From Ramazzottius varieornatus (Eukaryota; Animalia; Tardigrada): a DNA stretch of 64,000 nucleotides. A program made the position numbers and the translations under genes. Numbering within the stretch: position 1 is the first letter of the stretch; each line of letters starts with the position of its first letter. A model generated the notes under the pieces. The model saw only the letters and a list, made by a program, of their open reading frames with translations, was not told where the DNA came from and did no database searches. Shown here one piece after another: positions 1 through 64,000 of the stretch. Where the stretch lies: assembly GCA_001949185.1 (NCBI GenBank), contig BDGG01000009.1, positions 795,624 to 859,623 of the forward strand, written 5' to 3'.

Positions 1-1382
1 GAACTGGTTTGGCATGCCCGACCATATTAATGGGTCTCTCATGATGTTTCCTTCTTGATTGCTGAAGACGCACTTGTCATCCAGACCGAAAGCCAGACGT
101 CCATCAGCGAGTAAGGCAATCTTGGGGTCTTGGTTCCGATCAATCGAGAAGAGCTTGTAGAAATCGCCGTTCAACTATACAGATTAAAAAACTGCTTATC
201 CGTGCTAAGCTGAAATATCTTTGGACAAGTCGAAGTTTGGAACAGAAACAGACGTACTCCGCAAGATTGCCCCCACGCAGCGGCGCATGCTTTCCGTGTT
301 ATTGGCTGGGAGCGTGCGCCACGTGGTAAAACGATCTCGTAGAGTTTTTGATCAAGTGGCGCACACTCTAGCAAAAAACATTTGGAAAGTGCGCCAGTTG
401 GAGAAACAATCTTGTCGATTGTTCGTCGAGCTCCCAAATCATTCAGCATACTTTCATTCTTTGATATTCGCCAGCAACGTTGATGTATAGCGCTTCGTTG
501 GCCCAAACAACGCACTTTGGACTTTCAGGCACCGCCAACTTGATATTCTGTGAGAGTACATATAGGAAGTCAATTGCAATGGCGAGAGAGGGAAGTATGA
601 AGAGGACTTGCCGATGCTTCTTCGAACTTTCTTTCCCCGCCTTTCAAGTGAAAAACCTGTAAAATGTTTCTGCATGCAAACCAGATGTCTGTTCAACCTG
701 TGGGAGGAGGTCTTACCAGTAAACGTTGTCGTACGACGACGCACATGGCGACTTTCGTTTCGTTCATCTTCAGAGGATCTCGGATGATGGACAAGGCGAA
801 CAGAGTAGCTCCTCGCGTCTTGGATATGGAGTCCAAAACCGGAAAACTACCCGACTCCGTAGAGCTTAGATCGTGAATACTAATCACAGTGTCAGATAAA
901 CTGACTATGATTTGGAATTCTTTGATGACGGCCAACTAGAGAAACGAAAGAATTCAACTCGTACTGTATATGACATAAGGTTTGTAATCGCACCTGCGAG
1001 ATTGGCTTTCGCGAGAAGTTCTTGCTGGACTTGACCAACGATACTTCCGCCTCTTCCGTTCCATCTGAAAACATAAAGGATACATCATTTCATATGTAGC
1101 ACGCTTTAATACGACAGACGTTTCGGACGCTGACTGCAGTTTCTAGTTGTACCTTTGTTGAATGTGCCGCGAAACTCGACTCTGTACATCAGTAGATGGC
1201 CTTCCTTTGTACCAACGAATATGTTATCATCTAGAACGGAAATATGTCAACGTGACATAGGCACGTCAGTATTAAAAGCATATTTTGGAGATAAGGATTA
1301 GGGACATACCGCTTGTGGCCAGTGTCTCAATCGCCAGTGGCAGTTTAGGCAGCACGTTGACGAGGGAGTAGACGTCCAGCAT
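1..1382 (-). CDS. VPS39: VPS39/Vam6 HOPS subunit, N-terminal CNH domain (multi-exon, runs off window start)
   Basis: Spliced translation MLDVYSLVNVLPKLPLAIETLATS/DDNIFVGTKEGHLLMYRVE/...NFSRKPISQ/LAVIKEFQIIVSLSD...KTRGATLFAL resembles the Vps39 N-terminus (MHDAFEPVPILEKLPLQIDCLAAW..LLVGTKQGHLLLYRI); GT-AG introns. Confidence 0.88.
245..438. repeat. Fold-back element, 2 units, VPS39 intron
   Basis: Two GGCGCA-N25-TGCGCCA units; ends GTCGAGCTCCCA. Confidence 0.85.
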
Positions 1383-2318
1383 CTTGAAGCCAGTCCTGCC
1401 GTCCCCTCCTGGTATATTCAGCAGAATTCTGCAAGGTACATGCGCTGTCCGAGCAACTGAAACAAGGTTCTTCTGTCAGGCGGTCGCCACCGAAATCCTC
1501 CGAATATACCAGCAAAGGCAACCAAAATACGAATACAACATCCGACCGAAACCACAAAGGTCACCACCCTCCCCCAAGGGCCGGTTGGAATGATAAACCC
1601 GGGGTTTGGGTTTTTACGTCACTTCACGACACAGTAGGTAACGAGACACAGAGCTAATGGCGGCCAAAAACCTCTTCTGCTCATTTCTCCTATTTTCTTC
1701 GATCTCCATCCAAATCTCCATCTTCCAGACAATTTTAGATGACTGCTATTTGAACGACTGGATGGAGTGAGATGGGCAGTTCCGTTCGCCGTGCTGGGAC
1801 TTGAATCACGCCGAACTGGAGTGCGTCCCTGTGAAATACATGTCAACGGCTTGATTTGTCGAGCGTACCTGTTGAGCCTGTTCCATCAACTTCCACCTTT
1901 ATCCCGAGTTGAAGATTGCAGCCTTCAAAGCCGTGGCTAAGATCATGTCTGTTCGAGCACAACGTTCGGACTCCACATTCATCATAATATCTAGCCCTTC
2001 AAAGTCCAGGGCGCAGAGATACTCAGAGTATTCCAGTTCGGGTTTAACGAAACCTTCCAGCGCATCCAAACAGCCCATTTTCGATCAAGTAGTTCGAAAA
2101 AGAAGCAGAACGACTATCGCTACAGTTATGAAGATAGTTCCTTGTGAGTAAATACCTTGGAGTTTGTTGTAACCAGGAGTAACACTTTAAGCAGGCTGAT
2201 AACTTAGATAGATAGATGCAGGATCTGACCATGAAGCTATGTTATGTGTATAGTATGTAGGTAATGTCATGTCATGTCGCTGTTCTACCTACTGGTTGCA
2301 GCATGACATAACAATAAT

Positions 2319-3502
2319 ATGGCGGAAAGGCATTTGGATTTTGGAAATTTTAAACGAGGTAAGATTTTCTGAATCTGTTTGTTGTTTTGTAGCTTCGGCT
2401 CTCATCCGACGTGCGAAAGCTGCAAGGCCTGTAGCTGAACTAGAAAACGAGCTCATCGACACTGGTGGAGTTGAAGTGACGGTTTTGGAGATTCACCCCG
2501 AGAAAGAAAACTGTCAGTCATCACGTCTGGAAATGAGCTCGAGAAAGCAGATCGCCAAGCGCCGATCAGGACGGCTCCCACCTCCTACCGTGGATCAGCC
2601 TGTCGAAACGTCTTCTCGGTCTACCACTTCAGTGGAAAGTGTGGCTGGCTACATTCAAAAGAAGAAGATGGAGATCGAGCAGCTGAAAGCTATCCGCGAC
2701 GGCAGACTGAAAGATAAAGCGCGGCTCGTGCGAGACGTCAATATCGGCCAAAGTCAATACCAGGTACCACCTCGATACCATTCACCGAAATTCAAGATGG
2801 AAGAACATGACTGCAAATAACCATTCAGGCACGAATGCAGCAAATCCGAAACTTGGGCAAACAGACTCGACAAGGCGGTTCTTTCAAGTGGCGCACGCTT
2901 ACAGCTAATAACATGGTGACAGTGCGCCATTTGGAAAAACAATCAACTCGACAAGATCGCTTTTTCGGGTGGCGCACAATCTCAGCATAGACCACGAGGG
3001 ACCTGCGCCACTCGGGTAAACAGTTTTGTCGAGTTTATTTTCCGAGCTTCCATAGTTTCCTTGCGAATCATCGTGGAGTTTTCAGATCGTTTGCGGCATC
3101 CACGCGCACCACAAAGATGAATGGGCACAGGAGGACTCGGAAGGTTTACTAGTATGCAGACTGCGGAAGGTTCTGGAACTACAGAAGGAAGTTGGACGAC
3201 TTCGGGAGGACGTCGATCGTGGTTTGGACCGTCTGATCTCCGTCATCACTGAGCATCTGGACACAGAAGAGTGCTCGATCGCGGAGGACCTGCAGGAGAC
3301 GCCCTTGAAGATGGAGAACGAAGGGAGTACCGACCTGAAACAGTTCTTCCGGGATCTGGTCGGTCGGTATATGGCAGGCCAGTCCTTCCTGTATGCGGCC
3401 AAGTACCATCCGTCTTTAACTAACATGCTGGCTTGTATTGGGTTGATCTCATTCGACGAAAACAGTCCGGAGCGAATAGCGCTGGCATTTGAAAGATCTT
3501 AG
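2319..3502 (+). CDS. Coiled-coil protein of about 275 aa, possibly CENP-K-like; exons approx 2319-2358, 2393-2763, 3087-3502
   Basis: In-frame GT-AG splices join ORF 2269-2820 to ORF 3224-3502; helical middle; C-terminus YHPSLTNMLACIGLISFDENSPERIALAF recalls the CENP-K C-terminal motif. Gene existence likely, identity tentative. Confidence 0.55.
2853..3054. repeat. Fold-back element, 2 units, intron of the CENP-K-like gene
   Basis: GGCAAACAGACTCGACAAG..CAAGTGGCGCAC-N25-GTGCGCCA twice..CCGAGCTTCCATA. Confidence 0.88.
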
Positions 3503-4182
3503 CACCTTGTCCCTTCTACTGTTTTCCCTTCCGTTCGTGCTGGTCACGTTGGCGGAAGTGCGCTCTTGGTACTCGCCTAGCTGGTTGATCTGTCTACGAT
3601 ATTCTTTTGGTTGTTGCTCATTGACTTCTTCTGTATGTTTTTTCTTCACTTACTGTACTTTCTAAATATTCATTTCATGCGGGTCAGTGTTACTGTTACA
3701 TTTGTTTTTTGTATGCGTCTTTAGTGGGTGCGAAGGAAGAATGACTGTTGTGACGGCAAAGACACAGTGAGTGTTCTTTTGGGGAAATCTATAATCCGGT
3801 TTAAGAGCTAAGTCTTGAATCATATGACATGGGCATTGTATCTGTGCCAAAACAAGCACAAGATATTCAATATTCATAGGTGAGGACAGACACTTCGATG
3901 CGTCAGTCGTCAGGTCTTCAGTTGTGTGTGGTTCTTCCGCTGTGCTTGGGTTAAAGAAGAATTTTCCGCGTTGCACATGCGCGAGCTCTTACGGGTTTCT
4001 TTGATAGGGCTTTAAGAAAGTGGAGTGGTAGTTCGAAGTTTTATTTTTCGGTGGCCGTTCGTTGTGACTCATCACGATGAATATTAATAATTATTTGGAG
4101 ATTTGTAAAGTTGTCTGTTGTCACTGGTAAGAAAAGATCTTCTTTCAGGTGTACATATACACAGTTTTTTGTTCGACCGGAA

Positions 4183-4569
4183 ATGGGGAGAACAATGTAT
4201 CGCATCCAGCTTTTGTTCTTTGCCTTGGTCTGCGGCCTATATTCTGTGAACTGTCAGTATTATAACAACAACAGATTTGGAGGAGGCGGAAGTCTACTAG
4301 GTAGCGGATATTACGGAACAGGCGGCTACAGCAGCTTGTACAATGGGGTCTTCAACGGCCTTTACGGCATTGGAGGTGGCTTAACCACTGGGCTATACGG
4401 TGGACATGGTCCGTTCGGAAACTACGGTTTCGGGGCACTAGGAGGACTTGGTGGATACGGAGGGTATGATGGACTGGGAGGATATGGGGGATATGGAGGT
4501 TTATACGGGAACAGCGGAAGTCTTTACAATCCATTATCCGTGTACGGAAACGGAGTCTACATTGGCTGA
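4183..4569 (+). CDS. Secreted Gly/Tyr-rich low-complexity protein (cuticle or eggshell-like)
   Basis: Signal peptide MYRIQLLFFALVCGLYSVNC followed by GGY/GLYG repeats. Confidence 0.8.
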   Translation: MGRTMYRIQLLFFALVCGLYSVNCQYYNNNRFGGGGSLLGSGYYGTGGYSSLYNGVFNGLYGIGGGLTTGLYGGHGPFGNYGFGALGGLGGYGGYDGLGGYGGYGGLYGNSGSLYNPLSVYGNGVYIG

Positions 4570-5381
4570 TCTCCGAAGTGTCCTCTGGCATATTCTGCGG
4601 TTCCGAATTTTACAGCACAATCACAAAACTTTGTGAGGCTTCGTTTAATCTTTTCTTAATAATTTACGGAGGCACCGAACCACGCAAACCTTTACCATAC
4701 CAAATGGGACGTTGATGAATAAATTCACCCGGATCGTCATCTTAGGTGGCGCACAACTTCATTGCTATTGACTGACAGCGTGAGCCACTTTGCTGACGTT
4801 CCGAATACCGGAAAGATCGAAGCTAAAACTGGTACCGCATGTTTTTTTCTTTCCGGCACAGAAAATTAAGGCAAAGCGATATTACGCTGCGCGAGTTCAG
4901 CCGGGAACTGAGATTCGCGAGACCTGTCACTAATCTCTCAGTCGGATGAATCCAAGACTTTTTTCGCGTTTTCTAGCAATAGTTTTGGGAAGAGAAATGT
5001 CTTTTCCTCGTTTTAATGCTGGTCCAGGTCGAAAACGTGATGGATTTGCAGAAGAAATGAGAGCGGAAGTCAAGTGGCGCAATCTGGGAACGGCGCGTCG
5101 CTCGGATTACTTGGCGCGCCAGGTCCAATTCGCTGATTGGTCTGATTACGCTCCAATCCACTGAAATTTCATTTCGACCAAAGTGGTCAATAGTTCAATC
5201 AACTCAGCTTGCACAAAATTTGAAATTCTGTGCAGCGATATTAGGCCGAACATAAGTCGTGCATAAAAGCACAGCACAAAACCTATAGATATGCTGTGCA
5301 AGCCGAAAATATGACTTGCGAAACAGGTCTATTGTCAGTGCGACAGAAACAGGATAAAACCTCAACCTAAAAGAAAGTTTT

Positions 5382-6939
5382 TCAGCCTTCAACAAGTCCC
5401 TTTTCTTCCTGCGTAAATTCCGTGTCAAAATCTGGGAGTTTAGTTTTAATAAAATCCACTATTGTCTCTTTGTGCTTCAGCAGCCCGGAGAATTCACCGA
5501 GTTCCTCTTTCGAGATGTAGGGTTGTAGCATACGCAGAAGATGATGATGACATTCCGTCCAAGCCAGGTAGTCTGTATCTCCTTCAAACATGGCGATCCA
5601 TTCTCTCATTACCGAGAATGGCGTCTTGTCAAACCCCGCGAACATTGTGGGGTTCCGTAGAAGACCTCGAGCCGCCATGATGCCGTCCACTCCAGTCTCT
5701 GCCGCGATACGGTGACAGTCTGCTAGGTTGAAAGCGTCGCCATTCGCTACCACTGGTACTCGGACGGAGTCCTTGATGAGTTTGATGGTTTCATAGTCGA
5801 CCGGCTGATCTTTCAGGACTATCGCGTCAGGCTTCCTTCCGTGGACTGCTATCCACGATATACCGGTAGCTTCCACCTTCTGACACAAGTCCACTGTCCT
5901 CCTGAAAGAATACGAATTCAAAACTGATTTGAATCCTCGGCCCAAACATCAGACAAAACTGGTTTCCCAAAGTAGCGCAGATTTACAGTGTCATGGGCCA
6001 CAGCATGTGCCACTTGGGAAACGACCAATTCGAGTTGGTCCAAGTGGCGCAGCTTGAGCCGGTGATACTAGGAAAGGTGCGCCACTTGGGAAAGTCCTCG
6101 CGTGTATATAAGCAGCACTCGGCAAAAATGGACAGCGTAGGTTCTTTACCGCATATCGCCCCCTGCATCGAGGCGGATCTTTATAGACTTCGAATATTTC
6201 GGATCAGGAAGTCTGTTGTGGAGCTGCCTTATCATATCCTGAAGGAGTTCGGGGCTTTTCAGTAGACAACATCCGACTTTCCTCCGGAGAGCCCATCTGG
6301 AAGTATCTCTTGTTAGGACTTATACGAACAGACTAGCACTACAACTGCCCTTTTAATATTGTTAAAAGAAAGAGTACGTACTTCTGAGGACATCCACAGT
6401 TGAGATCAACTCCGTTACTATAACTATAAGACAACCGTATATAGCCGGACGAAGAACTCCACACGAGCTTCAATATAAGATCGATCACTTACGGGTAGAC
6501 TATCTCGGCAGCATCCGCGTACGCGACAGGGTCTCTGGTTCCGAACTGGACGATCATATTGCGGTCTTCCTCGTTCGTTTCCCATTCCGCTATTCGCTGT
6601 ATCCGATTGTCCCGGAAGTCCTCAGCGATGATCATAGGACTGTAGGCGATGTCGCATCCATACCGTCTCACCAGGTTGCGAAAGCGAACTCTAAAACCAG
6701 AGCGACATTGATCAGTCAGACGGATCACAAAATCATGCGTTCATGAGACAGCTTACTGCTATATGCACTCACCTACTATATTCCACCATAGGCGCACATA
6801 TCAGTACCGGTTTCTTTTCCGCGAAGATGTCCAGAAGATCAATATGCTCCGAGACAGGTGCGACAGTGGGTGCACCCTTTATGTTGACACTGAAGTATTG
6901 TCGGTTTTTCACCAAGTTCGCCGTCGAAGTCTTCACCAT
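5382..6939 (-). CDS. DUS4L: tRNA-dihydrouridine synthase 4-like (multi-exon)
   Basis: Motifs ICAPMVEYS, FRNLVRRYGCDIAYSPMI, IVQFG, GVDLNCGCPQ, SIKIR, IAVHGR, PVVANGD, GIMAARGLLRNPTMF. Confidence 0.92.
5935..6135. repeat. Fold-back element, 2 units, DUS4L intron
   Basis: CAAGTGGCGCAG..GTGCGCCACTTGG cores. Confidence 0.82.
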
Positions 6940-7524
6940 GGTGGCCCACCAACTATTTCACAATCGAACTTCCGGATTTTGGAGGTATATATAAGGAGAT
7001 GCCACAGGAAGTCGATGGCGCAGCCAGACGTCGGAGAGGTTCCAACACCCAGAAACCACTAATACCGCGAAGAATTCGTTGTTCAACACTCGCTAGGACA
7101 CGATGTGAAGGATCGGGAGCAACCTTTTGTTTCCTAAAAGCAGAAAAGAATCCCTGCGCACATAAGTAGAGTCGGGAATATATTAATTAAGGCCGTAAAA
7201 AGGAGACTGCGAAAACGAGTCGTACAAGCTCCATGAGAAATATCAATCAACCGCACCAGCAACTGGTGGTGTAGATCGACACTCTTTTGCGTTATGACGA
7301 CACGATATGACCAGCTATCATTTCCGGTGCAGTTTTCCGCTCGGGATTTTCGCCATTCCTTTGTTCATTTTACTTCGTTTTAGGTTTAAACTTGTGGTTA
7401 CACCGAGAGTGTTCTGGAAACGGAAGTGTGAAACTGGATGACTGTTATCTTTGTGTGTTTTTAGGTCGTAAAGAGACCCGGAGGTGCAGTTCGTTCTCCT
7501 CGACAACCGCGCTCCGTCTTCAAC

Positions 7525-10500
7525 ATGGGTATAACAGGACTATGGCAAATCCTAAATTCCACCAGTCGACCCGTCACTCCGGAATCTCTGGAGAACCAGA
7601 TTCTAGCCGTGGACGTTAGCATATGGATGCACCAAGCCGTGAAAGGTGTCCGGGAACGTCGCGGTGCCATTCCCCGTACCGAAGATGCGCATCTACTGGT
7701 CATGTTCCACCGGATCTGTAAGCTGCTCCACTATCGCATCAAGCCCATCTTTGTCTTTGACGGAACTCCACCAGCCGTTAAACAGCGCCAGATGGAACGA
7801 CGTCGACGGATACGTAATACGGCCCAGGAGAAAGTACAGAAGCTGTCGGTGAAGCTGCTGGAGAATCTAGTCCAACAACAGGCCGTCGGAAACGCCATCG
7901 GAGTGAGGACGGGAAGAATCACGGCGAGTCAGAGTAGCCAGCTGAGCCAACCTTCAAGCCAGGTAGCTGTCACGTCGGGGGAATCATCTAGTCGGGATAT
8001 GTTTGCTCTTCCAGCACGCGTGCCAAAGGATGAAAATGATTCGGAAGACGAACGTGATGTAGGATCGAGCGGTGAATCGGATAACGAGATTATTTCGCAG
8101 GTACGAATTCAGTGCATAAAAGGTAAGTCGGCCACCCTCCAGTTTAAATAGTATAACGTGTATATTATCACGCAATTGGGGGTGGCCGACTTAAACATCT
8201 TGGCTTGGTGCTCCGTAGCGGTGATATCAGTGATCTTGAATGTCAAGATGTCCATTTTGTAGCCTTCGACGTCTAGTCAAATGAAAGTCAACTACGACAA
8301 AGTCGACATCAACTCTGCTGACTTCAAGTCCATGCCTCCCGAAATTCGGCATGAGATTCTGACAGAACTGCAGCAAGCTCGACGGAAGCCATCGTGGAAG
8401 CATATCGACCAACTGCCCGAAGACTCGGAACAGTTCTCTTCCTTCCAGATCAAACGGCTCATGAAACGCAGCGCTGTTCAGCAGTCGCTGAGAGACACAG
8501 CTCGTGAGATGAACTCCAGACGGACAGGAGCGATCTGCGCACAAGTCGGGAACAAGCTAAAAGAAACGGATACGTTCAACGTCGACGCAAGAAAAATCGC
8601 CTCCACTGAAAACTCCCACTACCTGTTGCTGACACGCAGGAACAGCAAGACGACATTAGGGTCTTCCGAAGAAAACACAAATGATAGTACAGACACAGCA
8701 GAGGAGGCCATCGTAAGCAGTAAACCAGTCAAGAAGTTGCCGCCGGAAGTGTTCGTCGTTTCTTCCGACGAAGACGAGAACGACCTGCAGATTCTGGATT
8801 CGGTGATACGTGCCTCGCTGGAAACCAAACCAGTTGCGCCTGTCGTGTTCGAACTTGCTCCTCCGGAAGACATTTCTGATGAGGCAGATGTCAGCGTGTC
8901 AGACTCCTCGTTTCACATTCCGCTGAGTTTGGTTAGTCAGCAGTTCGTACCTCAAAGATCGGCGCATGTTAACCGGGCTCTGCAGCTAAGCGGCCATCCT
9001 CCTTCAAAGTCCAAGGAGAAGAAACAAGGTGTCTTAGTTGACGAGGCTGTGACGGCGAAGAAACCTTTGTCCAAGAAGGTCGCAGAGATCACCATACTGG
9101 ATTCTCCAGAAAAAGCAGGTATGTAGTTTAAGTGGCGCACGTTTGCATTGTTATTCACCTGAACCGCACTTTACTTGGAAAACCATCTTGTCGAGTCGAG
9201 GTTGAGTTTCCAAGTGGCGCACAGTGCCAGTGTTACTGGCTGGAGGCATGCGCCACTTAAGATAACGATCTTGTGCGCTTCGTTTGCCCGCCTCTCATCT
9301 TTTTTTCTCTTTCCTGCAGATCGAGCAGCGGAAGAAAGCAAGGCTGAGAAGTCGGTCGACTCGGTTGTCTTGACAGTGGACGAAGAAAAGCCCGAAGCTA
9401 AGGAAGTTAGAGTGGCAACTCCGACCAAGACGTCTTTTCCTCCATCGATCCAGCTGCCTCTCCGTACTCCTGTCTCCATTGCTTTCGATCATGAATCGTC
9501 GTGGGGTGATTTTTCCTCACCGCGTCTGGCTGGTTCTCGCGAAAGCTCCGACTCGGAAGATGACTTCGAAGTCGTTGCAGACGAAGAAGTGTAAGTTTGT
9601 CCATAGTTGACTCATTTGCAAGCATTGACTAACGAAGTTGTCCTCGTAGGTTATCGGTCAGCCCCATCCGTCGCTCGCCTTTGCCTGCTCAGAGTTCTCA
9701 AGCAGAGGTCCCTTCTACGTCGCAAGCCAGCGTTGAGTCTATGCCGGAAGCCATGCAAGCCATTGTGGCCGCTGACCACGCCGACTTCCACAACGAGGCT
9801 CTCGACGAGTCGTTTCTCGAGATCGATCTGGAAGCCGTCGAAGCGGCCACCCTAGACCAAGAGCAAAACACCCAACCCGAACTGTCTGTGCAGGAACTGC
9901 AGAATTTGCAGACGCACCTCGAGACCCAAGCGAGAAGTCTGTATGGCGAGCAGAAGAAAGAAGAACGGATGGCCAACTCGGTTTCCGATCAGCTGCGAAT
10001 CGAGTGTCAGGTAAGAATCATTTCGTTTTCTTACCGGGCATTTTGAATAGTAGTGTTATCCTTTGAATTGTTTCAGGAGCTTTTGAGGCTGTTTGGTATT
10101 CCGTATATCAACAGTCCCTCCGAAGCCGAAGCGCAGTGTGCCTGCATGGATCGAACCAAGCAAACTCACGGTACGATCACGGACGATAGCGATGTCTGGG
10201 CCTTCGGTGCCCGGAAAGTTTACAAAAACTTCTTCAACAGTAAAAAGTACATCGAGTGCTTCGATATCGAAAATATCCAGTCGCAAGTTGGTAAGTTATC
10301 TTGACACTCTCACATAAGATGTGACCTTGGCAAACAAACGGAACAAGATCGTTTCTCCAAGTCGCGCACCCATCCTGAAAACGTGCACCACTTGAAAGAG
10401 CAGTCAAACTCGACAAGATTGTCATCTCAAATGGCCCGCGGTTCCAGCTAATAACACTGATCACGTGCGCCACTTGAAAAGGGATCAAAGTCGACAAGGT

Positions 10501-11430
10501 TGATCTTCCAAGTGGCGTACGTTTCCAGCTTATAATAATGAAATCGTGCGCCACTTCATGGGGTATGATAGAACGCTGTTTTTCTTCTTTGCAGCGATGA
10601 CCAAAGAAAAGATCATTGCGTTTGCACTCTTGACCGGTAGCGACTACACCGAAGGCATCGAAGGGGTTGGTGGCATCAGGGCCTTGGAGATCCTGGCCGA
10701 GTTCGGAGGCGGTGGTGTCGAGACTCTGCAAGAGTTCAAGAAGTGGTGGGACAAGACACAGCGTCGTCGAAGAAAAGGTGACAAACGCCCTGAGAACAAG
10801 CTGCGCGCTCAGCTGGCCGAACTCTCTATCCCCGACATCTTCCCAGACGACGTCGTCGTACAAGCTTACCTCGACCCAGAAGTGGACAACTCCACTGAAA
10901 CGTTCACATGGGACGTCCCGGCCTTAGACCTTCTTCGCGAGTACACCCGGAAGAAGTTCGGGTTCAAACAACAGCAAGCAGACGAGGTCTTGTTACCCAT
11001 TATCAAACGAATGAACGCAAAGCAGGAGACACAGACAAGGCTTGAAAGTTATTTCACAGTGCAGTTGAAGAGACCAAAGGTAGTGATGCGGAGTAAACGA
11101 CTGGGTAATGCCATCGATAAGATCAAAGGTGTGGAGGAAGTCAAGCAGGACGATGAAGGAGGGTTAGATGGAGCTTCTCAGGGGCCGAAGGAGAAGAAGA
11201 AAGGCAAAGCTCCTGCTAAGAAAGCTTCGAAGAATACGATCGAGGAAGAAGGAACGACTAAAGCCAAACGCGCCAAGCCGAAAGCGCCGGCAAAGAGAAC
11301 ACGAACAGACACGGTATCGTCGATGGACTCACAACCCAGTAGTGCAGTCAGACCACGAAAGCGGGCACCGAACAAGGCAAAGACGAAAGAAGACTCTAGC
11401 GAGACAAACGGGTCTTCGCAGTATTTCTGA
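7525..11430 (+). CDS. ERCC5: XPG structure-specific endonuclease (multi-exon)
   Basis: N-domain [36 protein letters not shown]; spacer region with FSSFQIKRL; I-domain [29 protein letters not shown]; [15 protein letters not shown]; PIP-like QTRLESYF; basic tail. Confidence 0.96.
9128..9298. repeat. Fold-back element, 2 units, ERCC5 intron
   Basis: CCAAGTGGCGCAC-N25-ATGCGCCACTTAAG. Confidence 0.88.
10324..10560. repeat. Fold-back element, 3 units, ERCC5 intron
   Basis: Three cores starting approx 10358, 10428 and 10508. Confidence 0.88.
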
Positions 11431-11969
11431 ACGATTTTCTTCATGACTTTTCCTGACTCTTTTTGTAGCCTTGAAAAGATTGCTTTTCTTCACCGGTGTT
11501 CGTCGGATATTTTTTCTAACATATTTACAGTGTATGATGAAACTGCTAGATGATTGATGACCGTCTTCCGTGCTTTGTAAACTTCTGCAAGTCTACGCCA
11601 GCTTATTTTCATTATTTGACCAGTCTGAGCAAACTGTTTGATCTTGTCCGGACGTCGAAATCTTGTCCCGACGGTTCAGTTTTCTCCTCTTTATTTTGTG
11701 ACAATTCTGATCGGCCTGTAGAAATTAGCCCAAAAAATTATTCTTGTTTTTTTCTAGCTCCACAAAATAGATCTAAAAAATAAAAGGAACCAAAGAGATC
11801 AAGACGTTCCGTATATAAATTCATCATCAAAAGATGTCACATCCGAATAAAGACATAAAGAATTCAAAGCTACCAACCATAATACCAACACAAACTTTGG
11901 TGCAGGTGAAGAAAAAAACAAGAGTGCTTTGATACTTAGCTGCTATACTTTACAGATCAGTCTTCTCTA

Positions 11970-14900
11970 CTACAACTCTTCACGCTTGACTAGAAGGCCA
12001 TGCACTCGGAAGCGATAAAGGCAGGTATATTCTGGATTACCATGGTTCGACGTGATGCGTAGCTCCACAAAGGGGAAGGTCGTGCCAGGTTCCAGTTTAG
12101 TCTATCCGAACATAAAACTCGATCAAACAAAGATACAAAGGGACCTTTCGTGACAGCTTCATACCTGTATTTGGAAGTTCTGGAGAGAATCACCGTTGTC
12201 CTCGTACGTGTACTGTCCGAGGACGTACCCAGGACCTTGCTCGGAGGTCAACCCGTAGACTTCGAACTGCTTCGGTGCACTGTCAATCTTCCCGGTGGGC
12301 GAAAGCGCCTTCGGAAGATGCTCCAGAGTGAAACTGGTCGGACGAACTTGACCGGTCAGCTTAATGACGAGGTAGCCTTGGTTGCCTTTGAAAGCCCAGC
12401 ACTGCCCTGGCCTTATATCCGGCTATAATGGAAAAAAACCCAGACAAATGTAGAACAAAAATTTCCTTTCACAGAGGCCGGCAAACAAAGGCGGCAAGAG
12501 TGTTTTCTAAGTGGCGCACTCTTCCTGTTAGACTCTTTGATGTTACCTACTGGATTGACTATTCTACTGACCTGAATTGCTAGGCGTGGCGTTGTGGTCC
12601 AAGACCATAAAGGTATTCCGAAGAGACTGTAGCGAGCGTAACCCCATTTGTAATCCTCGGTGCAGCGCGTGCTAACCACAGTTGCACCTGTAAAGGAAGG
12701 ATAACAAGAGTACTGACAGGCTTTGTGGTATCATAAAGGGCTGCTCGAAAAAGCTTACCGGCAGATTCCAGAGCGTGATCCGGTTCACTGATTCTGTCTT
12801 CGTCATAACGCCTGATCGATTCTTTCACCACACGGCTGACATCCTCCAGCGTGAAGGACTCCCGCTCGCGTACGATATTGGGAACTAACTCCCTTCGCAA
12901 AGTCTACAACAAGGATAACATTCAGTAAGGAAAATGTTCACCATTAAAAATGTAGCATAATCCAATTAAAGGCCATACAATTTCTTCTTCGACGCGAACC
13001 AGCATCGTCCGTAGATCTTGGGTTATCGTCCGTAGTTCCTGCTCAGAACGCTCCCTATCTTTTCGCCATTTGCTGTTTTCACTGTCATCCTTGTCAAAAC
13101 CCTGTAACGGAACGAGGAAGTGAAACAGTTTGCTGGCGTTGAAACGGATAGCTAAAGCTAACTAGAAACATACATCAAGTTTCTGAAGGATCAGTCGGAC
13201 TTGCTCTTGAAGTAATCGGACATCGTCGCAGCAGTCTTTCATCGGCGGAAGATTCGGAGGCTGCACATGGATGTGGGTGACATTTTGAATCGCTTCGGAA
13301 GACTGGTTTGAGATCTGTCAAAACAGACAAACTAATGCTGTGTGACGGGGAGCACTACAAAGAACTCGACCAGACTGCATCCCAAATGGCGCATTCTTCC
13401 AGCCAATAACAACCGGAAACGTGCGTCGACTGGGAAAGCAGTCGAATTATACAGCATCGTTTACCCAAAGCCACCTTCATGGCCTGTTTCCCTGTAAAGT
13501 GACTTTGATCTGCCCAACTGGCGCACATTTCCGGTGTTACTGGCTGGAAACGTGCGCCATTTAGTAAGCGAGTGTCGAGTTTGCTGTCTAATTTCGGTCC
13601 TGACAATCACGACGATGAGGACCATATAAACCCATAAAAATTCATTGAGACGTACCATGATTGATGCATTATGCGATTCTTTGGTCCACGGAAAGTACGT
13701 CTTCTCGGCGAGATCATGGTAGAAGTTATATATCACAGACGGCGTGGCAATAAGGTCTTTGCGTAAAGCGGCCGGAGCGTACCACCATAAACCTGTGACA
13801 TAAAACAACATGAGAATGCTCAGTGTCAAAACAAGCTATAAAAGACTCAAGCAACGCTTACCGGTGAGAAGAGGAAAGAGGAACAACAAGAAGAGGAGCG
13901 GTATCCACCACCAGCGCCTCCGTCCTTTGTCGTCCTGCGAGACTTCTGTTATCGTTTTGGATATCCTATAAACACACCGGATAAATACTATCCAGATTTA
14001 CGATCGTGCTTATCAACGTTGCAACGGTAGTAACGTAGACTTACGTGGTGGTTGTGGTCGTGACGATGTCGATAAAGCGCCGCGTTATGTACTCAAACAT
14101 CGTGCCTGGATCATTGGAAGAGAGACATGATTAGCCTTTTGACAATAACAAGAAAGGAACTCGGTAAACAAGCTCGACCAGACCATTTTCAAAAGTGGCG
14201 CACGCCTACAGCCAGTTTCACTGCAAAAGTGCGCCACTTGGAAACGACGATCTGATCGGCTTTGTTTGGCGAGCTCCGAGATACAATTGAACAAACTCGG
14301 ACTTACGATCTTCTCTCCTTCGAGCGCTGGTTGAGCTGTAGAAAGAACCACGGGTGTTGCCAGTAGAGTCTTCGGCGTAAGCCTCGGACGCAACAGGGAA
14401 GGCATTGCCATCCGACTGACAAAACTCTTCCTCAGTCTCTTTGTTGTGATGGTTGCAGAGTTCCCGTTCTTCTCGCCGTAAAGCGCTGCTCAGTTGAAAC
14501 TGAGAAGAGCGTAGTTCCCGATTGGATTTGCCCGCTGAGATATAGGATCGATTCCATCTCTCGGAAACTAAGGAAGAAAGAAAGTATGAAAACGGGCTGA
14601 AGCCTTATAACCTGGCGCACTCACCATCGTTTCCGGAACGTGATTCCGGAGTGACACGACCACTAATGGTATTCAGCTGGAAGTTTTCATCGATGGCAGA
14701 GGATAAATGCTGGTCGTTATAGTCGTCCTGATTGTTTCTCGACGTTGTGGTGGTGGTTGTGATGGTTTTTTGGATGGTCCGTCTGTACAGCTTGGCCAGA
14801 TATTCCGCAAATCCGGTATAGACGGGTTCTAAAAAATGGTCAGTCAATCATTAACCTGTTACTGAAGTAATGCTGAGTCGAGAAAAATAAACATACCGGG

Positions 14901-15541
14901 CGAACTGGAATGGAATCGACTTTGGGAAAGTGCCACTTCGCTTCGGGCCGCACTGGAGTGAGACGACTGGCTGTAGTCGTACCCATGTTCAGTCAGCCTG
15001 GAGTAATGATCCAGACTGTAACGAGACATGTTGGGCATGGGAGGGTTGGGATCTCCATGGATATTATAGGGAAGACTGGAAGATCAGAAACATGATTTAT
15101 CCAACACTCATAACAAAACATCACATATTTGGTAGTTCGGTAAACAAATTCGACGAGATAGTGTTTCTCCATTGGCGCACTTTTCGAGTGTTATTGGCTG
15201 AAACCGTTGCGCCAGTTTGGAGATCGATCTTGTCAAGTTGTGTGTTGTTTCAAGTGGCGCACGTTTTTAGTATTACTGGCTGGAAGGATGCGCCACTTGG
15301 GGCACAGTTTGGTCGAGTTTCAAATTTAAGAAGTCGCTAGCGTTGAGATAAATAAACGTACCCGTTTGCGTAGGTATAGCCTGTTTTCGGCTTTTCATCC
15401 CTGAAACAAAAAACACGAGGTTGAGATGACATGATGTGGTAAAATGGAAGACGGTAAGGTTACAACGTACGACAGAATCTCGTCCAGAGATTCCAGCCCG
15501 GAAACAGGCGCTGATGACTTTACGCTTTTCCCCATCATCAT
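11970..15541 (-). CDS. SUN1: SUN-domain inner nuclear membrane protein (SUN1/2-like, multi-exon)
   Basis: N-terminal TGYTYA and PNMSRYSL (as in SUN1), TM segment WWWIPLLLLLFLFPLL, coiled coil, SUN domain DHALESAG..PRLAIQP..PGQCWAFKG..LEHLPK..SAPKQF..SNHGNPEYTCLYRFRVHG. Confidence 0.92.
13348..13590. repeat. Fold-back element, SUN1 intron
   Basis: GGGAGCAC..TGGCGCA cores with the shared spacer in both orientations. Confidence 0.8.
14157..14280. repeat. Fold-back element, 1 unit, SUN1 intron
   Basis: AACTCGGTAAACAAGCTCGACCAG..AAGTGGCGCAC-N25-GTGCGCCACTTGG..TTTGGCGAGCTCC. Confidence 0.9.
15130..15320. repeat. Fold-back element, 2 units, SUN1 intron
   Basis: Two cores with a TGTTATTGGCTG-type spacer. 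Confidence 0.85.
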
Positions 15542-17659
15542 GCCCTACGAAGTTAGATGTTTCCCAATCGGAACCCCTGATGATCGTTTTGGACACTAAT
15601 CCAGCAGATCTGAGAATGATCAAAGCTACTAACTGCTGGATCTGGGGTTTCAAGGCTCAAGGATGTTGATTTTGGAGGCAAACAGGGAGAACGAACACAG
15701 AATTTAAAAAGAAGTAATCTGTGTTGTGGTGTGTTAAGTGATTCATGACATGACATGAGAGTGATGAGACAGAGTATCTGACAGGCATGACTTATCAAGT
15801 GATCAGTCGAAACCGCCCAAGCAGGTCCCCAAGCGCCGAAATGACATCAGAATCTGACAAAAGCAGGTTTTATGTACGACTAAGTACTGCCGACCGCCGA
15901 CGCAGTATCTTAATTACTAGCTAGTGATTCTGACCACTGGGAAGGCCGAGCAGAAGCAAAGAAGAGCACAAGTTTTGCGAGTAAAAACGTTTGCTACTCG
16001 GATCAAGTTGCGCACTTATTTTCAGTACAGAGGTTGCGATATCCGAAAGCTCGAACAATCTGATCGTCCATTGAAGTCTCGACAGACTTAAAAGGGCTTC
16101 GCTTCGCTCGATTAAAGGATTAATCATGGGTATAAACTTTGCTTATTATGGCGTTTGATAATAACCAGACGACAATGGTGATTACAATTGTACAGTGGCT
16201 TTGGAGTATACAGCTGTGAAAGTCAGTTCCATTTGGGCCTCGAAGGCTCGTGCGGGCTGTTCGGTAAAACTATAGGGAATATCCTTTCAAGTTTTTGTTA
16301 GATAATACCGGTCTCACTTTAATTATGGTGTGAAACCTGACGTGCGGCCCACGCTTGGTGCTTCCGGGTATTGGAAAGCAAATGATGACAAAAAGCTTCC
16401 TGAATATTGGCACTTCACGTTAATGGTAATCTGCTTATCGGTCGATATTCCACTGTTTCAATTGTTCCCTACAGCACTTACGTTCTTCTCAAATATTCCA
16501 CAATGGACTCTATGGCCGGATTACGCGAAAGATTCTCCTTTGTATAGCAGAAATTGTGCAACTTGTGCAGTGCACGCGATATAGAGATTCCGTGCGAGGA
16601 GCTCGTATTTTCTGTCTGAGTCGATCGATCCGAGATGTCCTCCCCGAAAGTCTCCACAGATTCGCAAAACCTGACTTTATGTGTCCCGTTGGCTTTTTCA
16701 GTAGCTCCATTCACATCCGAATGCCTGTTGAACAGAAGAAAAACATTGTTGCACACTTAACCGAACTCGACCAGAATACTATCTCAAGTGGCGCACGCCT
16801 CGAGCCAATAACACTGAGAACGTGCGTTATTTGGTAAATGATCTGGTCAGGTTGGTTTGCCGAGCACAAAGGGAAGCGGTCAAGCATAACGAAGCTGACC
16901 ACTTCAGCATGTAGGTCATACTTACCACGTGGTGATGTTTTGACTGATGGTTTTTTTTCCCATTTTCAGCTGGCTCTCCGCGCGAACCACGCCCGATGTT
17001 GCGGAGGGTGAGTTGGGTTTCTCACGTTCACTCGACCTCATCACCAAATCCTAAACGATCATAAACGATATTCAATACACTAAGGCAATACTGGCCAACA
17101 AAGGAATAATAGGAGGACCGATGAGCCGCGAAAATAACCTGAGTTTATGGGTCCGAGATTCCGCATAACTTTCGTAAAGCACACATCGCGGTCAACAAAA
17201 TATTTTTATCACGGCGGCATCCTTTGCCTCGTGGTCGAAGTGATTACGTCAAATAGCGTAACATACCCATCAGTATATGTAGTAGCAGTGTCAAGATGGC
17301 CTACAGATGCGTCACAGCTCATTCACAAATTTGAACGATGGGCACTCGGCTAATTATTCCACATTCCCAACACGATGTCACAACAGCGTAAAAGACATAA
17401 CCAGCGCTAATAGAAATGGTGCGTGTTTAAAAGCGCTGCGTCAAACACGTCCTACAACTTTCACAACTAAACACATATTTCTTGGCAGTGAAGACTGTCA
17501 ATCTCCGTCCAAACTTTGTTGCTGACACATGTGCACAAGAAAGAAGTCGTGTTACAAGGTTTGTAAAGCGATTAGACTAGTGTGGCTGAAGAGATCTTCT
17601 CGGTTTGAGTGCTTAGCGCCAATCACCGCACTTCCCTTTCCAAGCTACTGTACGTGAAT

Positions 17660-17852
17660 CGTCGACAAATGAATTCACCCAGCTCGTTTTCTCAGATGGC
17701 GTACGTCATCAGTGTCACTGGCTGGAGATGTGCGCCACTCAAGATAACAACGGCTGTTATTTCAAGTGGCGCACGTTTTCATTTTTGTTGGCTGAAAGCG
17801 TGCGCCACTTGCGGAAAGACTCTGAGCGAAATCATCTGCTGACGTCCCATAT
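17660..17852. repeat. Fold-back element, 2 units, intergenic
   Basis: Two cores; ends GACGTCCCATAT. Confidence 0.85.
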
Positions 17853-18443
17853 ATATACTGGGCTGAAGACTACTTTGGTGAGCCATAAGGTCGTTCCCTC
17901 TCATATTTCCAATCGTAATAGATCGATAGGTGCGATAAAGTCATGCCGAATGCTCACTGGAGAGGGAAGCGCAGTAGAGCGGACAAGATCGTTAAAAACG
18001 CTCATAAAAATTGATCCGCCATTTGATGTCTTCATCTCGCCCCAACGACGTTCCGCATCTCGAATTTCACAAGCACAACTCTAAAACCTTTCTACAGCAT
18101 TCTTGACATACGCGAGTGTATTCAAGACGCAACTGAATATTCCCAGCGACATCTGGTAACTTACTTGAACTGATTTTGATATGCATCCTCTTTCAGTCCG
18201 TCCATAACACCGAAATGTCATGTCCACACTTTGTTTTGACGGAATGAAAATAAACAGTGATGCTACAGGCGCGACAGGAATCACCATGTGTCCATGTCGC
18301 CTTCCCATCGCGTACAAAGTGCGGTTCAAATAACTCGAATACTACTGTCCGAACTCACGGCAAAAATATCAAGATTAGCAAAGGAAACGCCCATGCAGTC
18401 ATCTTTTGACGCCTTTCAATATTCCATGAACCAAAATGACAAT

Positions 18444-20458
18444 CTAATTTACGTAACAAAAGTTTCTGGAAGAAGATTTCACCGACCGGACCTGTGGTTC
18501 TTTTTCCGTCGAGGACGAATCCTGTGCTTGCGAAAGTTGAACGTCGTTCCGCGTACTATTCAGCCTCGACCGAAGACTGCCCAGGTGGAACTGCAGGTCG
18601 GCAAAGGTGCCCTCCGAACGACCCTGCATCAGTGAAGAACACTTCTAAGCGAATAAAGTCTCCGAAATGACCCATCACAGACATAGGTAAACGAACTCGA
18701 CATGGTAATGTTTTCTGAGTGGCGCATGTGTCCAGCGAATAACACCAGAAACGGTGCGCCACTTGGAAAACGAACTCTGACGGCTTGCTCTCCCAAATGG
18801 CGCGCGTTTTCGGTATCATCAGCTGAAAGCGTGCGCCACTTCGAAGAACCATATTGTCGACTTTGTTTTCCGAACTCGCGTTCTGCTAACAAAATAGCAT
18901 GTTCGACAATCTTCACGAAAACGTTCCCTAAATTGGGGTGACTATATGGTACCTTCATAGCTTCGTAGTCGAAAGCCGCCACTGTGGCTTCGATACCGGT
19001 CATCTCGCGTGTGGGTTTTTCGCCAAAAAGGATTTTCAGGTCCTCGGACAGAGGAACTGGACGAAGCCACGGACACCAGGAAGCATGGCCTGTCCGACAA
19101 TCGAAACGATACTCCACTTCCGGTTGAGACCATGCCGAGAACATGCTGGTGTGGAAGTTGTCTTTCTCATTCTGTTCGAGAACCGACAAGCGGTCAAGCG
19201 GACAGAACTTCGAGTAGTCGACTTCTCGACGGCACTCCCTACAGCTAAGGCAGCCGTCTTCGGGGCTCAAACGTCTGGAAGAGATAAACGACGTCCTAAT
19301 TAGGGTTCTGTTTTCAGATTTTACTACCCTTAAAGAATGACCAATCGTAACTTACGTCCCGGCTAGCCGCCAACCGTACAGGGCCAGAATGACAGCAGTC
19401 TTTCGGACCGTCAACTTTTCGCTGGTCAGTGCTTTCGGTTCATCCATACTGCTCAAGACTTTCTCATCCAAACGTTCCTATAGAGAAAAGGAGGAAAAAA
19501 GCTATCACTACTGCCACACCCTGCCTGGTTCGTACGTAGCTCGTTACAACATACCGAGACTTCGTTGACTTACGTAGAGTTCAACAGACAAGACGGGTAG
19601 TTTTTCCGAACAGGTAAGCAAAGATTCCAGGCGTGTAGCGAACCACTGCCGAAAAGACCGTAGACTGAAGTTGGCGAATTGATTCACAGCGAACCCTGTC
19701 CATGAGCCCAATCAACTGTTATCAACATACCATCGACGACAGGGACGCTTACAGATGAACAGGGATAGGAAAACCCAAACTCGGACAAACGCACCTGTCC
19801 ATAAAGGCTGACGTTTACAAGAAAGCTCGTGGCCACCGTCTTCTACCTTTGTCAGGAAATCCGCAATCAAGGAGCTTCCTTCAAGACAGCATAGAAACCG
19901 GTTCAGACCCACTACTTACTATGTGCCAACTAAGCCGGCAGAGATTCTTCAACATCCCCAAGAGACTAGGTCAAAAGCATACGCATGATCTGGTCCGTGG
20001 GAGAATGACCAACGAAGACTTGGTGATAGGAGAAGAGGTCGAACGTATAGGCTATGTGGCAGGAGGAACATCTGACGCCGCCAGGAGAGTAGCATTCCCA
20101 TCCATTCACAGCAAGGTCGATGGGGTTCAGAGGCCACGGTATACCTTGCCAGCCATCAACCTACAATCAGAGATCATCTGTCAACGTACCTACTTCATGA
20201 AATGATAGAAGAATGGACTCAGACAAAACATACCGTGTAAGAGTCCAATAAGCGATAATATTCGTTAATTCTCAGCTTCCATCGCAGTTCTTCCATCTGC
20301 TCCATTGTAGACACCAGAGCATCGTCCCGCATCGGCGGTGTCGGTCGCTTCCGACGAGCCCTTCTTGCGTTCTGGCTCTCGTATAGGGCGCGAATTCTTT
20401 CCACGCCAGTGGTGTTCTGCTTAGAGCTACTCCGACTTGGTGGCAAAGATGAAGACAT
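18444..20458 (-). CDS. ZC3HC1: ZC3HC1/NIPA (Rsm1/Pml39 family) C3HC zinc-finger nuclear basket protein (multi-exon)
   Basis: RLLDSY/..WQGIPWPLNPIDLAVNGWE..VRCSSC..GHELSC; second module AVILALYGW..LSCRECRR..FDCRTGHASWCPW. Confidence 0.8.
18684..18878. repeat. Fold-back element, 2 units, ZC3HC1 last intron
   Basis: GAGTGGCGCAT..GTGCGCCACTTGG and AAATGGCGCGC..GTGCGCCACTTCG. Confidence 0.87.
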
Positions 20459-20459
20459 G

Positions 20460-20979
20460 GAGTCGGTTGCAGTTTCCGTTCAGCGGATGCGTGGGTTCGT
20501 TGGAACCAAGGTACCTAAAAAAACAGCAGGTAGCCTCGTAATCTGTGTATTGTTTCGGTAGAACGGGTCCAGACACGAGCTTCGGGAATCGGGATTCAAT
20601 ATTAGTAACCGGACTCTGGATGATCGAGCAACTAGATCTGACTCAACTAAGAATACTGTTACAGCACATAAACGGTACGTCATGTGATGTCATGTCATGG
20701 CAGGAGCAGAGGAGGTTGGCAAGCCCTCTGGTCGAAAATCATTTCCGAATTCCCTTTCCCATTTTTCTGACCTCAATCAGTCATTCCTCTTCCCTTCCGC
20801 TTCCGATATCGTAGTTCGGATCTTGGACCTCACGTTTAGGTTTGTCGCGAGCGTGGGCTTACGAGTCTTGCACCTGCTGTGGGATCGGTGGACGTCTTCG
20901 CGGCTGCAGGTAAGCTAACCGGCTGACGGAGCCATCTTGCCAAAGCGATCACAAACTGCAGTGCTGTTCTTCTTGCAGA
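20460..20979. promoter_or_regulatory. Putative bidirectional promoter ZC3HC1/SNRPD3
   Basis: Head-to-head genes about 520 bp apart; GTCATGTGATGTCATGTCATG at approx 20678 and CTTCCGCTTCCG at approx 20794. Confidence 0.6.
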
Positions 20980-21452
20980 ATGTCGATCGGCATCCCAATC
21001 AAGATTTTACATGAAGCAGAGGGGCACATAATCACAGTGGAAACCAACGAAGGCGAAGTTTACAGAGGCAAGCTGGTGGAAGCCGAAGACAACATGAATT
21101 CCCAACTGATCCAGGTCAGTGTAACACATCGCGATGGAAGGGTATCGCAGTTGGATAACGTCTTTATCCGCGGCAGTAAAGTGCGCTTCATGATCCTACC
21201 TGACATGCTAAAGAACGCGCCCATGCTGAAGAAGCCTGATCGACAGAAAGGTGGTGCGGGAGTGGGCAAGTCGGCCATCTTGCGTGCGCAGGCAGCTCGG
21301 GGAAGAGGACGAGCGCGAGGTAAGGCTGTACATTGAGGTAACGGTTGATTGTTGATTCAGTGTGGTTAGTTCCTCTGTTGCTCACAGGTCCTCGCGGCAT
21401 GATGCCATTCCGTGGCGGAAGAGGACGTGGAGAAGGAAAGCCACCGCAGTAA
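20980..21452 (+). CDS. SNRPD3: Small nuclear ribonucleoprotein Sm D3 (2 coding exons, plus a 5' UTR intron approx 20910-20978)
   Basis: [56 protein letters not shown]; RG-rich tail. Confidence 0.97.
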
Positions 21453-21735
21453 ACGATCTCTACGTTTTTAAGAGTGCAAGTCATCCTTCATAGGTTTTCT
21501 GCGAGGGCTTCTATCCATGTTCTCGAAGACGTTGTTGAAGCTACACTACAGTACCAAAATTTAGTCTGACCATGCTTGACCATTCATTCTCCAATCACTG
21601 TACGACATGATCAGCTCTTCAGCCGCTGTTTTTGTTACTATCTGTTCCTTACATCCTCATAATATTCCTTCATAGCTTCTTGATCGCGCCGCGACCACAT
21701 GCAACCCGTAAGTTGTTGCACTACGTATGTGAATG

Positions 21736-21865
21736 ATATGGGATGTCGGCAAATGGAATCATCCAATCGTTTTCTCAAGCGGCGCACGCTTCCAGCCAAT
21801 ATCACTGAAAACGTGCGTCGCTTGGGAAAGGGATTTGGTCGAGCTTATTTGCCGAGCTCCCATAT
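21736..21865. mobile_element. Complete single-unit fold-back (MITE-like) element between convergent SNRPD3 and GPCR 3' ends
   Basis: ATATGGGATGTCGGCAAAT...CAAGCGGCGCAC-GCTTCCAGCCAATATCACTGAAAAC-GTGCGTCGCTTG...ATTTGCCGAGCTCCCATAT, 130 bp, inverted ends. Confidence 0.88.
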
Positions 21866-22002
21866 GCTGCGCTGTCATCCGTGATATTTATAAGAGGTGC
21901 GACGATATTGTAGAGTAGTTCCAAGAGCATCGATAGAAGCTTTAACCACAAAGGTACTCGAAAAACCTATCATTTGTCGAAGTGCGAAAGGTGGTCGTGG
22001 AG

Positions 22003-25000
22003 TTATTGAACGCTGAGGCTTCTTTGCAGAGTGTTGCATCGACTTCTGGGTTTCTTGTCCTGTCCACGTCCCGGTTCCTCGTCGAAAGGTATCTCGTTGA
22101 CGATGGAGCTACTCTCCGCATTCAAGTCAATGTGACAGTGGCTAGTCTCTCGTTCCTCGCTACTGGTAGTCTGGCAGATAAAGCTAGCCTTGGTGGATTT
22201 GCTTTGCCGTAGTCCCGGCTTCGTCGGTTGATATTTTTGTAGGTTCGCTGTCGGTGTGATAACTTCGTAGCTTCTAGCGTTTATCGTGTAGGGAAGTGCT
22301 AGCAAGCGTCCGGAGTTGAGCTTTGGGGTGTTTGAAAGGGATGCGGTATCAGCAGACTCGATACTTCGGTGACTTCCGTGTGTACCATAGCGTTGTGTAA
22401 AGTGGCTATTCTGGAACAAGGAAGTTGAATGGAAACTGCGGATGCTGTTGGCTGGCGTCAGGGTCATCTTATTGTTGTTGGCAGTTGATCTCGTCGAGAA
22501 ATTGAACCGAAAGAAGCGGCCAGTGTCGTATATATTCAGGGAACTGTCGAAGTCGGAGGAGCTTTCAGTGGGGAATTTTTGGCGGAAGCTGGAGTGGTGT
22601 AAGCTCTGTTGGTAGGAACTGTGGCGAGACAAGTGCCTCGCTTCCGATAAACTCAGCTTCTGACCGGGTTTCACCGAGCAGCCAAACATGCGACTGACGG
22701 TGCGACGGTAATTTTGCCGGAAGCTGGGTGCCATTAGGTAGATTATTGGATTGACGGCCGAGTTGCAAAAGCCGAAAGCGTTGATCATCAGCATTGTGAA
22801 ATACTGAAATGCTCTTGCGTTAGTTTTCATCGGTGGATACTTTCTCGCCAAGATGGAGTAGGAAAAACGACATCTTGTAGCTCGGCAGACAAACTCGGCC
22901 TGATTGTAATCCCAAGTGGCGCGGACTCCCAGCCAGTATCACCGAAAGCGTGCTCCGCTTGGAAAAATAATCTGGTCCGGTTTGTTTGTCCAGCTTCTGT
23001 ATATTCAGGCAGACTTACGAAGTTACTATCATTGAGGAAATTCCATCCGAACTGCGTGAAGATGGTTGTTACGAAATACGGCGACCAGCAGACTGAAATA
23101 TGATTGAAATCTGATTAAAAGTCCAACTTTCAAAGTCAAGTGTTCTTTTGATCTGTGTTGTTCTTCGACGTCCCTGCCTTTTTGCAGACCCGGAAATGAA
23201 ATTACGCGCGTACCAAGGAATGCTATGTTGATTGTGACCATCATGATAGCGACCTGAAAAAGAAGAATCCCTTGTCGTCCATGGACATTTGTTGGCACTT
23301 GCAATTGGCTTTTTGCGTACTAGCGTCTCTTAAAAAATCATCTCTAACTTCTGTAAATCCGTCACGAGGTTGAGCTTTTTTAGTTTAAGGTTCATTGATG
23401 GTTGCAGAAGCCTTGCAATCCTTCTAATTACAGTTCAATCATGTGACACGATGCTCGGCTTCAGCTACGTACGTTCGTGGTTATGCAAGTTTTTGGGATC
23501 TCGGGTACTACGGAAAAGGGTTTTTCCTCTCAATTTTCGAAAGGTTTATTCTGTTTGTCGGTTCACTGATTTCTACAGCCATACTATAGGTAACATACGT
23601 ACACACCCGTCGACGATTCTCCAGTTGTTTCTTGAACGCCTGATCCACCGACATGGAAGAGCGGATGGAGCTATTATTGCTAATGCTGTCTAGGGAAATC
23701 GTCATGTCTCGGCTTTGCCGCGAATACAAAGTTATGACGACTCGGGCATTGAGGGTGGCGATTACAATCCCCGGCAGAACGTAGAGCACCACAAAGAGGA
23801 ACAAGAAATAGACCTGGAAAAACCTCAAGGTTAAATCTTCACCTTGAGCTTAGGTCTGCTTCAAAATAAAAACTTCAAAACTCTTTTTGTTTCTCGCTTA
23901 CGAACCCGTCGGAAATTAGGATGAAGCAGATCGTCAAAATCATCGGTACAAAATGCTCGATCTATGGTTCCCCAAGAGCTCTTCAAGTATGCGTTGAGTT
24001 GTTGAGCAGGAAGAAGATAGGGAGCGCTGAGGATGAACGCCGATAACCAGCTGATTAGCAGGAAAAGCCTCATGCGGTGTACTTTTTCCCAACGACGCGA
24101 GCGTAACGGATGGACAATCACGAGGTACCTGTAGAATAGCTGAGGTCGTTAGTGTGGAATGCGGACTGTACAGTGTTGAATGGGAAGAATTGGTAGCTAG
24201 GTCGCCAAACTAATCCACCCAGACCGTTTCTGCAAGTCGCGTAAGTCTTCAACGAATAATGATCAGATCGTGCGCCAGCTGAAATGGAACAAGAACTTTT
24301 CGCAAGTGGCGTACGTCCTCGGCCAACAGCAATGACAACGTGCATCACTTGCGAGAGCAGTAAAACTGGACAAGACCGTTTCCGCAAGTGGCGCACGCTC
24401 TGATCCCGTTTCAATTAAAACGTGCGCCACTTAGGAAATGATCAGGGTAAAATTGCTTTGCTGGAGTTTTGATTTCTGTGCTCAAGTTTTCGGCGTTCCT
24501 CTGCGTTGGTAAAAGCTTGAAAAGATTTTGGAAGACGAAGATAGCGCAGTGGAGCAGTTAGGAGTTGAAAAAACTAGCCGAGTTATAGTTTCGACATAGG
24601 TCGCCGGTCAATTTCACGGTCGAACGCCCACATGCATCATTCCGGTTCCTGCTACCGGAATGCTTCGGTCTGATACCCTGTTCGAGATCCGGAAGCCGAA
24701 AAAGTACAGTAATCGCCGTCGGTTCGTCGGGAAAGTTCATGACTGACGTGGGTACTTATGCCGAAGTACGGCATGGGTGAATTATTTAGCAGTGAATTAC
24801 GGACAAGTTCACGACGGTTAACTTTACGCCCTACTAACTTGCAAAAGGGTTCTGAGTGCTCACCGTTCACCCGATACCACAAGCAAGGTCACAATCGTTA
24901 TGAAAATGGTCAGCGACTGGCCGAACTGCAGACATGTGCAGGTTGCATTCCCAAAGAACCTGCAAAACTGTACCGTACATTTTGTTTATTATCTATCGGA

Positions 25001-25759
25001 CGACAAATTAGAGCCTCTTGACTTCCGAGCCCTTCGTTCTGCTAGTTCTGTGGATATCATTTTCTATTTTGCTCCCGACGAAGTTGCTGATTACGCACCG
25101 AAGGTCAGCTGTAGCCGACAGCTCCAGGAGTTTTCCGGGTGCGACGAACGCACCTACCATCAGATCTGATGCTAGAAATATAAGACAGGGAATATGAGAG
25201 ACCGGCAAATGGAATCGACAAGTTTTTTCCCAAAGTGGCACACGCTAACAGTGTTATTCGCTGAAAGCGTGCGCCACTTGGTAAAACGATCTGGTCGACT
25301 TTGCTTCCCCAAGTGGCGTGCATTATCAGTGATATCGGCTGAAAACTGCGCCGCTTGCAAAAAATAATCTTGTCAAGCTTGTTTTCCAACTTTCTAAATT
25401 TATGACGTATAAAATGAAAATGTAAAACAGCTATTCAGGTGTAACTGAAGTGCGTGATTGTCTTTCACACGCTATGCCACACCCAGCCGGAGATGCAGGA
25501 TGTCCAAAATACCCGTACCTGCCATACTGTAAAGTAAGAGGTCAAATGAACTTTCGATTTTTTGCTGGCGCGACAACGTCAGTAACACAAAGCCGTTGCC
25601 AATAATGGCCATAATAATGATAAAAATATAAATTATGACGAAACCCATCCGAACAAGTCCATCCTGTGTATAATCGACGTACTCAATATACAGCTCGGCC
25701 TCCGTCTGGTTCGGTTGCAAGGGTATTCCGGTAATGTTTGCCGTCGATTGGAAATCCAT
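22003..25759 (-). CDS. Class A (rhodopsin-like) neuropeptide GPCR (multi-exon)
   Basis: N-glycosylated N-terminus, TM1 GNGFV, TM2 DLMVG, ERYLVIVHPLRS, TM5 YVLPG, TM6 CWSPY, TM7 NSAVNPIIY, long Ser-rich tail; ligand family not assignable. Confidence 0.9.
24192..24470. repeat. Fold-back element, 3 units, GPCR intron
   Basis: Cores approx 24233, 24302 and 24385. Confidence 0.85.
25193..25390. repeat. Fold-back element, 2 units, GPCR intron
   Basis: AAGTGGCACAC..GTGCGCCACTTGG; CAAGTGGCGTG..TGCGCCGCTTG. Confidence 0.85.
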
Positions 25760-26510
25760 CAAGTCGCAAATTGCCTCTTTTGACACTTGTGCGTAACTCT
25801 CCAAGATGATTCAAACGCACCAAAATAAGTGACAGGAAGATAAACGCATCTTCGTCTGGCAAGTAATCTGGTTAGATGGATATGACGGAACAACTTTTGC
25901 TGTTACAAATAACAATCATGACAGTGGCTGCCATGAGTGGCAAAGTACTCGCGGGAAGTCCTTCGGTCTCTCGGCACGACTGCGGCTTCCGCTTTGATCA
26001 ATCAACCGGATATACAATCCCGTTTTACCGCCAGATGGGTACTACGTAATCTGCTCTCTCCCATACAACACAAGGGATCGCGAGTTAAGTTGTACTCGAA
26101 GAACCATCACATCATCAATATTCCCTGACATGGAAATATGGGCATATTCTATGGTTGGACAGCCTTCCAAAAACTCCGTCTTATTCTTCTTCACAGACAG
26201 ACGAGTACCGGTAGCGCGAGTGCCGGTCGAGGTCTCAAATCTGACGGACCTTAGCTACATGACTGAGGAAACTTGTCCATCAACCGGGAGGAAGGCAGAC
26301 CAAACGTACAGGATCTTCTATCAGTGGCGCGCGCTTTAAGCCAATAGCAGTGTAAACGTACACCACTTGTGAAAGTCGTGTTTCTAGGTAGCGCATGTTG
26401 CTTGTCACTAACAATGATGACAGGCGCCACTTGAAGTGAGGGTGTTCCGTTTGTCAACCTCCTACGTCTTGTATCAAGAATCGACTTGCGTACTTCCGGT
26501 CCAGGCTTTA

Positions 26511-26961
26511 GTGTACACGCGCCTGGCCTAAGTCTTGGCATGGACAAAAGTCTTGGCATGGACAAAAGTCTTGGCAGCACGGCCCGGCGGCATTTTAACA
26601 CAAAGAATGTTGTATCGGAACAGAAACTGGTCGTGTGACGTCATGAAGTCAGAATTTCGCAATGCACTTTTTATTGTTCAGTCACTCCAGTATCATTTGA
26701 AATTCTGTCGTATTCTTTCTTGAGTTTTTCTTCCAGTCTTGAGTAACTTGAGCTTAGCAAATGTCAGAAGGTTTTAAGAGCAAGAAACGCCGGAAGTATA
26801 CCGAGGAAAGTCTGAAGGATGCAGTTCGCGCAGTGGCAAACACAGCTAGCGAACTGGTTCTGTTTCAACCGTAAGCGAACACAGCTGGCGGAGCCGCTGT
26901 TTCGGAAACCACTTGCCAAGAGTTTTCTCCATGCCAAGACTTAGGCCAGGCGCGTGTACTG
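26511..26961 (+). mobile_element. Internally deleted pogo/Fot1-type DNA transposon with ~45-bp TIRs and an HTH-psq remnant
   Basis: GTACACGCGCCTGGCCTAAGTCTTGGCATGGA at 26513 inverted at approx 26928-26959; TA precedes the left end; ATG 26761 reads MSEGFKSKKRRKYTEESLKDAVRAVAN. Confidence 0.8.
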
Positions 26962-28382
26962 TGAAAGAGTACCGGCGGATATGCCAAGGTTGGGATAATC
27001 CACGCGGCGTCAGAGTGGTTCTTCCTCGTGACATAAGCTCCCGTTCTGATACTATCATGCAATCACTCTAAGCCTGACATCTTCAATCCCAGGTGACCCT
27101 CCCACTCGGCTGTAGATAAATAGGTACTACAGAAGCCTTTTCCGAATCGATAAGCGTGACGCCCAATCATTGTGCTACACTTCAGGAGTTGAGGCAAGTA
27201 AAGCACCTTTTGTAACGAGCTTTCCTCAGTCCTAATGGCCATCCTCGGGACCTGCTTCACCTTATCCCGAGCTTCCCGGAGCGTTCATGTTAAACACGAC
27301 ATCCAGCTGTGTTATTAGGTGTCCTGATAATGAGCGTGGGTCAAATGTCTGAAGTTACCGCGAGGACTTCTCCACAACTGATTCGGCGTTGCGGAAGTCT
27401 CTCATGGAGAAAACAATAGAAGCACCGGCACCTATCCGTAAGTCCGTGATATTTCTTTTAGGGTTTTGAATACTGTATACAAAATCTGCTTTATTGTTAT
27501 AATCCGTCACACAGAGCCATAGCATATCGAGTAGTCTTAAGCAGGGTTGGAAAACCTTAAATAGAGACATCGACCGCCAAAAACTCCACAAAGTCACTCT
27601 TTCAAGTGGCGCATACTTACAGCTATCAACACCTGAAACCTGCACCACTTGAAAAAGCAGTCAAACCCTACCACATGTGGCGCATACTTCCAGCCACTGA
27701 GACCGAAGTGGTGCGTCACTTGGAGAAACAATTTTATCGACGTTTTTCGCTGAGTTGCCAACGGACTTTCCTAGGCATCTCTTATGATTCCTGCGTTCAT
27801 CGCATGACACAGATTGTTTGTATCGCAACGTACTGAGTATTCATGTAAATCCGTCACGTTTTGGCGATTTGATTACCATTAATCTCCAAAATTTCTAGGA
27901 CGGTTTCTAGGGTACGAGTACTCGACCGGGTCGTTTGCATGGAAATGTAGCGGATCCTATCGGAAAGAGGTAGCATTCTACGGCGTAGCTTCATCCGAGT
28001 CCGCCACATCGTATACTTTAAGAACGATTAGAACGGAAAAAACAGGACGCAAATTATTAGTAGAAAAGCGCCATTCCGCCCACGAAATAAGTCACATAAA
28101 GCTCCCGGAAAGCCGACATCAATGGCGACGAATTTAGTCAGCAGACGTCACACGCGTATTAGAGACGTTCTTACATAAGCAGGTTGTTCAAACAAAAGAT
28201 GCCAACTGAAAAGCCGCCCCCCCCCTGATTAATCGAATAAAATGAGGGCTGGAAACAGACATGCTAGTCATATGAACACATAGCCAAGAAAACCCCGAAG
28301 AAAAATTAAAAATAGAAAAAAGTAATAAATAAGATGAAAATACAACCGGATATCTTCTCAACTTCTAAAATAGTTTCTGCTC

Positions 28383-31300
28383 TTATACACAGGATTCTTG
28401 AACGGAACGCTGTCGATATCCGACCAGCTGAGGTTGGGATGCTAGGGCTTTGTTATAGGCTATATCATCGGGATGTTTAGCTGTGCCATTTGGCACCATA
28501 TCACCTGAGGAGGAAACTAACGGGGAAGAAGATGAAGCGGTATCAATGGAAGCGACTGTAGCTGCTCGTTCATAGACATACTCTTTCTGTTTCTCTTGGC
28601 CACCGTTCGTCGCTATCGTCAAGGCGCTCGACGTGGCAGCGAGCCTTTCCGGCCGGTGGACGTTAACCGACGAAGCTTTGGGTAGGCGAGGTAACGACGC
28701 GTAGGCGGGAGCTTTGCGTGCGAAGCTGGATTCAGACTGGTAATCGTCTAAAGTAAGGAGACCACAACATAATGTAATCCGATTTCTAATCACGGGCTTA
28801 ATCGAGCTCGTTAAACAAGCGATCGGATGGGTTTCTCGAGTGGCGCACCTCTTCAGTTATATTGGCTGGAAGTGCGCGCCACGTGAAAACTATACAGAAT
28901 CGTTTTGCAAGTGGCACGCGTATTTTAATGGTATCAGATAAGAGTGTGCGCCACTTTGGAAAACAATCTGGTCGAACTGCCGAGCTCTTGTCAGTTGAAT
29001 TTGCACTTACTGTTGCTGCTTAAGTCCTCGGTGGAGCGAAAGGGACGTGGTGTTGGTGTACGCAGCTCGAACATACTGTGGGAAGACGTACCAAAGTCGT
29101 TGTAGTAGAGACTGGGGTAGACGTTGAGGGGTTCGCGCTGGTAAAAGAGGATGTAGGCGTCTTTGGTGACAATTTCGGCGCGGTTGTCGACAGTTTTCAC
29201 TCGCGTGTCGTCGTACAAGTACCACGCACCATCTGCTGGATGTCGACAGTAAGCTGAAAGAACAGAAAATATCTCTACCAGTTTGCACTATACAGTATTG
29301 ATCATGACGTTGAATTCCACCGATTGTGCTGCTTTACAGCAGAAGCTTTGTTCTATGCGGAGGCTTACAAGTGTAATGTCCGGAGTTGAGGCGTCCGTGA
29401 TGGTTGACCACTCCAAACAGACTGTACGAAGTGGTCTGGTTCATCTGGAAGTCCGGAGCTTTACGGGGTTTGCTGGGCCACGGGAACCAGGAAGACTTGT
29501 AGGAGTAACCATTCTTGCCGCGGCTCTTCCAGTCCAGGTCCTTGTCCTGCGTCATGTAACGCGCCATGTTGAGGTGTTCCAGAGGGAAGTCCACCATAGT
29601 GGTTAACTTGAAGCGTGAAGTGGCACTCTGTAAAGGTATCACTTCAACGTTAGCATTCCCCACACTCCAGATTTCAACTGGGGCGTCTCCAAATGATTTC
29701 ACCCATCGTTATTTCAAGTGGCGCACTCTCCTATTGCCATTGGCTACGAACGTGCGCCACTAGGGAAAGTGACCAGTTTGGTTGTTTTCTCAAGTGGCGC
29801 ATGCTTCCGGTTTTATCAACTCTGACCATGCGCAACTTGGGAAAACAATTTAACTGTTCCCCCAAGTGGCGCGCCTGTTTAGTCCAATTATCCGTGAGCA
29901 TGCGCCCCTTGGGAGAACGATCTGGGTGTATTTATTTGCCAACCTCCCAACTTCGGTATAATCAGCTTTAAACTTTACCTGACGGAAACGCTTCAGATGG
30001 ATAACAAGGATTTCAGGAAGCGTCCATAACGTTCCCCTCTTGGTAATGCCCACCTGAAGTGCCCCACAGTTTGGACATTCCCACTGTTCATCCAGACCCA
30101 CTTTCTCTTCTTGCATGAACAAGTCCATGCATTCCGTCAGCGTCGTCTTCTTAGACACTTCAGGTATGTTCAGGGTCTCTTGGACACTTCCGTCATCGAA
30201 GAACTTCTCGGCGATGAGACTCTTTTGGACATATTCAGCGTCTTCAGGCTTCCATTCGACATACAGCTTCAGGTGCTTTGGACCAGAAGCCGTACAGAAA
30301 GAAAGACATTCCTCGATCGCATCTGTGTACAATGGGTGCTCTAGTGTCACATCCAAGTACGCGTTACGCTCGACAAGGTGAATTTTGAAAGAGGGTACTC
30401 TCGTCCCAGGAGCGGTGTCCAGGTTGGCTATGATCTTGTCCTCCAACTCTGTGAATATTAAAGCATTTTTATAACGAAAAAAGAGCTCATGTCTGCCTTT
30501 TCGACAAGACCTTTTCCAAGTGGCGCACATTCCAGCCAAGAATAATGAAACTGTGCGCCACTCATGAAAGCAATCAAACTCGCCAAGATTGTTCTTCCAA
30601 ATGCCGCACACTGTCAGCCATTAAAGCTGAAAATGTGCGCCACTAAGAAACACAATCTGGACGAGTTTGCTTACCGAGCATTCGATTTGTATGCGAAAAA
30701 TCTCACGTATTTTTGGGAATGTGGATATTCGACGTACCGATATACCCGATTTCCCGGGTGACTTGAAGAATTTTTGGTCCGCTAATTCGCGTAATCTTCT
30801 TGTCGTCGTTAATGACATGCAGTAACACCACATGCAGTTCTGTTTCGTTATTGCTCAAGGCATCTTTGGGTAGTTCCACGGCGAACAGGTACCCTAGTTC
30901 TTGCAGGACGTCCGTGTCGCTTTCATCCGATAGAGTCTTCTGGAATCCTTCTTCGTTCAGTTCAAGCAGCAGCAAGTCTTCCAGTCGAATGTGAACCTTC
31001 TTTGACACCAGCTCCTTCACGTCCTTCACGCTGGAATCCAGACTGGTAGAGAAGCCATACCGGACAATGCTTCTTGGTGGCGAGTCAGCAAAGACCACGC
31101 TAACGAACAGCGCGCGAATGTCGATTTGAGGTAGCGGGACTGAAAGGCACGTGAACGGATCAAAGGTGTTGCTCTGCTGTCCGCATTCTCTGCAAGTCAG
31201 GGAAGAACGAAAGAGCGCATGATACAAACGTGAGATGTAACTGCTACCACCAGCTCCTTCGATCGTAGCGGCCAGGAAGTCGTCTGGCTTGTGCGACTGC

Positions 31301-32843
31301 AAGAAAACACGGATCAGACCAACTGGCGCGTCGACCATCACCTGCATACAGCATACCGTTGTACGGTACCGCACTCTAGTACGTACGTTGGTGACACAAG
31401 ATTCGTCCACCCACCCACATACTTGACCATGTATGCAGGTGGGCGAAAGCAGCATATCTCGGTCGTTTTACTCACCTTCCGGACTTTTAGTTTCTTCCGT
31501 CGCTTCTTGTTCAAGTCTTCATGAATCTTGTCTAGCAGCCAGATCAAGAACTCTTGTGCGTCTTGTTCTCCTCCGTCGTTGAACTGGGACCAGTATTTGG
31601 AGACTGTGGTGATCAGAGCGTTGCTCACTTCCGGTCCATACGTCGAACCACCCAGGCTCTGAATCAATGTGCCACAGGCCTTCGTCAGCTCGCCGTTGGT
31701 ACCGAACTTTTTGGAGTTATCACGGTTTCTTTTCTGCAGCTCTCGGCGGTATTTCCCAGAAATGAAAAACTCGTACAACTGGGCCGTGTTATTCAAACAC
31801 TGCAGGACCGCGTTGATGTAACAGGAATTTCCGTGGTTCTGCAAGCCCTAAAAACCGAAACAAGAAGATGCTGTACGAGTCCTCATACATGACTTTGGTT
31901 ATATGCAGAAGAACCAGATATTTTACCATGACGGGTACGACGATTCTTCCCGGAGCTTCTTCTGGATAGTTCGGCGTAATTGGTACTGGTGTGCGATTCT
32001 GGCTCCTGTTTACGCCCAGGCTTTCTGTCGACTTGTAGCGACGGAAGCGGTCGATCATGTTCTTGAACGACGACTTTCTCCGTAGTTTGACGGAGTTCTT
32101 GGAATCGTTGTCCATCCTGGAAACGGAGGACTCTCGAGACTCCTGCAAATATATTCAGAACCAAGATTTACGAAAACCATAAGAAGCGGTATTTTCGTTT
32201 TACCTTAGCGTATATTCACACTAAAATATTCCTTTACTGCAGGCTACAGCACACATTACGAAACAAGACTCGTTAAACTTTGATATGCTGTGTAAATAAA
32301 GCTAACAAGCAGCCCAACTCTCTGAACATATTTAACCAGCTTGGTTGATAGAGTCAGTTTCTGTACAGCGCTGGAAAACCAGAGGAACCTGACTTCTGAA
32401 ACAATGCAAAATTGTCAAGGATTCCTCTAGGAGTAACAAGCCATATGCATAATCACAGAGCCAGACCACAATTATACGTATGGAATGGAAACACGGCAAA
32501 TAAACTCAACCAGATCGTTTCCCAAGTGGCGCATTTTGTCAGCGATATCGGCTAAGGTGTGCGCCACTTTAGAACACCTTCTGATCGGGTTCGTTTGTCG
32601 AGCTCCCATATATCAGTGTAAGCGTTCTTCATGGAGTATGCTCAACACGGCACGTACCTTTGGGAAGTTCTGAATGTCCTCCTGAAGTGCCGGGTTACTA
32701 TTTTCGGGTTTCAACCGTAGGGCGCTGAAAGAGCGAGGTAAGGTGAAGCTCGGACGTCGTTTGTCTTTCCGTCCATCTCGATCACCGAACTGGTCGTACA
32801 AGGCTTCTGAAACGCGGTGGACTGGCGGGCGGGCGTCAGTCAT
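28383..32843 (-). CDS. Ubiquitin-specific protease, USP31/USP43-like (multi-exon; 5' end uncertain)
   Basis: Cys box GLQNHGNSCYINAVLQCL, QDAQEFLIWLLDKIHEDLN, SNTFDPFTCLSVP, LWTLPEILVIHLKRF, His box VNHHGRLNSGHYT, WYLYDD, AYILFYQR. Confidence 0.92.
28803..28990. repeat. Fold-back element, 2 units, USP intron
   Basis: GAGCTCG..two cores..TGCCGAGCTC. Confidence 0.87.
29678..29950. repeat. Fold-back element, 3 units, USP intron
   Basis: CAAGTGGCGC at approx 29715, 29791 and 29863; ends TTTGCCAACCTCCCA. Confidence 0.9.
30497..30682. repeat. Fold-back element, 2 units, USP intron
   Basis: CAAGTGGCGCAC-N24-GTGCGCCACTC plus a second unit. Confidence 0.87.
32484..32611. repeat. Fold-back element, 1 unit, USP intron
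   Basis: CGGCAAATAAACTCAACCAGATCG..core..TTTGTCGAGCTCCCATA. Confidence 0.88.
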
Positions 32844-33229
32844 GCTTTCAGGATACCTGCCCTTTCAGCGGGGAGCTTTTTCAGCTTCGGCACACAGGTT
32901 TCCACGTCTTCATGTATGGGAAGGCTTGAGCATGGCAGAATCAGCTGGAAGAGAGGTAACTGAACAACTCCCCGTCCCCAAGCCTGCTGTCGGATTATCA
33001 GGAACTGTGGATTCGTCGCAGCCGCTTGTAATATACAACACAACCGAGAAGTTCCTCGACGGTGAGCAGAAGATGTATATGCTCTCTGACCAAATTGTTG
33101 TTGTTCAGAACTTTGAAAGTTTGAATGGTCCTCACCTTGACGCCTGAAGGCTGAAGCGCAATCTTCAACTTCTTGAACGGATGACGTAAGCGAAGAGCGG
33201 TGTTCCACTCGATTGATTGATCGAGCGTC

Positions 33230-33790
33230 AAGTGTCATCATATGACAAAAATCATGTCACAGGAAACGTTATCCAATGTGCATTCTTACACCTACGTGAG
33301 GTCATACCACATAAAGTGTCATCCCACATCGACCGGAAGTAGAGATGGTTTATTATTATCCCTTTCTCGGCGGACTAAGCAGAATTAGCCAGCGCGGCTG
33401 AGTGCGACACTCGGTGCACGACACGCACATACGTACAGAGCTTTTACCAATGGTTGAACTGACTGAGACAGGTGCAAAACTCGAACGCCACAAGACTGGT
33501 ACAGTGAAAGCGGCCTGCGCAGTGCGCATATCATGCGACAAGTGGGTCGGGCGTGCTGCCCAATCAGCCTGAAGCCAGCCAAGTCAGCCGAGAAAAATGG
33601 ATATTATTCCAACCATCGCTAACCGGAAGTGAATCACAAGTCAGAATTCAGAAAGCTTCTCCTGCTTGTCAAGGCACTTTTTCAGAATCGTTCTTGAATT
33701 TTGTGGACTTTGCTCTTCATCTTTCTTCGTATTGGGTTGATAGTTATCTCCTGTCGCAATGCCTGTGTCCACTACGGCCAAGTACTCGGC
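33230..33790. promoter_or_regulatory. Putative bidirectional promoter USP/EMC4
   Basis: Head-to-head genes; TGTCA/TGACA cluster at approx 33233-33260; ACCGGAAGT at approx 33332 and 33622. Confidence 0.55.
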
Positions 33791-33794
33791 GTCG

Positions 33795-34807
33795 ATGGGC
33801 AAACCGTCCACGAAGAAGACAGCAGGAGCATCTGAAAAGATCATCAACTCCAGCGTGTAAGTAACAATCTGCTCCGCTTCCCGACCGTACAACCGATCTG
33901 TAGATAATGTGCGACCATCGCTTATCCTGCTTCGAAATGTCTTCTATAGGGTTGTTCGGCCGGAAAAGCTCTTTCAAGTCAGTTACCGTCCTGGTGTCAA
34001 CCGCAGCGATCTCCCGCCGCCCATTGGCTACAATCCCAACGTGGTCTATTCCTCGGAATCTGTGACGCGAAGCCAGGATACGACAGGTCTCATAGAAAAG
34101 GTGGGCGATATGATACTGAATACATACTTGTCACAATAGGCTGTAAATGTGAGCACGGCGGACAAATTCGACCAGATTATTTTTACAAGTGGCGCACTTT
34201 GTGAGTGTTATTGGCTGTGAGCGTGCGCCGCTTGGAAAAGCGATCTCATGGAGCTTGGTCGCCTGTCTCCCAAAGGTGCGGTATGCATGAGCTTACATTT
34301 GAGTTCTGTAGAGATCATGGGACATCGCGATGGCTCCCTTGAAGCAAGTCCCTATGAACTTCTTCGTCATGTGGATGTCGGGGAACGCTATTTCTCTGTT
34401 TCCCATCATGATGCTGGTCATGATGTTCTGGAAACCCGTGCAAGCCATCATCGGCGCGCAAAGCAGTACGCTCAGTCTTCTGTTCCTTGCTTGTTGTTTG
34501 GGTGAGTGTGAGAATTCGACGCCTGAGTTTTGATGTCGATTGTGTTTGCAGCATTCAAACAGATCTCCGGAAAATGGGCACCTATCCAGAAGCTGGTGTA
34601 CCTCTTTGGGAACGTTGTAGCGCTTAGTGTGGCGTTGTATAAGTGCCATTCGATGGGACTGCTGCCTACGGAGCCGTCGGACTGGCTTTCGTTTGAGAAG
34701 CCTTTGGAGGTTCGTCGTGCTGCTGTTTAATGATCCTTTCGGGTCCTACCAAGTCTGTTGTACTGTATTTGCAGCGGACGGAATTTCTGGCTGGCGGAAG
34801 GATATGA
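33795..34807 (+). CDS. EMC4: ER membrane protein complex subunit 4 (TMEM85), 5 exons
   Basis: [60 protein letters not shown]. Confidence 0.95.
34146..34272. repeat. Fold-back element, 1 unit, EMC4 intron
   Basis: CAAGTGGCGCAC..GTGCGCCGCTTGG. Confidence 0.85.
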
Positions 34808-35727
34808 TGCAGCCGTACGGATGATGCGACAAGTTCCTTTCCGATATTCCGTACAGCAAGCTCAGTTGGACGTCAGCATGCCAAGCGAAATCGCCATATT
34901 ATGGGCTAAAATAAAGGGACTAGTTCTTGTAAAAGTAGATGTGTGGTAGAGTTTGACGGCAACTTATGTATTTGTACTCTGTATATGGGCGACGGGTTCC
35001 CCAAAGATTCGGCTGCGTGCTCTGCCTACTTTTTGGAGCTGCCAATTCAATACTGTGTGTTCCCTAGGAAGTCTTTTCGTGTGATCGTGGAGGCTCCGTT
35101 TAGAGCAACTTTGTATTTAGCGCATTCAAGACGACAAATTAATATCGAGCTCTGGACTTCCGGCCGTTGTTGCAGAGGGTTCTTGGTCAGCTTTTGCACA
35201 GGTTGGGTGCATTTTCCCACCAGGATAACTTTCCAAACTGTATAGGTGGTCAGTTCACGTCGTCTTCACGTTGTGCGAACATGCTGGAACGTGTCGATCG
35301 GTTGTTCAACTTTGCGAATTTCGAGCGGAAGGCACCCATGAGACAGGAACCTACAACGTGATCGACATCTCAAAGTCTAGACTTGTGACGTTAAACTTTC
35401 GCTTGAACAATGGCATCCATCCATTGATTCATTGGACAGATAGCCTCTGTTACGTCATGACTCATGAAAACCGGTTCAACGTTGAGCCGTTTTTTGGTTC
35501 TAATCGAAGGTTTCTCAGTCCGCAATTCGCATCCCTGTACCAGCCTAGCTCACTAACTTTGGTTCCTTCCAGTTAGCGCGTCGTGAATGCAGATCGGTGC
35601 ATTGCTGGACTAGATGGACTTGCAAATAATTCTGCCGCATATGTCTTGAGGTGACACATCTCAATATCTCACATATACTATTACACATGTCGTTCGATCT
35701 GGCTTTACAGCTCTCTTCGTAGAAAGA

Positions 35728-38638
35728 ATGGTCATCAGCAAGATGGATTCTGTCGACACTAACGGACATCACAGTCCGGACGCCTATGACGGCTCAGCGT
35801 GTCACCAAAATGGAGTTTCCAAGCAGGCCTCTCTTCGACAGTCGAGCAGCAATGGATCATCTGCCTACGTGCCACTCATCGAAAAGATCAACCAGCACAT
35901 TGAAAGTGGGACCAAGTTCTTCTCCTTTGAGTACTTGCCTCCGCGGACACCGAACAGTGCACCTAACTTGCTAGCCAGGTAAACATACTTCCGGTGGGCC
36001 ATTTTCGGGCCAGATCGTGTTCGCAAGTGGCGCACGTTTTCAGTGTTACCAACCGGGAGTGTGCGCCACTTGGAGGAACGATCTAACGAGTTTCGATGAC
36101 TTTAGTTGAACCCGTGTTGTTTTCAGAATTGAGCGAATGACTGCCGGTGGTCCACTGTTCATCGACATCACATGGCATCTAGCCGGCGATCCCATGGGCG
36201 ACAAAGAAACGAGTTCGATGATGGTGGCTAACGCGGCAGTTAACTATGTCGGAGTGGAAACCATGCTACACATCACCTGTCAGAAGTATTCCAAAGAGGA
36301 GATTCGCCAGGCACTGCATAGAGCTAAGGATATGGGTCTACGGAATATTCTGGCTCTTCGCGGTGGTAAGTAATATTGTGATGCGATCTCGTGGAGGGAT
36401 AGACCAACTGGCATACAGGATTAACTCACAAAAGGAGATTATGCAACAGGTGTCTCTAGACTTCCTATGCGTGTCTTCCCCAGATATTCCTGTGAACCAA
36501 GTTTCATCGGAAACTCCGAAAGATGGTTTATCAAATGCGGAAGAGATGGTTAAGCTCGTTCGAGAAGACTTCGGCGACCATTTTTGCGTGTGTGTCGCAG
36601 GTATAATTCGTTGGCTCTACTGGCGTTTTTGGCCAGGTCCACCGTAAGGTCCGAACTCCAAGGTACACGTTACGGTTGCTGTGTCGGCCATAGGTTACAC
36701 GCAGGGTCATCCTGACGCGGTTAGCTACGAACAGGATCTGGTCTACCTGAAGCAGAAGGTGGATGCTGGTGCCAACTTCATCATAACGCAGCTGTTCTTC
36801 GAAGCTCAGCACTACATCAAGTTCGTGAAAGACTGCCGAGCCATCGGCATAACTGTACCCATCATTCCAGGCATATTCCCCATCCAGGTTTGTAGTTGCT
36901 GCTCTTGTCACTTACTCTTATCCTCCACTTGGGAACTCGGCAAATACCTCGACCAGGTCGTTATTTCAAGTGGCGCGCTGTTGCAGCCCGTAACGCCGAT
37001 ATCATGCGCCACTCGGAAAAATAATCAAGCTCGACAAGATTGTCTTTTCAGGTGGTACACTCTTTCAGCCCGTAGTCATGCAAACGTTCGCTACTTGGGG
37101 AAACGATCTTGTCGAGTACTGTATGTTTGTCAGCATAATTTTATTTTACACTCGCTATTAATTATAGTCGTACAACTCGTTGCAAAATGTGACGAAGCTC
37201 TCCAAGCTGACCATTCCACAGTCGATCATTTCTGCCATCACGCCGATCAAAGACAACGATCAGGCAATCCGGCACCTCGGTATCGGTCTAGCCACCGCCA
37301 TGTGCAAAGAACTTCTCGACGCCGGAGCTCCCTCCCTCCACTTCTACACGATGAACCTCGAAGTGGCCACCATCGAGATCCTGAAACGACTGGGTATGTG
37401 GCTGCAGGAACCCAAGAAGTGTCTACCATGGAAGACCAGCGCCAACTACAAACGGCAAGCCGAAGATGTCCGGCCCATCTTCTGGCAGAACCGCCCCAAC
37501 TCCTACATCCAAAGAACCATCGAATGGGACGAGTTCCCCAATGGGCGATGGGGCAACTCTGCTTCTCCAGCTTTCGGCCAACTCGACTACAACCTCTTCT
37601 ACTTGCAAGGCCGGATACCCAAAGAGCAGCTGCTGAATATGTGGGGAAGGGAATTGACTTGTGTTCAAGATGTTTTTGATGTGTTCTGTGATTACATTAG
37701 TGGGCGAGAAAGGGAAGATGGAAGTAAGGTGGTGAGCTTGCCGTGGTCCGACGGGGAACTTTCGCCGGAAACTCTGCCGCTACTTGATCAATTGCTGAGG
37801 CTAAACAAGAACGGTATACTGACAATCAACTCGCAGCCCAGTGTCAACGGTGCACCTTCGACTGATAAGGTTCATGGGTGGGGAAACCCAGGCGGATATG
37901 TCTATCAAAAGGTGATCTAGAATATAACTTCCGCTACTCTTAGCCTAAAACTAATTCTAATTTGGTGTTCAATTCGTCTTAGGCTTATGTAGAGTTCTTC
38001 ATTTCGGAAGACCGTCTTCCCACATTACTATCTGAGCTGAAAGACTACCCTAAAGTCACCTTCCATATCATAAACCAAGCTGTAAGTATCGTTACAATCA
38101 GTTTTCTTCGAATATGCTGTAGCAAACGAAAAGTACAAGGTTGTTTTCGCTGTGGCGCACATAGCCGTTGTTACTGGCTCAGAGCGTGCGCCACTGGAAC
38201 AAGGGTCCTATAAGTTTCGTTTGCCGGCATTTCAAGTATTGCTAAAGGAGGACTGGAGGCAATGATTTTTGTGGTTCATAGGGCGAGGAATTTTCTGACG
38301 GTGGACAAGACGCCAATGCCGTGACTTGGGGCGTATTCCCGGGTAGAGAAATCATTCAGCCCACTGTGGTCGATCCTGAAAGCTTCCGCTACTGGAAGGT
38401 AAATTCCCGTACACGAACTTTCCTTGGTTATAAATGCGGTTCAATGGTCTTCCTTTCGTAGGACGAAGCGTTCGCTTTATGGCAAGAACAGTGGGGATCG
38501 CTGTACCCTGCAGTTTCGCCTTCTCGAAAGATAATCGATTCTGTCCGGACCAACTTTTACCTGGTCAACCTCGTGGACAACGAATTCCCTAAAGAGACAT
38601 GTCTATGGCAGTTGCTCAACGGTGTTTTGAAGGCTTAA
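35728..38638 (+). CDS. MTHFR: Methylenetetrahydrofolate reductase (multi-exon)
   Basis: [92 protein letters not shown]. Confidence 0.97.
36005..36095. repeat. Fold-back element, 1 unit, MTHFR intron
   Basis: AGATCGTGTTCGCAAGTGGCGCAC-N25-GTGCGCCACTTGGAGGAACGATCT. Confidence 0.9.
36929..37135. repeat. Fold-back element, 2 units, MTHFR intron
   Basis: TGGGAACTCGGCAAAT..two cores. Confidence 0.87.
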
Positions 38639-38966
38639 GTTACGGTTGCTCATGTTACGTTCTTCTCACCTGAGTCTGTACGCTTTCTGACTTTTTATTG
38701 CTTTTCCTGTTGGCGTTGCTCATCGGTACCATCGGTACAAGATTAGGGTTTTGTTCTTGTTTCACCTATCAGGCTACTGCAGTCCAAGCGTTTTTTAGAT
38801 GGCCAGTCAACTTCACTGTACGGTACCAACTGCAGAGTTTCTCGATCACCTTCTGGAATAAAATCAACGATATCTCGGCGTGAATTCTAAAATTTCTACA
38901 CGAAGCCTCGGGAAGAAATCAACCTAAGCGACGAATTAGACGTATTACTGTATATTCAAACACATA

Positions 38967-40636
38967 TCACCACCGAAGATAGCTAAACCTGTTCATATGT
39001 CCTTCAATCTGCTGTACCATTTGTTCGGCCGTCTTAGTCTGGCCGTAGTAATCAACAAACTTCCCTTCCGGGTCGATGAGATAGACGATAATGGTGTGGT
39101 CCACGATGTAGTCGTTGTCCGCATCTGGCGAGCCTGAGCTAAAGTATACACGGAAAGCCTTCGCTGCCTTGCTGACTTGTTCGGTGGTACCCGTAAGCCC
39201 GATCAGCTTCGGAGAAAACTCTACGAAGAGCAACGCATTTCGTTGAGGAGCTTCAACCCAAAGTCAAACTAGTTTTACCTTTCACATATCTGGCCACAGC
39301 TGGAACACTGTCTCGGTCGGGATCAACCGTAATGAAGAGTGGCTGCACTTTGTTTTCTGGCCGTTCCTTCTCTGTGACGAAACGGAGCATAAACCTTCCG
39401 AACAATCGACACATACAAAGATAAGACACATGCATAGCAAGCAATTTCACCCGGATCATCTCCACAAGTGGCGCACGTTAACATTTTAACTCGCTGTGAG
39501 CGTGCGCCACTTGGGACAACGGTCGTGCCAAGTTTGGTTGTTTGCCCAGGTGGCGCATGCTTCTAATGTTGGTGGCCGAGAGCTCGCGCCACTGAGGAAA
39601 ACTATCTGGATGAATTCATTTGCCAACGTCCCGTAGGTTTTCAGTTTTCCGTTTTGGTTTCCTGCGTACCTAATAGATCAGCGGTCTTGATCATTTTCTC
39701 TATTTCATCAGGACAGATGTCTGGACAGTGCGTGAATCCGAAGTATAGCAGTACCCACGAGCCATGAAAGTCAGCGGAAGTCCTGGGCTTGCCATTGTGG
39801 TCCGTCAGCTCCCATTCTCCACCAATCTTGGCTTTGCCAATCTGCTTCTGACGCTCAGCCGCAGAAGCTAAAAGACAGAAAACAGTAGTTGGATGAATTG
39901 TTAGCTTCTGCAACGGGACCACATCCAAATTTACTACCTTGTTCTTTCTCGTGCTTGAGATACATCATGGTCCCCCACAAAGCTCCGGCCATGACGGTGG
40001 CTATGCCGAGTGACTTCCACGTTACTGGCTGCGAAAGCTGCGCGTTATTCATGTTGACGGAGATATCGTCATCATTCGTGAACAAGCACACATTTCGCTG
40101 AAAACTCGGCGAACAGACTCAACAAGATTGTTTGCCCAAGCGGCGCGCCTGTCTGGTGTTATTGCCTGGAAGCGTGCGCCACTAGGAGATCGAATTTGTT
40201 TGCTTGTGACAACTTACAATTCTGTTCTTTCGCTTTTCCTCCCCCGGAACAGCAGCTTCTGTCTGCACGCGCCGAGAGAATAGTGTGAGCCTGCTGTCCG
40301 TCCTGGCTAAACGATTCCATCGAAAGACGGTGCTCGGGCCATAAACCCCATTCGTCGACGGTCTGGCTGACGAAAGACTTTGCAAACTGCGGAGCGGAAG
40401 TATGACTGGAGATAATGAGCACACCTGCGAAAGGGTAAGAATGTAGTATGTAGGCTCGCACGTTTGCATTCCGCTCACTTTCACAAACTCTTATCAGTCG
40501 TATGGGCTAGGATTGAAAGATATCATCATCCTGCTCAAGTTACCTGATGAAGATGCAGAGAAAAGTAAGTATTCAGCACACCGGAAGTCTGCCCCGAACG
40601 GCGAACAACCAGTCGATAACAATGCGGGATATTCAT
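38967..40636 (-). CDS. SCO1: SCO1/2 mitochondrial copper chaperone (multi-exon; start uncertain)
   Basis: PVTWKSL TM segment, [26 protein letters not shown] (CxxxC), [27 protein letters not shown]. Confidence 0.95.
39434..39635. repeat. Fold-back element, 2 units, SCO1 intron
   Basis: Two cores; ends TTTGCCAACGTCCCGTA. Confidence 0.87.
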
Positions 40637-41812
40637 GAGGATGCCTCTAGCGTATTCCGTGTCCTCCGGGTGGCAGTTAGTCCGCTTCAGGAACCAAAGG
40701 TTATCGTGTCCAACATTCAGAATCCAGATGGATTACAGCGCACTGGAGTACCGACACAGTACAAGTTGACATGAACGTAATAACTATGTGTCTCAGTAAG
40801 ATCTAGCCATCAAGCACGCAGGCTCTGATCCTCCTCACTTTCCCAAACCGCCGAATCAGCTTCTGATAATGGAGCTCTTTAAGAAACCACCGAACACCTT
40901 AGAACCAGGTCGGAACAATCGTTAAAGTCTCAGAAGAAAGACTGAGAATATTTCTAAGTGTAATGTTAGTGATGTCATGTCACAAGTAGCTTTTTGATTG
41001 GTTACTGGTTACACTCTGCTGGTTAGCTTCCACGGGAAGTTCCGTCTTCCGTGACTTCCGCCCAAATGTGTGTGTGTTTACCTTGTTGAGGCTTTTTCTA
41101 TCTTTTAGTTTCCACTCATAGGAACTGTACGCGCTGTCCTCACTGCTTCGCTTGTCGTTCCTCGACGAGTCCGTTCGTGGGAAGAGGTACCTGCAGACTA
41201 ACGGAAGACGACGATGCATCGAGGGAAGGAGATTTCGTAAGACCGGGCGGTGCTTGTGCAGTTGTGCGACACTTCCGGTCTGGGCGGTCAGTTGTCAGCC
41301 GCACTGTCCGGACACTAAGACTTCACCTTACTGTTCATCCTTAAGCAAGCAGAACGTGCTATTATGGAAGTCTCCGAAGTGTCTCGTTTCTGCGAGTGCG
41401 TTGTGGTCAGTGGGACACGAGTGTTTCCCGCACGTATGTTCACAACAAGCGAACCTAGGTGCTTCGATGACCATCTATAACAAAATTAATGCTGTCACGG
41501 ATTTCTTCCTTGGATATCTAGGAGAATTCCCACACTTTGACGATACTGATTCGGACATTCAATCGGCTCCTGACAACATTTCGAGAGGACAAGGTACGGA
41601 TACACGATTTTGATGATGAGTTTCTGTCTGTGATAGAAGGATTGCGCTCCAGTATGATTGTACAATGCAGGTTCGTAAAGCAAGATCGACAAGGCACAAA
41701 ACAGTATTCCTTTTGGTAAACGCAAATAATCCGTGTCCTCCTCCATGATGGTTGCTTCGATTTAGGTCCCAATGGTGTTTGTATGTATGTTTGTATGTAA
41801 ATATTTAAGAAA

Positions 41813-41850
41813 GACAAACAAACAAACAAACAAACAAACAAACAAACAAA
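41813..41850. repeat. (CAAA)n microsatellite inside a small AT-rich inverted-repeat element
   Basis: About 9 CAAA units; flanked by TCGATTTAGGTCCCAAT (41757) and ATTGGGTCCTAAATCGA (approx 41917). Confidence 0.85.
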
Positions 41851-42977
41851 TATACTTAACACAATAGATACCAATTTAGTAAATAATAATAATTTTGCAA
41901 CAATTCTTTAACTAAAATTGGGTCCTAAATCGACGCATCTATGAAGCTGCGACAGGCAGCTCTTCTTGGGCCAGTCGGATTCGTTTCAGTTTCAGTTTTC
42001 AGTTTCAAACAGTATTCTTGAATTTTGATTACTACGCTTCGTTTTTTCGACCATTCGGCTTGAGAACCATTGCATCGCAGCGGATAGACACAACTGAGAT
42101 TTATTTGTGACGCAAATGACCGTGACAGCAAAACGTTTTTACCTCTGAAGCGTTTAACAAATGGGTAGCGTCAAACAGAAACCCTAAATCTCACAAAAGT
42201 TCCGAAGGTCGCTTTTCTTAGCCTATCTTGTAGAGAAAAACAATTTGCATCGGACCTGAGAATGCCGCAAAAGGCCACACACAGGAAAGTAAGAAAGTTT
42301 GTCCTGTCTGAAGGGCTTCGTTTCCTCCTTGACATCATCTTCTTTTTTTGCTTCTTTCTGACTGAAACCGACTACTTTATATGCTCTGGGTCGTAACAGT
42401 AGCCGGTCTTAGATTGTACTGTCCCCAAAAAGCTCTGCGGCAAGGGAGCTCTGCGGCAAGCAAAATACGTGCAATATTCAGCCCGCTCCAAAGTTCACTG
42501 ATAAAAACCATTACATCCGCCTTTTACAAAACATTTCATACCTTGTTTACCATCCGTCCGATTACTCTGAACTTGGGGGACCCCGACGCTCGTAAGCTGA
42601 CGACGTCCAGCTCTCCTTGACTGAGTAGGGTACTTTTCTCTACACTACGGCTCTTCAAAAGAAGCAGAAAAACGAAAGAGGCTAAGGATAACAAACAGGT
42701 TTTCCTGTCTTCGCATTCAGAAAGCACTTTTCATTTTCTCAGTATTTTTCACGGGAAACAAAGTTTGCATGTTTTGCTGCTATCTTCAGGATGAATTTAT
42801 GTCAGTTTCATAAATACAGAAGCGTTTTTCGGTTGAAGAGTCTTTCAAGCTCGCGTCTTCGAATTGCTATGATTTTCGCAGTAACGTAATTGCAATTTGG
42901 AACTGTTTTATGGTCGGCTCATTTGTACATTATGTGGTAAAAGAATAGAAACGGAACTCTTCTAGTCTCATATCGGA

Positions 42978-43951
42978 TCAGTAGTAGGGCGTCGGTGCGT
43001 AGCCGGGAGATCTGTAACTTCTCGAAGAGCCATATGATCCATAGCTGGATCCGTAACCGGATCCGTAACCGGATCCGTAACCACCGTAACTTGATCCGTA
43101 TGATGGGTAGGAAGGTGCGTAAGATGGGTCTACAAGAGAATGTTTTTATCATTTTGTCTTTTGGAAATCACCTGCTTTACTGCAGTGGTCGGACTGAAGG
43201 ATGATGTCGACTACACCGAAGATTATCGCTACTTACAAGGAGGGGCGTAACCGCCGTAGCTACCACCATAACTACTTCCGTAGCTCGGATAAGCCGGAGG
43301 GTAATAGTAGTCTAAAAGCAAACGAACCTTAGCCTTGATCACGCTTTCACGCTAGAAGTCGGCGAACGAACCGTACAAGGTAGTTATTTCAATTGACTCA
43401 CGCTGCCAGCCAGTAACAATAGAAATGCGCGCCACTTGGAGAAACATCTGGCCGAGTATTCCAAGTGGCGTACGTGTTCATTGTTATTGGCTGGCGGCAT
43501 GCGCCACTCAATATAACAGTTCAATAAGTTTCGTTTGCCGACCTCCCACTTTGCTTCGTTTCAGATTTTTGAGGGGAAGCATACCGTAACTGTACGCCGG
43601 CATGTAACTGCCATAGCTCGACGATCCAGGATACCCATATCCGTAAGATGGTGGCGGTGGTGGGTAGTAGCTGGGCATGGGATAGTAGTAAGCCGGAGGT
43701 GCGGGACTGTATCCGCCACCGTAACCTCCTCCACCATAGCTCGACCGGTAGCTGGGATAAGGAACGTTCTCCGCGGTAACTAGTTCTGCCACTTCCGTGG
43801 GCGCCTTGATATTATTTCTGATGTTGGCAGAAACTTGGACGCGAGGATCATGGACTGCTCGAGCGTTGGGATTCGGTCGCACTTCCGCTGCGGCATAACA
43901 TGCCAGACAACCGATTAATATCGCAGAGGTAATCCATCTTTCCCATGCCAT
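42978..43951 (-). CDS. Secreted Tyr/Gly/Ser/Pro-rich structural protein (at least 3 exons)
   Basis: Signal peptide MAWERWITSAILIGCLACYAAA; YPSY, SYGG and GYGS repeats; in-frame splices to a stop at 42978. Confidence 0.8.
43357..43548. repeat. Fold-back element, 2 units, intron of the Tyr-rich gene
   Basis: Spacers in opposite orientation; ends TTTGCCGACCTCCCA. Confidence 0.82.
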
Positions 43952-45521
43952 TATGGCGGCGCTGCAGAATAACGTTTCACGATAAGCAAAAAATGTTATT
44001 CTTGAGAGTGGACTGAGTCTAGAAAACTGAGACGATGGTTAATTACCGAGTTTCCTTGAGGGTTCTCGACTGGAGTATCAAGCGACCTTAATTGCACCGG
44101 TGTAGCCTGTTTGACTTATATACATACGGTACAGCGCCATCGTCGATTAGTGCTGGCGAGCGACACTTGTCTAGGCTAGATTAATTTATTTTGGGAAAGT
44201 TGATAGTAATTGAACTCATCGAAATTAAATCACCAGGTTCGCGCTTGTGCAATGAGGCAAGGCGTGGCACCTTGGGCAGCTGGATTTACTTTATTGACGC
44301 AAAACGCTACAGTTCGCTACAGTGAATGGCATCAAGTGCTCCACGATCAAGACAAACATAGCGCGGCCGCAGCAGAGCCATAGCTGCCACATCCATGTCG
44401 AGGTCTTCGTCGGAGGGTCCACATAACATCGCTAAGTGCGGTGGGTTATCACGTTTTGCGTATTCGTGAGGGTTCTGGAAGCCAAAACTAAAAGTTATTC
44501 ATGTAATAGAGAAGTTGCACTTTGCGCAGATGGTTTGAACAAACGAGAACCAATTAATTTTGATAATCGAAGTTTATAAAAGCATTCGCTAGAAGCTTTG
44601 AGAAGTTGCACAACGCGGCCGAGTTTGAGAAAAACGATGGGACAAACGACCGCTGCTGGTCACGGTGGTTGTTCGGCAGTAATTAGCCCACCAAGTTGAA
44701 AAAAAACCGGCTCAAATGCAAATCTGATTGACTGATTGTCCGGAGTGGAGGCCCTGAGTTACCCGGGCACCGATTACGCTCCCAGTGCTTCGGGCCAGCC
44801 AGGGCATTACTGACGGCAATTCGTTCATGTTTGAAATCTACGGGTGATTTTTTTCGTGATTCACGAACGAAGCCTCCCCCTTCGTTTCGTGAATCGCGAG
44901 GCGAATTACAAATCTTGAATGTTTAAACTTTTCTAAATGCGGTCGTTTTGTTCAAACTGTCGTTTGTTCACACCATCTGTGCAAAGTGCAACTTCTCTAA
45001 TATAACACTCAGTATTATAATTTTAGTAAAAAGAAGTCGGCAAACGAAACGTACTGGATCGTCGTCTGAAGTAGCGCACCATTCCATTGATGTTGGCTGG
45101 AAACCTGCGCCACTTGGAAAAGCGAGCTCGTTGAGGTCGATTGTTTTGCCAAGCGGTGCACGTGTTCAGTGTTACTGGTGGGAAGTGTGTGTGCCGCTAG
45201 AGATCACAATTCTGCACATTTTGTCTGCCGCCCTCCCAAAAGGCTTCTCAGCAGGGAGACGGGACTAGCTTGAATAACCTGCATGGAATACGGAGTCATT
45301 CGGCCAGGTTCCTACTTGGTCGTAAGGGAACCGTCGTACCGTACATAGCGGGGAGCACGCGAAGCGACGTACTGTATTACTGAGCAACGTATCGGCTTGT
45401 TACGAGATGACCGGTGACAACCGCTCATTCTTGGGACTGATTGGGTGCGTCTTCTTGGGGCTAGCTAGCCCTGTTTTTCCTGGTTTTTACTGAAATATTG
45501 AACCGTTTGGTTGGGTCAGTC

Positions 45522-48500
45522 ATGGCGAAATATAATGCTTATCAACAGAATTATGCCGCCTACGAGACATTGGCCTTCGAGGGCTTGGCTGGTCAGATTT
45601 CCCTGGAGCAGAAGGCTAAATTTAGCAAGAAATATGCAAAACCAAATCTTCAGGAGGTAATTGAAGCGGAAGAAAGTCGTAAGATGAAAGCCATTGACCG
45701 TCATCAAGAAGAAGAGTTTCTCAAAGTAGCCATGAATCCATCGGTGCCGCAAGTGGAGTCCGTCAGAGCAAACGCCCGTAACTCTATCATGAGTCCGAAG
45801 CGCTCATCTATTTTCAATCTACAGATGGATCGTCTACGGATCGATCCGATGAAAGCTTCTGATGAAGACTCGTTATACGATATTCTCTCTGGTAAGAAAC
45901 CCGACATGGACCCTCAGTCTGGCATTCTGTCATCACTTGACCGCACCAGGGCAGAGTCATCACTGATGATGGACCAGGTAAACCGTGAACGGAACCAATC
46001 ATTCTCAATTCACAGGTTTCGCTAAATTAACATTTGAGGCGGTAAATTCAATCACCCAGATCGTTATCTCAAGCGGCGCACGCTTCCTGTCAATACCACC
46101 AGACACGTGCGCCACTTGAAAAGCGATCTTGACAAGTTTGTTCTCTCAAGTGGCGCACGTCTTTGCTGCCGATGGCTGGGAACGCGCGCTACTTGAGAAA
46201 ACAACCTGTGGGATATTGTTTGCCGACTTGCGGCGAACTACTTATAATTAGAACATTAATTGTTTGGTGAATAATCGATGATCAAACTGTGACTGATGAT
46301 ACAAAATGTTCTAAAGGTTCCACAAAGTCCGCCGTTGAAAGATGCACCAGTGGCGCCACCTGAACCGGCTTGTGCGGTCCACGATCCGGATAGTTTATAC
46401 AGCAAGCTCTTCACGTCCGTTCTTCCTCTGAACGTCTCCGATAGACCATGTTACGGAGAAGACTCCTCGGGTCTTCGAGGCGTAGTTTCCAGCACCCTCA
46501 CGGTAGCAAGTGAAGTGAATGTACCGAAAGTGCGGAAACCTCACGTCGATGCGCCCTTTAACGCGCAGTTTATCGGACCGCTGGACCCTTTGGCCCGCGC
46601 AGCCGGTTTGTACAAAACATACGATTTCCTATCATGAATGAAAAATTAGTCCAATTCCCACCGAACTCCGTTCACACAAGATGAAGACATTCTATTCGGG
46701 AGCTCGGCAAACAAACTCGACAAATTGTTTCTCCAAGTGGCGCACACCTTCAGTGTTGGTGGCCAAAACCGTGCGCCACTTGGAAAAACAATCTTGTTGA
46801 GTTTAATTGTTTGCGCAAGTGGCCCCCTTTTTTTAGTGTAATTGGCTGGGAAGATGCGCCACTTAGAATAAAAATCGATTCCCAAACTACTGCACTTTGT
46901 CAGGTATCGAAGATGATTTCGCCATCTATCCCGCCGAAGAACCTCCAGTCTTTGTCAAGACTTGTTGTCAAGTTTCGGCTAAACCAGCCGACGCCCAAGC
47001 CAAATCCGACCCGAAACGCGAAGACAGTGATGGCCTGGACGATTACAACGAGAAAGAGCTGGTGGAACTTCCTCCCACCTTCGGACCGAGTCAGCCAATA
47101 CATCGTGACTCCAAGTTGACTGGCGCTGCGGGCAACACACAAGCGAACGTCGTGGACTACCGAGCCATTTTCACAAAATGTTATCGGAATGGCCGTCGAA
47201 AGACGAGAGCCCTTCTCGAAGCCGACAACACCTTCACCCGAAGCGACGTTGTCGATGACCGAGTCACCGAGATTGCCACGAGTATACCATTCGAACCCTT
47301 AGTACAGGAATGGTTCGCCTTAGCTTCCGGTTTCCAAGAAGGCGCTTTGCGCGACATTGATTATGAAAGTTTAATTCCCCTTTTGTACCTTGGGCTGGAA
47401 GAAGTCGTCCGGCAGGTAAATAACTTGGGAACTCGACGAGCAACTCGACCAGATCGTTTTCCCAAACGGAGCACGTTTTTTAGTGTCATTTGGTGGGATT
47501 GTACGCCACTTGGGACAACGATTTGGTCTGATTTGTTTGGCCAGCTCGCAACTGAAGCTGCTTTCCTCTTCACACTTCGATAATCTGACTGCAGTCTGCA
47601 GGCGGCTAAGAGAGGTCTGCTTCCACTGGGTGACGAGCCACGCGATGAGGCGGATCTGATTGATGATCCTGACTTCGATCCTTTGGAGCTTCTGGGCGTG
47701 TACCTTCTGCGTCATAACCCAGCTCATGACGCTTCCTGGGAATCGAACCCATACGTGCACAGCTTCCGTAGAGTAGTGAGGCAAATCAGGAACGAGGTCT
47801 TGCTGGAACAACCCATTGGAGGAGTGGGTGACCTTGCGAAGGTTTTTGCGGAAGAGAACATATCGAAGGGAGGTAGTAAAGTTCAGAATGGTGTCTTGTC
47901 AAGTGTTCTCAATCAAAGCTCCTCCAAAAAGTCGCGTTTGTACGTGTCATACACAGTTTGCTGTAAACGAAAGAAAATTCTTTCAGATCGTGGCGCACGC
48001 TTCTCGTCAAAAACACTGAACACGTGCGTCTCTTCGAAAACAACCAGACTCGAGCGGATAGCTTTTCCAAGTGGCGCACGCCCTCGGTCAATGAAAATAG
48101 AAACGTCCGCCACTTGAAATAATGATCTGGAATTCTGGATCATGCCCTCTGCCGATCAACAAAAATTTGGTCCATGGCATGACATGATCTTGTTTCGCAG
48201 GGCCGATGGAATTTGGGATGCATACGAAGACCCTGCCGTGCTGTTGAGTCCCGAAGCTCGGTCCACTTTGCTCAAAGTTGTCGCCAAACTGTCCAAGGAG
48301 GACGAGCAAACCAAGGAAATGAGAGTCGATCTTCAGTTGTTGAGCACGTTGCTGCTCACATACGTTGAGGATATCCATAGTCTAGAGTTCCCAACCAAAG
48401 GTATGATTTGGAGCAGCGGCGACTGTTTCCCACATACGACCACTCTTGTTTCAAATCCCTAAATATCCAAAATCACGGAGTTTTAGATGCGGTGCGGAAG

Positions 48501-51500
48501 GTCGTCAGAAGCATGTATAGTCCTTCCGGCGAACACTATCTGAAAGAGCCGGAAGCACTAAAGGTATGAGTCTTTATAGCACGGGAACCTTTTTACGGAC
48601 ACCACAGATGCTACTTTTCGTAGGTCTTGCAACGAGTTATCAAAATGCTCCAGCAAACCGACTTGCAATCCCTGCTGGACTACACCACAAGTTTCATGCA
48701 GCAAAGCGAGGACACGCGAAAAGCGCAGGTTGCCGCTGCTCGCCTGTACGAACTGTTCGAAGCCTTGGACGAGATCAAGGTAGGAATGGAATAATGAAAC
48801 TCAAGACTTAGCCAAGTAGTTTATGGTCCTCGACCTTTCATTCACAAGTTTCTTCGTTAGACAGGGTACATCAGCAGACCGAAAGTTCTTAGGCTGCTGG
48901 AAAAGTTCTTTGAGGATGCCGCTCCTGAAATCAAACAGACGCTACATGACCCACGAAGATGTGAGTTACAAGTGTTCAAATTATGACTGATGAATCTAGA
49001 TTTCATTTTTTGCTAGTATCTCGGATAGAGGTGAGTTGTCGACAAATCACGAAGGCATCCTACCAGATCGTTTCTCCAAGTGGAGCACACTCTTACCCAA
49101 TAACAACGAAAACATGCGCCACTTGAAACGCAGACTTCTTAAGTGGCGCACGGACTCAGCTAATAACAATGAAAACGTGCGCCACTTCGAGAAAGCGATC
49201 TGGATGAATTCATTTGCAAACGCTCTAGGTTAATTATCATGTAGAACTTTAACAATATGGGAATTCTTATGAATGCTACAAGATGTTTGGCTATAGGGCC
49301 GATTACTTCCATTACGGAGCTGGCCGCTGAAAACCGCGAACCATTTTTGCCGTCTGGAAGTACGCCCACCATTTTCGACGTGGATGATTATCAGTCGTTG
49401 ATGAGCGATGCGGTGGACACGGAAGTGCCTATTCCGCAGGAGGTTATGACGCAATCGGAAGAACCTCCGACGCAACTCGACCATCCATTCCTTCAGCATA
49501 TCTTTAGAGATTATCCAGCATCAAACTCCAACGGTGTCGTTCAAGTTCCGGAAGACGACCACCCCGAAGCGGCAGCTATCGACGCGAAAAGATTGTGCGA
49601 GGCCGAGAACCGTAAGTTGAATTACTTGCTTCGCTAACATGGTCCACGTGTATAAGTGTTGTTACAGTTCCCAGCCAGGATTTAGCTTTGCTACAAAAGG
49701 TTTACGACAGCTACAAGAAACTTCGGTGCGGAAAGGACCTCTCAGTTATCAGTCGTCCCAAAAGTACGTATGTCCGTGTCTCAAACTAGTTTTCTCCCAT
49801 TCAAACGATTGCAGATGGATATCTTAACTGGTGCACGCGTTCAGTAAGTAATACTGAAACTGTGCGCCACTTGAGAAAATGGTGTTGAACGCTTCGTTTG
49901 TCGACCTCCCAGTTGTGGACTAGTTGATTTGCAGAAGTCTGGTCGGTGAATTCCGCGCCGTTCATGGAAACGGTACTAACAAAGCACCAATTCGCCGTTA
50001 TCATCACGAATTTCCTGGGAGGAAATATGGACGATAGCGTGTTGGAGCAACTGATGGAGTATTTACACTCCGCTTATCAGGAAACCAGCGACGAACTCAT
50101 TGCTCGACTTCGTCAGGTAGCATAAACGATTCTTTTGAAGATGTAATTTCAGAGTCAGACAAGAACGCTTCGTTTTTCATAGGAACAAATCTCGGCTCGT
50201 TCAACCAGAAGGAAGGAGGACCTCGAACATGCTTTCGACAGTATCGATGACTCCGCCAAAGGCTGTCTGGAGCATAGCCGGTTTCTCAAACTATGGCTGT
50301 TGACCACCCTTCCTGTGAAAGCTTGCGATGTCAAATACGGTACATTATGATATTCAATGGTACCTTTTGGATAGTATTTTGAATCTTCCGGGACTCTGAA
50401 GTACTGTTTGCAGTGCTCAAGATTTTCTGTTATGCTTCGGAAAACGTAACGGAAGCTTTCAGCAAAAAAGACTTTGTCGAGTTTTGCTTGGTTTTACTGG
50501 AAGTATACAACATTGACGTCGATGCTGGGTGTTGTCAGCTGAGAGAAGAACTCTGCAAATCTGTCCAGGTCAGTCACACCCTACAGCGGATTCCAGGGTC
50601 CTTACGCCATTTCGGTTTTTTTCAAGTGGCGCGCGCTGCAAGCATATCAAAGGAAATGTGCGCTACTTCGAAAACTCGACCAGATCGTTTCCCCAGTGGC
50701 GCACGTTTCCAGTGTTGTCGGCAGGTGCCGTGCGTCACATGTGAAAACGTTCTTGATGAATTTGTATGCCGAGCTTCCAGTACTAGTTTTCATACTTTTA
50801 GGCGGAACAAGTCGAGCAGACTCGAACGGTTCTTCGCAAGTCCTGGCTGACAAGCATAGCGAGGACAGTGGTGACCTGTGGGGGAGAAAGAAACAAGCTC
50901 TACGAAGAAGTGGTCTCCGTGCTGGAAAAGGTAACAACTGTTGTATTGTTTAAAGCAGATGAAAACATTGGCAAATTTTCGATAAATTTTCGGGGTGATC
51001 TCAGGACGCGAAGATACATTTTTCCAACAAGATCGTTACCGTCAGTATCGCCCTGCTAGAGAAGAACATATCCAACCCCTCGCAAGGCCTGCTTCAGTTG
51101 CGTTTCGTGGGTACTAGTTCTGCTGAGAAGAAGTTTCTCCTGCAGAAAGTTATATTCTCCGCGTCAAACGATATCGGGTAATGCATGTCTCGTTGGAGCT
51201 GCAGTAATGATTTTATATGATATCATTGTCCCAAGTATTTGATTCTTGTTTACTTTATAGGTTTGCCGCCATCAACTCGGGGAAAACGGAGTGCGTGGAC
51301 AAGGTCTCAGACTGCTTGCTCAGCTTGCCCATAAACGCGGATCGCCGTCAAGGTACCAACGGCTCCTTCGTATGCTATCCGTTGATGGATCAACGCGGTC
51401 GACTTCTTGGTGTTTTAAATTTGGATACTTTGGGGAACAGAACTACGATGGGCTTCTCGCCCGAAGAAACTGAGTTCCACGAAGTTAGTCGGGAGTTTAG

Positions 51501-54228
51501 TTTTTCTTCCAAATTTTACAGTTCACGAAAACGCTAAACATTGAGTTTGAGTGCGAAGGCTCTAAGACGACCGACACTGATGTGCCGTCCCACTGTGATA
51601 TGGGAGCTCGGCAAACAAACTCGATAAGATGGTTATTCTGGTTGGCGGACGCTTCCAGTCGGTAACACGGGGACTGTGCGCCACTTAGGAAAACAACCGA
51701 ACTCGACAAGATTGGTTTTCGCAAGTGGCGCTCGTTTTTAGTTTTATTGACTGGTAGCGTGCGTCACTCAAGATAGCACTGTTGAACGTGTAGTTCGCAG
51801 TTGTCCCATAATTGTGTTTTTCGAGTAATATGGGTATCTTTCGTAGAGTGTTCTGAGGGCCTATTGCAAAGGTTTCCTCCAGCTGGACCTTCGTCGAAGG
51901 ACAGCGGAAGCTCTTACGGTGGGGCTGCCGTGGTTTGGCAAACGCTTGCCCCTCATTGTGGACGTCCAGCTTTACTTTGTGGAGCCAGACGAAGAGCAGG
52001 AAAGTCCGTGCCTTCGTAAGGTTGCCTCTTCGATGGGCACTGGCGCGACCATCGTCCACCCGCGTCCACCGGCTTGCCGCAAAACGGATCCTGGGTTCAA
52101 TCAACGCCTTGTCACTTGCACTGTGACGGCTGAAAGTGTAAAAGAAAAAGTCCACAACGAAAAGTAAGAAGATGTTACTTGAGTTTTTAACTTTTGCTCC
52201 CAGCTTGTGAACTCTTTCTCCCTGTAGGCATTTGACCACCGCGATTCGAGACCCGGAAAATTTTTCCGCTGTCGTTCTGGACATAACGTAGGGCTGGGCG
52301 CCTGACTTTATCATATCAGGTTTTCTAACTCTGTTATGGGTATGCTATGCGTTGTAGGTTTGGACGAACCTGGCCAGAGGGGGAAGTGGAGAAGGACCTA
52401 GTGAATCTGCTGGCAGTTTGTCAGCAAACTTATGACGAGATGCACAAGGCCGAAGATCCTGAAGAACCTATCGCTAAACTGAGTATGCCTCGCGAATATT
52501 TCTGCCTTGCTTTGGGCGGAAGGCAAACCGTGCGAGTTCGGTACCCTAGATGGCGCACGCTTCCGGCCGGTGGCAATGGAAGCGCGCGTTACTTGAGACA
52601 AAGATACAGGTTGATTCTAATTGACTGAATGGATTTTGAGGTGCTGCAAAAAACCTTCCACTAATCTCTCCGCTTCTAAGCTTCACCTACGTATACTTTA
52701 AGCTGTTGAAATCATTCCCTAAAAAGTCCGTTGCGCCTGTACTCTTTGAAAAAACACGCACAAGAAAATTTCGACTACGAGGAAAACGAGCGCTGGTTTC
52801 AGAATCTTAAGTTGGCTCACTTCCGTCCGATCTCTCGCTACAAGCAGCTTTTTTAAAACATTTCGCTGGTGTAGTCCTGTTTGGATCACGTTCGTAAATA
52901 GTTATAAAATTGTTTCTTTTGATGTTTCGATTTTTGGTGAAAACTGAGTCCAATAAACGAGTTGTTAAGCAAAACATCCAAGCTATATTCTGTATTATTT
53001 TCGATTCCAGATTTTGCATAGAACAACTTGTGATCGAATCCTTCCTAAATATTAGCTCAAACAATTATGCGTCATAGAAAAATGATTTAGAATAAATTGA
53101 TGGTCTTGCACGTCAAGCAGAAATAATTCGCCCAAAAACGTCGTTTTTCCACCGGTAAAATGGGTGGTTTTCCGTGGATTGTACTAATCAAATGACCAAC
53201 CCACGCTCAAGAAATTTATACAACATATCAAGTTCTAAACGAGATCTATCGAACGAGCAGTAGCTTGACGATACCTGACCAGAAATAGCTGTACAACAAA
53301 TTTGTAAATTCCATTCAGTCAATTAGAATCAACCTATACCGTATTGTACGGTTCGTTTGCCGGCCTCCCATTCACTCTTGCGAATATTCGGCAAAAATTT
53401 TCAGTTATTCGAGAAATCTTTGTCGGTTTTCTTTTTACGCCGTTTTTTACTTTTGTGTCTTTCAGTTATCGAGAAGGAAATGCCGCATCTCCAGCACAGA
53501 TTTATATTCGGTCGGCTTCTGCTGACAGAGTGCCGGCAAATTTGTTCGCAGGTTCCTGCAACGATTTTAGCGGAAGTTCGGGCCATCTTCAAACCCACCA
53601 TGATCCACCTGAAGGTTCTCCGAGCCATATTGACCAGTCTGTACCCGGTGGAATCGGAAAAGGGTGACTTCGAAGACTGGAACAAGTGCAAGGACTGCGT
53701 GCGGCTGGAACTGCTGCGCCTGATATCAGAGTATGACCCGACATCGTTGCTGACCGAAACGACATACCAAACTATCTACAATGCACTCCACGGTATATAC
53801 TTCCGTTTGACTAACTACAGTTTGTGGGAGGGCGGCAAACGGAACGTGCAAGCTTGTTACCTCAAGTGGCGCACTTTTCGTTGTTTTTGGATAGAAACGT
53901 GCGCCACTTGGAAATAACGATCTTGTATGCTTGTTAGCTGTCCGGCAGATGTAGTATTTATAGTACTTCATATATATAGTTCATATTGTGGAGTTCTACA
54001 TAAAAATTTTTACATCTCGCTTCTGCTGTTCCAGATGTCGCTCTGATGAGCGAGACGGAAGCAACTAACGCCCAGCCAGTGTTCAAGTTCTTCCATCGCT
54101 GGTGTGTCGTATGCTTACATCTAATGACTTCCGCCGATGATGCTCGGAAAGGGACGTTTGCTAATGACTTCCAAGTCGTGTTCAAGCCATTAGTTAAAAA
54201 CGCACCTGAGACACATAGAAATCTGTAG
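45522..54228 (+). CDS. EFCAB5: EF-hand calcium-binding domain protein 5-like (large multi-exon gene)
   Basis: LIPLLYLGLEEVVRQ..FDPLELLGVYLLRHNP docking-like motif, EF-hand-like segments, GAF-like GRLLGVLNLDT, C-terminal EVRAIFKP..KVLRAIL..DWNKCK..YDPT..FHRWCVVCL. Confidence 0.72.
46033..46232. repeat. Fold-back element, 2 units, EFCAB5 intron
   Basis: CAAGCGGCGCAC..GTGCGCCACTTG; CAAGTGGCGCAC..GCGCGCTACTTG. Confidence 0.87.
46695..46883. repeat. Fold-back element, 2 units, EFCAB5 intron
   Basis: Near-consensus left arm GGGAGCTCGGCAAACAAACTCGACAAATTGTTTCTCCAAGTGGCGCAC-N25-GTGCGCCACTTGGAAAAACAATCTTG. Confidence 0.92.
51598..51811. repeat. Fold-back element, 2 units with both termini, EFCAB5 intron
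   Basis: ATATGGGAGCTCGGCAAACAAACTCG ... GTTGTCCCATAA. Confidence 0.9.
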
Positions 54229-54591
54229 AGCACTGGAAACTCGGGAATCGAAATCAACCAGAACGTTTTCCCAAGTCGTGCATGCTCCCGGCTACCGGCA
54301 CTGGAAGGGTGCGCCACTCGAGAAAACAATTAGGTCGAGTTTGCTTGCCGTGCTGCCGAACAGATATCCATGGAGACACGTACTGTACTGGTACACTCAC
54401 ATTTCGCGCAGTAAAATATTTTCGGACTACAGTTTCGGTACGCGACTGAGAAAGCCATACCCGGCCGAACCAAGGTAACGAGCAGGCGAAAACGTAATTT
54501 ACGTAAGTGAGCTATCAGAGCCGAATAAAACTCCAGCATTAATTTGTTACTTCTTTAAATTTCATTCAGATGAACTCTTCAGCGAGAAAAT

Positions 54592-56872
54592 ATGTCTTCC
54601 TCGCCACATTTGCAGCAGTCTTTTCTTGCGCATCTGCGTGAGAAGGTCGAGAGCGTCAGATCAGCCGTCTTCCGTACTTATCATGAATACCCGTATCACT
54701 GTATAGCTTACAGTTTATTCGTTCTGCGATACCTGGTTCCTTACGTTTACGACCTGTCGGTGATTGTTGCCCATTCGGTTGCATTTTCCGATCAGCCTTT
54801 GGTCCTGTACAGCATCTTGGCGGTCCTGCTTGCCGCCATTGCACGCGCTCGTCATAGAATCAAAGTTTTGTTTTGCCATCGTTCAGAGACCATATCACAT
54901 ATGGCACCACTTGAACGGAAGCGGAAGTCGTTTGAGCCTTTGCAAGTAACGAACACTTCGAACCAGGAAGTAGTCCAGCCGTTTGGATGCCAGGGTGTGA
55001 ACGAGCTCCAATGTGTCAGAAAGCAAAAGCTTTCCCCACCAGTCAAGCGTTCAGAGAGATCCTCCACCGTCGAGAAACAGTACGTCCTTCCAGGTACGTA
55101 TAAGATTCTCTGTACTTGAGCATGTTACTACAATAGGTAGCATTTATGGCAGCTCGGCAAACGAACTCCACAAGATGGTTTTCCCAAGCGGCGCACTTTT
55201 CCCAGCCAGGAACACTGAAACCGTGCCTCAATTGGTGAACAAGATTGACCAGATTTGTCTCACAAGTGGCGCACTTTCCCGGTGTTATTGGCTTGATGCG
55301 TGCGCCACTTGGAAAAGCGATCGCGTCGAGCTGGCTTGCCGAGCTCTCATATGGTCTTTTCACTCTTTTTGTGTCAGTTGGACTCTGATGGAATTTTTTT
55401 GACCTCGAAGACAAGTTATTCCCTTTGCCTCCGCCCCCACCGGTTCCTCCGAAGTCGACCAGTCTTCCAACGGCAAACACAAAGGATGATATAACGCCAA
55501 TCGTTACCGAGCCGAACTTGGGCGGGTATTTAAGTCGTGAGCTTGGTAAAGAGAACGAACCCGCTGTAGAGAACTGGAGTGTATTTGACGTCTCGTCAGG
55601 CCTCGCGACTGAACTGTTCCCAAAAAGAGGTAGGACTAGTTGTTTACTTGACCTGTTACTGTTCTGATGTACCTTCCGAATAATTGTTTGCATGCTTGTA
55701 GAAAGCGATATTTGTCTGATCGAGGGAGAGAAGGAAAACTCGCTGACTCAGTTCCCTCATCTGGTGCTCTCCTCTCCTAAATCAGCCTCCCAGCCTTACC
55801 GAACAAAAGCCTTCCAAGAGTGGGTAACCTTCGAGAACTCCAGGGAGAAACTGCCTGCCCACCTAGCAGGCGACCAGCTTGCATCCGACGAAGATTTTAC
55901 CCTGAGCGAGCAGTCATACAGTGTATCGACGGACTGTGAAACCGACGAAAAAGTCACGTACATTCACTTTCCGTCACCGGTACCCGGTTAGTTCTTAACG
56001 GGATACTTTTGTATTAAACAAGGTGCACAAAATTTGTTTTTTTCTGGCAACTCCTGCTCGCAGATTTTCCCTCTCCCAAAGAAAGGCGGATAAAAATCGA
56101 GCTTCCCAAAGATATTCCGTCCGAGACCAGTATAACAACTGAAATTACCTACATGAGTAAGCTGTCCAGTGCCCGCTGTGAAGGTACGAATGGGAAGCCC
56201 GGCAAACGTAACGTACGAGCTTCTCGCCTCAAGTGATGCGCGCTCCAGGCTTGTTACAATGAAAATGTGCGCCAGTTGAGATTGTTGTCTTAGGTGACGC
56301 ACGTTCTCAACTTATCGCAATAGATACATGCGCCACTCGAGTTAACCGTCTTGCGCGTTCCGTTTGCCGGCCTAGAAGTATGTTTCTTGCACTGTAAGAT
56401 TATATCCGGACTACGTTTACTTGGAAATGTTGCTTATGTGCCCATTAGAACCCGATTTCCCTCTGTCCTGCACGGAAGCTCCCGGATTATGTCAGTCATG
56501 GATAGGCTGTTTCAGCGTTCGCAAAGGTCTCCGGTGGAGAAAGTGCAACGTGGTTTTTGAAGACGATTATTTGGAAATCAGTGCGGCGTCGCTGAAGGTT
56601 GGTTATGTCATGAGTTTTTCTTTCGGAAGGCAAGTTTTGATTTTGTATGTATTTTGCAGGGTCATGAAAGAAGTCTGTTGCGCTACCCAGTGTCGAATTT
56701 CTCTGTCCGGACGAAGAATAACTTAAAATGCGGTCCCGGGCACGGCAGTATTTTAATACTATCTTCTCCTAATTTGCCGGAAATATCTCTCAGGGTGTTT
56801 GACAATAGCATCAAATGTGAGTTCCTCTGCTTTGTGGAAGACTTGATGCCACGACGCCGCATAAACTCCTGA
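54592..56872 (+). CDS. Uncharacterised protein: N-terminal hydrophobic segments, Pro-rich linker, C-terminal PH-like domain
   Basis: Exon-like ORFs with GT-AG boundaries; PPPPPVPPK; WIGCFSVRKGLRWRKCNVVFEDDYLEI..PEISLRV suggests a PH fold. Confidence 0.5.
55145..55352. repeat. Fold-back element, 2 units, intron of the PH-like gene
   Basis: TATGGCAGCTCGGCAAAC ... TTGCCGAGCTCTCATAT. Confidence 0.9.
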
Positions 56873-57194
56873 CGAGTAGAGCCCTTGTGGCTTTCTCGTT
56901 CAAGGTCCTCCGAGTCCATTTGTATACATTACCATATTGCAACATCCAGTGCGCAAATTTGATTTGACAATATAATCTGCTGTTGAAGTTGTTGCTTTCC
57001 GTCGTTGACAAGCTTGTGTACTTTCGGCTGTATCTTAATTACAAGTGAGTGAAGACCTTCGAGGACCGCCTAGCTACTGTGTTTTGGGACTCCGGAGGGT
57101 AGACCACATGTACGTGCCGCGCCGAAGACGGTTGCTGCTTCAATGCTGGTTTCTCTGCACGAGATTTCTGATCGTGTGTATTGCACAGTAGACA

Positions 57195-57788
57195 ATGGGA
57201 CCTCTAGGAAGAACCTTCACGATGGCGTTCATGTTTGTCATGTCCGTTCTGCTGTGTAGCGTTGCGCTCGCTCCATCTTCGACCATAAGGAGGAAGAGCG
57301 GCTTCGTCACCGAAACGGTTCACTGTCTACGAAGCTGAACGACGGTAAGCATCGAGACTCCAATAGGACTTCGGAGAATGATTCCTCAAATCGCTGCTTC
57401 CGGTGGCGCACATTTGTAGTTGTTATTGGCTGGGAGACTGCGCCACTTGGGAACACGATCTGCGTGAACTCATTTACCGACGCCCCAGATGAACTAGCTG
57501 ACACACAATAATTTCTTCCTTCTCAGCTTGTGTTACCGGTGAAAGAGTCCGAAGCGATGACTCGGGTTTTCTCTGGTGCACTTGTCGGCATGGACGGAAG
57601 GTTTGCGCAAAGATACAATGCAGCAAGATTGAAGTTCCGAATCCCTGCAAGCTCATTAGAGCGAGAGGTCACTGTTGTCCCAAAGTATTATGCGGTAAGC
57701 CGTGGACGGTACGATCATTCGTACGTATATTCTATCAGGATCTCTCAGCCCAAGCGACACGTTTTCTTTCCAGAAACCAGAAACCTGA
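57195..57788 (+). CDS. Small secreted VWC-domain protein, apparently frameshifted in exon 1 (possible pseudogene or sequence error)
   Basis: Exon approx 57527-57694 reads CVTGERV..WCTCRHGRKVCAKIQC..NPCKLIRARGHCCPKVLC; signal peptide MAFMFVMSVLLCSVALA lies upstream in a different frame. Confidence 0.6.
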
Positions 57789-60703
57789 CGACGTCTGTAT
57801 TCTACAGTTTGCCGCGGATTGTGCTGCCATCTAACATGTTTGAAACGCACACGGATCCCTAGCTCCTAACGGACTTCCGGGAATTCATTATATCCCGAAC
57901 GAACAAGAAAATTGAGTAATATTCTTACACCTACGCGGTATGAAATTTTTCGTTTTTAGAGTGTAAAGAAAAGTTCTGGGCTGGTTGGCAAGCGAAACGT
58001 ACAATACCTTCAACTCCAGAGCCGCACTTTCCCATTGTTATGACTGGAAGCGCGCGCCACTTGGAAAACGATCTTTCGTGTACGTAATGTTAAGGGAGGA
58101 GTCCGGAAACGACCGGGTTCTCGTGCGGAACCCAAGACGGAAATCGGGTACGTTAGTTCCCAGACACTATCTTCACGCCTCGAAGTAACACCCCGTATAG
58201 GCGTGCATTACATCACGCAAGTTCCCCGGAGAGGCTTCCTGGTGGCAGAGTGTCCGCTTGCGGTTCTCCGTAGATGACAACCCTGCGGGTGCGATCGTTT
58301 CTCTTGTTTTCATGGTCACGCCATGCAGTAAGCAGATCCTCGTTCCTGTCAATTTAGTTCTCTAGGGAGTATTCCAACCGTGCCACCCGATACCAGTCTA
58401 ATTATTTCCGGGCCTCATTTCCGGTATGCATATATTGTAAACACAAACTCTCCCGATACTGCAATCCGGTAATTACCTCGCTATATATTGCAAAAGACAC
58501 ACAATACAGAAAAAAATGTGTATCCCGTTAAAACACTGTATCCGTATCTTTTGTAACTTCTAACCGTGCGTGCTCCTGTTTGGTAACTCATGCTGGTTGC
58601 TCTGCGCTGGCCGTTTTTCATCAAGGAACATCATGAAGGTACGAGTGGGTGTCGGCGGCCCAATACCAACACAATGGACGCTTAGTTGAAATGTTCAGGA
58701 ATCGAGTTGAAGTTTTGGGACCTCAAGGGCGAATTTGAACTACTGATGCAGTCAGGTGTAACAGACATGGAGGAAAACGATGCTCGAGCTCACTCGACCG
58801 TCTGACCAGTGGTCAAGCGGCTACGTCAGAAAAATCTGACGAGGCTGGAAATGTTGAGTGAAAATATTATGACGTCACGGTGACATCATACAGCGTGAAA
58901 ATGCGGCTGCGTCTTTCCGGACGCAAAACACCTCAGATCGGGGTATTCCAGCTGGCAATCACCCTCAGAATTCTCGGGAAAATCATCCCAAAAGCGCGAA
59001 AATTTTTCCTAGACTTTGAACCACGCCGAGGTGCGGCAACTGCGGCACCTGATGTTCCTGAATATTGTCATCAACTTGATGTCACAAAAGGACAATTTGG
59101 AAGCAAAATCCATTGTGTTGGTACTTTAAAGTGCCAATCATGCGGGACAGGTTTGGATCCGGGTGCGTGTAAAAAGGCCGCGCGAATGGTGGGTGAAATA
59201 TCAAGTCAACGTGTGTGTCGATCAGCCGATCGCTACGACATGACACATAATAGCCAACACGGCGCGTACCGGGGGGATTCTTTACGCGGACCCGGACCAA
59301 TCTTGTCCCACTTCATTGGCACGTTAAAGTAGTGGGCCGCTGAAGCTTAAGTATCGTACTGTTGCGTCTGAACCTAGTACAAACTGCACCGAACCGTGCT
59401 TAGGCACTAGATTGCTTGCAGGCCACAGAGCGCCACAAACTCTTTCATGATGTTTTCCATACGTCGCCCAATACAGAGCAGTCTTTCTCCAGTATGAATT
59501 TTTCAATTCTAATTGCAATTACGATTAATCGGACTACTTCGGGCGGCAGCCATTTCAATCATCCGAGACTCAGCTCAGCTGAATTAGGAATTACAATTAA
59601 TCGGAATTCAACTCGCATCAGCAATTGAAATTATTTCAATTGCTGCGGTTCATGTTTTAGATCTGAATACTCCCGAAATATCGGGTTTCAAAGCAGTTAA
59701 GCCTATCGTTTCATAAGTGTGGAATGGATATTGGATGTTTAGCTCAAACCATGTTGTACAATAATTAAGGCGTCAAACACGGATGCGCTGATGGAAGCAG
59801 GTATTATAATGCTTCCTGAGGCCCCGTACGTACGTCATCATACACGAGAAAAATCCCTTAAGAGGTTGGTAGGGAAAAATACCGGGACCGGGGTTTACCT
59901 TCGCGCGTATTTATGCACCGCGCGTAATTCGCAAAACAAAACTGTAAACCGTAGTGCCACAACCCCATACGCATAGATGTTCGCCGAATCAAGCGCCAGA
60001 GATACCCAGAAACTCCGATACTTGGTATACCCACGTGTGTTTTACCGCGCTGCAGGGCGCAAATTCAATAATTTGAATAGCCACATTGTTTATTTTAATT
60101 ACCAATCATAATTCTTCCGCTTTCAGAATTCTACTACAGTTCTGATTAATAGTGAAATTGCCCAGCTTGGGATTCCCGATTTCAATTGTCATATTGGAAT
60201 TCAAAAACAGTCGTTTTCGGCCATTTTCAATTATGAATTGTAATGATCGGAGCAACACTGATACAGAGTTAGTGAACAACATCAGTATCGAAGGACCGGG
60301 AAAACACTCAGAGTCCACGAACCAGGTTGATACAGGAACCGGGAGAACGAACCGTGTGCCATGCTTACTGTACCGCCCACCATGGGTGATCAGTTTGCCT
60401 TGTTTAGGTAAGGCCTAGGCCCTAGGGACAAACACCTCCACGCAGCCGTTTCCACGACGTACGTACGTACAGTACATACTTAGGTATGCATGTCATGACG
60501 TCAGCGTCATCGCTTCCCCGTCCGGCTTGCTTCAGTTGACACTGCGCTGCGGCGCGCAGCCGGAGTGAGGGGAAATGGAAACGCCAGCGGTCCATTCTCC
60601 TTTCATTCCTTTTGTGTTGCGGTGATGAGATTCTGCTCTATGATCGTCTTATGAGGGAGAAAAGGAGCCCGACACTGCCCTGAGCTACGGTTTGATCTGC
60701 GGT

Positions 60704-63700
60704 ATGGTCCCAATGGAGCCTCGCTTCGGACAAGAAGAAGGCGACGGAAACGACGTATTTGGTTATGAAGATTGCCCCAGCGACTCGCGCATATCTTCCA
60801 GTTATTCCCTGCTATCATCCCCGACGCATCCAAATGTTTCGCCATCCCAGCTGATCCATGACCGTCATAAACCAGACCTTTTACAACGCGTGACAAGGGA
60901 AGCCAGCGATGCTAATTCGCCAAACGAAGTGGAGCAGAACGACGACTTGATTTCGTTAATTCGACAACTTGAATCGGAACGGTATGTGCCTCCAGTTCCC
61001 TTTCCGCGTAACTTCGTTACTGTTTTTTGCTCTCGATGGTATTCGGAAAACGCATCTTTGAGGGAGGTGTTCATGGAAGAGGGTTAAAACCATGGCTGGG
61101 ATATCTTTTCCGGTTGATTCTTTAATGATGACTAATTGACGATGGGGAAAGAAAACGATGCCTCTTTCCTCGCAAGCAACGTTATGTATCGGTTGCACGG
61201 TCCTTCCATGCCGGATCTTGCATGTTGATGGAGGTGACATAGCCTGGCCAAATGGTTTCTATTGATTTGTGCCGGAAGAGATAAGAGGAGCGCTAAAAAT
61301 TCATTATTGTCAAGTGGATTTATCCTGGCAGCTAGGGACCTTTTGACTTGCAAACTCATCGATCTAGCTTCCGTTCCATCGATCCCAGCCACTTATATTT
61401 CCCCTTCTCCCATCTTCCACACAGTTGACTAATCGAACCTAATGGAGTGAAGAAAATTACTAGCGCTTTTTGCACGTTATAAATAATGTATCCATTTCGT
61501 TGATTATAAAAAACCCAAAAGTTTAATAATGTTGTAGTGGTCTCATCCACAGCATACAGCAAGTTTTCTACGCTTGAAGGTGGAGATTGCGAAATATCAG
61601 AAACAAATCTCAGTAGGCGGGCTTTATCAGAATCTATCCCTAAGCTTGATTGGCCGTTTTCTTAATTAGAATTAATCCATTAGTTGTTCTTTTGCACTGG
61701 TGCGAGATTACGATAGTGGACATTAGGACCGCCCACTGTGTTGTGATCCAATATGAATGCATTAATTTTGAGTTACCCAAATTAGTTCTTTCCGGTGCTT
61801 GTGGGTGAATAGCCCTGAAGTGTCGCACTTATCCTGGATACCTCCACCTGAACTCGTTATTGATTTTTAATTTGAGCAATCTTGATCTGTGTCAGAGCCA
61901 ATTTTAGCCTGGGCTTGTTCTCATTTGCAGGTATGATTTGCTGCTGAGCGAGAGGGCCTACCAAAACAGAAGCAAGACCGACACTGGGGAAAACAGTCCA
62001 ACAAGTCTCCTTTCTCCAAGGTCCATAACGATCGCTGGATCGCGCGGTGCGTCTGGAGGAGGAGGAGGGGAAACCTCGAGTACAGCAAAGAATAAAAGAA
62101 GTGGAAAGTCTTCAGCGCGTCGCCTCAATCGAATCTGTCAAATTGACAGAGAAGTAAAACAGCTTTCGCACTTGTTGGAGATGCAAGAGGTTCGTCGAGT
62201 GATTTATGCTTTTTACAATGCTCGCTCTTGCTTGCTGCATTGGTCTTTGAACTTGGTATCTCACACAATCGAATTTGGTGTTTTTATAGCGTGAGAGGAA
62301 TAGAGCGATCATGGCGAAGATAACTTCGGGAACAACGACGACGGCAACCCCTTCGCAGCTCCCTGCTCAGAAATCCCACCCCGCTCATCACGATCTCGCA
62401 TTTCACAGCGCTCTTGATGTCCGCTCAGCGAACCAAGCTCAAAAAGTGTCCATTGGCCGACCAATGCTGCTTCTCCACAGACAGGTTTGTACAACCGGAA
62501 ATGAGTTTGCAGAACTTGGAAATCGTTTTTCCTGGTGGCGCACGCTTTCGGCTGATTACACCCGTAATGTGCGCCACCTGGGAAAACAACAGACCTTGAC
62601 CAGATTGTTTTCCAAGTGCGCACGACGTCAGCTAACTGCACCGTAAAAGTGCGCCAGTTTGAAAAGCAATTTTGTTGGGAAGTTTTTTTGCCGAATCAGA
62701 TCCTCAAATGGATTCTGGAAATATGTTTTGAACTGTGGATTAAGACTAGTGTGCTATTTCTTGTAGGACCAACTGCTGGCGACGTTGTCGTCGTTGTTCG
62801 AGGTGGACAAGCATCGAATGGTGCAGATCCTGTTGGATCACTGTTCGTCGCGCGAGCAGTGTTTCCTGCTATACCAGCAGAACATTTTCCCAGTTGTGAT
62901 ACGTCTAATCCACGATCCGTCGTGTGGAATTAGCGAAAGCCCGCGTGAGGTTCGTATGAAAGCGGGTCAAGTGCTCGATTTACTGGTGAACTGCCAAACG
63001 GAAGACAAACGCGGACGGCGTGAAAGAGCGGTGCTTGACTGGCTGCAAAAGATTCGCACCTATAACGATTTATTGATCAACTCTAACCACGATGTTTGCT
63101 CCACAGGTAAACACACTCGAAAGAGTATTACACTACAGCATACTGAGAATCTTGAAGAATCTGAATGCAGTTTTGTGGAAAAAAATCGAATAATTAACCG
63201 GTGAATTTTCAGTTTCGTAGTGAACGAAATTCGTAACTAATGAAGTGTGGTTAGATGGGTTCGTCAAAATTTAGAAAATCGAAAAATATGGTAAAACTTT
63301 AGAAACGACTTTTCCGGCAAATTTTTATTTTTGTGCTGTATTTTTCAGTACATTGGGAAACGGCAAAGATGGAGCTTTACAATGCCCTGCTGAGCTTGCG
63401 CAAGTTCTCATCGGGTGACGAGTATCGCCAGTGCATCTGCTTCCTGGGTGGCCTTCCGACAGTAGCCGAGCTCTTACAGTGCGATTTCCAGAAGTTTGGT
63501 GACAGTCCCGACACGGATCATTCGGAGATGCGGGTGTGTGCCTGCATGATCCTGACCAACCTGACGTTTGGTGATGGCGTCAACAAGGCTCTGCTCTGTT
63601 CCTCCCCGTCTTTTCTGCAATGTCTTACTAGTCTCCTTCGTGCCTCTAGCGAAGAACTGCGCTGGAATGTCGCAGCCGTGATACGCAACATCAGCTGGCG

Positions 63701-64000
63701 AGCTGACGTGGCCAGCAAGCACGCCTTACGCGAAGCCAAAGTACGTATGGATTTATGGACGCTCGGCAAACAAACTCGTCTAGAACGCTTTTCTGAGTGA
63801 CGCACTCTTTCATCTGATAACACAAACAACATGCGCCACTTCAACAAACGCTACCCGATTGGTTCCCTAAGTGGCGCATGTTATCTGTAATTTTGGCTGA
63901 AAGCTGCGCTACTCTGAAAGCTACTTTTGCCGAGCCCATAAATTATTTAGAGAAAATTTAAGACTTGAATTGAGTCGTTCTACCATGTCGAAATGTAAAT
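60704..64000 (+). CDS. APC: Adenomatous polyposis coli, N-terminal part with armadillo repeats (runs off window end)
   Basis: RRLNRICQIDRE; DKRGRRERAVLDWLQKIRTY; LGGLPTVAELLQ; MILTNLTFGDGVNKALLCS; VAAVIRNISWRADVASKHALRE. Confidence 0.95.
62509..62695. repeat. Fold-back element, 2 units, APC intron
   Basis: GGTGGCGCAC..GTGCGCCACC plus a second degenerate unit. Confidence 0.82.
63752..63940. repeat. Fold-back element, 2 units, APC intron
   Basis: TATGGACGCTCGGCAAACAAACTCG ... TTTGCCGAGCCCATA. Confidence 0.88.

Follow-up and report, generated by a model that had tools for sequence, protein, structure and literature searches.

The 64-kb window, i.e. the whole stretch of Ramazzottius varieornatus DNA analysed here, is populated throughout by a single family of fold-back elements. 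The sequence GTGGCGCAC is found in it as 58 exact matches where 0.21 would be expected, exact 12-N-12 palindromic units occur six times against an expectation of 0, and an iterated nhmmer model yielded a 124-bp palindromic consensus whose halves are reverse complements of each other. Searching with nhmmer identified 81 units grouped into 49 clusters, and 12% of the window is element sequence. This bears out the repeated fold-back family described in an earlier note on this DNA, whose consensus agrees with that of nhmmer; 44 of the 47 cluster starts listed there lie within about 12 nt of an nhmmer start, while three (47860, 49033, and 57395) are off by 24–130 nt and two clusters (at 12474 and 13509) had to be added. 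The element is laid out as an outer end (TGGGAGCTCGGC...), an arm, the half-site AAGTGGCGCAC, a 25-nt spacer that is a small palindrome in its own right, the half-site GTGCGCCACTT, and a mirror arm, with one to three such hairpin units standing head to tail within a single pair of ends. Loop orientation is the same rather than opposite in most neighbouring units (14:3), and three mid-arm variants were distinguished, which differ at several of 15 positions and have the core, i.e. the half-site sequence, in common.

Clusters were located without strand assignment. Full-length single units lie at 14156–14277, 21738–21862 (with TA on both sides and the best surviving fold-back upon folding, z -6.6), 32486–32609 (the seed of the nhmmer model), and 54234–54357 (where the fold-back is lost, z +0.75). 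Further single units were detected at 13359–13443, 13509–13584, 16759–16865, 22877–22996, 34149–34272, 40099–40203, 52517–52623, and 57364–57487, as well as within the predicted introns 35979–36126 (36008–36093) and 47416–47601 (47426–47550) and within an RNA-supported intron (49811–49911), and a partial unit at 12474–12532. Variant typing assigned mid-arm variant A to the single unit at 4704–4792 and to the two-unit cluster at 39436–39632, and variant B to the single units at 38122–38234, 53825–53927, and 57983–58075 and to the two-unit cluster at 45033–45238. Clusters of three units are found at 10320–10556 (within predicted intron 10291–10594), 24198–24459, and 29680–29949. Clusters of two units occupy 247–436, 2851–3053 (both ends retained), 5935–6096, 15130–15320, 17660–17850, 18683–18878, 25195–25394, 26286–26462, 27581–27760, 28804–28987, 43355–43548, 46698–46876, 47990–48130, 49057–49217, 51600–51808, 55146–55350 (TA on both sides), 56193–56373, 62520–62694, and 63756–63934. 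In addition, two-unit clusters fill the predicted intron 9119–9319 (9128–9297), adjoin a USP7-like exon (30501–30679), lie within a predicted MTHFR intron with an open frame throughout (36930–37117), and lie within two RNA-supported introns (46039–46229 and 50617–50779).

We conclude that the family is almost certainly a dead, non-autonomous DNA transposon (MITE) of ~124 bp, palindromic, in which a single end pair encloses 1–3 tandem hairpin units and the flanks lean to TA, and whose ~15,000 units are of similar old age and sit mostly in introns that once measured 60–80 nt and were merely lengthened; with the same near-certainty, the half-sites and their 25-nt spacing represent the inherited centre of this MITE and not a geometry maintained later. 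The element is short, has terminal inverted repeats, and is non-coding, no ORF fitting the 124-bp consensus. It is also dispersed at high copy number: the 0.265 units per kb found in 200 kb of random genome correspond to ~14,800 units in the 55.8-Mb genome, which contains 1265 exact core pairs. The signal of a target-site duplication is blurred by age: in 5 of 12 paired ends the same 2 nt stand on both sides, where 1.55 would be expected by chance. TA is the flank seen most often (13 of 63, a weak signal), and position -3 is A in 73% of ends. Stowaway-like MITEs, which are moved by Tc1/mariner transposases, are likewise short, non-coding, and nearly all inverted repeat, reach high copy numbers at genic, AT-rich sites, and have flanks that lean to TA in an A-TA-T context. 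The tardigrade element differs from them in being best kept at its centre instead of its ends, and in having tandem hairpin units within one end pair. The autonomous transposase with the same termini that the earlier note had proposed to look for was not found among the 20 best DDE_3 and mariner (Tc1/mariner) loci, all of which have other inverted repeats, and this non-exhaustive search gives no support to placing the family in the Stowaway, Tc1/mariner-mobilized class.

The intronic location of the copies was assessed using joints in RNA-like contigs. These joints span three of the eight element clusters in the stretch examined, and all three correspond to GT..AG introns on the forward strand, namely a 339-nt intron containing two units (45978–46316), a 171-nt intron containing one (49764–49934), and a 233-nt intron containing two (50569–50801). 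Comparison introns without the element, delimited in the same way on the same strand, are 86 nt (48401–48486), 60 nt (48564–48623), and 66 nt (50117–50182) long. A confident intron solution was obtained for 48 of 84 clusters, and intron length minus element length has a low mode at 61–70 nt, the ordinary intron size here; the non-element part is exactly 70 nt in both RNA-supported introns of this mode (49764–49934 and 50569–50801), compared to 60–86 nt in element-free introns. Introners, which generate the intron themselves and either bring or co-opt its splice sites (PMC9860276, PMC12130899), are similar in that MITE-like elements lie inside many introns of unrelated genes, and a few introns in our data are indeed nearly all element, 9119–9319 retaining 31 nt of other sequence. 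Removing the tardigrade element nevertheless leaves an intron of ordinary size, the splice sites fall 9–128 nt outside the element, and the element ends are devoid of splice signals, which sets the family apart from introners and makes it barely credible that the element itself created its host introns.

Within the element, wear is markedly uneven. To remove motif-seeded bias, copies were chosen by one outer arm alone (n = 90; shuffled DNA gave no hits at the 10-bit cut-off). In these copies the far half-site has a per-base identity of 0.89 and the far inner arm one of 0.70, spacer columns range from 0.36 to 0.82 (segment means 0.51–0.66), and gap-free alignments give a divergence of 0.100 for the far half-site vs 0.292 for the far arm (ratio 2.9, 95% CI 2.2–4.1). 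The core decays at roughly a third of the rate seen in arms and spacer, and this contrast is real: it survives arm-only choice and gap-free alignment, and ascertainment, misalignment, or resolvable subfamily structure could be ruled out as its cause. The uneven conservation previously noticed by eye is thereby upheld once the bias is removed, although calling the half-sites “near-invariant” was too strong, as only 83 of ~268 are exact 9-mers and arm-chosen half-sites carry ~1.2–1.3 mismatches per 10 nt. The core forms a sharp-edged block of uniform divergence (0.05–0.17 per column), and a single arm column (column 106, at 0.05) falls below ~0.14. The core retains its CpG (0.91–0.96) whereas arm CpGs are among the most decayed columns (0.39–0.87 per base), and the transition/transversion ratio is 2.6 in the core vs about 1 in the arms. 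Column-specific arm rates vary several-fold and are mirrored between arms, with little within-copy correlation. Core divergence is 0.10–0.11 whether or not a copy is intronic, whether it comes from the window or from a random locus, and whether it has one unit or several; mismatch counts are near binomial, and the core motif occurs at chance level outside the family. The suggestion that the family is a domesticated cis-element finds no support in this equal conservation and chance-level motif, and the rule behind it, even erosion of a neutral MITE, takes no account of source copies being selected for mobility.

The spacing of the half-sites, previously described as fixed at ~25 nt, is more accurately called modal. 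Among 49 half-site pairs with ≤1 mismatch per half-site, the spacer is 25 nt in 38, 24 nt in 7, 26 nt in 3, and 23 nt in 1. Constancy is only modestly above background, because the modal length is found in 79% of arm-chosen units while equal-length arm blocks keep their length in 58–68%. Within a unit, each half-site decays independently of its partner (rho 0.11; Fisher p 0.63), and units with a spacer other than 25 nt keep their core equally well (2.44 core mismatches per 20 nt vs 2.10 in the rest, p 0.33), which leaves a bipartite site at fixed geometry unsupported. An element acting at the RNA level, whose hairpin would fold long introns down to the small size that splicing favours and whose GC-rich stem would be kept for this reason, could account for the intronic location of copies and for the fold-back surviving in some of them, with z down to -6.6. 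Arm pairing is, however, no better than independent decay would leave it, with 92 complementary double changes vs 73.8 expected and, in the nine core column pairs, 2 vs about 5. Core substitutions lack the surplus of wobble-tolerated changes that an RNA stem would leave on the transcribed strand (61 vs 72), loop orientation is unbiased (28:21), conservation is equal in copies not placed in introns, and no Rfam match was obtained in the window. These results do not bear out the selected stem proposed in the earlier note or a maintained structured RNA element, and we consider an RNA-level role very improbable.

The slow wear of the core can be explained in several ways, and we tentatively favour the reading in which the core was needed in cis for copying, a plausible account though still short of a probable one. 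The 10–11-bp core would most simply have been the recognition site of the protein that mobilized the element, such that new copies arose only from copies with an intact core. At each copying the core would have been reset, while numerous source lines diverged from one another in arm and spacer; if the core was the element's own copying site, the diversity would therefore have arisen before insertion, and all columns would have decayed alike, by about 10%, after activity ceased. Consistent with this, the three mid-arm variants have an identical core, the core is a sharp-edged and uniform block, and some arm columns contain one alternative base at 30–40% that is mirrored in both arms, which looks like polymorphism among sources rather than decay in place. 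The context-independent divergence, near-binomial mismatch counts, independent half-sites, and chance-level occurrence of the motif outside the family point in the same direction. Against the copying-site reading, the sample is star-like, with nearest-neighbour distances and pairwise-distance variance equal to the column-shuffle null, and cross-validated clustering reduces held-out arm divergence merely from 0.349 to about 0.335. In 90% of simulations of steady copying the nearest-neighbour z falls below -2, compared to an observed -0.49. Four private 25-nt spacers have no genome-wide relative at ≤3 mismatches while the consensus spacer has 363, which weakly disfavours late-copying versions (chance of all four being blank 0.28–0.46 vs 0.58 for a pure star). 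Moreover, a transposase should need the ends too, yet the outer ends are poorly kept, being recognisable in 40% of half-elements chosen by core, and the 20 Tc1/mariner loci yielded no transposase-bearing partner with these ends.

As the genealogy has the shape of a star and no kin turned up, most divergence looks post-insertion, and this would suit constraint in place, in which each AAGTGGCGCAC half-site is still read singly by a putative sequence-specific DNA-binding protein, of host origin or transposase-derived, and weak purifying selection or binding-linked protection slows decay in thousands of copies. We regard this as possible but somewhat doubtful. It would fit the persistence of the contrast under arm-only ascertainment and gap-free alignment, the element ends decaying like the remaining arm, the retained core CpG, and the differing transition/transversion ratios, and HIM-17, a THAP factor that binds MITE-borne motif pairs in Caenorhabditis (PMC9757741), provides a precedent. 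It is however at odds with the lack of any functional subset, mismatches being near binomial and conservation identical in every genomic context tested, with a motif that has no use outside the family, and with a within-core decay that is uniform instead of graded by position; no binding protein is known, and selection would have to act on about 30,000 sites in a parthenogenetic animal. A likeness of the core to the CTCF core fails in alignment at a key G. In one version of constraint in place, ~30,000 intronic half-sites in most genes, spread by one old MITE wave, would be preserved because a single putative DNA-binding protein, e.g. a HIM-17-like factor derived from a transposase, still reads them, and would amount to a network of intronic binding sites across a tardigrade genome, an outcome that we deem unlikely. 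A mutation bias without selection, with the core context mutating or being repaired differently or the palindrome arms and spacer mutating faster, seems more unlikely still. The effect is uniform over all copies and contexts, the half-sites are independent, and arm rates vary in a mirrored fashion with little within-copy correlation, all as such a bias might produce, but context alone hardly accounts for a sharply bounded run of ten adjacent cold columns that recurs as its own mirror image (~30% of arm columns being as cold), the CpG inside the core stays cold, and no mechanism is known.

The tardigrade family resembles several other repeat families in part. CERP2/CELE2 MITEs of Caenorhabditis carry m1m2 motif pairs bound by HIM-17, and co-opted copies serve as promoters, with binding and function experimentally shown (PMC9757741). 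They too spread thousands of paired short motifs at a set spacing and set a precedent for such motifs being read by a host factor related to transposases, whereas the tardigrade copies are intronic and have independent motifs with no functional subset visible. Independent half-sites, context-equal conservation, and the lack of a spacer effect argue against a co-opted cis-element of the CERP2/CELE2 type, which would need paired motifs and a better-kept subset. Bacterial REP/BIME palindromes are also imperfect and scattered, share a stem motif that is conserved, and are at times arrayed, but they are bacterial, intergenic, and mobilized by RAYT transposases, and no homology or common mechanism is claimed. 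In MIR and CORE-SINE elements, which are vertebrate retroposons, a central segment outlasts the flanks in very many copies, and whether these cores were needed for copying or are used by the host is debated. The tardigrade family is similarly an old repeat with a centre better preserved than its flanks, and differs in that it is a palindrome of the DNA type whose block measures 10 bp.

The fold-back elements of the window form an old MITE family. Iterated nhmmer searches yielded a palindromic consensus of 124 bp, equal to the one proposed in the earlier note for a fold-back family, and delimited 81 units in 49 clusters, or 12.1% of the window. Each unit carries two inverted copies of a conserved core site (AAGTGGCGCAC), the half-sites, and its end sequence is TGGGAGCTCGGC; the motif GTGGCGCAC occurs 58 times in the window, against 0.21 expected. 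When up to one mismatch is tolerated in each half-site, there are 49 inverted pairs, and their spacer measures 25 nt in 38, 24 nt in seven, 26 nt in three and 23 nt in one. The 25-nt spacer is a small palindrome in itself (GYTTCCAG-TGTTATTGG-CTGGAARC), which makes the “fixed spacing” the middle of a single long fold-back, with the spacer orientation set by that of the unit alone.

Clusters in the window hold one unit in 20 cases, two in 26 and three in 3. Neighbouring units have the same rather than the opposite loop orientation by 14 to 3, which identifies them as tandem units and excludes nested insertion, and they are no more similar to each other than random pairs (0.437 vs 0.444), hence the arrays date from the same time as the family. 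Successive units are joined by a linker of ~38 nt, seen at 2930-2968, 10404-10510 and other unit junctions, which is also a small palindrome, with a stem of GGAAAACGATC/GATCGTTTTCC (the inner arm) and a loop of ~12 nt. Two mirror forms of this linker exist, so that two hairpin kinds alternate along the arrays. Three mid-arm variants were observed, namely CAAACTCGACAAGAT in ~64 arms, CGAAACGTACAAGAT in ~12 and GAATTCACCCAGATC in ~13, at 4704, 38122, 39436, 45033, 46039, 53825 and 57983 of the window and in one of the random genome samples (L018). Cores are slightly more decayed in the two rarer variants (2.1 and 1.8 vs 1.3 mismatches per 11 nt), which may be older.

Across the 55.84 Mb and 200 contigs covered by genome-wide counts, where the window occupies positions 795,624-859,623 of contig 9, exact core pairs at N25 number 1265, compared to none for the reversed control. 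Blind sampling of 200 kb from five other contigs recovered 53 units (0.265 per kb, 2.5% of bases), which extrapolates to ~14,800 units genome-wide and puts the density of the window at ~4.8 times that of the random sample. The 134 units read in detail, from the window and these 200 kb, with 20 small loci besides, represent ~0.9% of the family. Density is very patchy, with 1.27 units per kb in the window vs 0–13 units per 10-kb random sample and no unit in 8 of the 20 samples; intron-rich genes or chromosome region are possible causes. Within the papers that could be searched, no description of the family was found, and Rfam returned zero matches. The window was also searched for another palindrome family of like geometry, and contains no copy of one. 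A metagenome scan for the core pair returned at least 120 stretches; among the matches listed, all were GC-rich (median 66%) and none had the arms, and we consider these to be chance palindromes. The result at present is one of repeat annotation, in which a single MITE family accounts for ~2.5% of the bases in a compact animal genome, rising to 12% within the window.

The genes of the window are ordinary and lie on both strands, with Pfam domains recognized from single exons for XPG, MTHFR, and a USP7-like protein. The best representative of the USP7-like exon was P0001, a 217-aa protein with 85% identity that could come from a related tardigrade. Joints in contigs of RNA-like runs support three GT..AG introns with elements, at 45978-46316, 49764-49934, and 50569-50801, whereas introns without elements in the same stretch measure 60–86 nt. 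A simple search based on splice sites, open reading frames, and codon usage recovered all three exactly and assigned introns with confidence to 48 of 84 clusters, these predictions being heuristic except in the 6 kb covered by reads. Once element length is subtracted, the introns show a low mode at 61–70 nt, and exactly 70 nt remain in both RNA-supported low-mode cases. As this remainder is the size of an ordinary short intron, the elements landed inside existing introns and did not make them, and the family accounts for many introns here measuring 150–400 nt rather than 60–80 nt. In the MTHFR gene, a 343-codon open frame (36648-37676, + strand) traverses a predicted element-bearing intron (36888-37221), a warning for gene-callers that element sequence can be read as coding. 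Between 45001 and 51000, contigs of RNA-like runs with depth up to ~300 match element cores only and beyond them continue into dissimilar sequence, which places copies from other parts of the genome in abundant transcripts, perhaps as retained introns or UTRs.

The earlier note had held that half-sites are better kept than the rest of the element, and this withstood the removal of ascertainment bias. Copies were selected by one outer arm alone (90 half-elements, at a 10-bit cut-off that gave no match in shuffled DNA), and wear was scored in columns unused for selection. In these copies, identity was 0.89 in the far half-site (transitions 0.077, transversions 0.030) vs 0.70 in the far inner arm (transitions 0.155, transversions 0.145), and 0.36–0.82 by column in the spacer, with segment means of 0.51–0.66. 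For the 42 copies with a far half aligned gap-free, divergence was 0.100 in the half-site vs 0.292 in the arm, a ratio of 2.9 (95% CI 2.2–4.1) that was still 2.3 without the six hottest arm columns. Core divergence was 0.10–0.11 in every context, and among 149 core-chosen half-elements just 40% still had a recognisable outer end and 55% a recognisable inner arm. The uneven wear is thus real.

The functions that the earlier note had attached to this conservation fared less well. A maintained hairpin is ruled out, as mirrored columns pair only as frequently as independent decay predicts (92 complementary double changes vs 73.8 expected); fold-back of eight full-length copies gave z from -6.6 to +0.75. 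An RNA stem is likewise rejected on account of core changes without transcribed-strand bias (61 vs 72), a loop orientation of 28:21, and the empty Rfam search. A conserved bipartite binding site is contradicted by mismatches per half-site that are near binomial, by the independence of the two halves of a unit, and by cores equally well kept in units with 24- or 26-nt spacers. Spacer length itself was retained in 79% of units vs 58–68% for equal-length arm blocks. In sequence not belonging to the family, the motif occurs no more often than expected by chance (2 copies vs 1.5). Compared with real CTCF cores, nine of 11 letters agree with the 3′ half; a key G is not matched, however, and the 5′ half shows no match at all, which leaves this likeness as a lead only.

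We tentatively regard the core as the element's own cis-requirement, at somewhat under an even chance. Several features were counted for diversity that predates insertion: the core is common to all three mid-arm variants and forms a uniform, sharp-edged block, the sole colder arm column being 106 (0.05), while some arm columns carry one alternative base at 30–40%, mirrored in both arms, and are mildly linked (45 pairs at p<0.05 vs 23 expected). If kept before insertion, the core marks the recognition site of a transposase. That the core is instead constrained in place by a DNA-binding protein is rather unlikely; the closest functional precedent is the CERP2/CELE2 and HIM-17 system (PMC9757741), and such constraint would mean thousands of intronic sites read by one protein, a rare case, open to direct test, in which a repeat family has become a genome-wide cis-element. 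Preservation by mutation bias is quite improbable.

As to whether the core was kept before or after insertion, core divergence shows no increase with arm divergence, a comparison that says little because the copies are all of similar age. Pairwise variance and nearest-neighbour distance equal the column-shuffle null, and subfamily structure accounts for little by index of association, variable-column linkage, or cross-validated clustering, the last hardly lowering arm divergence. For three copies, with up to 40 BLAST candidates scored per query, the top neighbours in the genome were 77–79% identical, vs 73–77% in a star simulation. Four private spacers lacked any relative differing at 3 or fewer of their 25 letters, whereas the consensus spacer had 363 matches, only 2 of them exact. 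Null-like distances, weak clustering, distant neighbours, and lone private spacers speak for a single old wave with star-like relationships. Steady copying was rejected, its simulated nearest-neighbour z falling below -2 in 90% of runs vs an observed -0.49; late copying by very many lines withstood the simulation, with a probability of four blank probes of 0.28–0.46 vs 0.58 for a star.

Identical 2-nt flanks were found in 5 of 12 paired ends, vs 1.55 by chance; the flank is most often TA and position -3 is A in 73% of ends, a pattern that weakly fits Tc1/mariner-type insertion. No autonomous partner transposase with the MITE's ends was found among 20 transposase loci, which bear other inverted repeats. 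At one locus (L147), MITE copies at 218-403 and 3202-3368 bracket a Tc1-like element (679-2350); this element has its own inverted repeats, and the copies were taken as neighbours rather than as its ends. Four further loci (L154, L155, L157, and L160; G000 C9:1587705-1590941 and others) contain stop-free mariner-type transposase frames of 345–437 codons with inverted repeats that begin TATCAGGTGATAAGG, and may represent a young or still-active family unrelated to the MITE ends.
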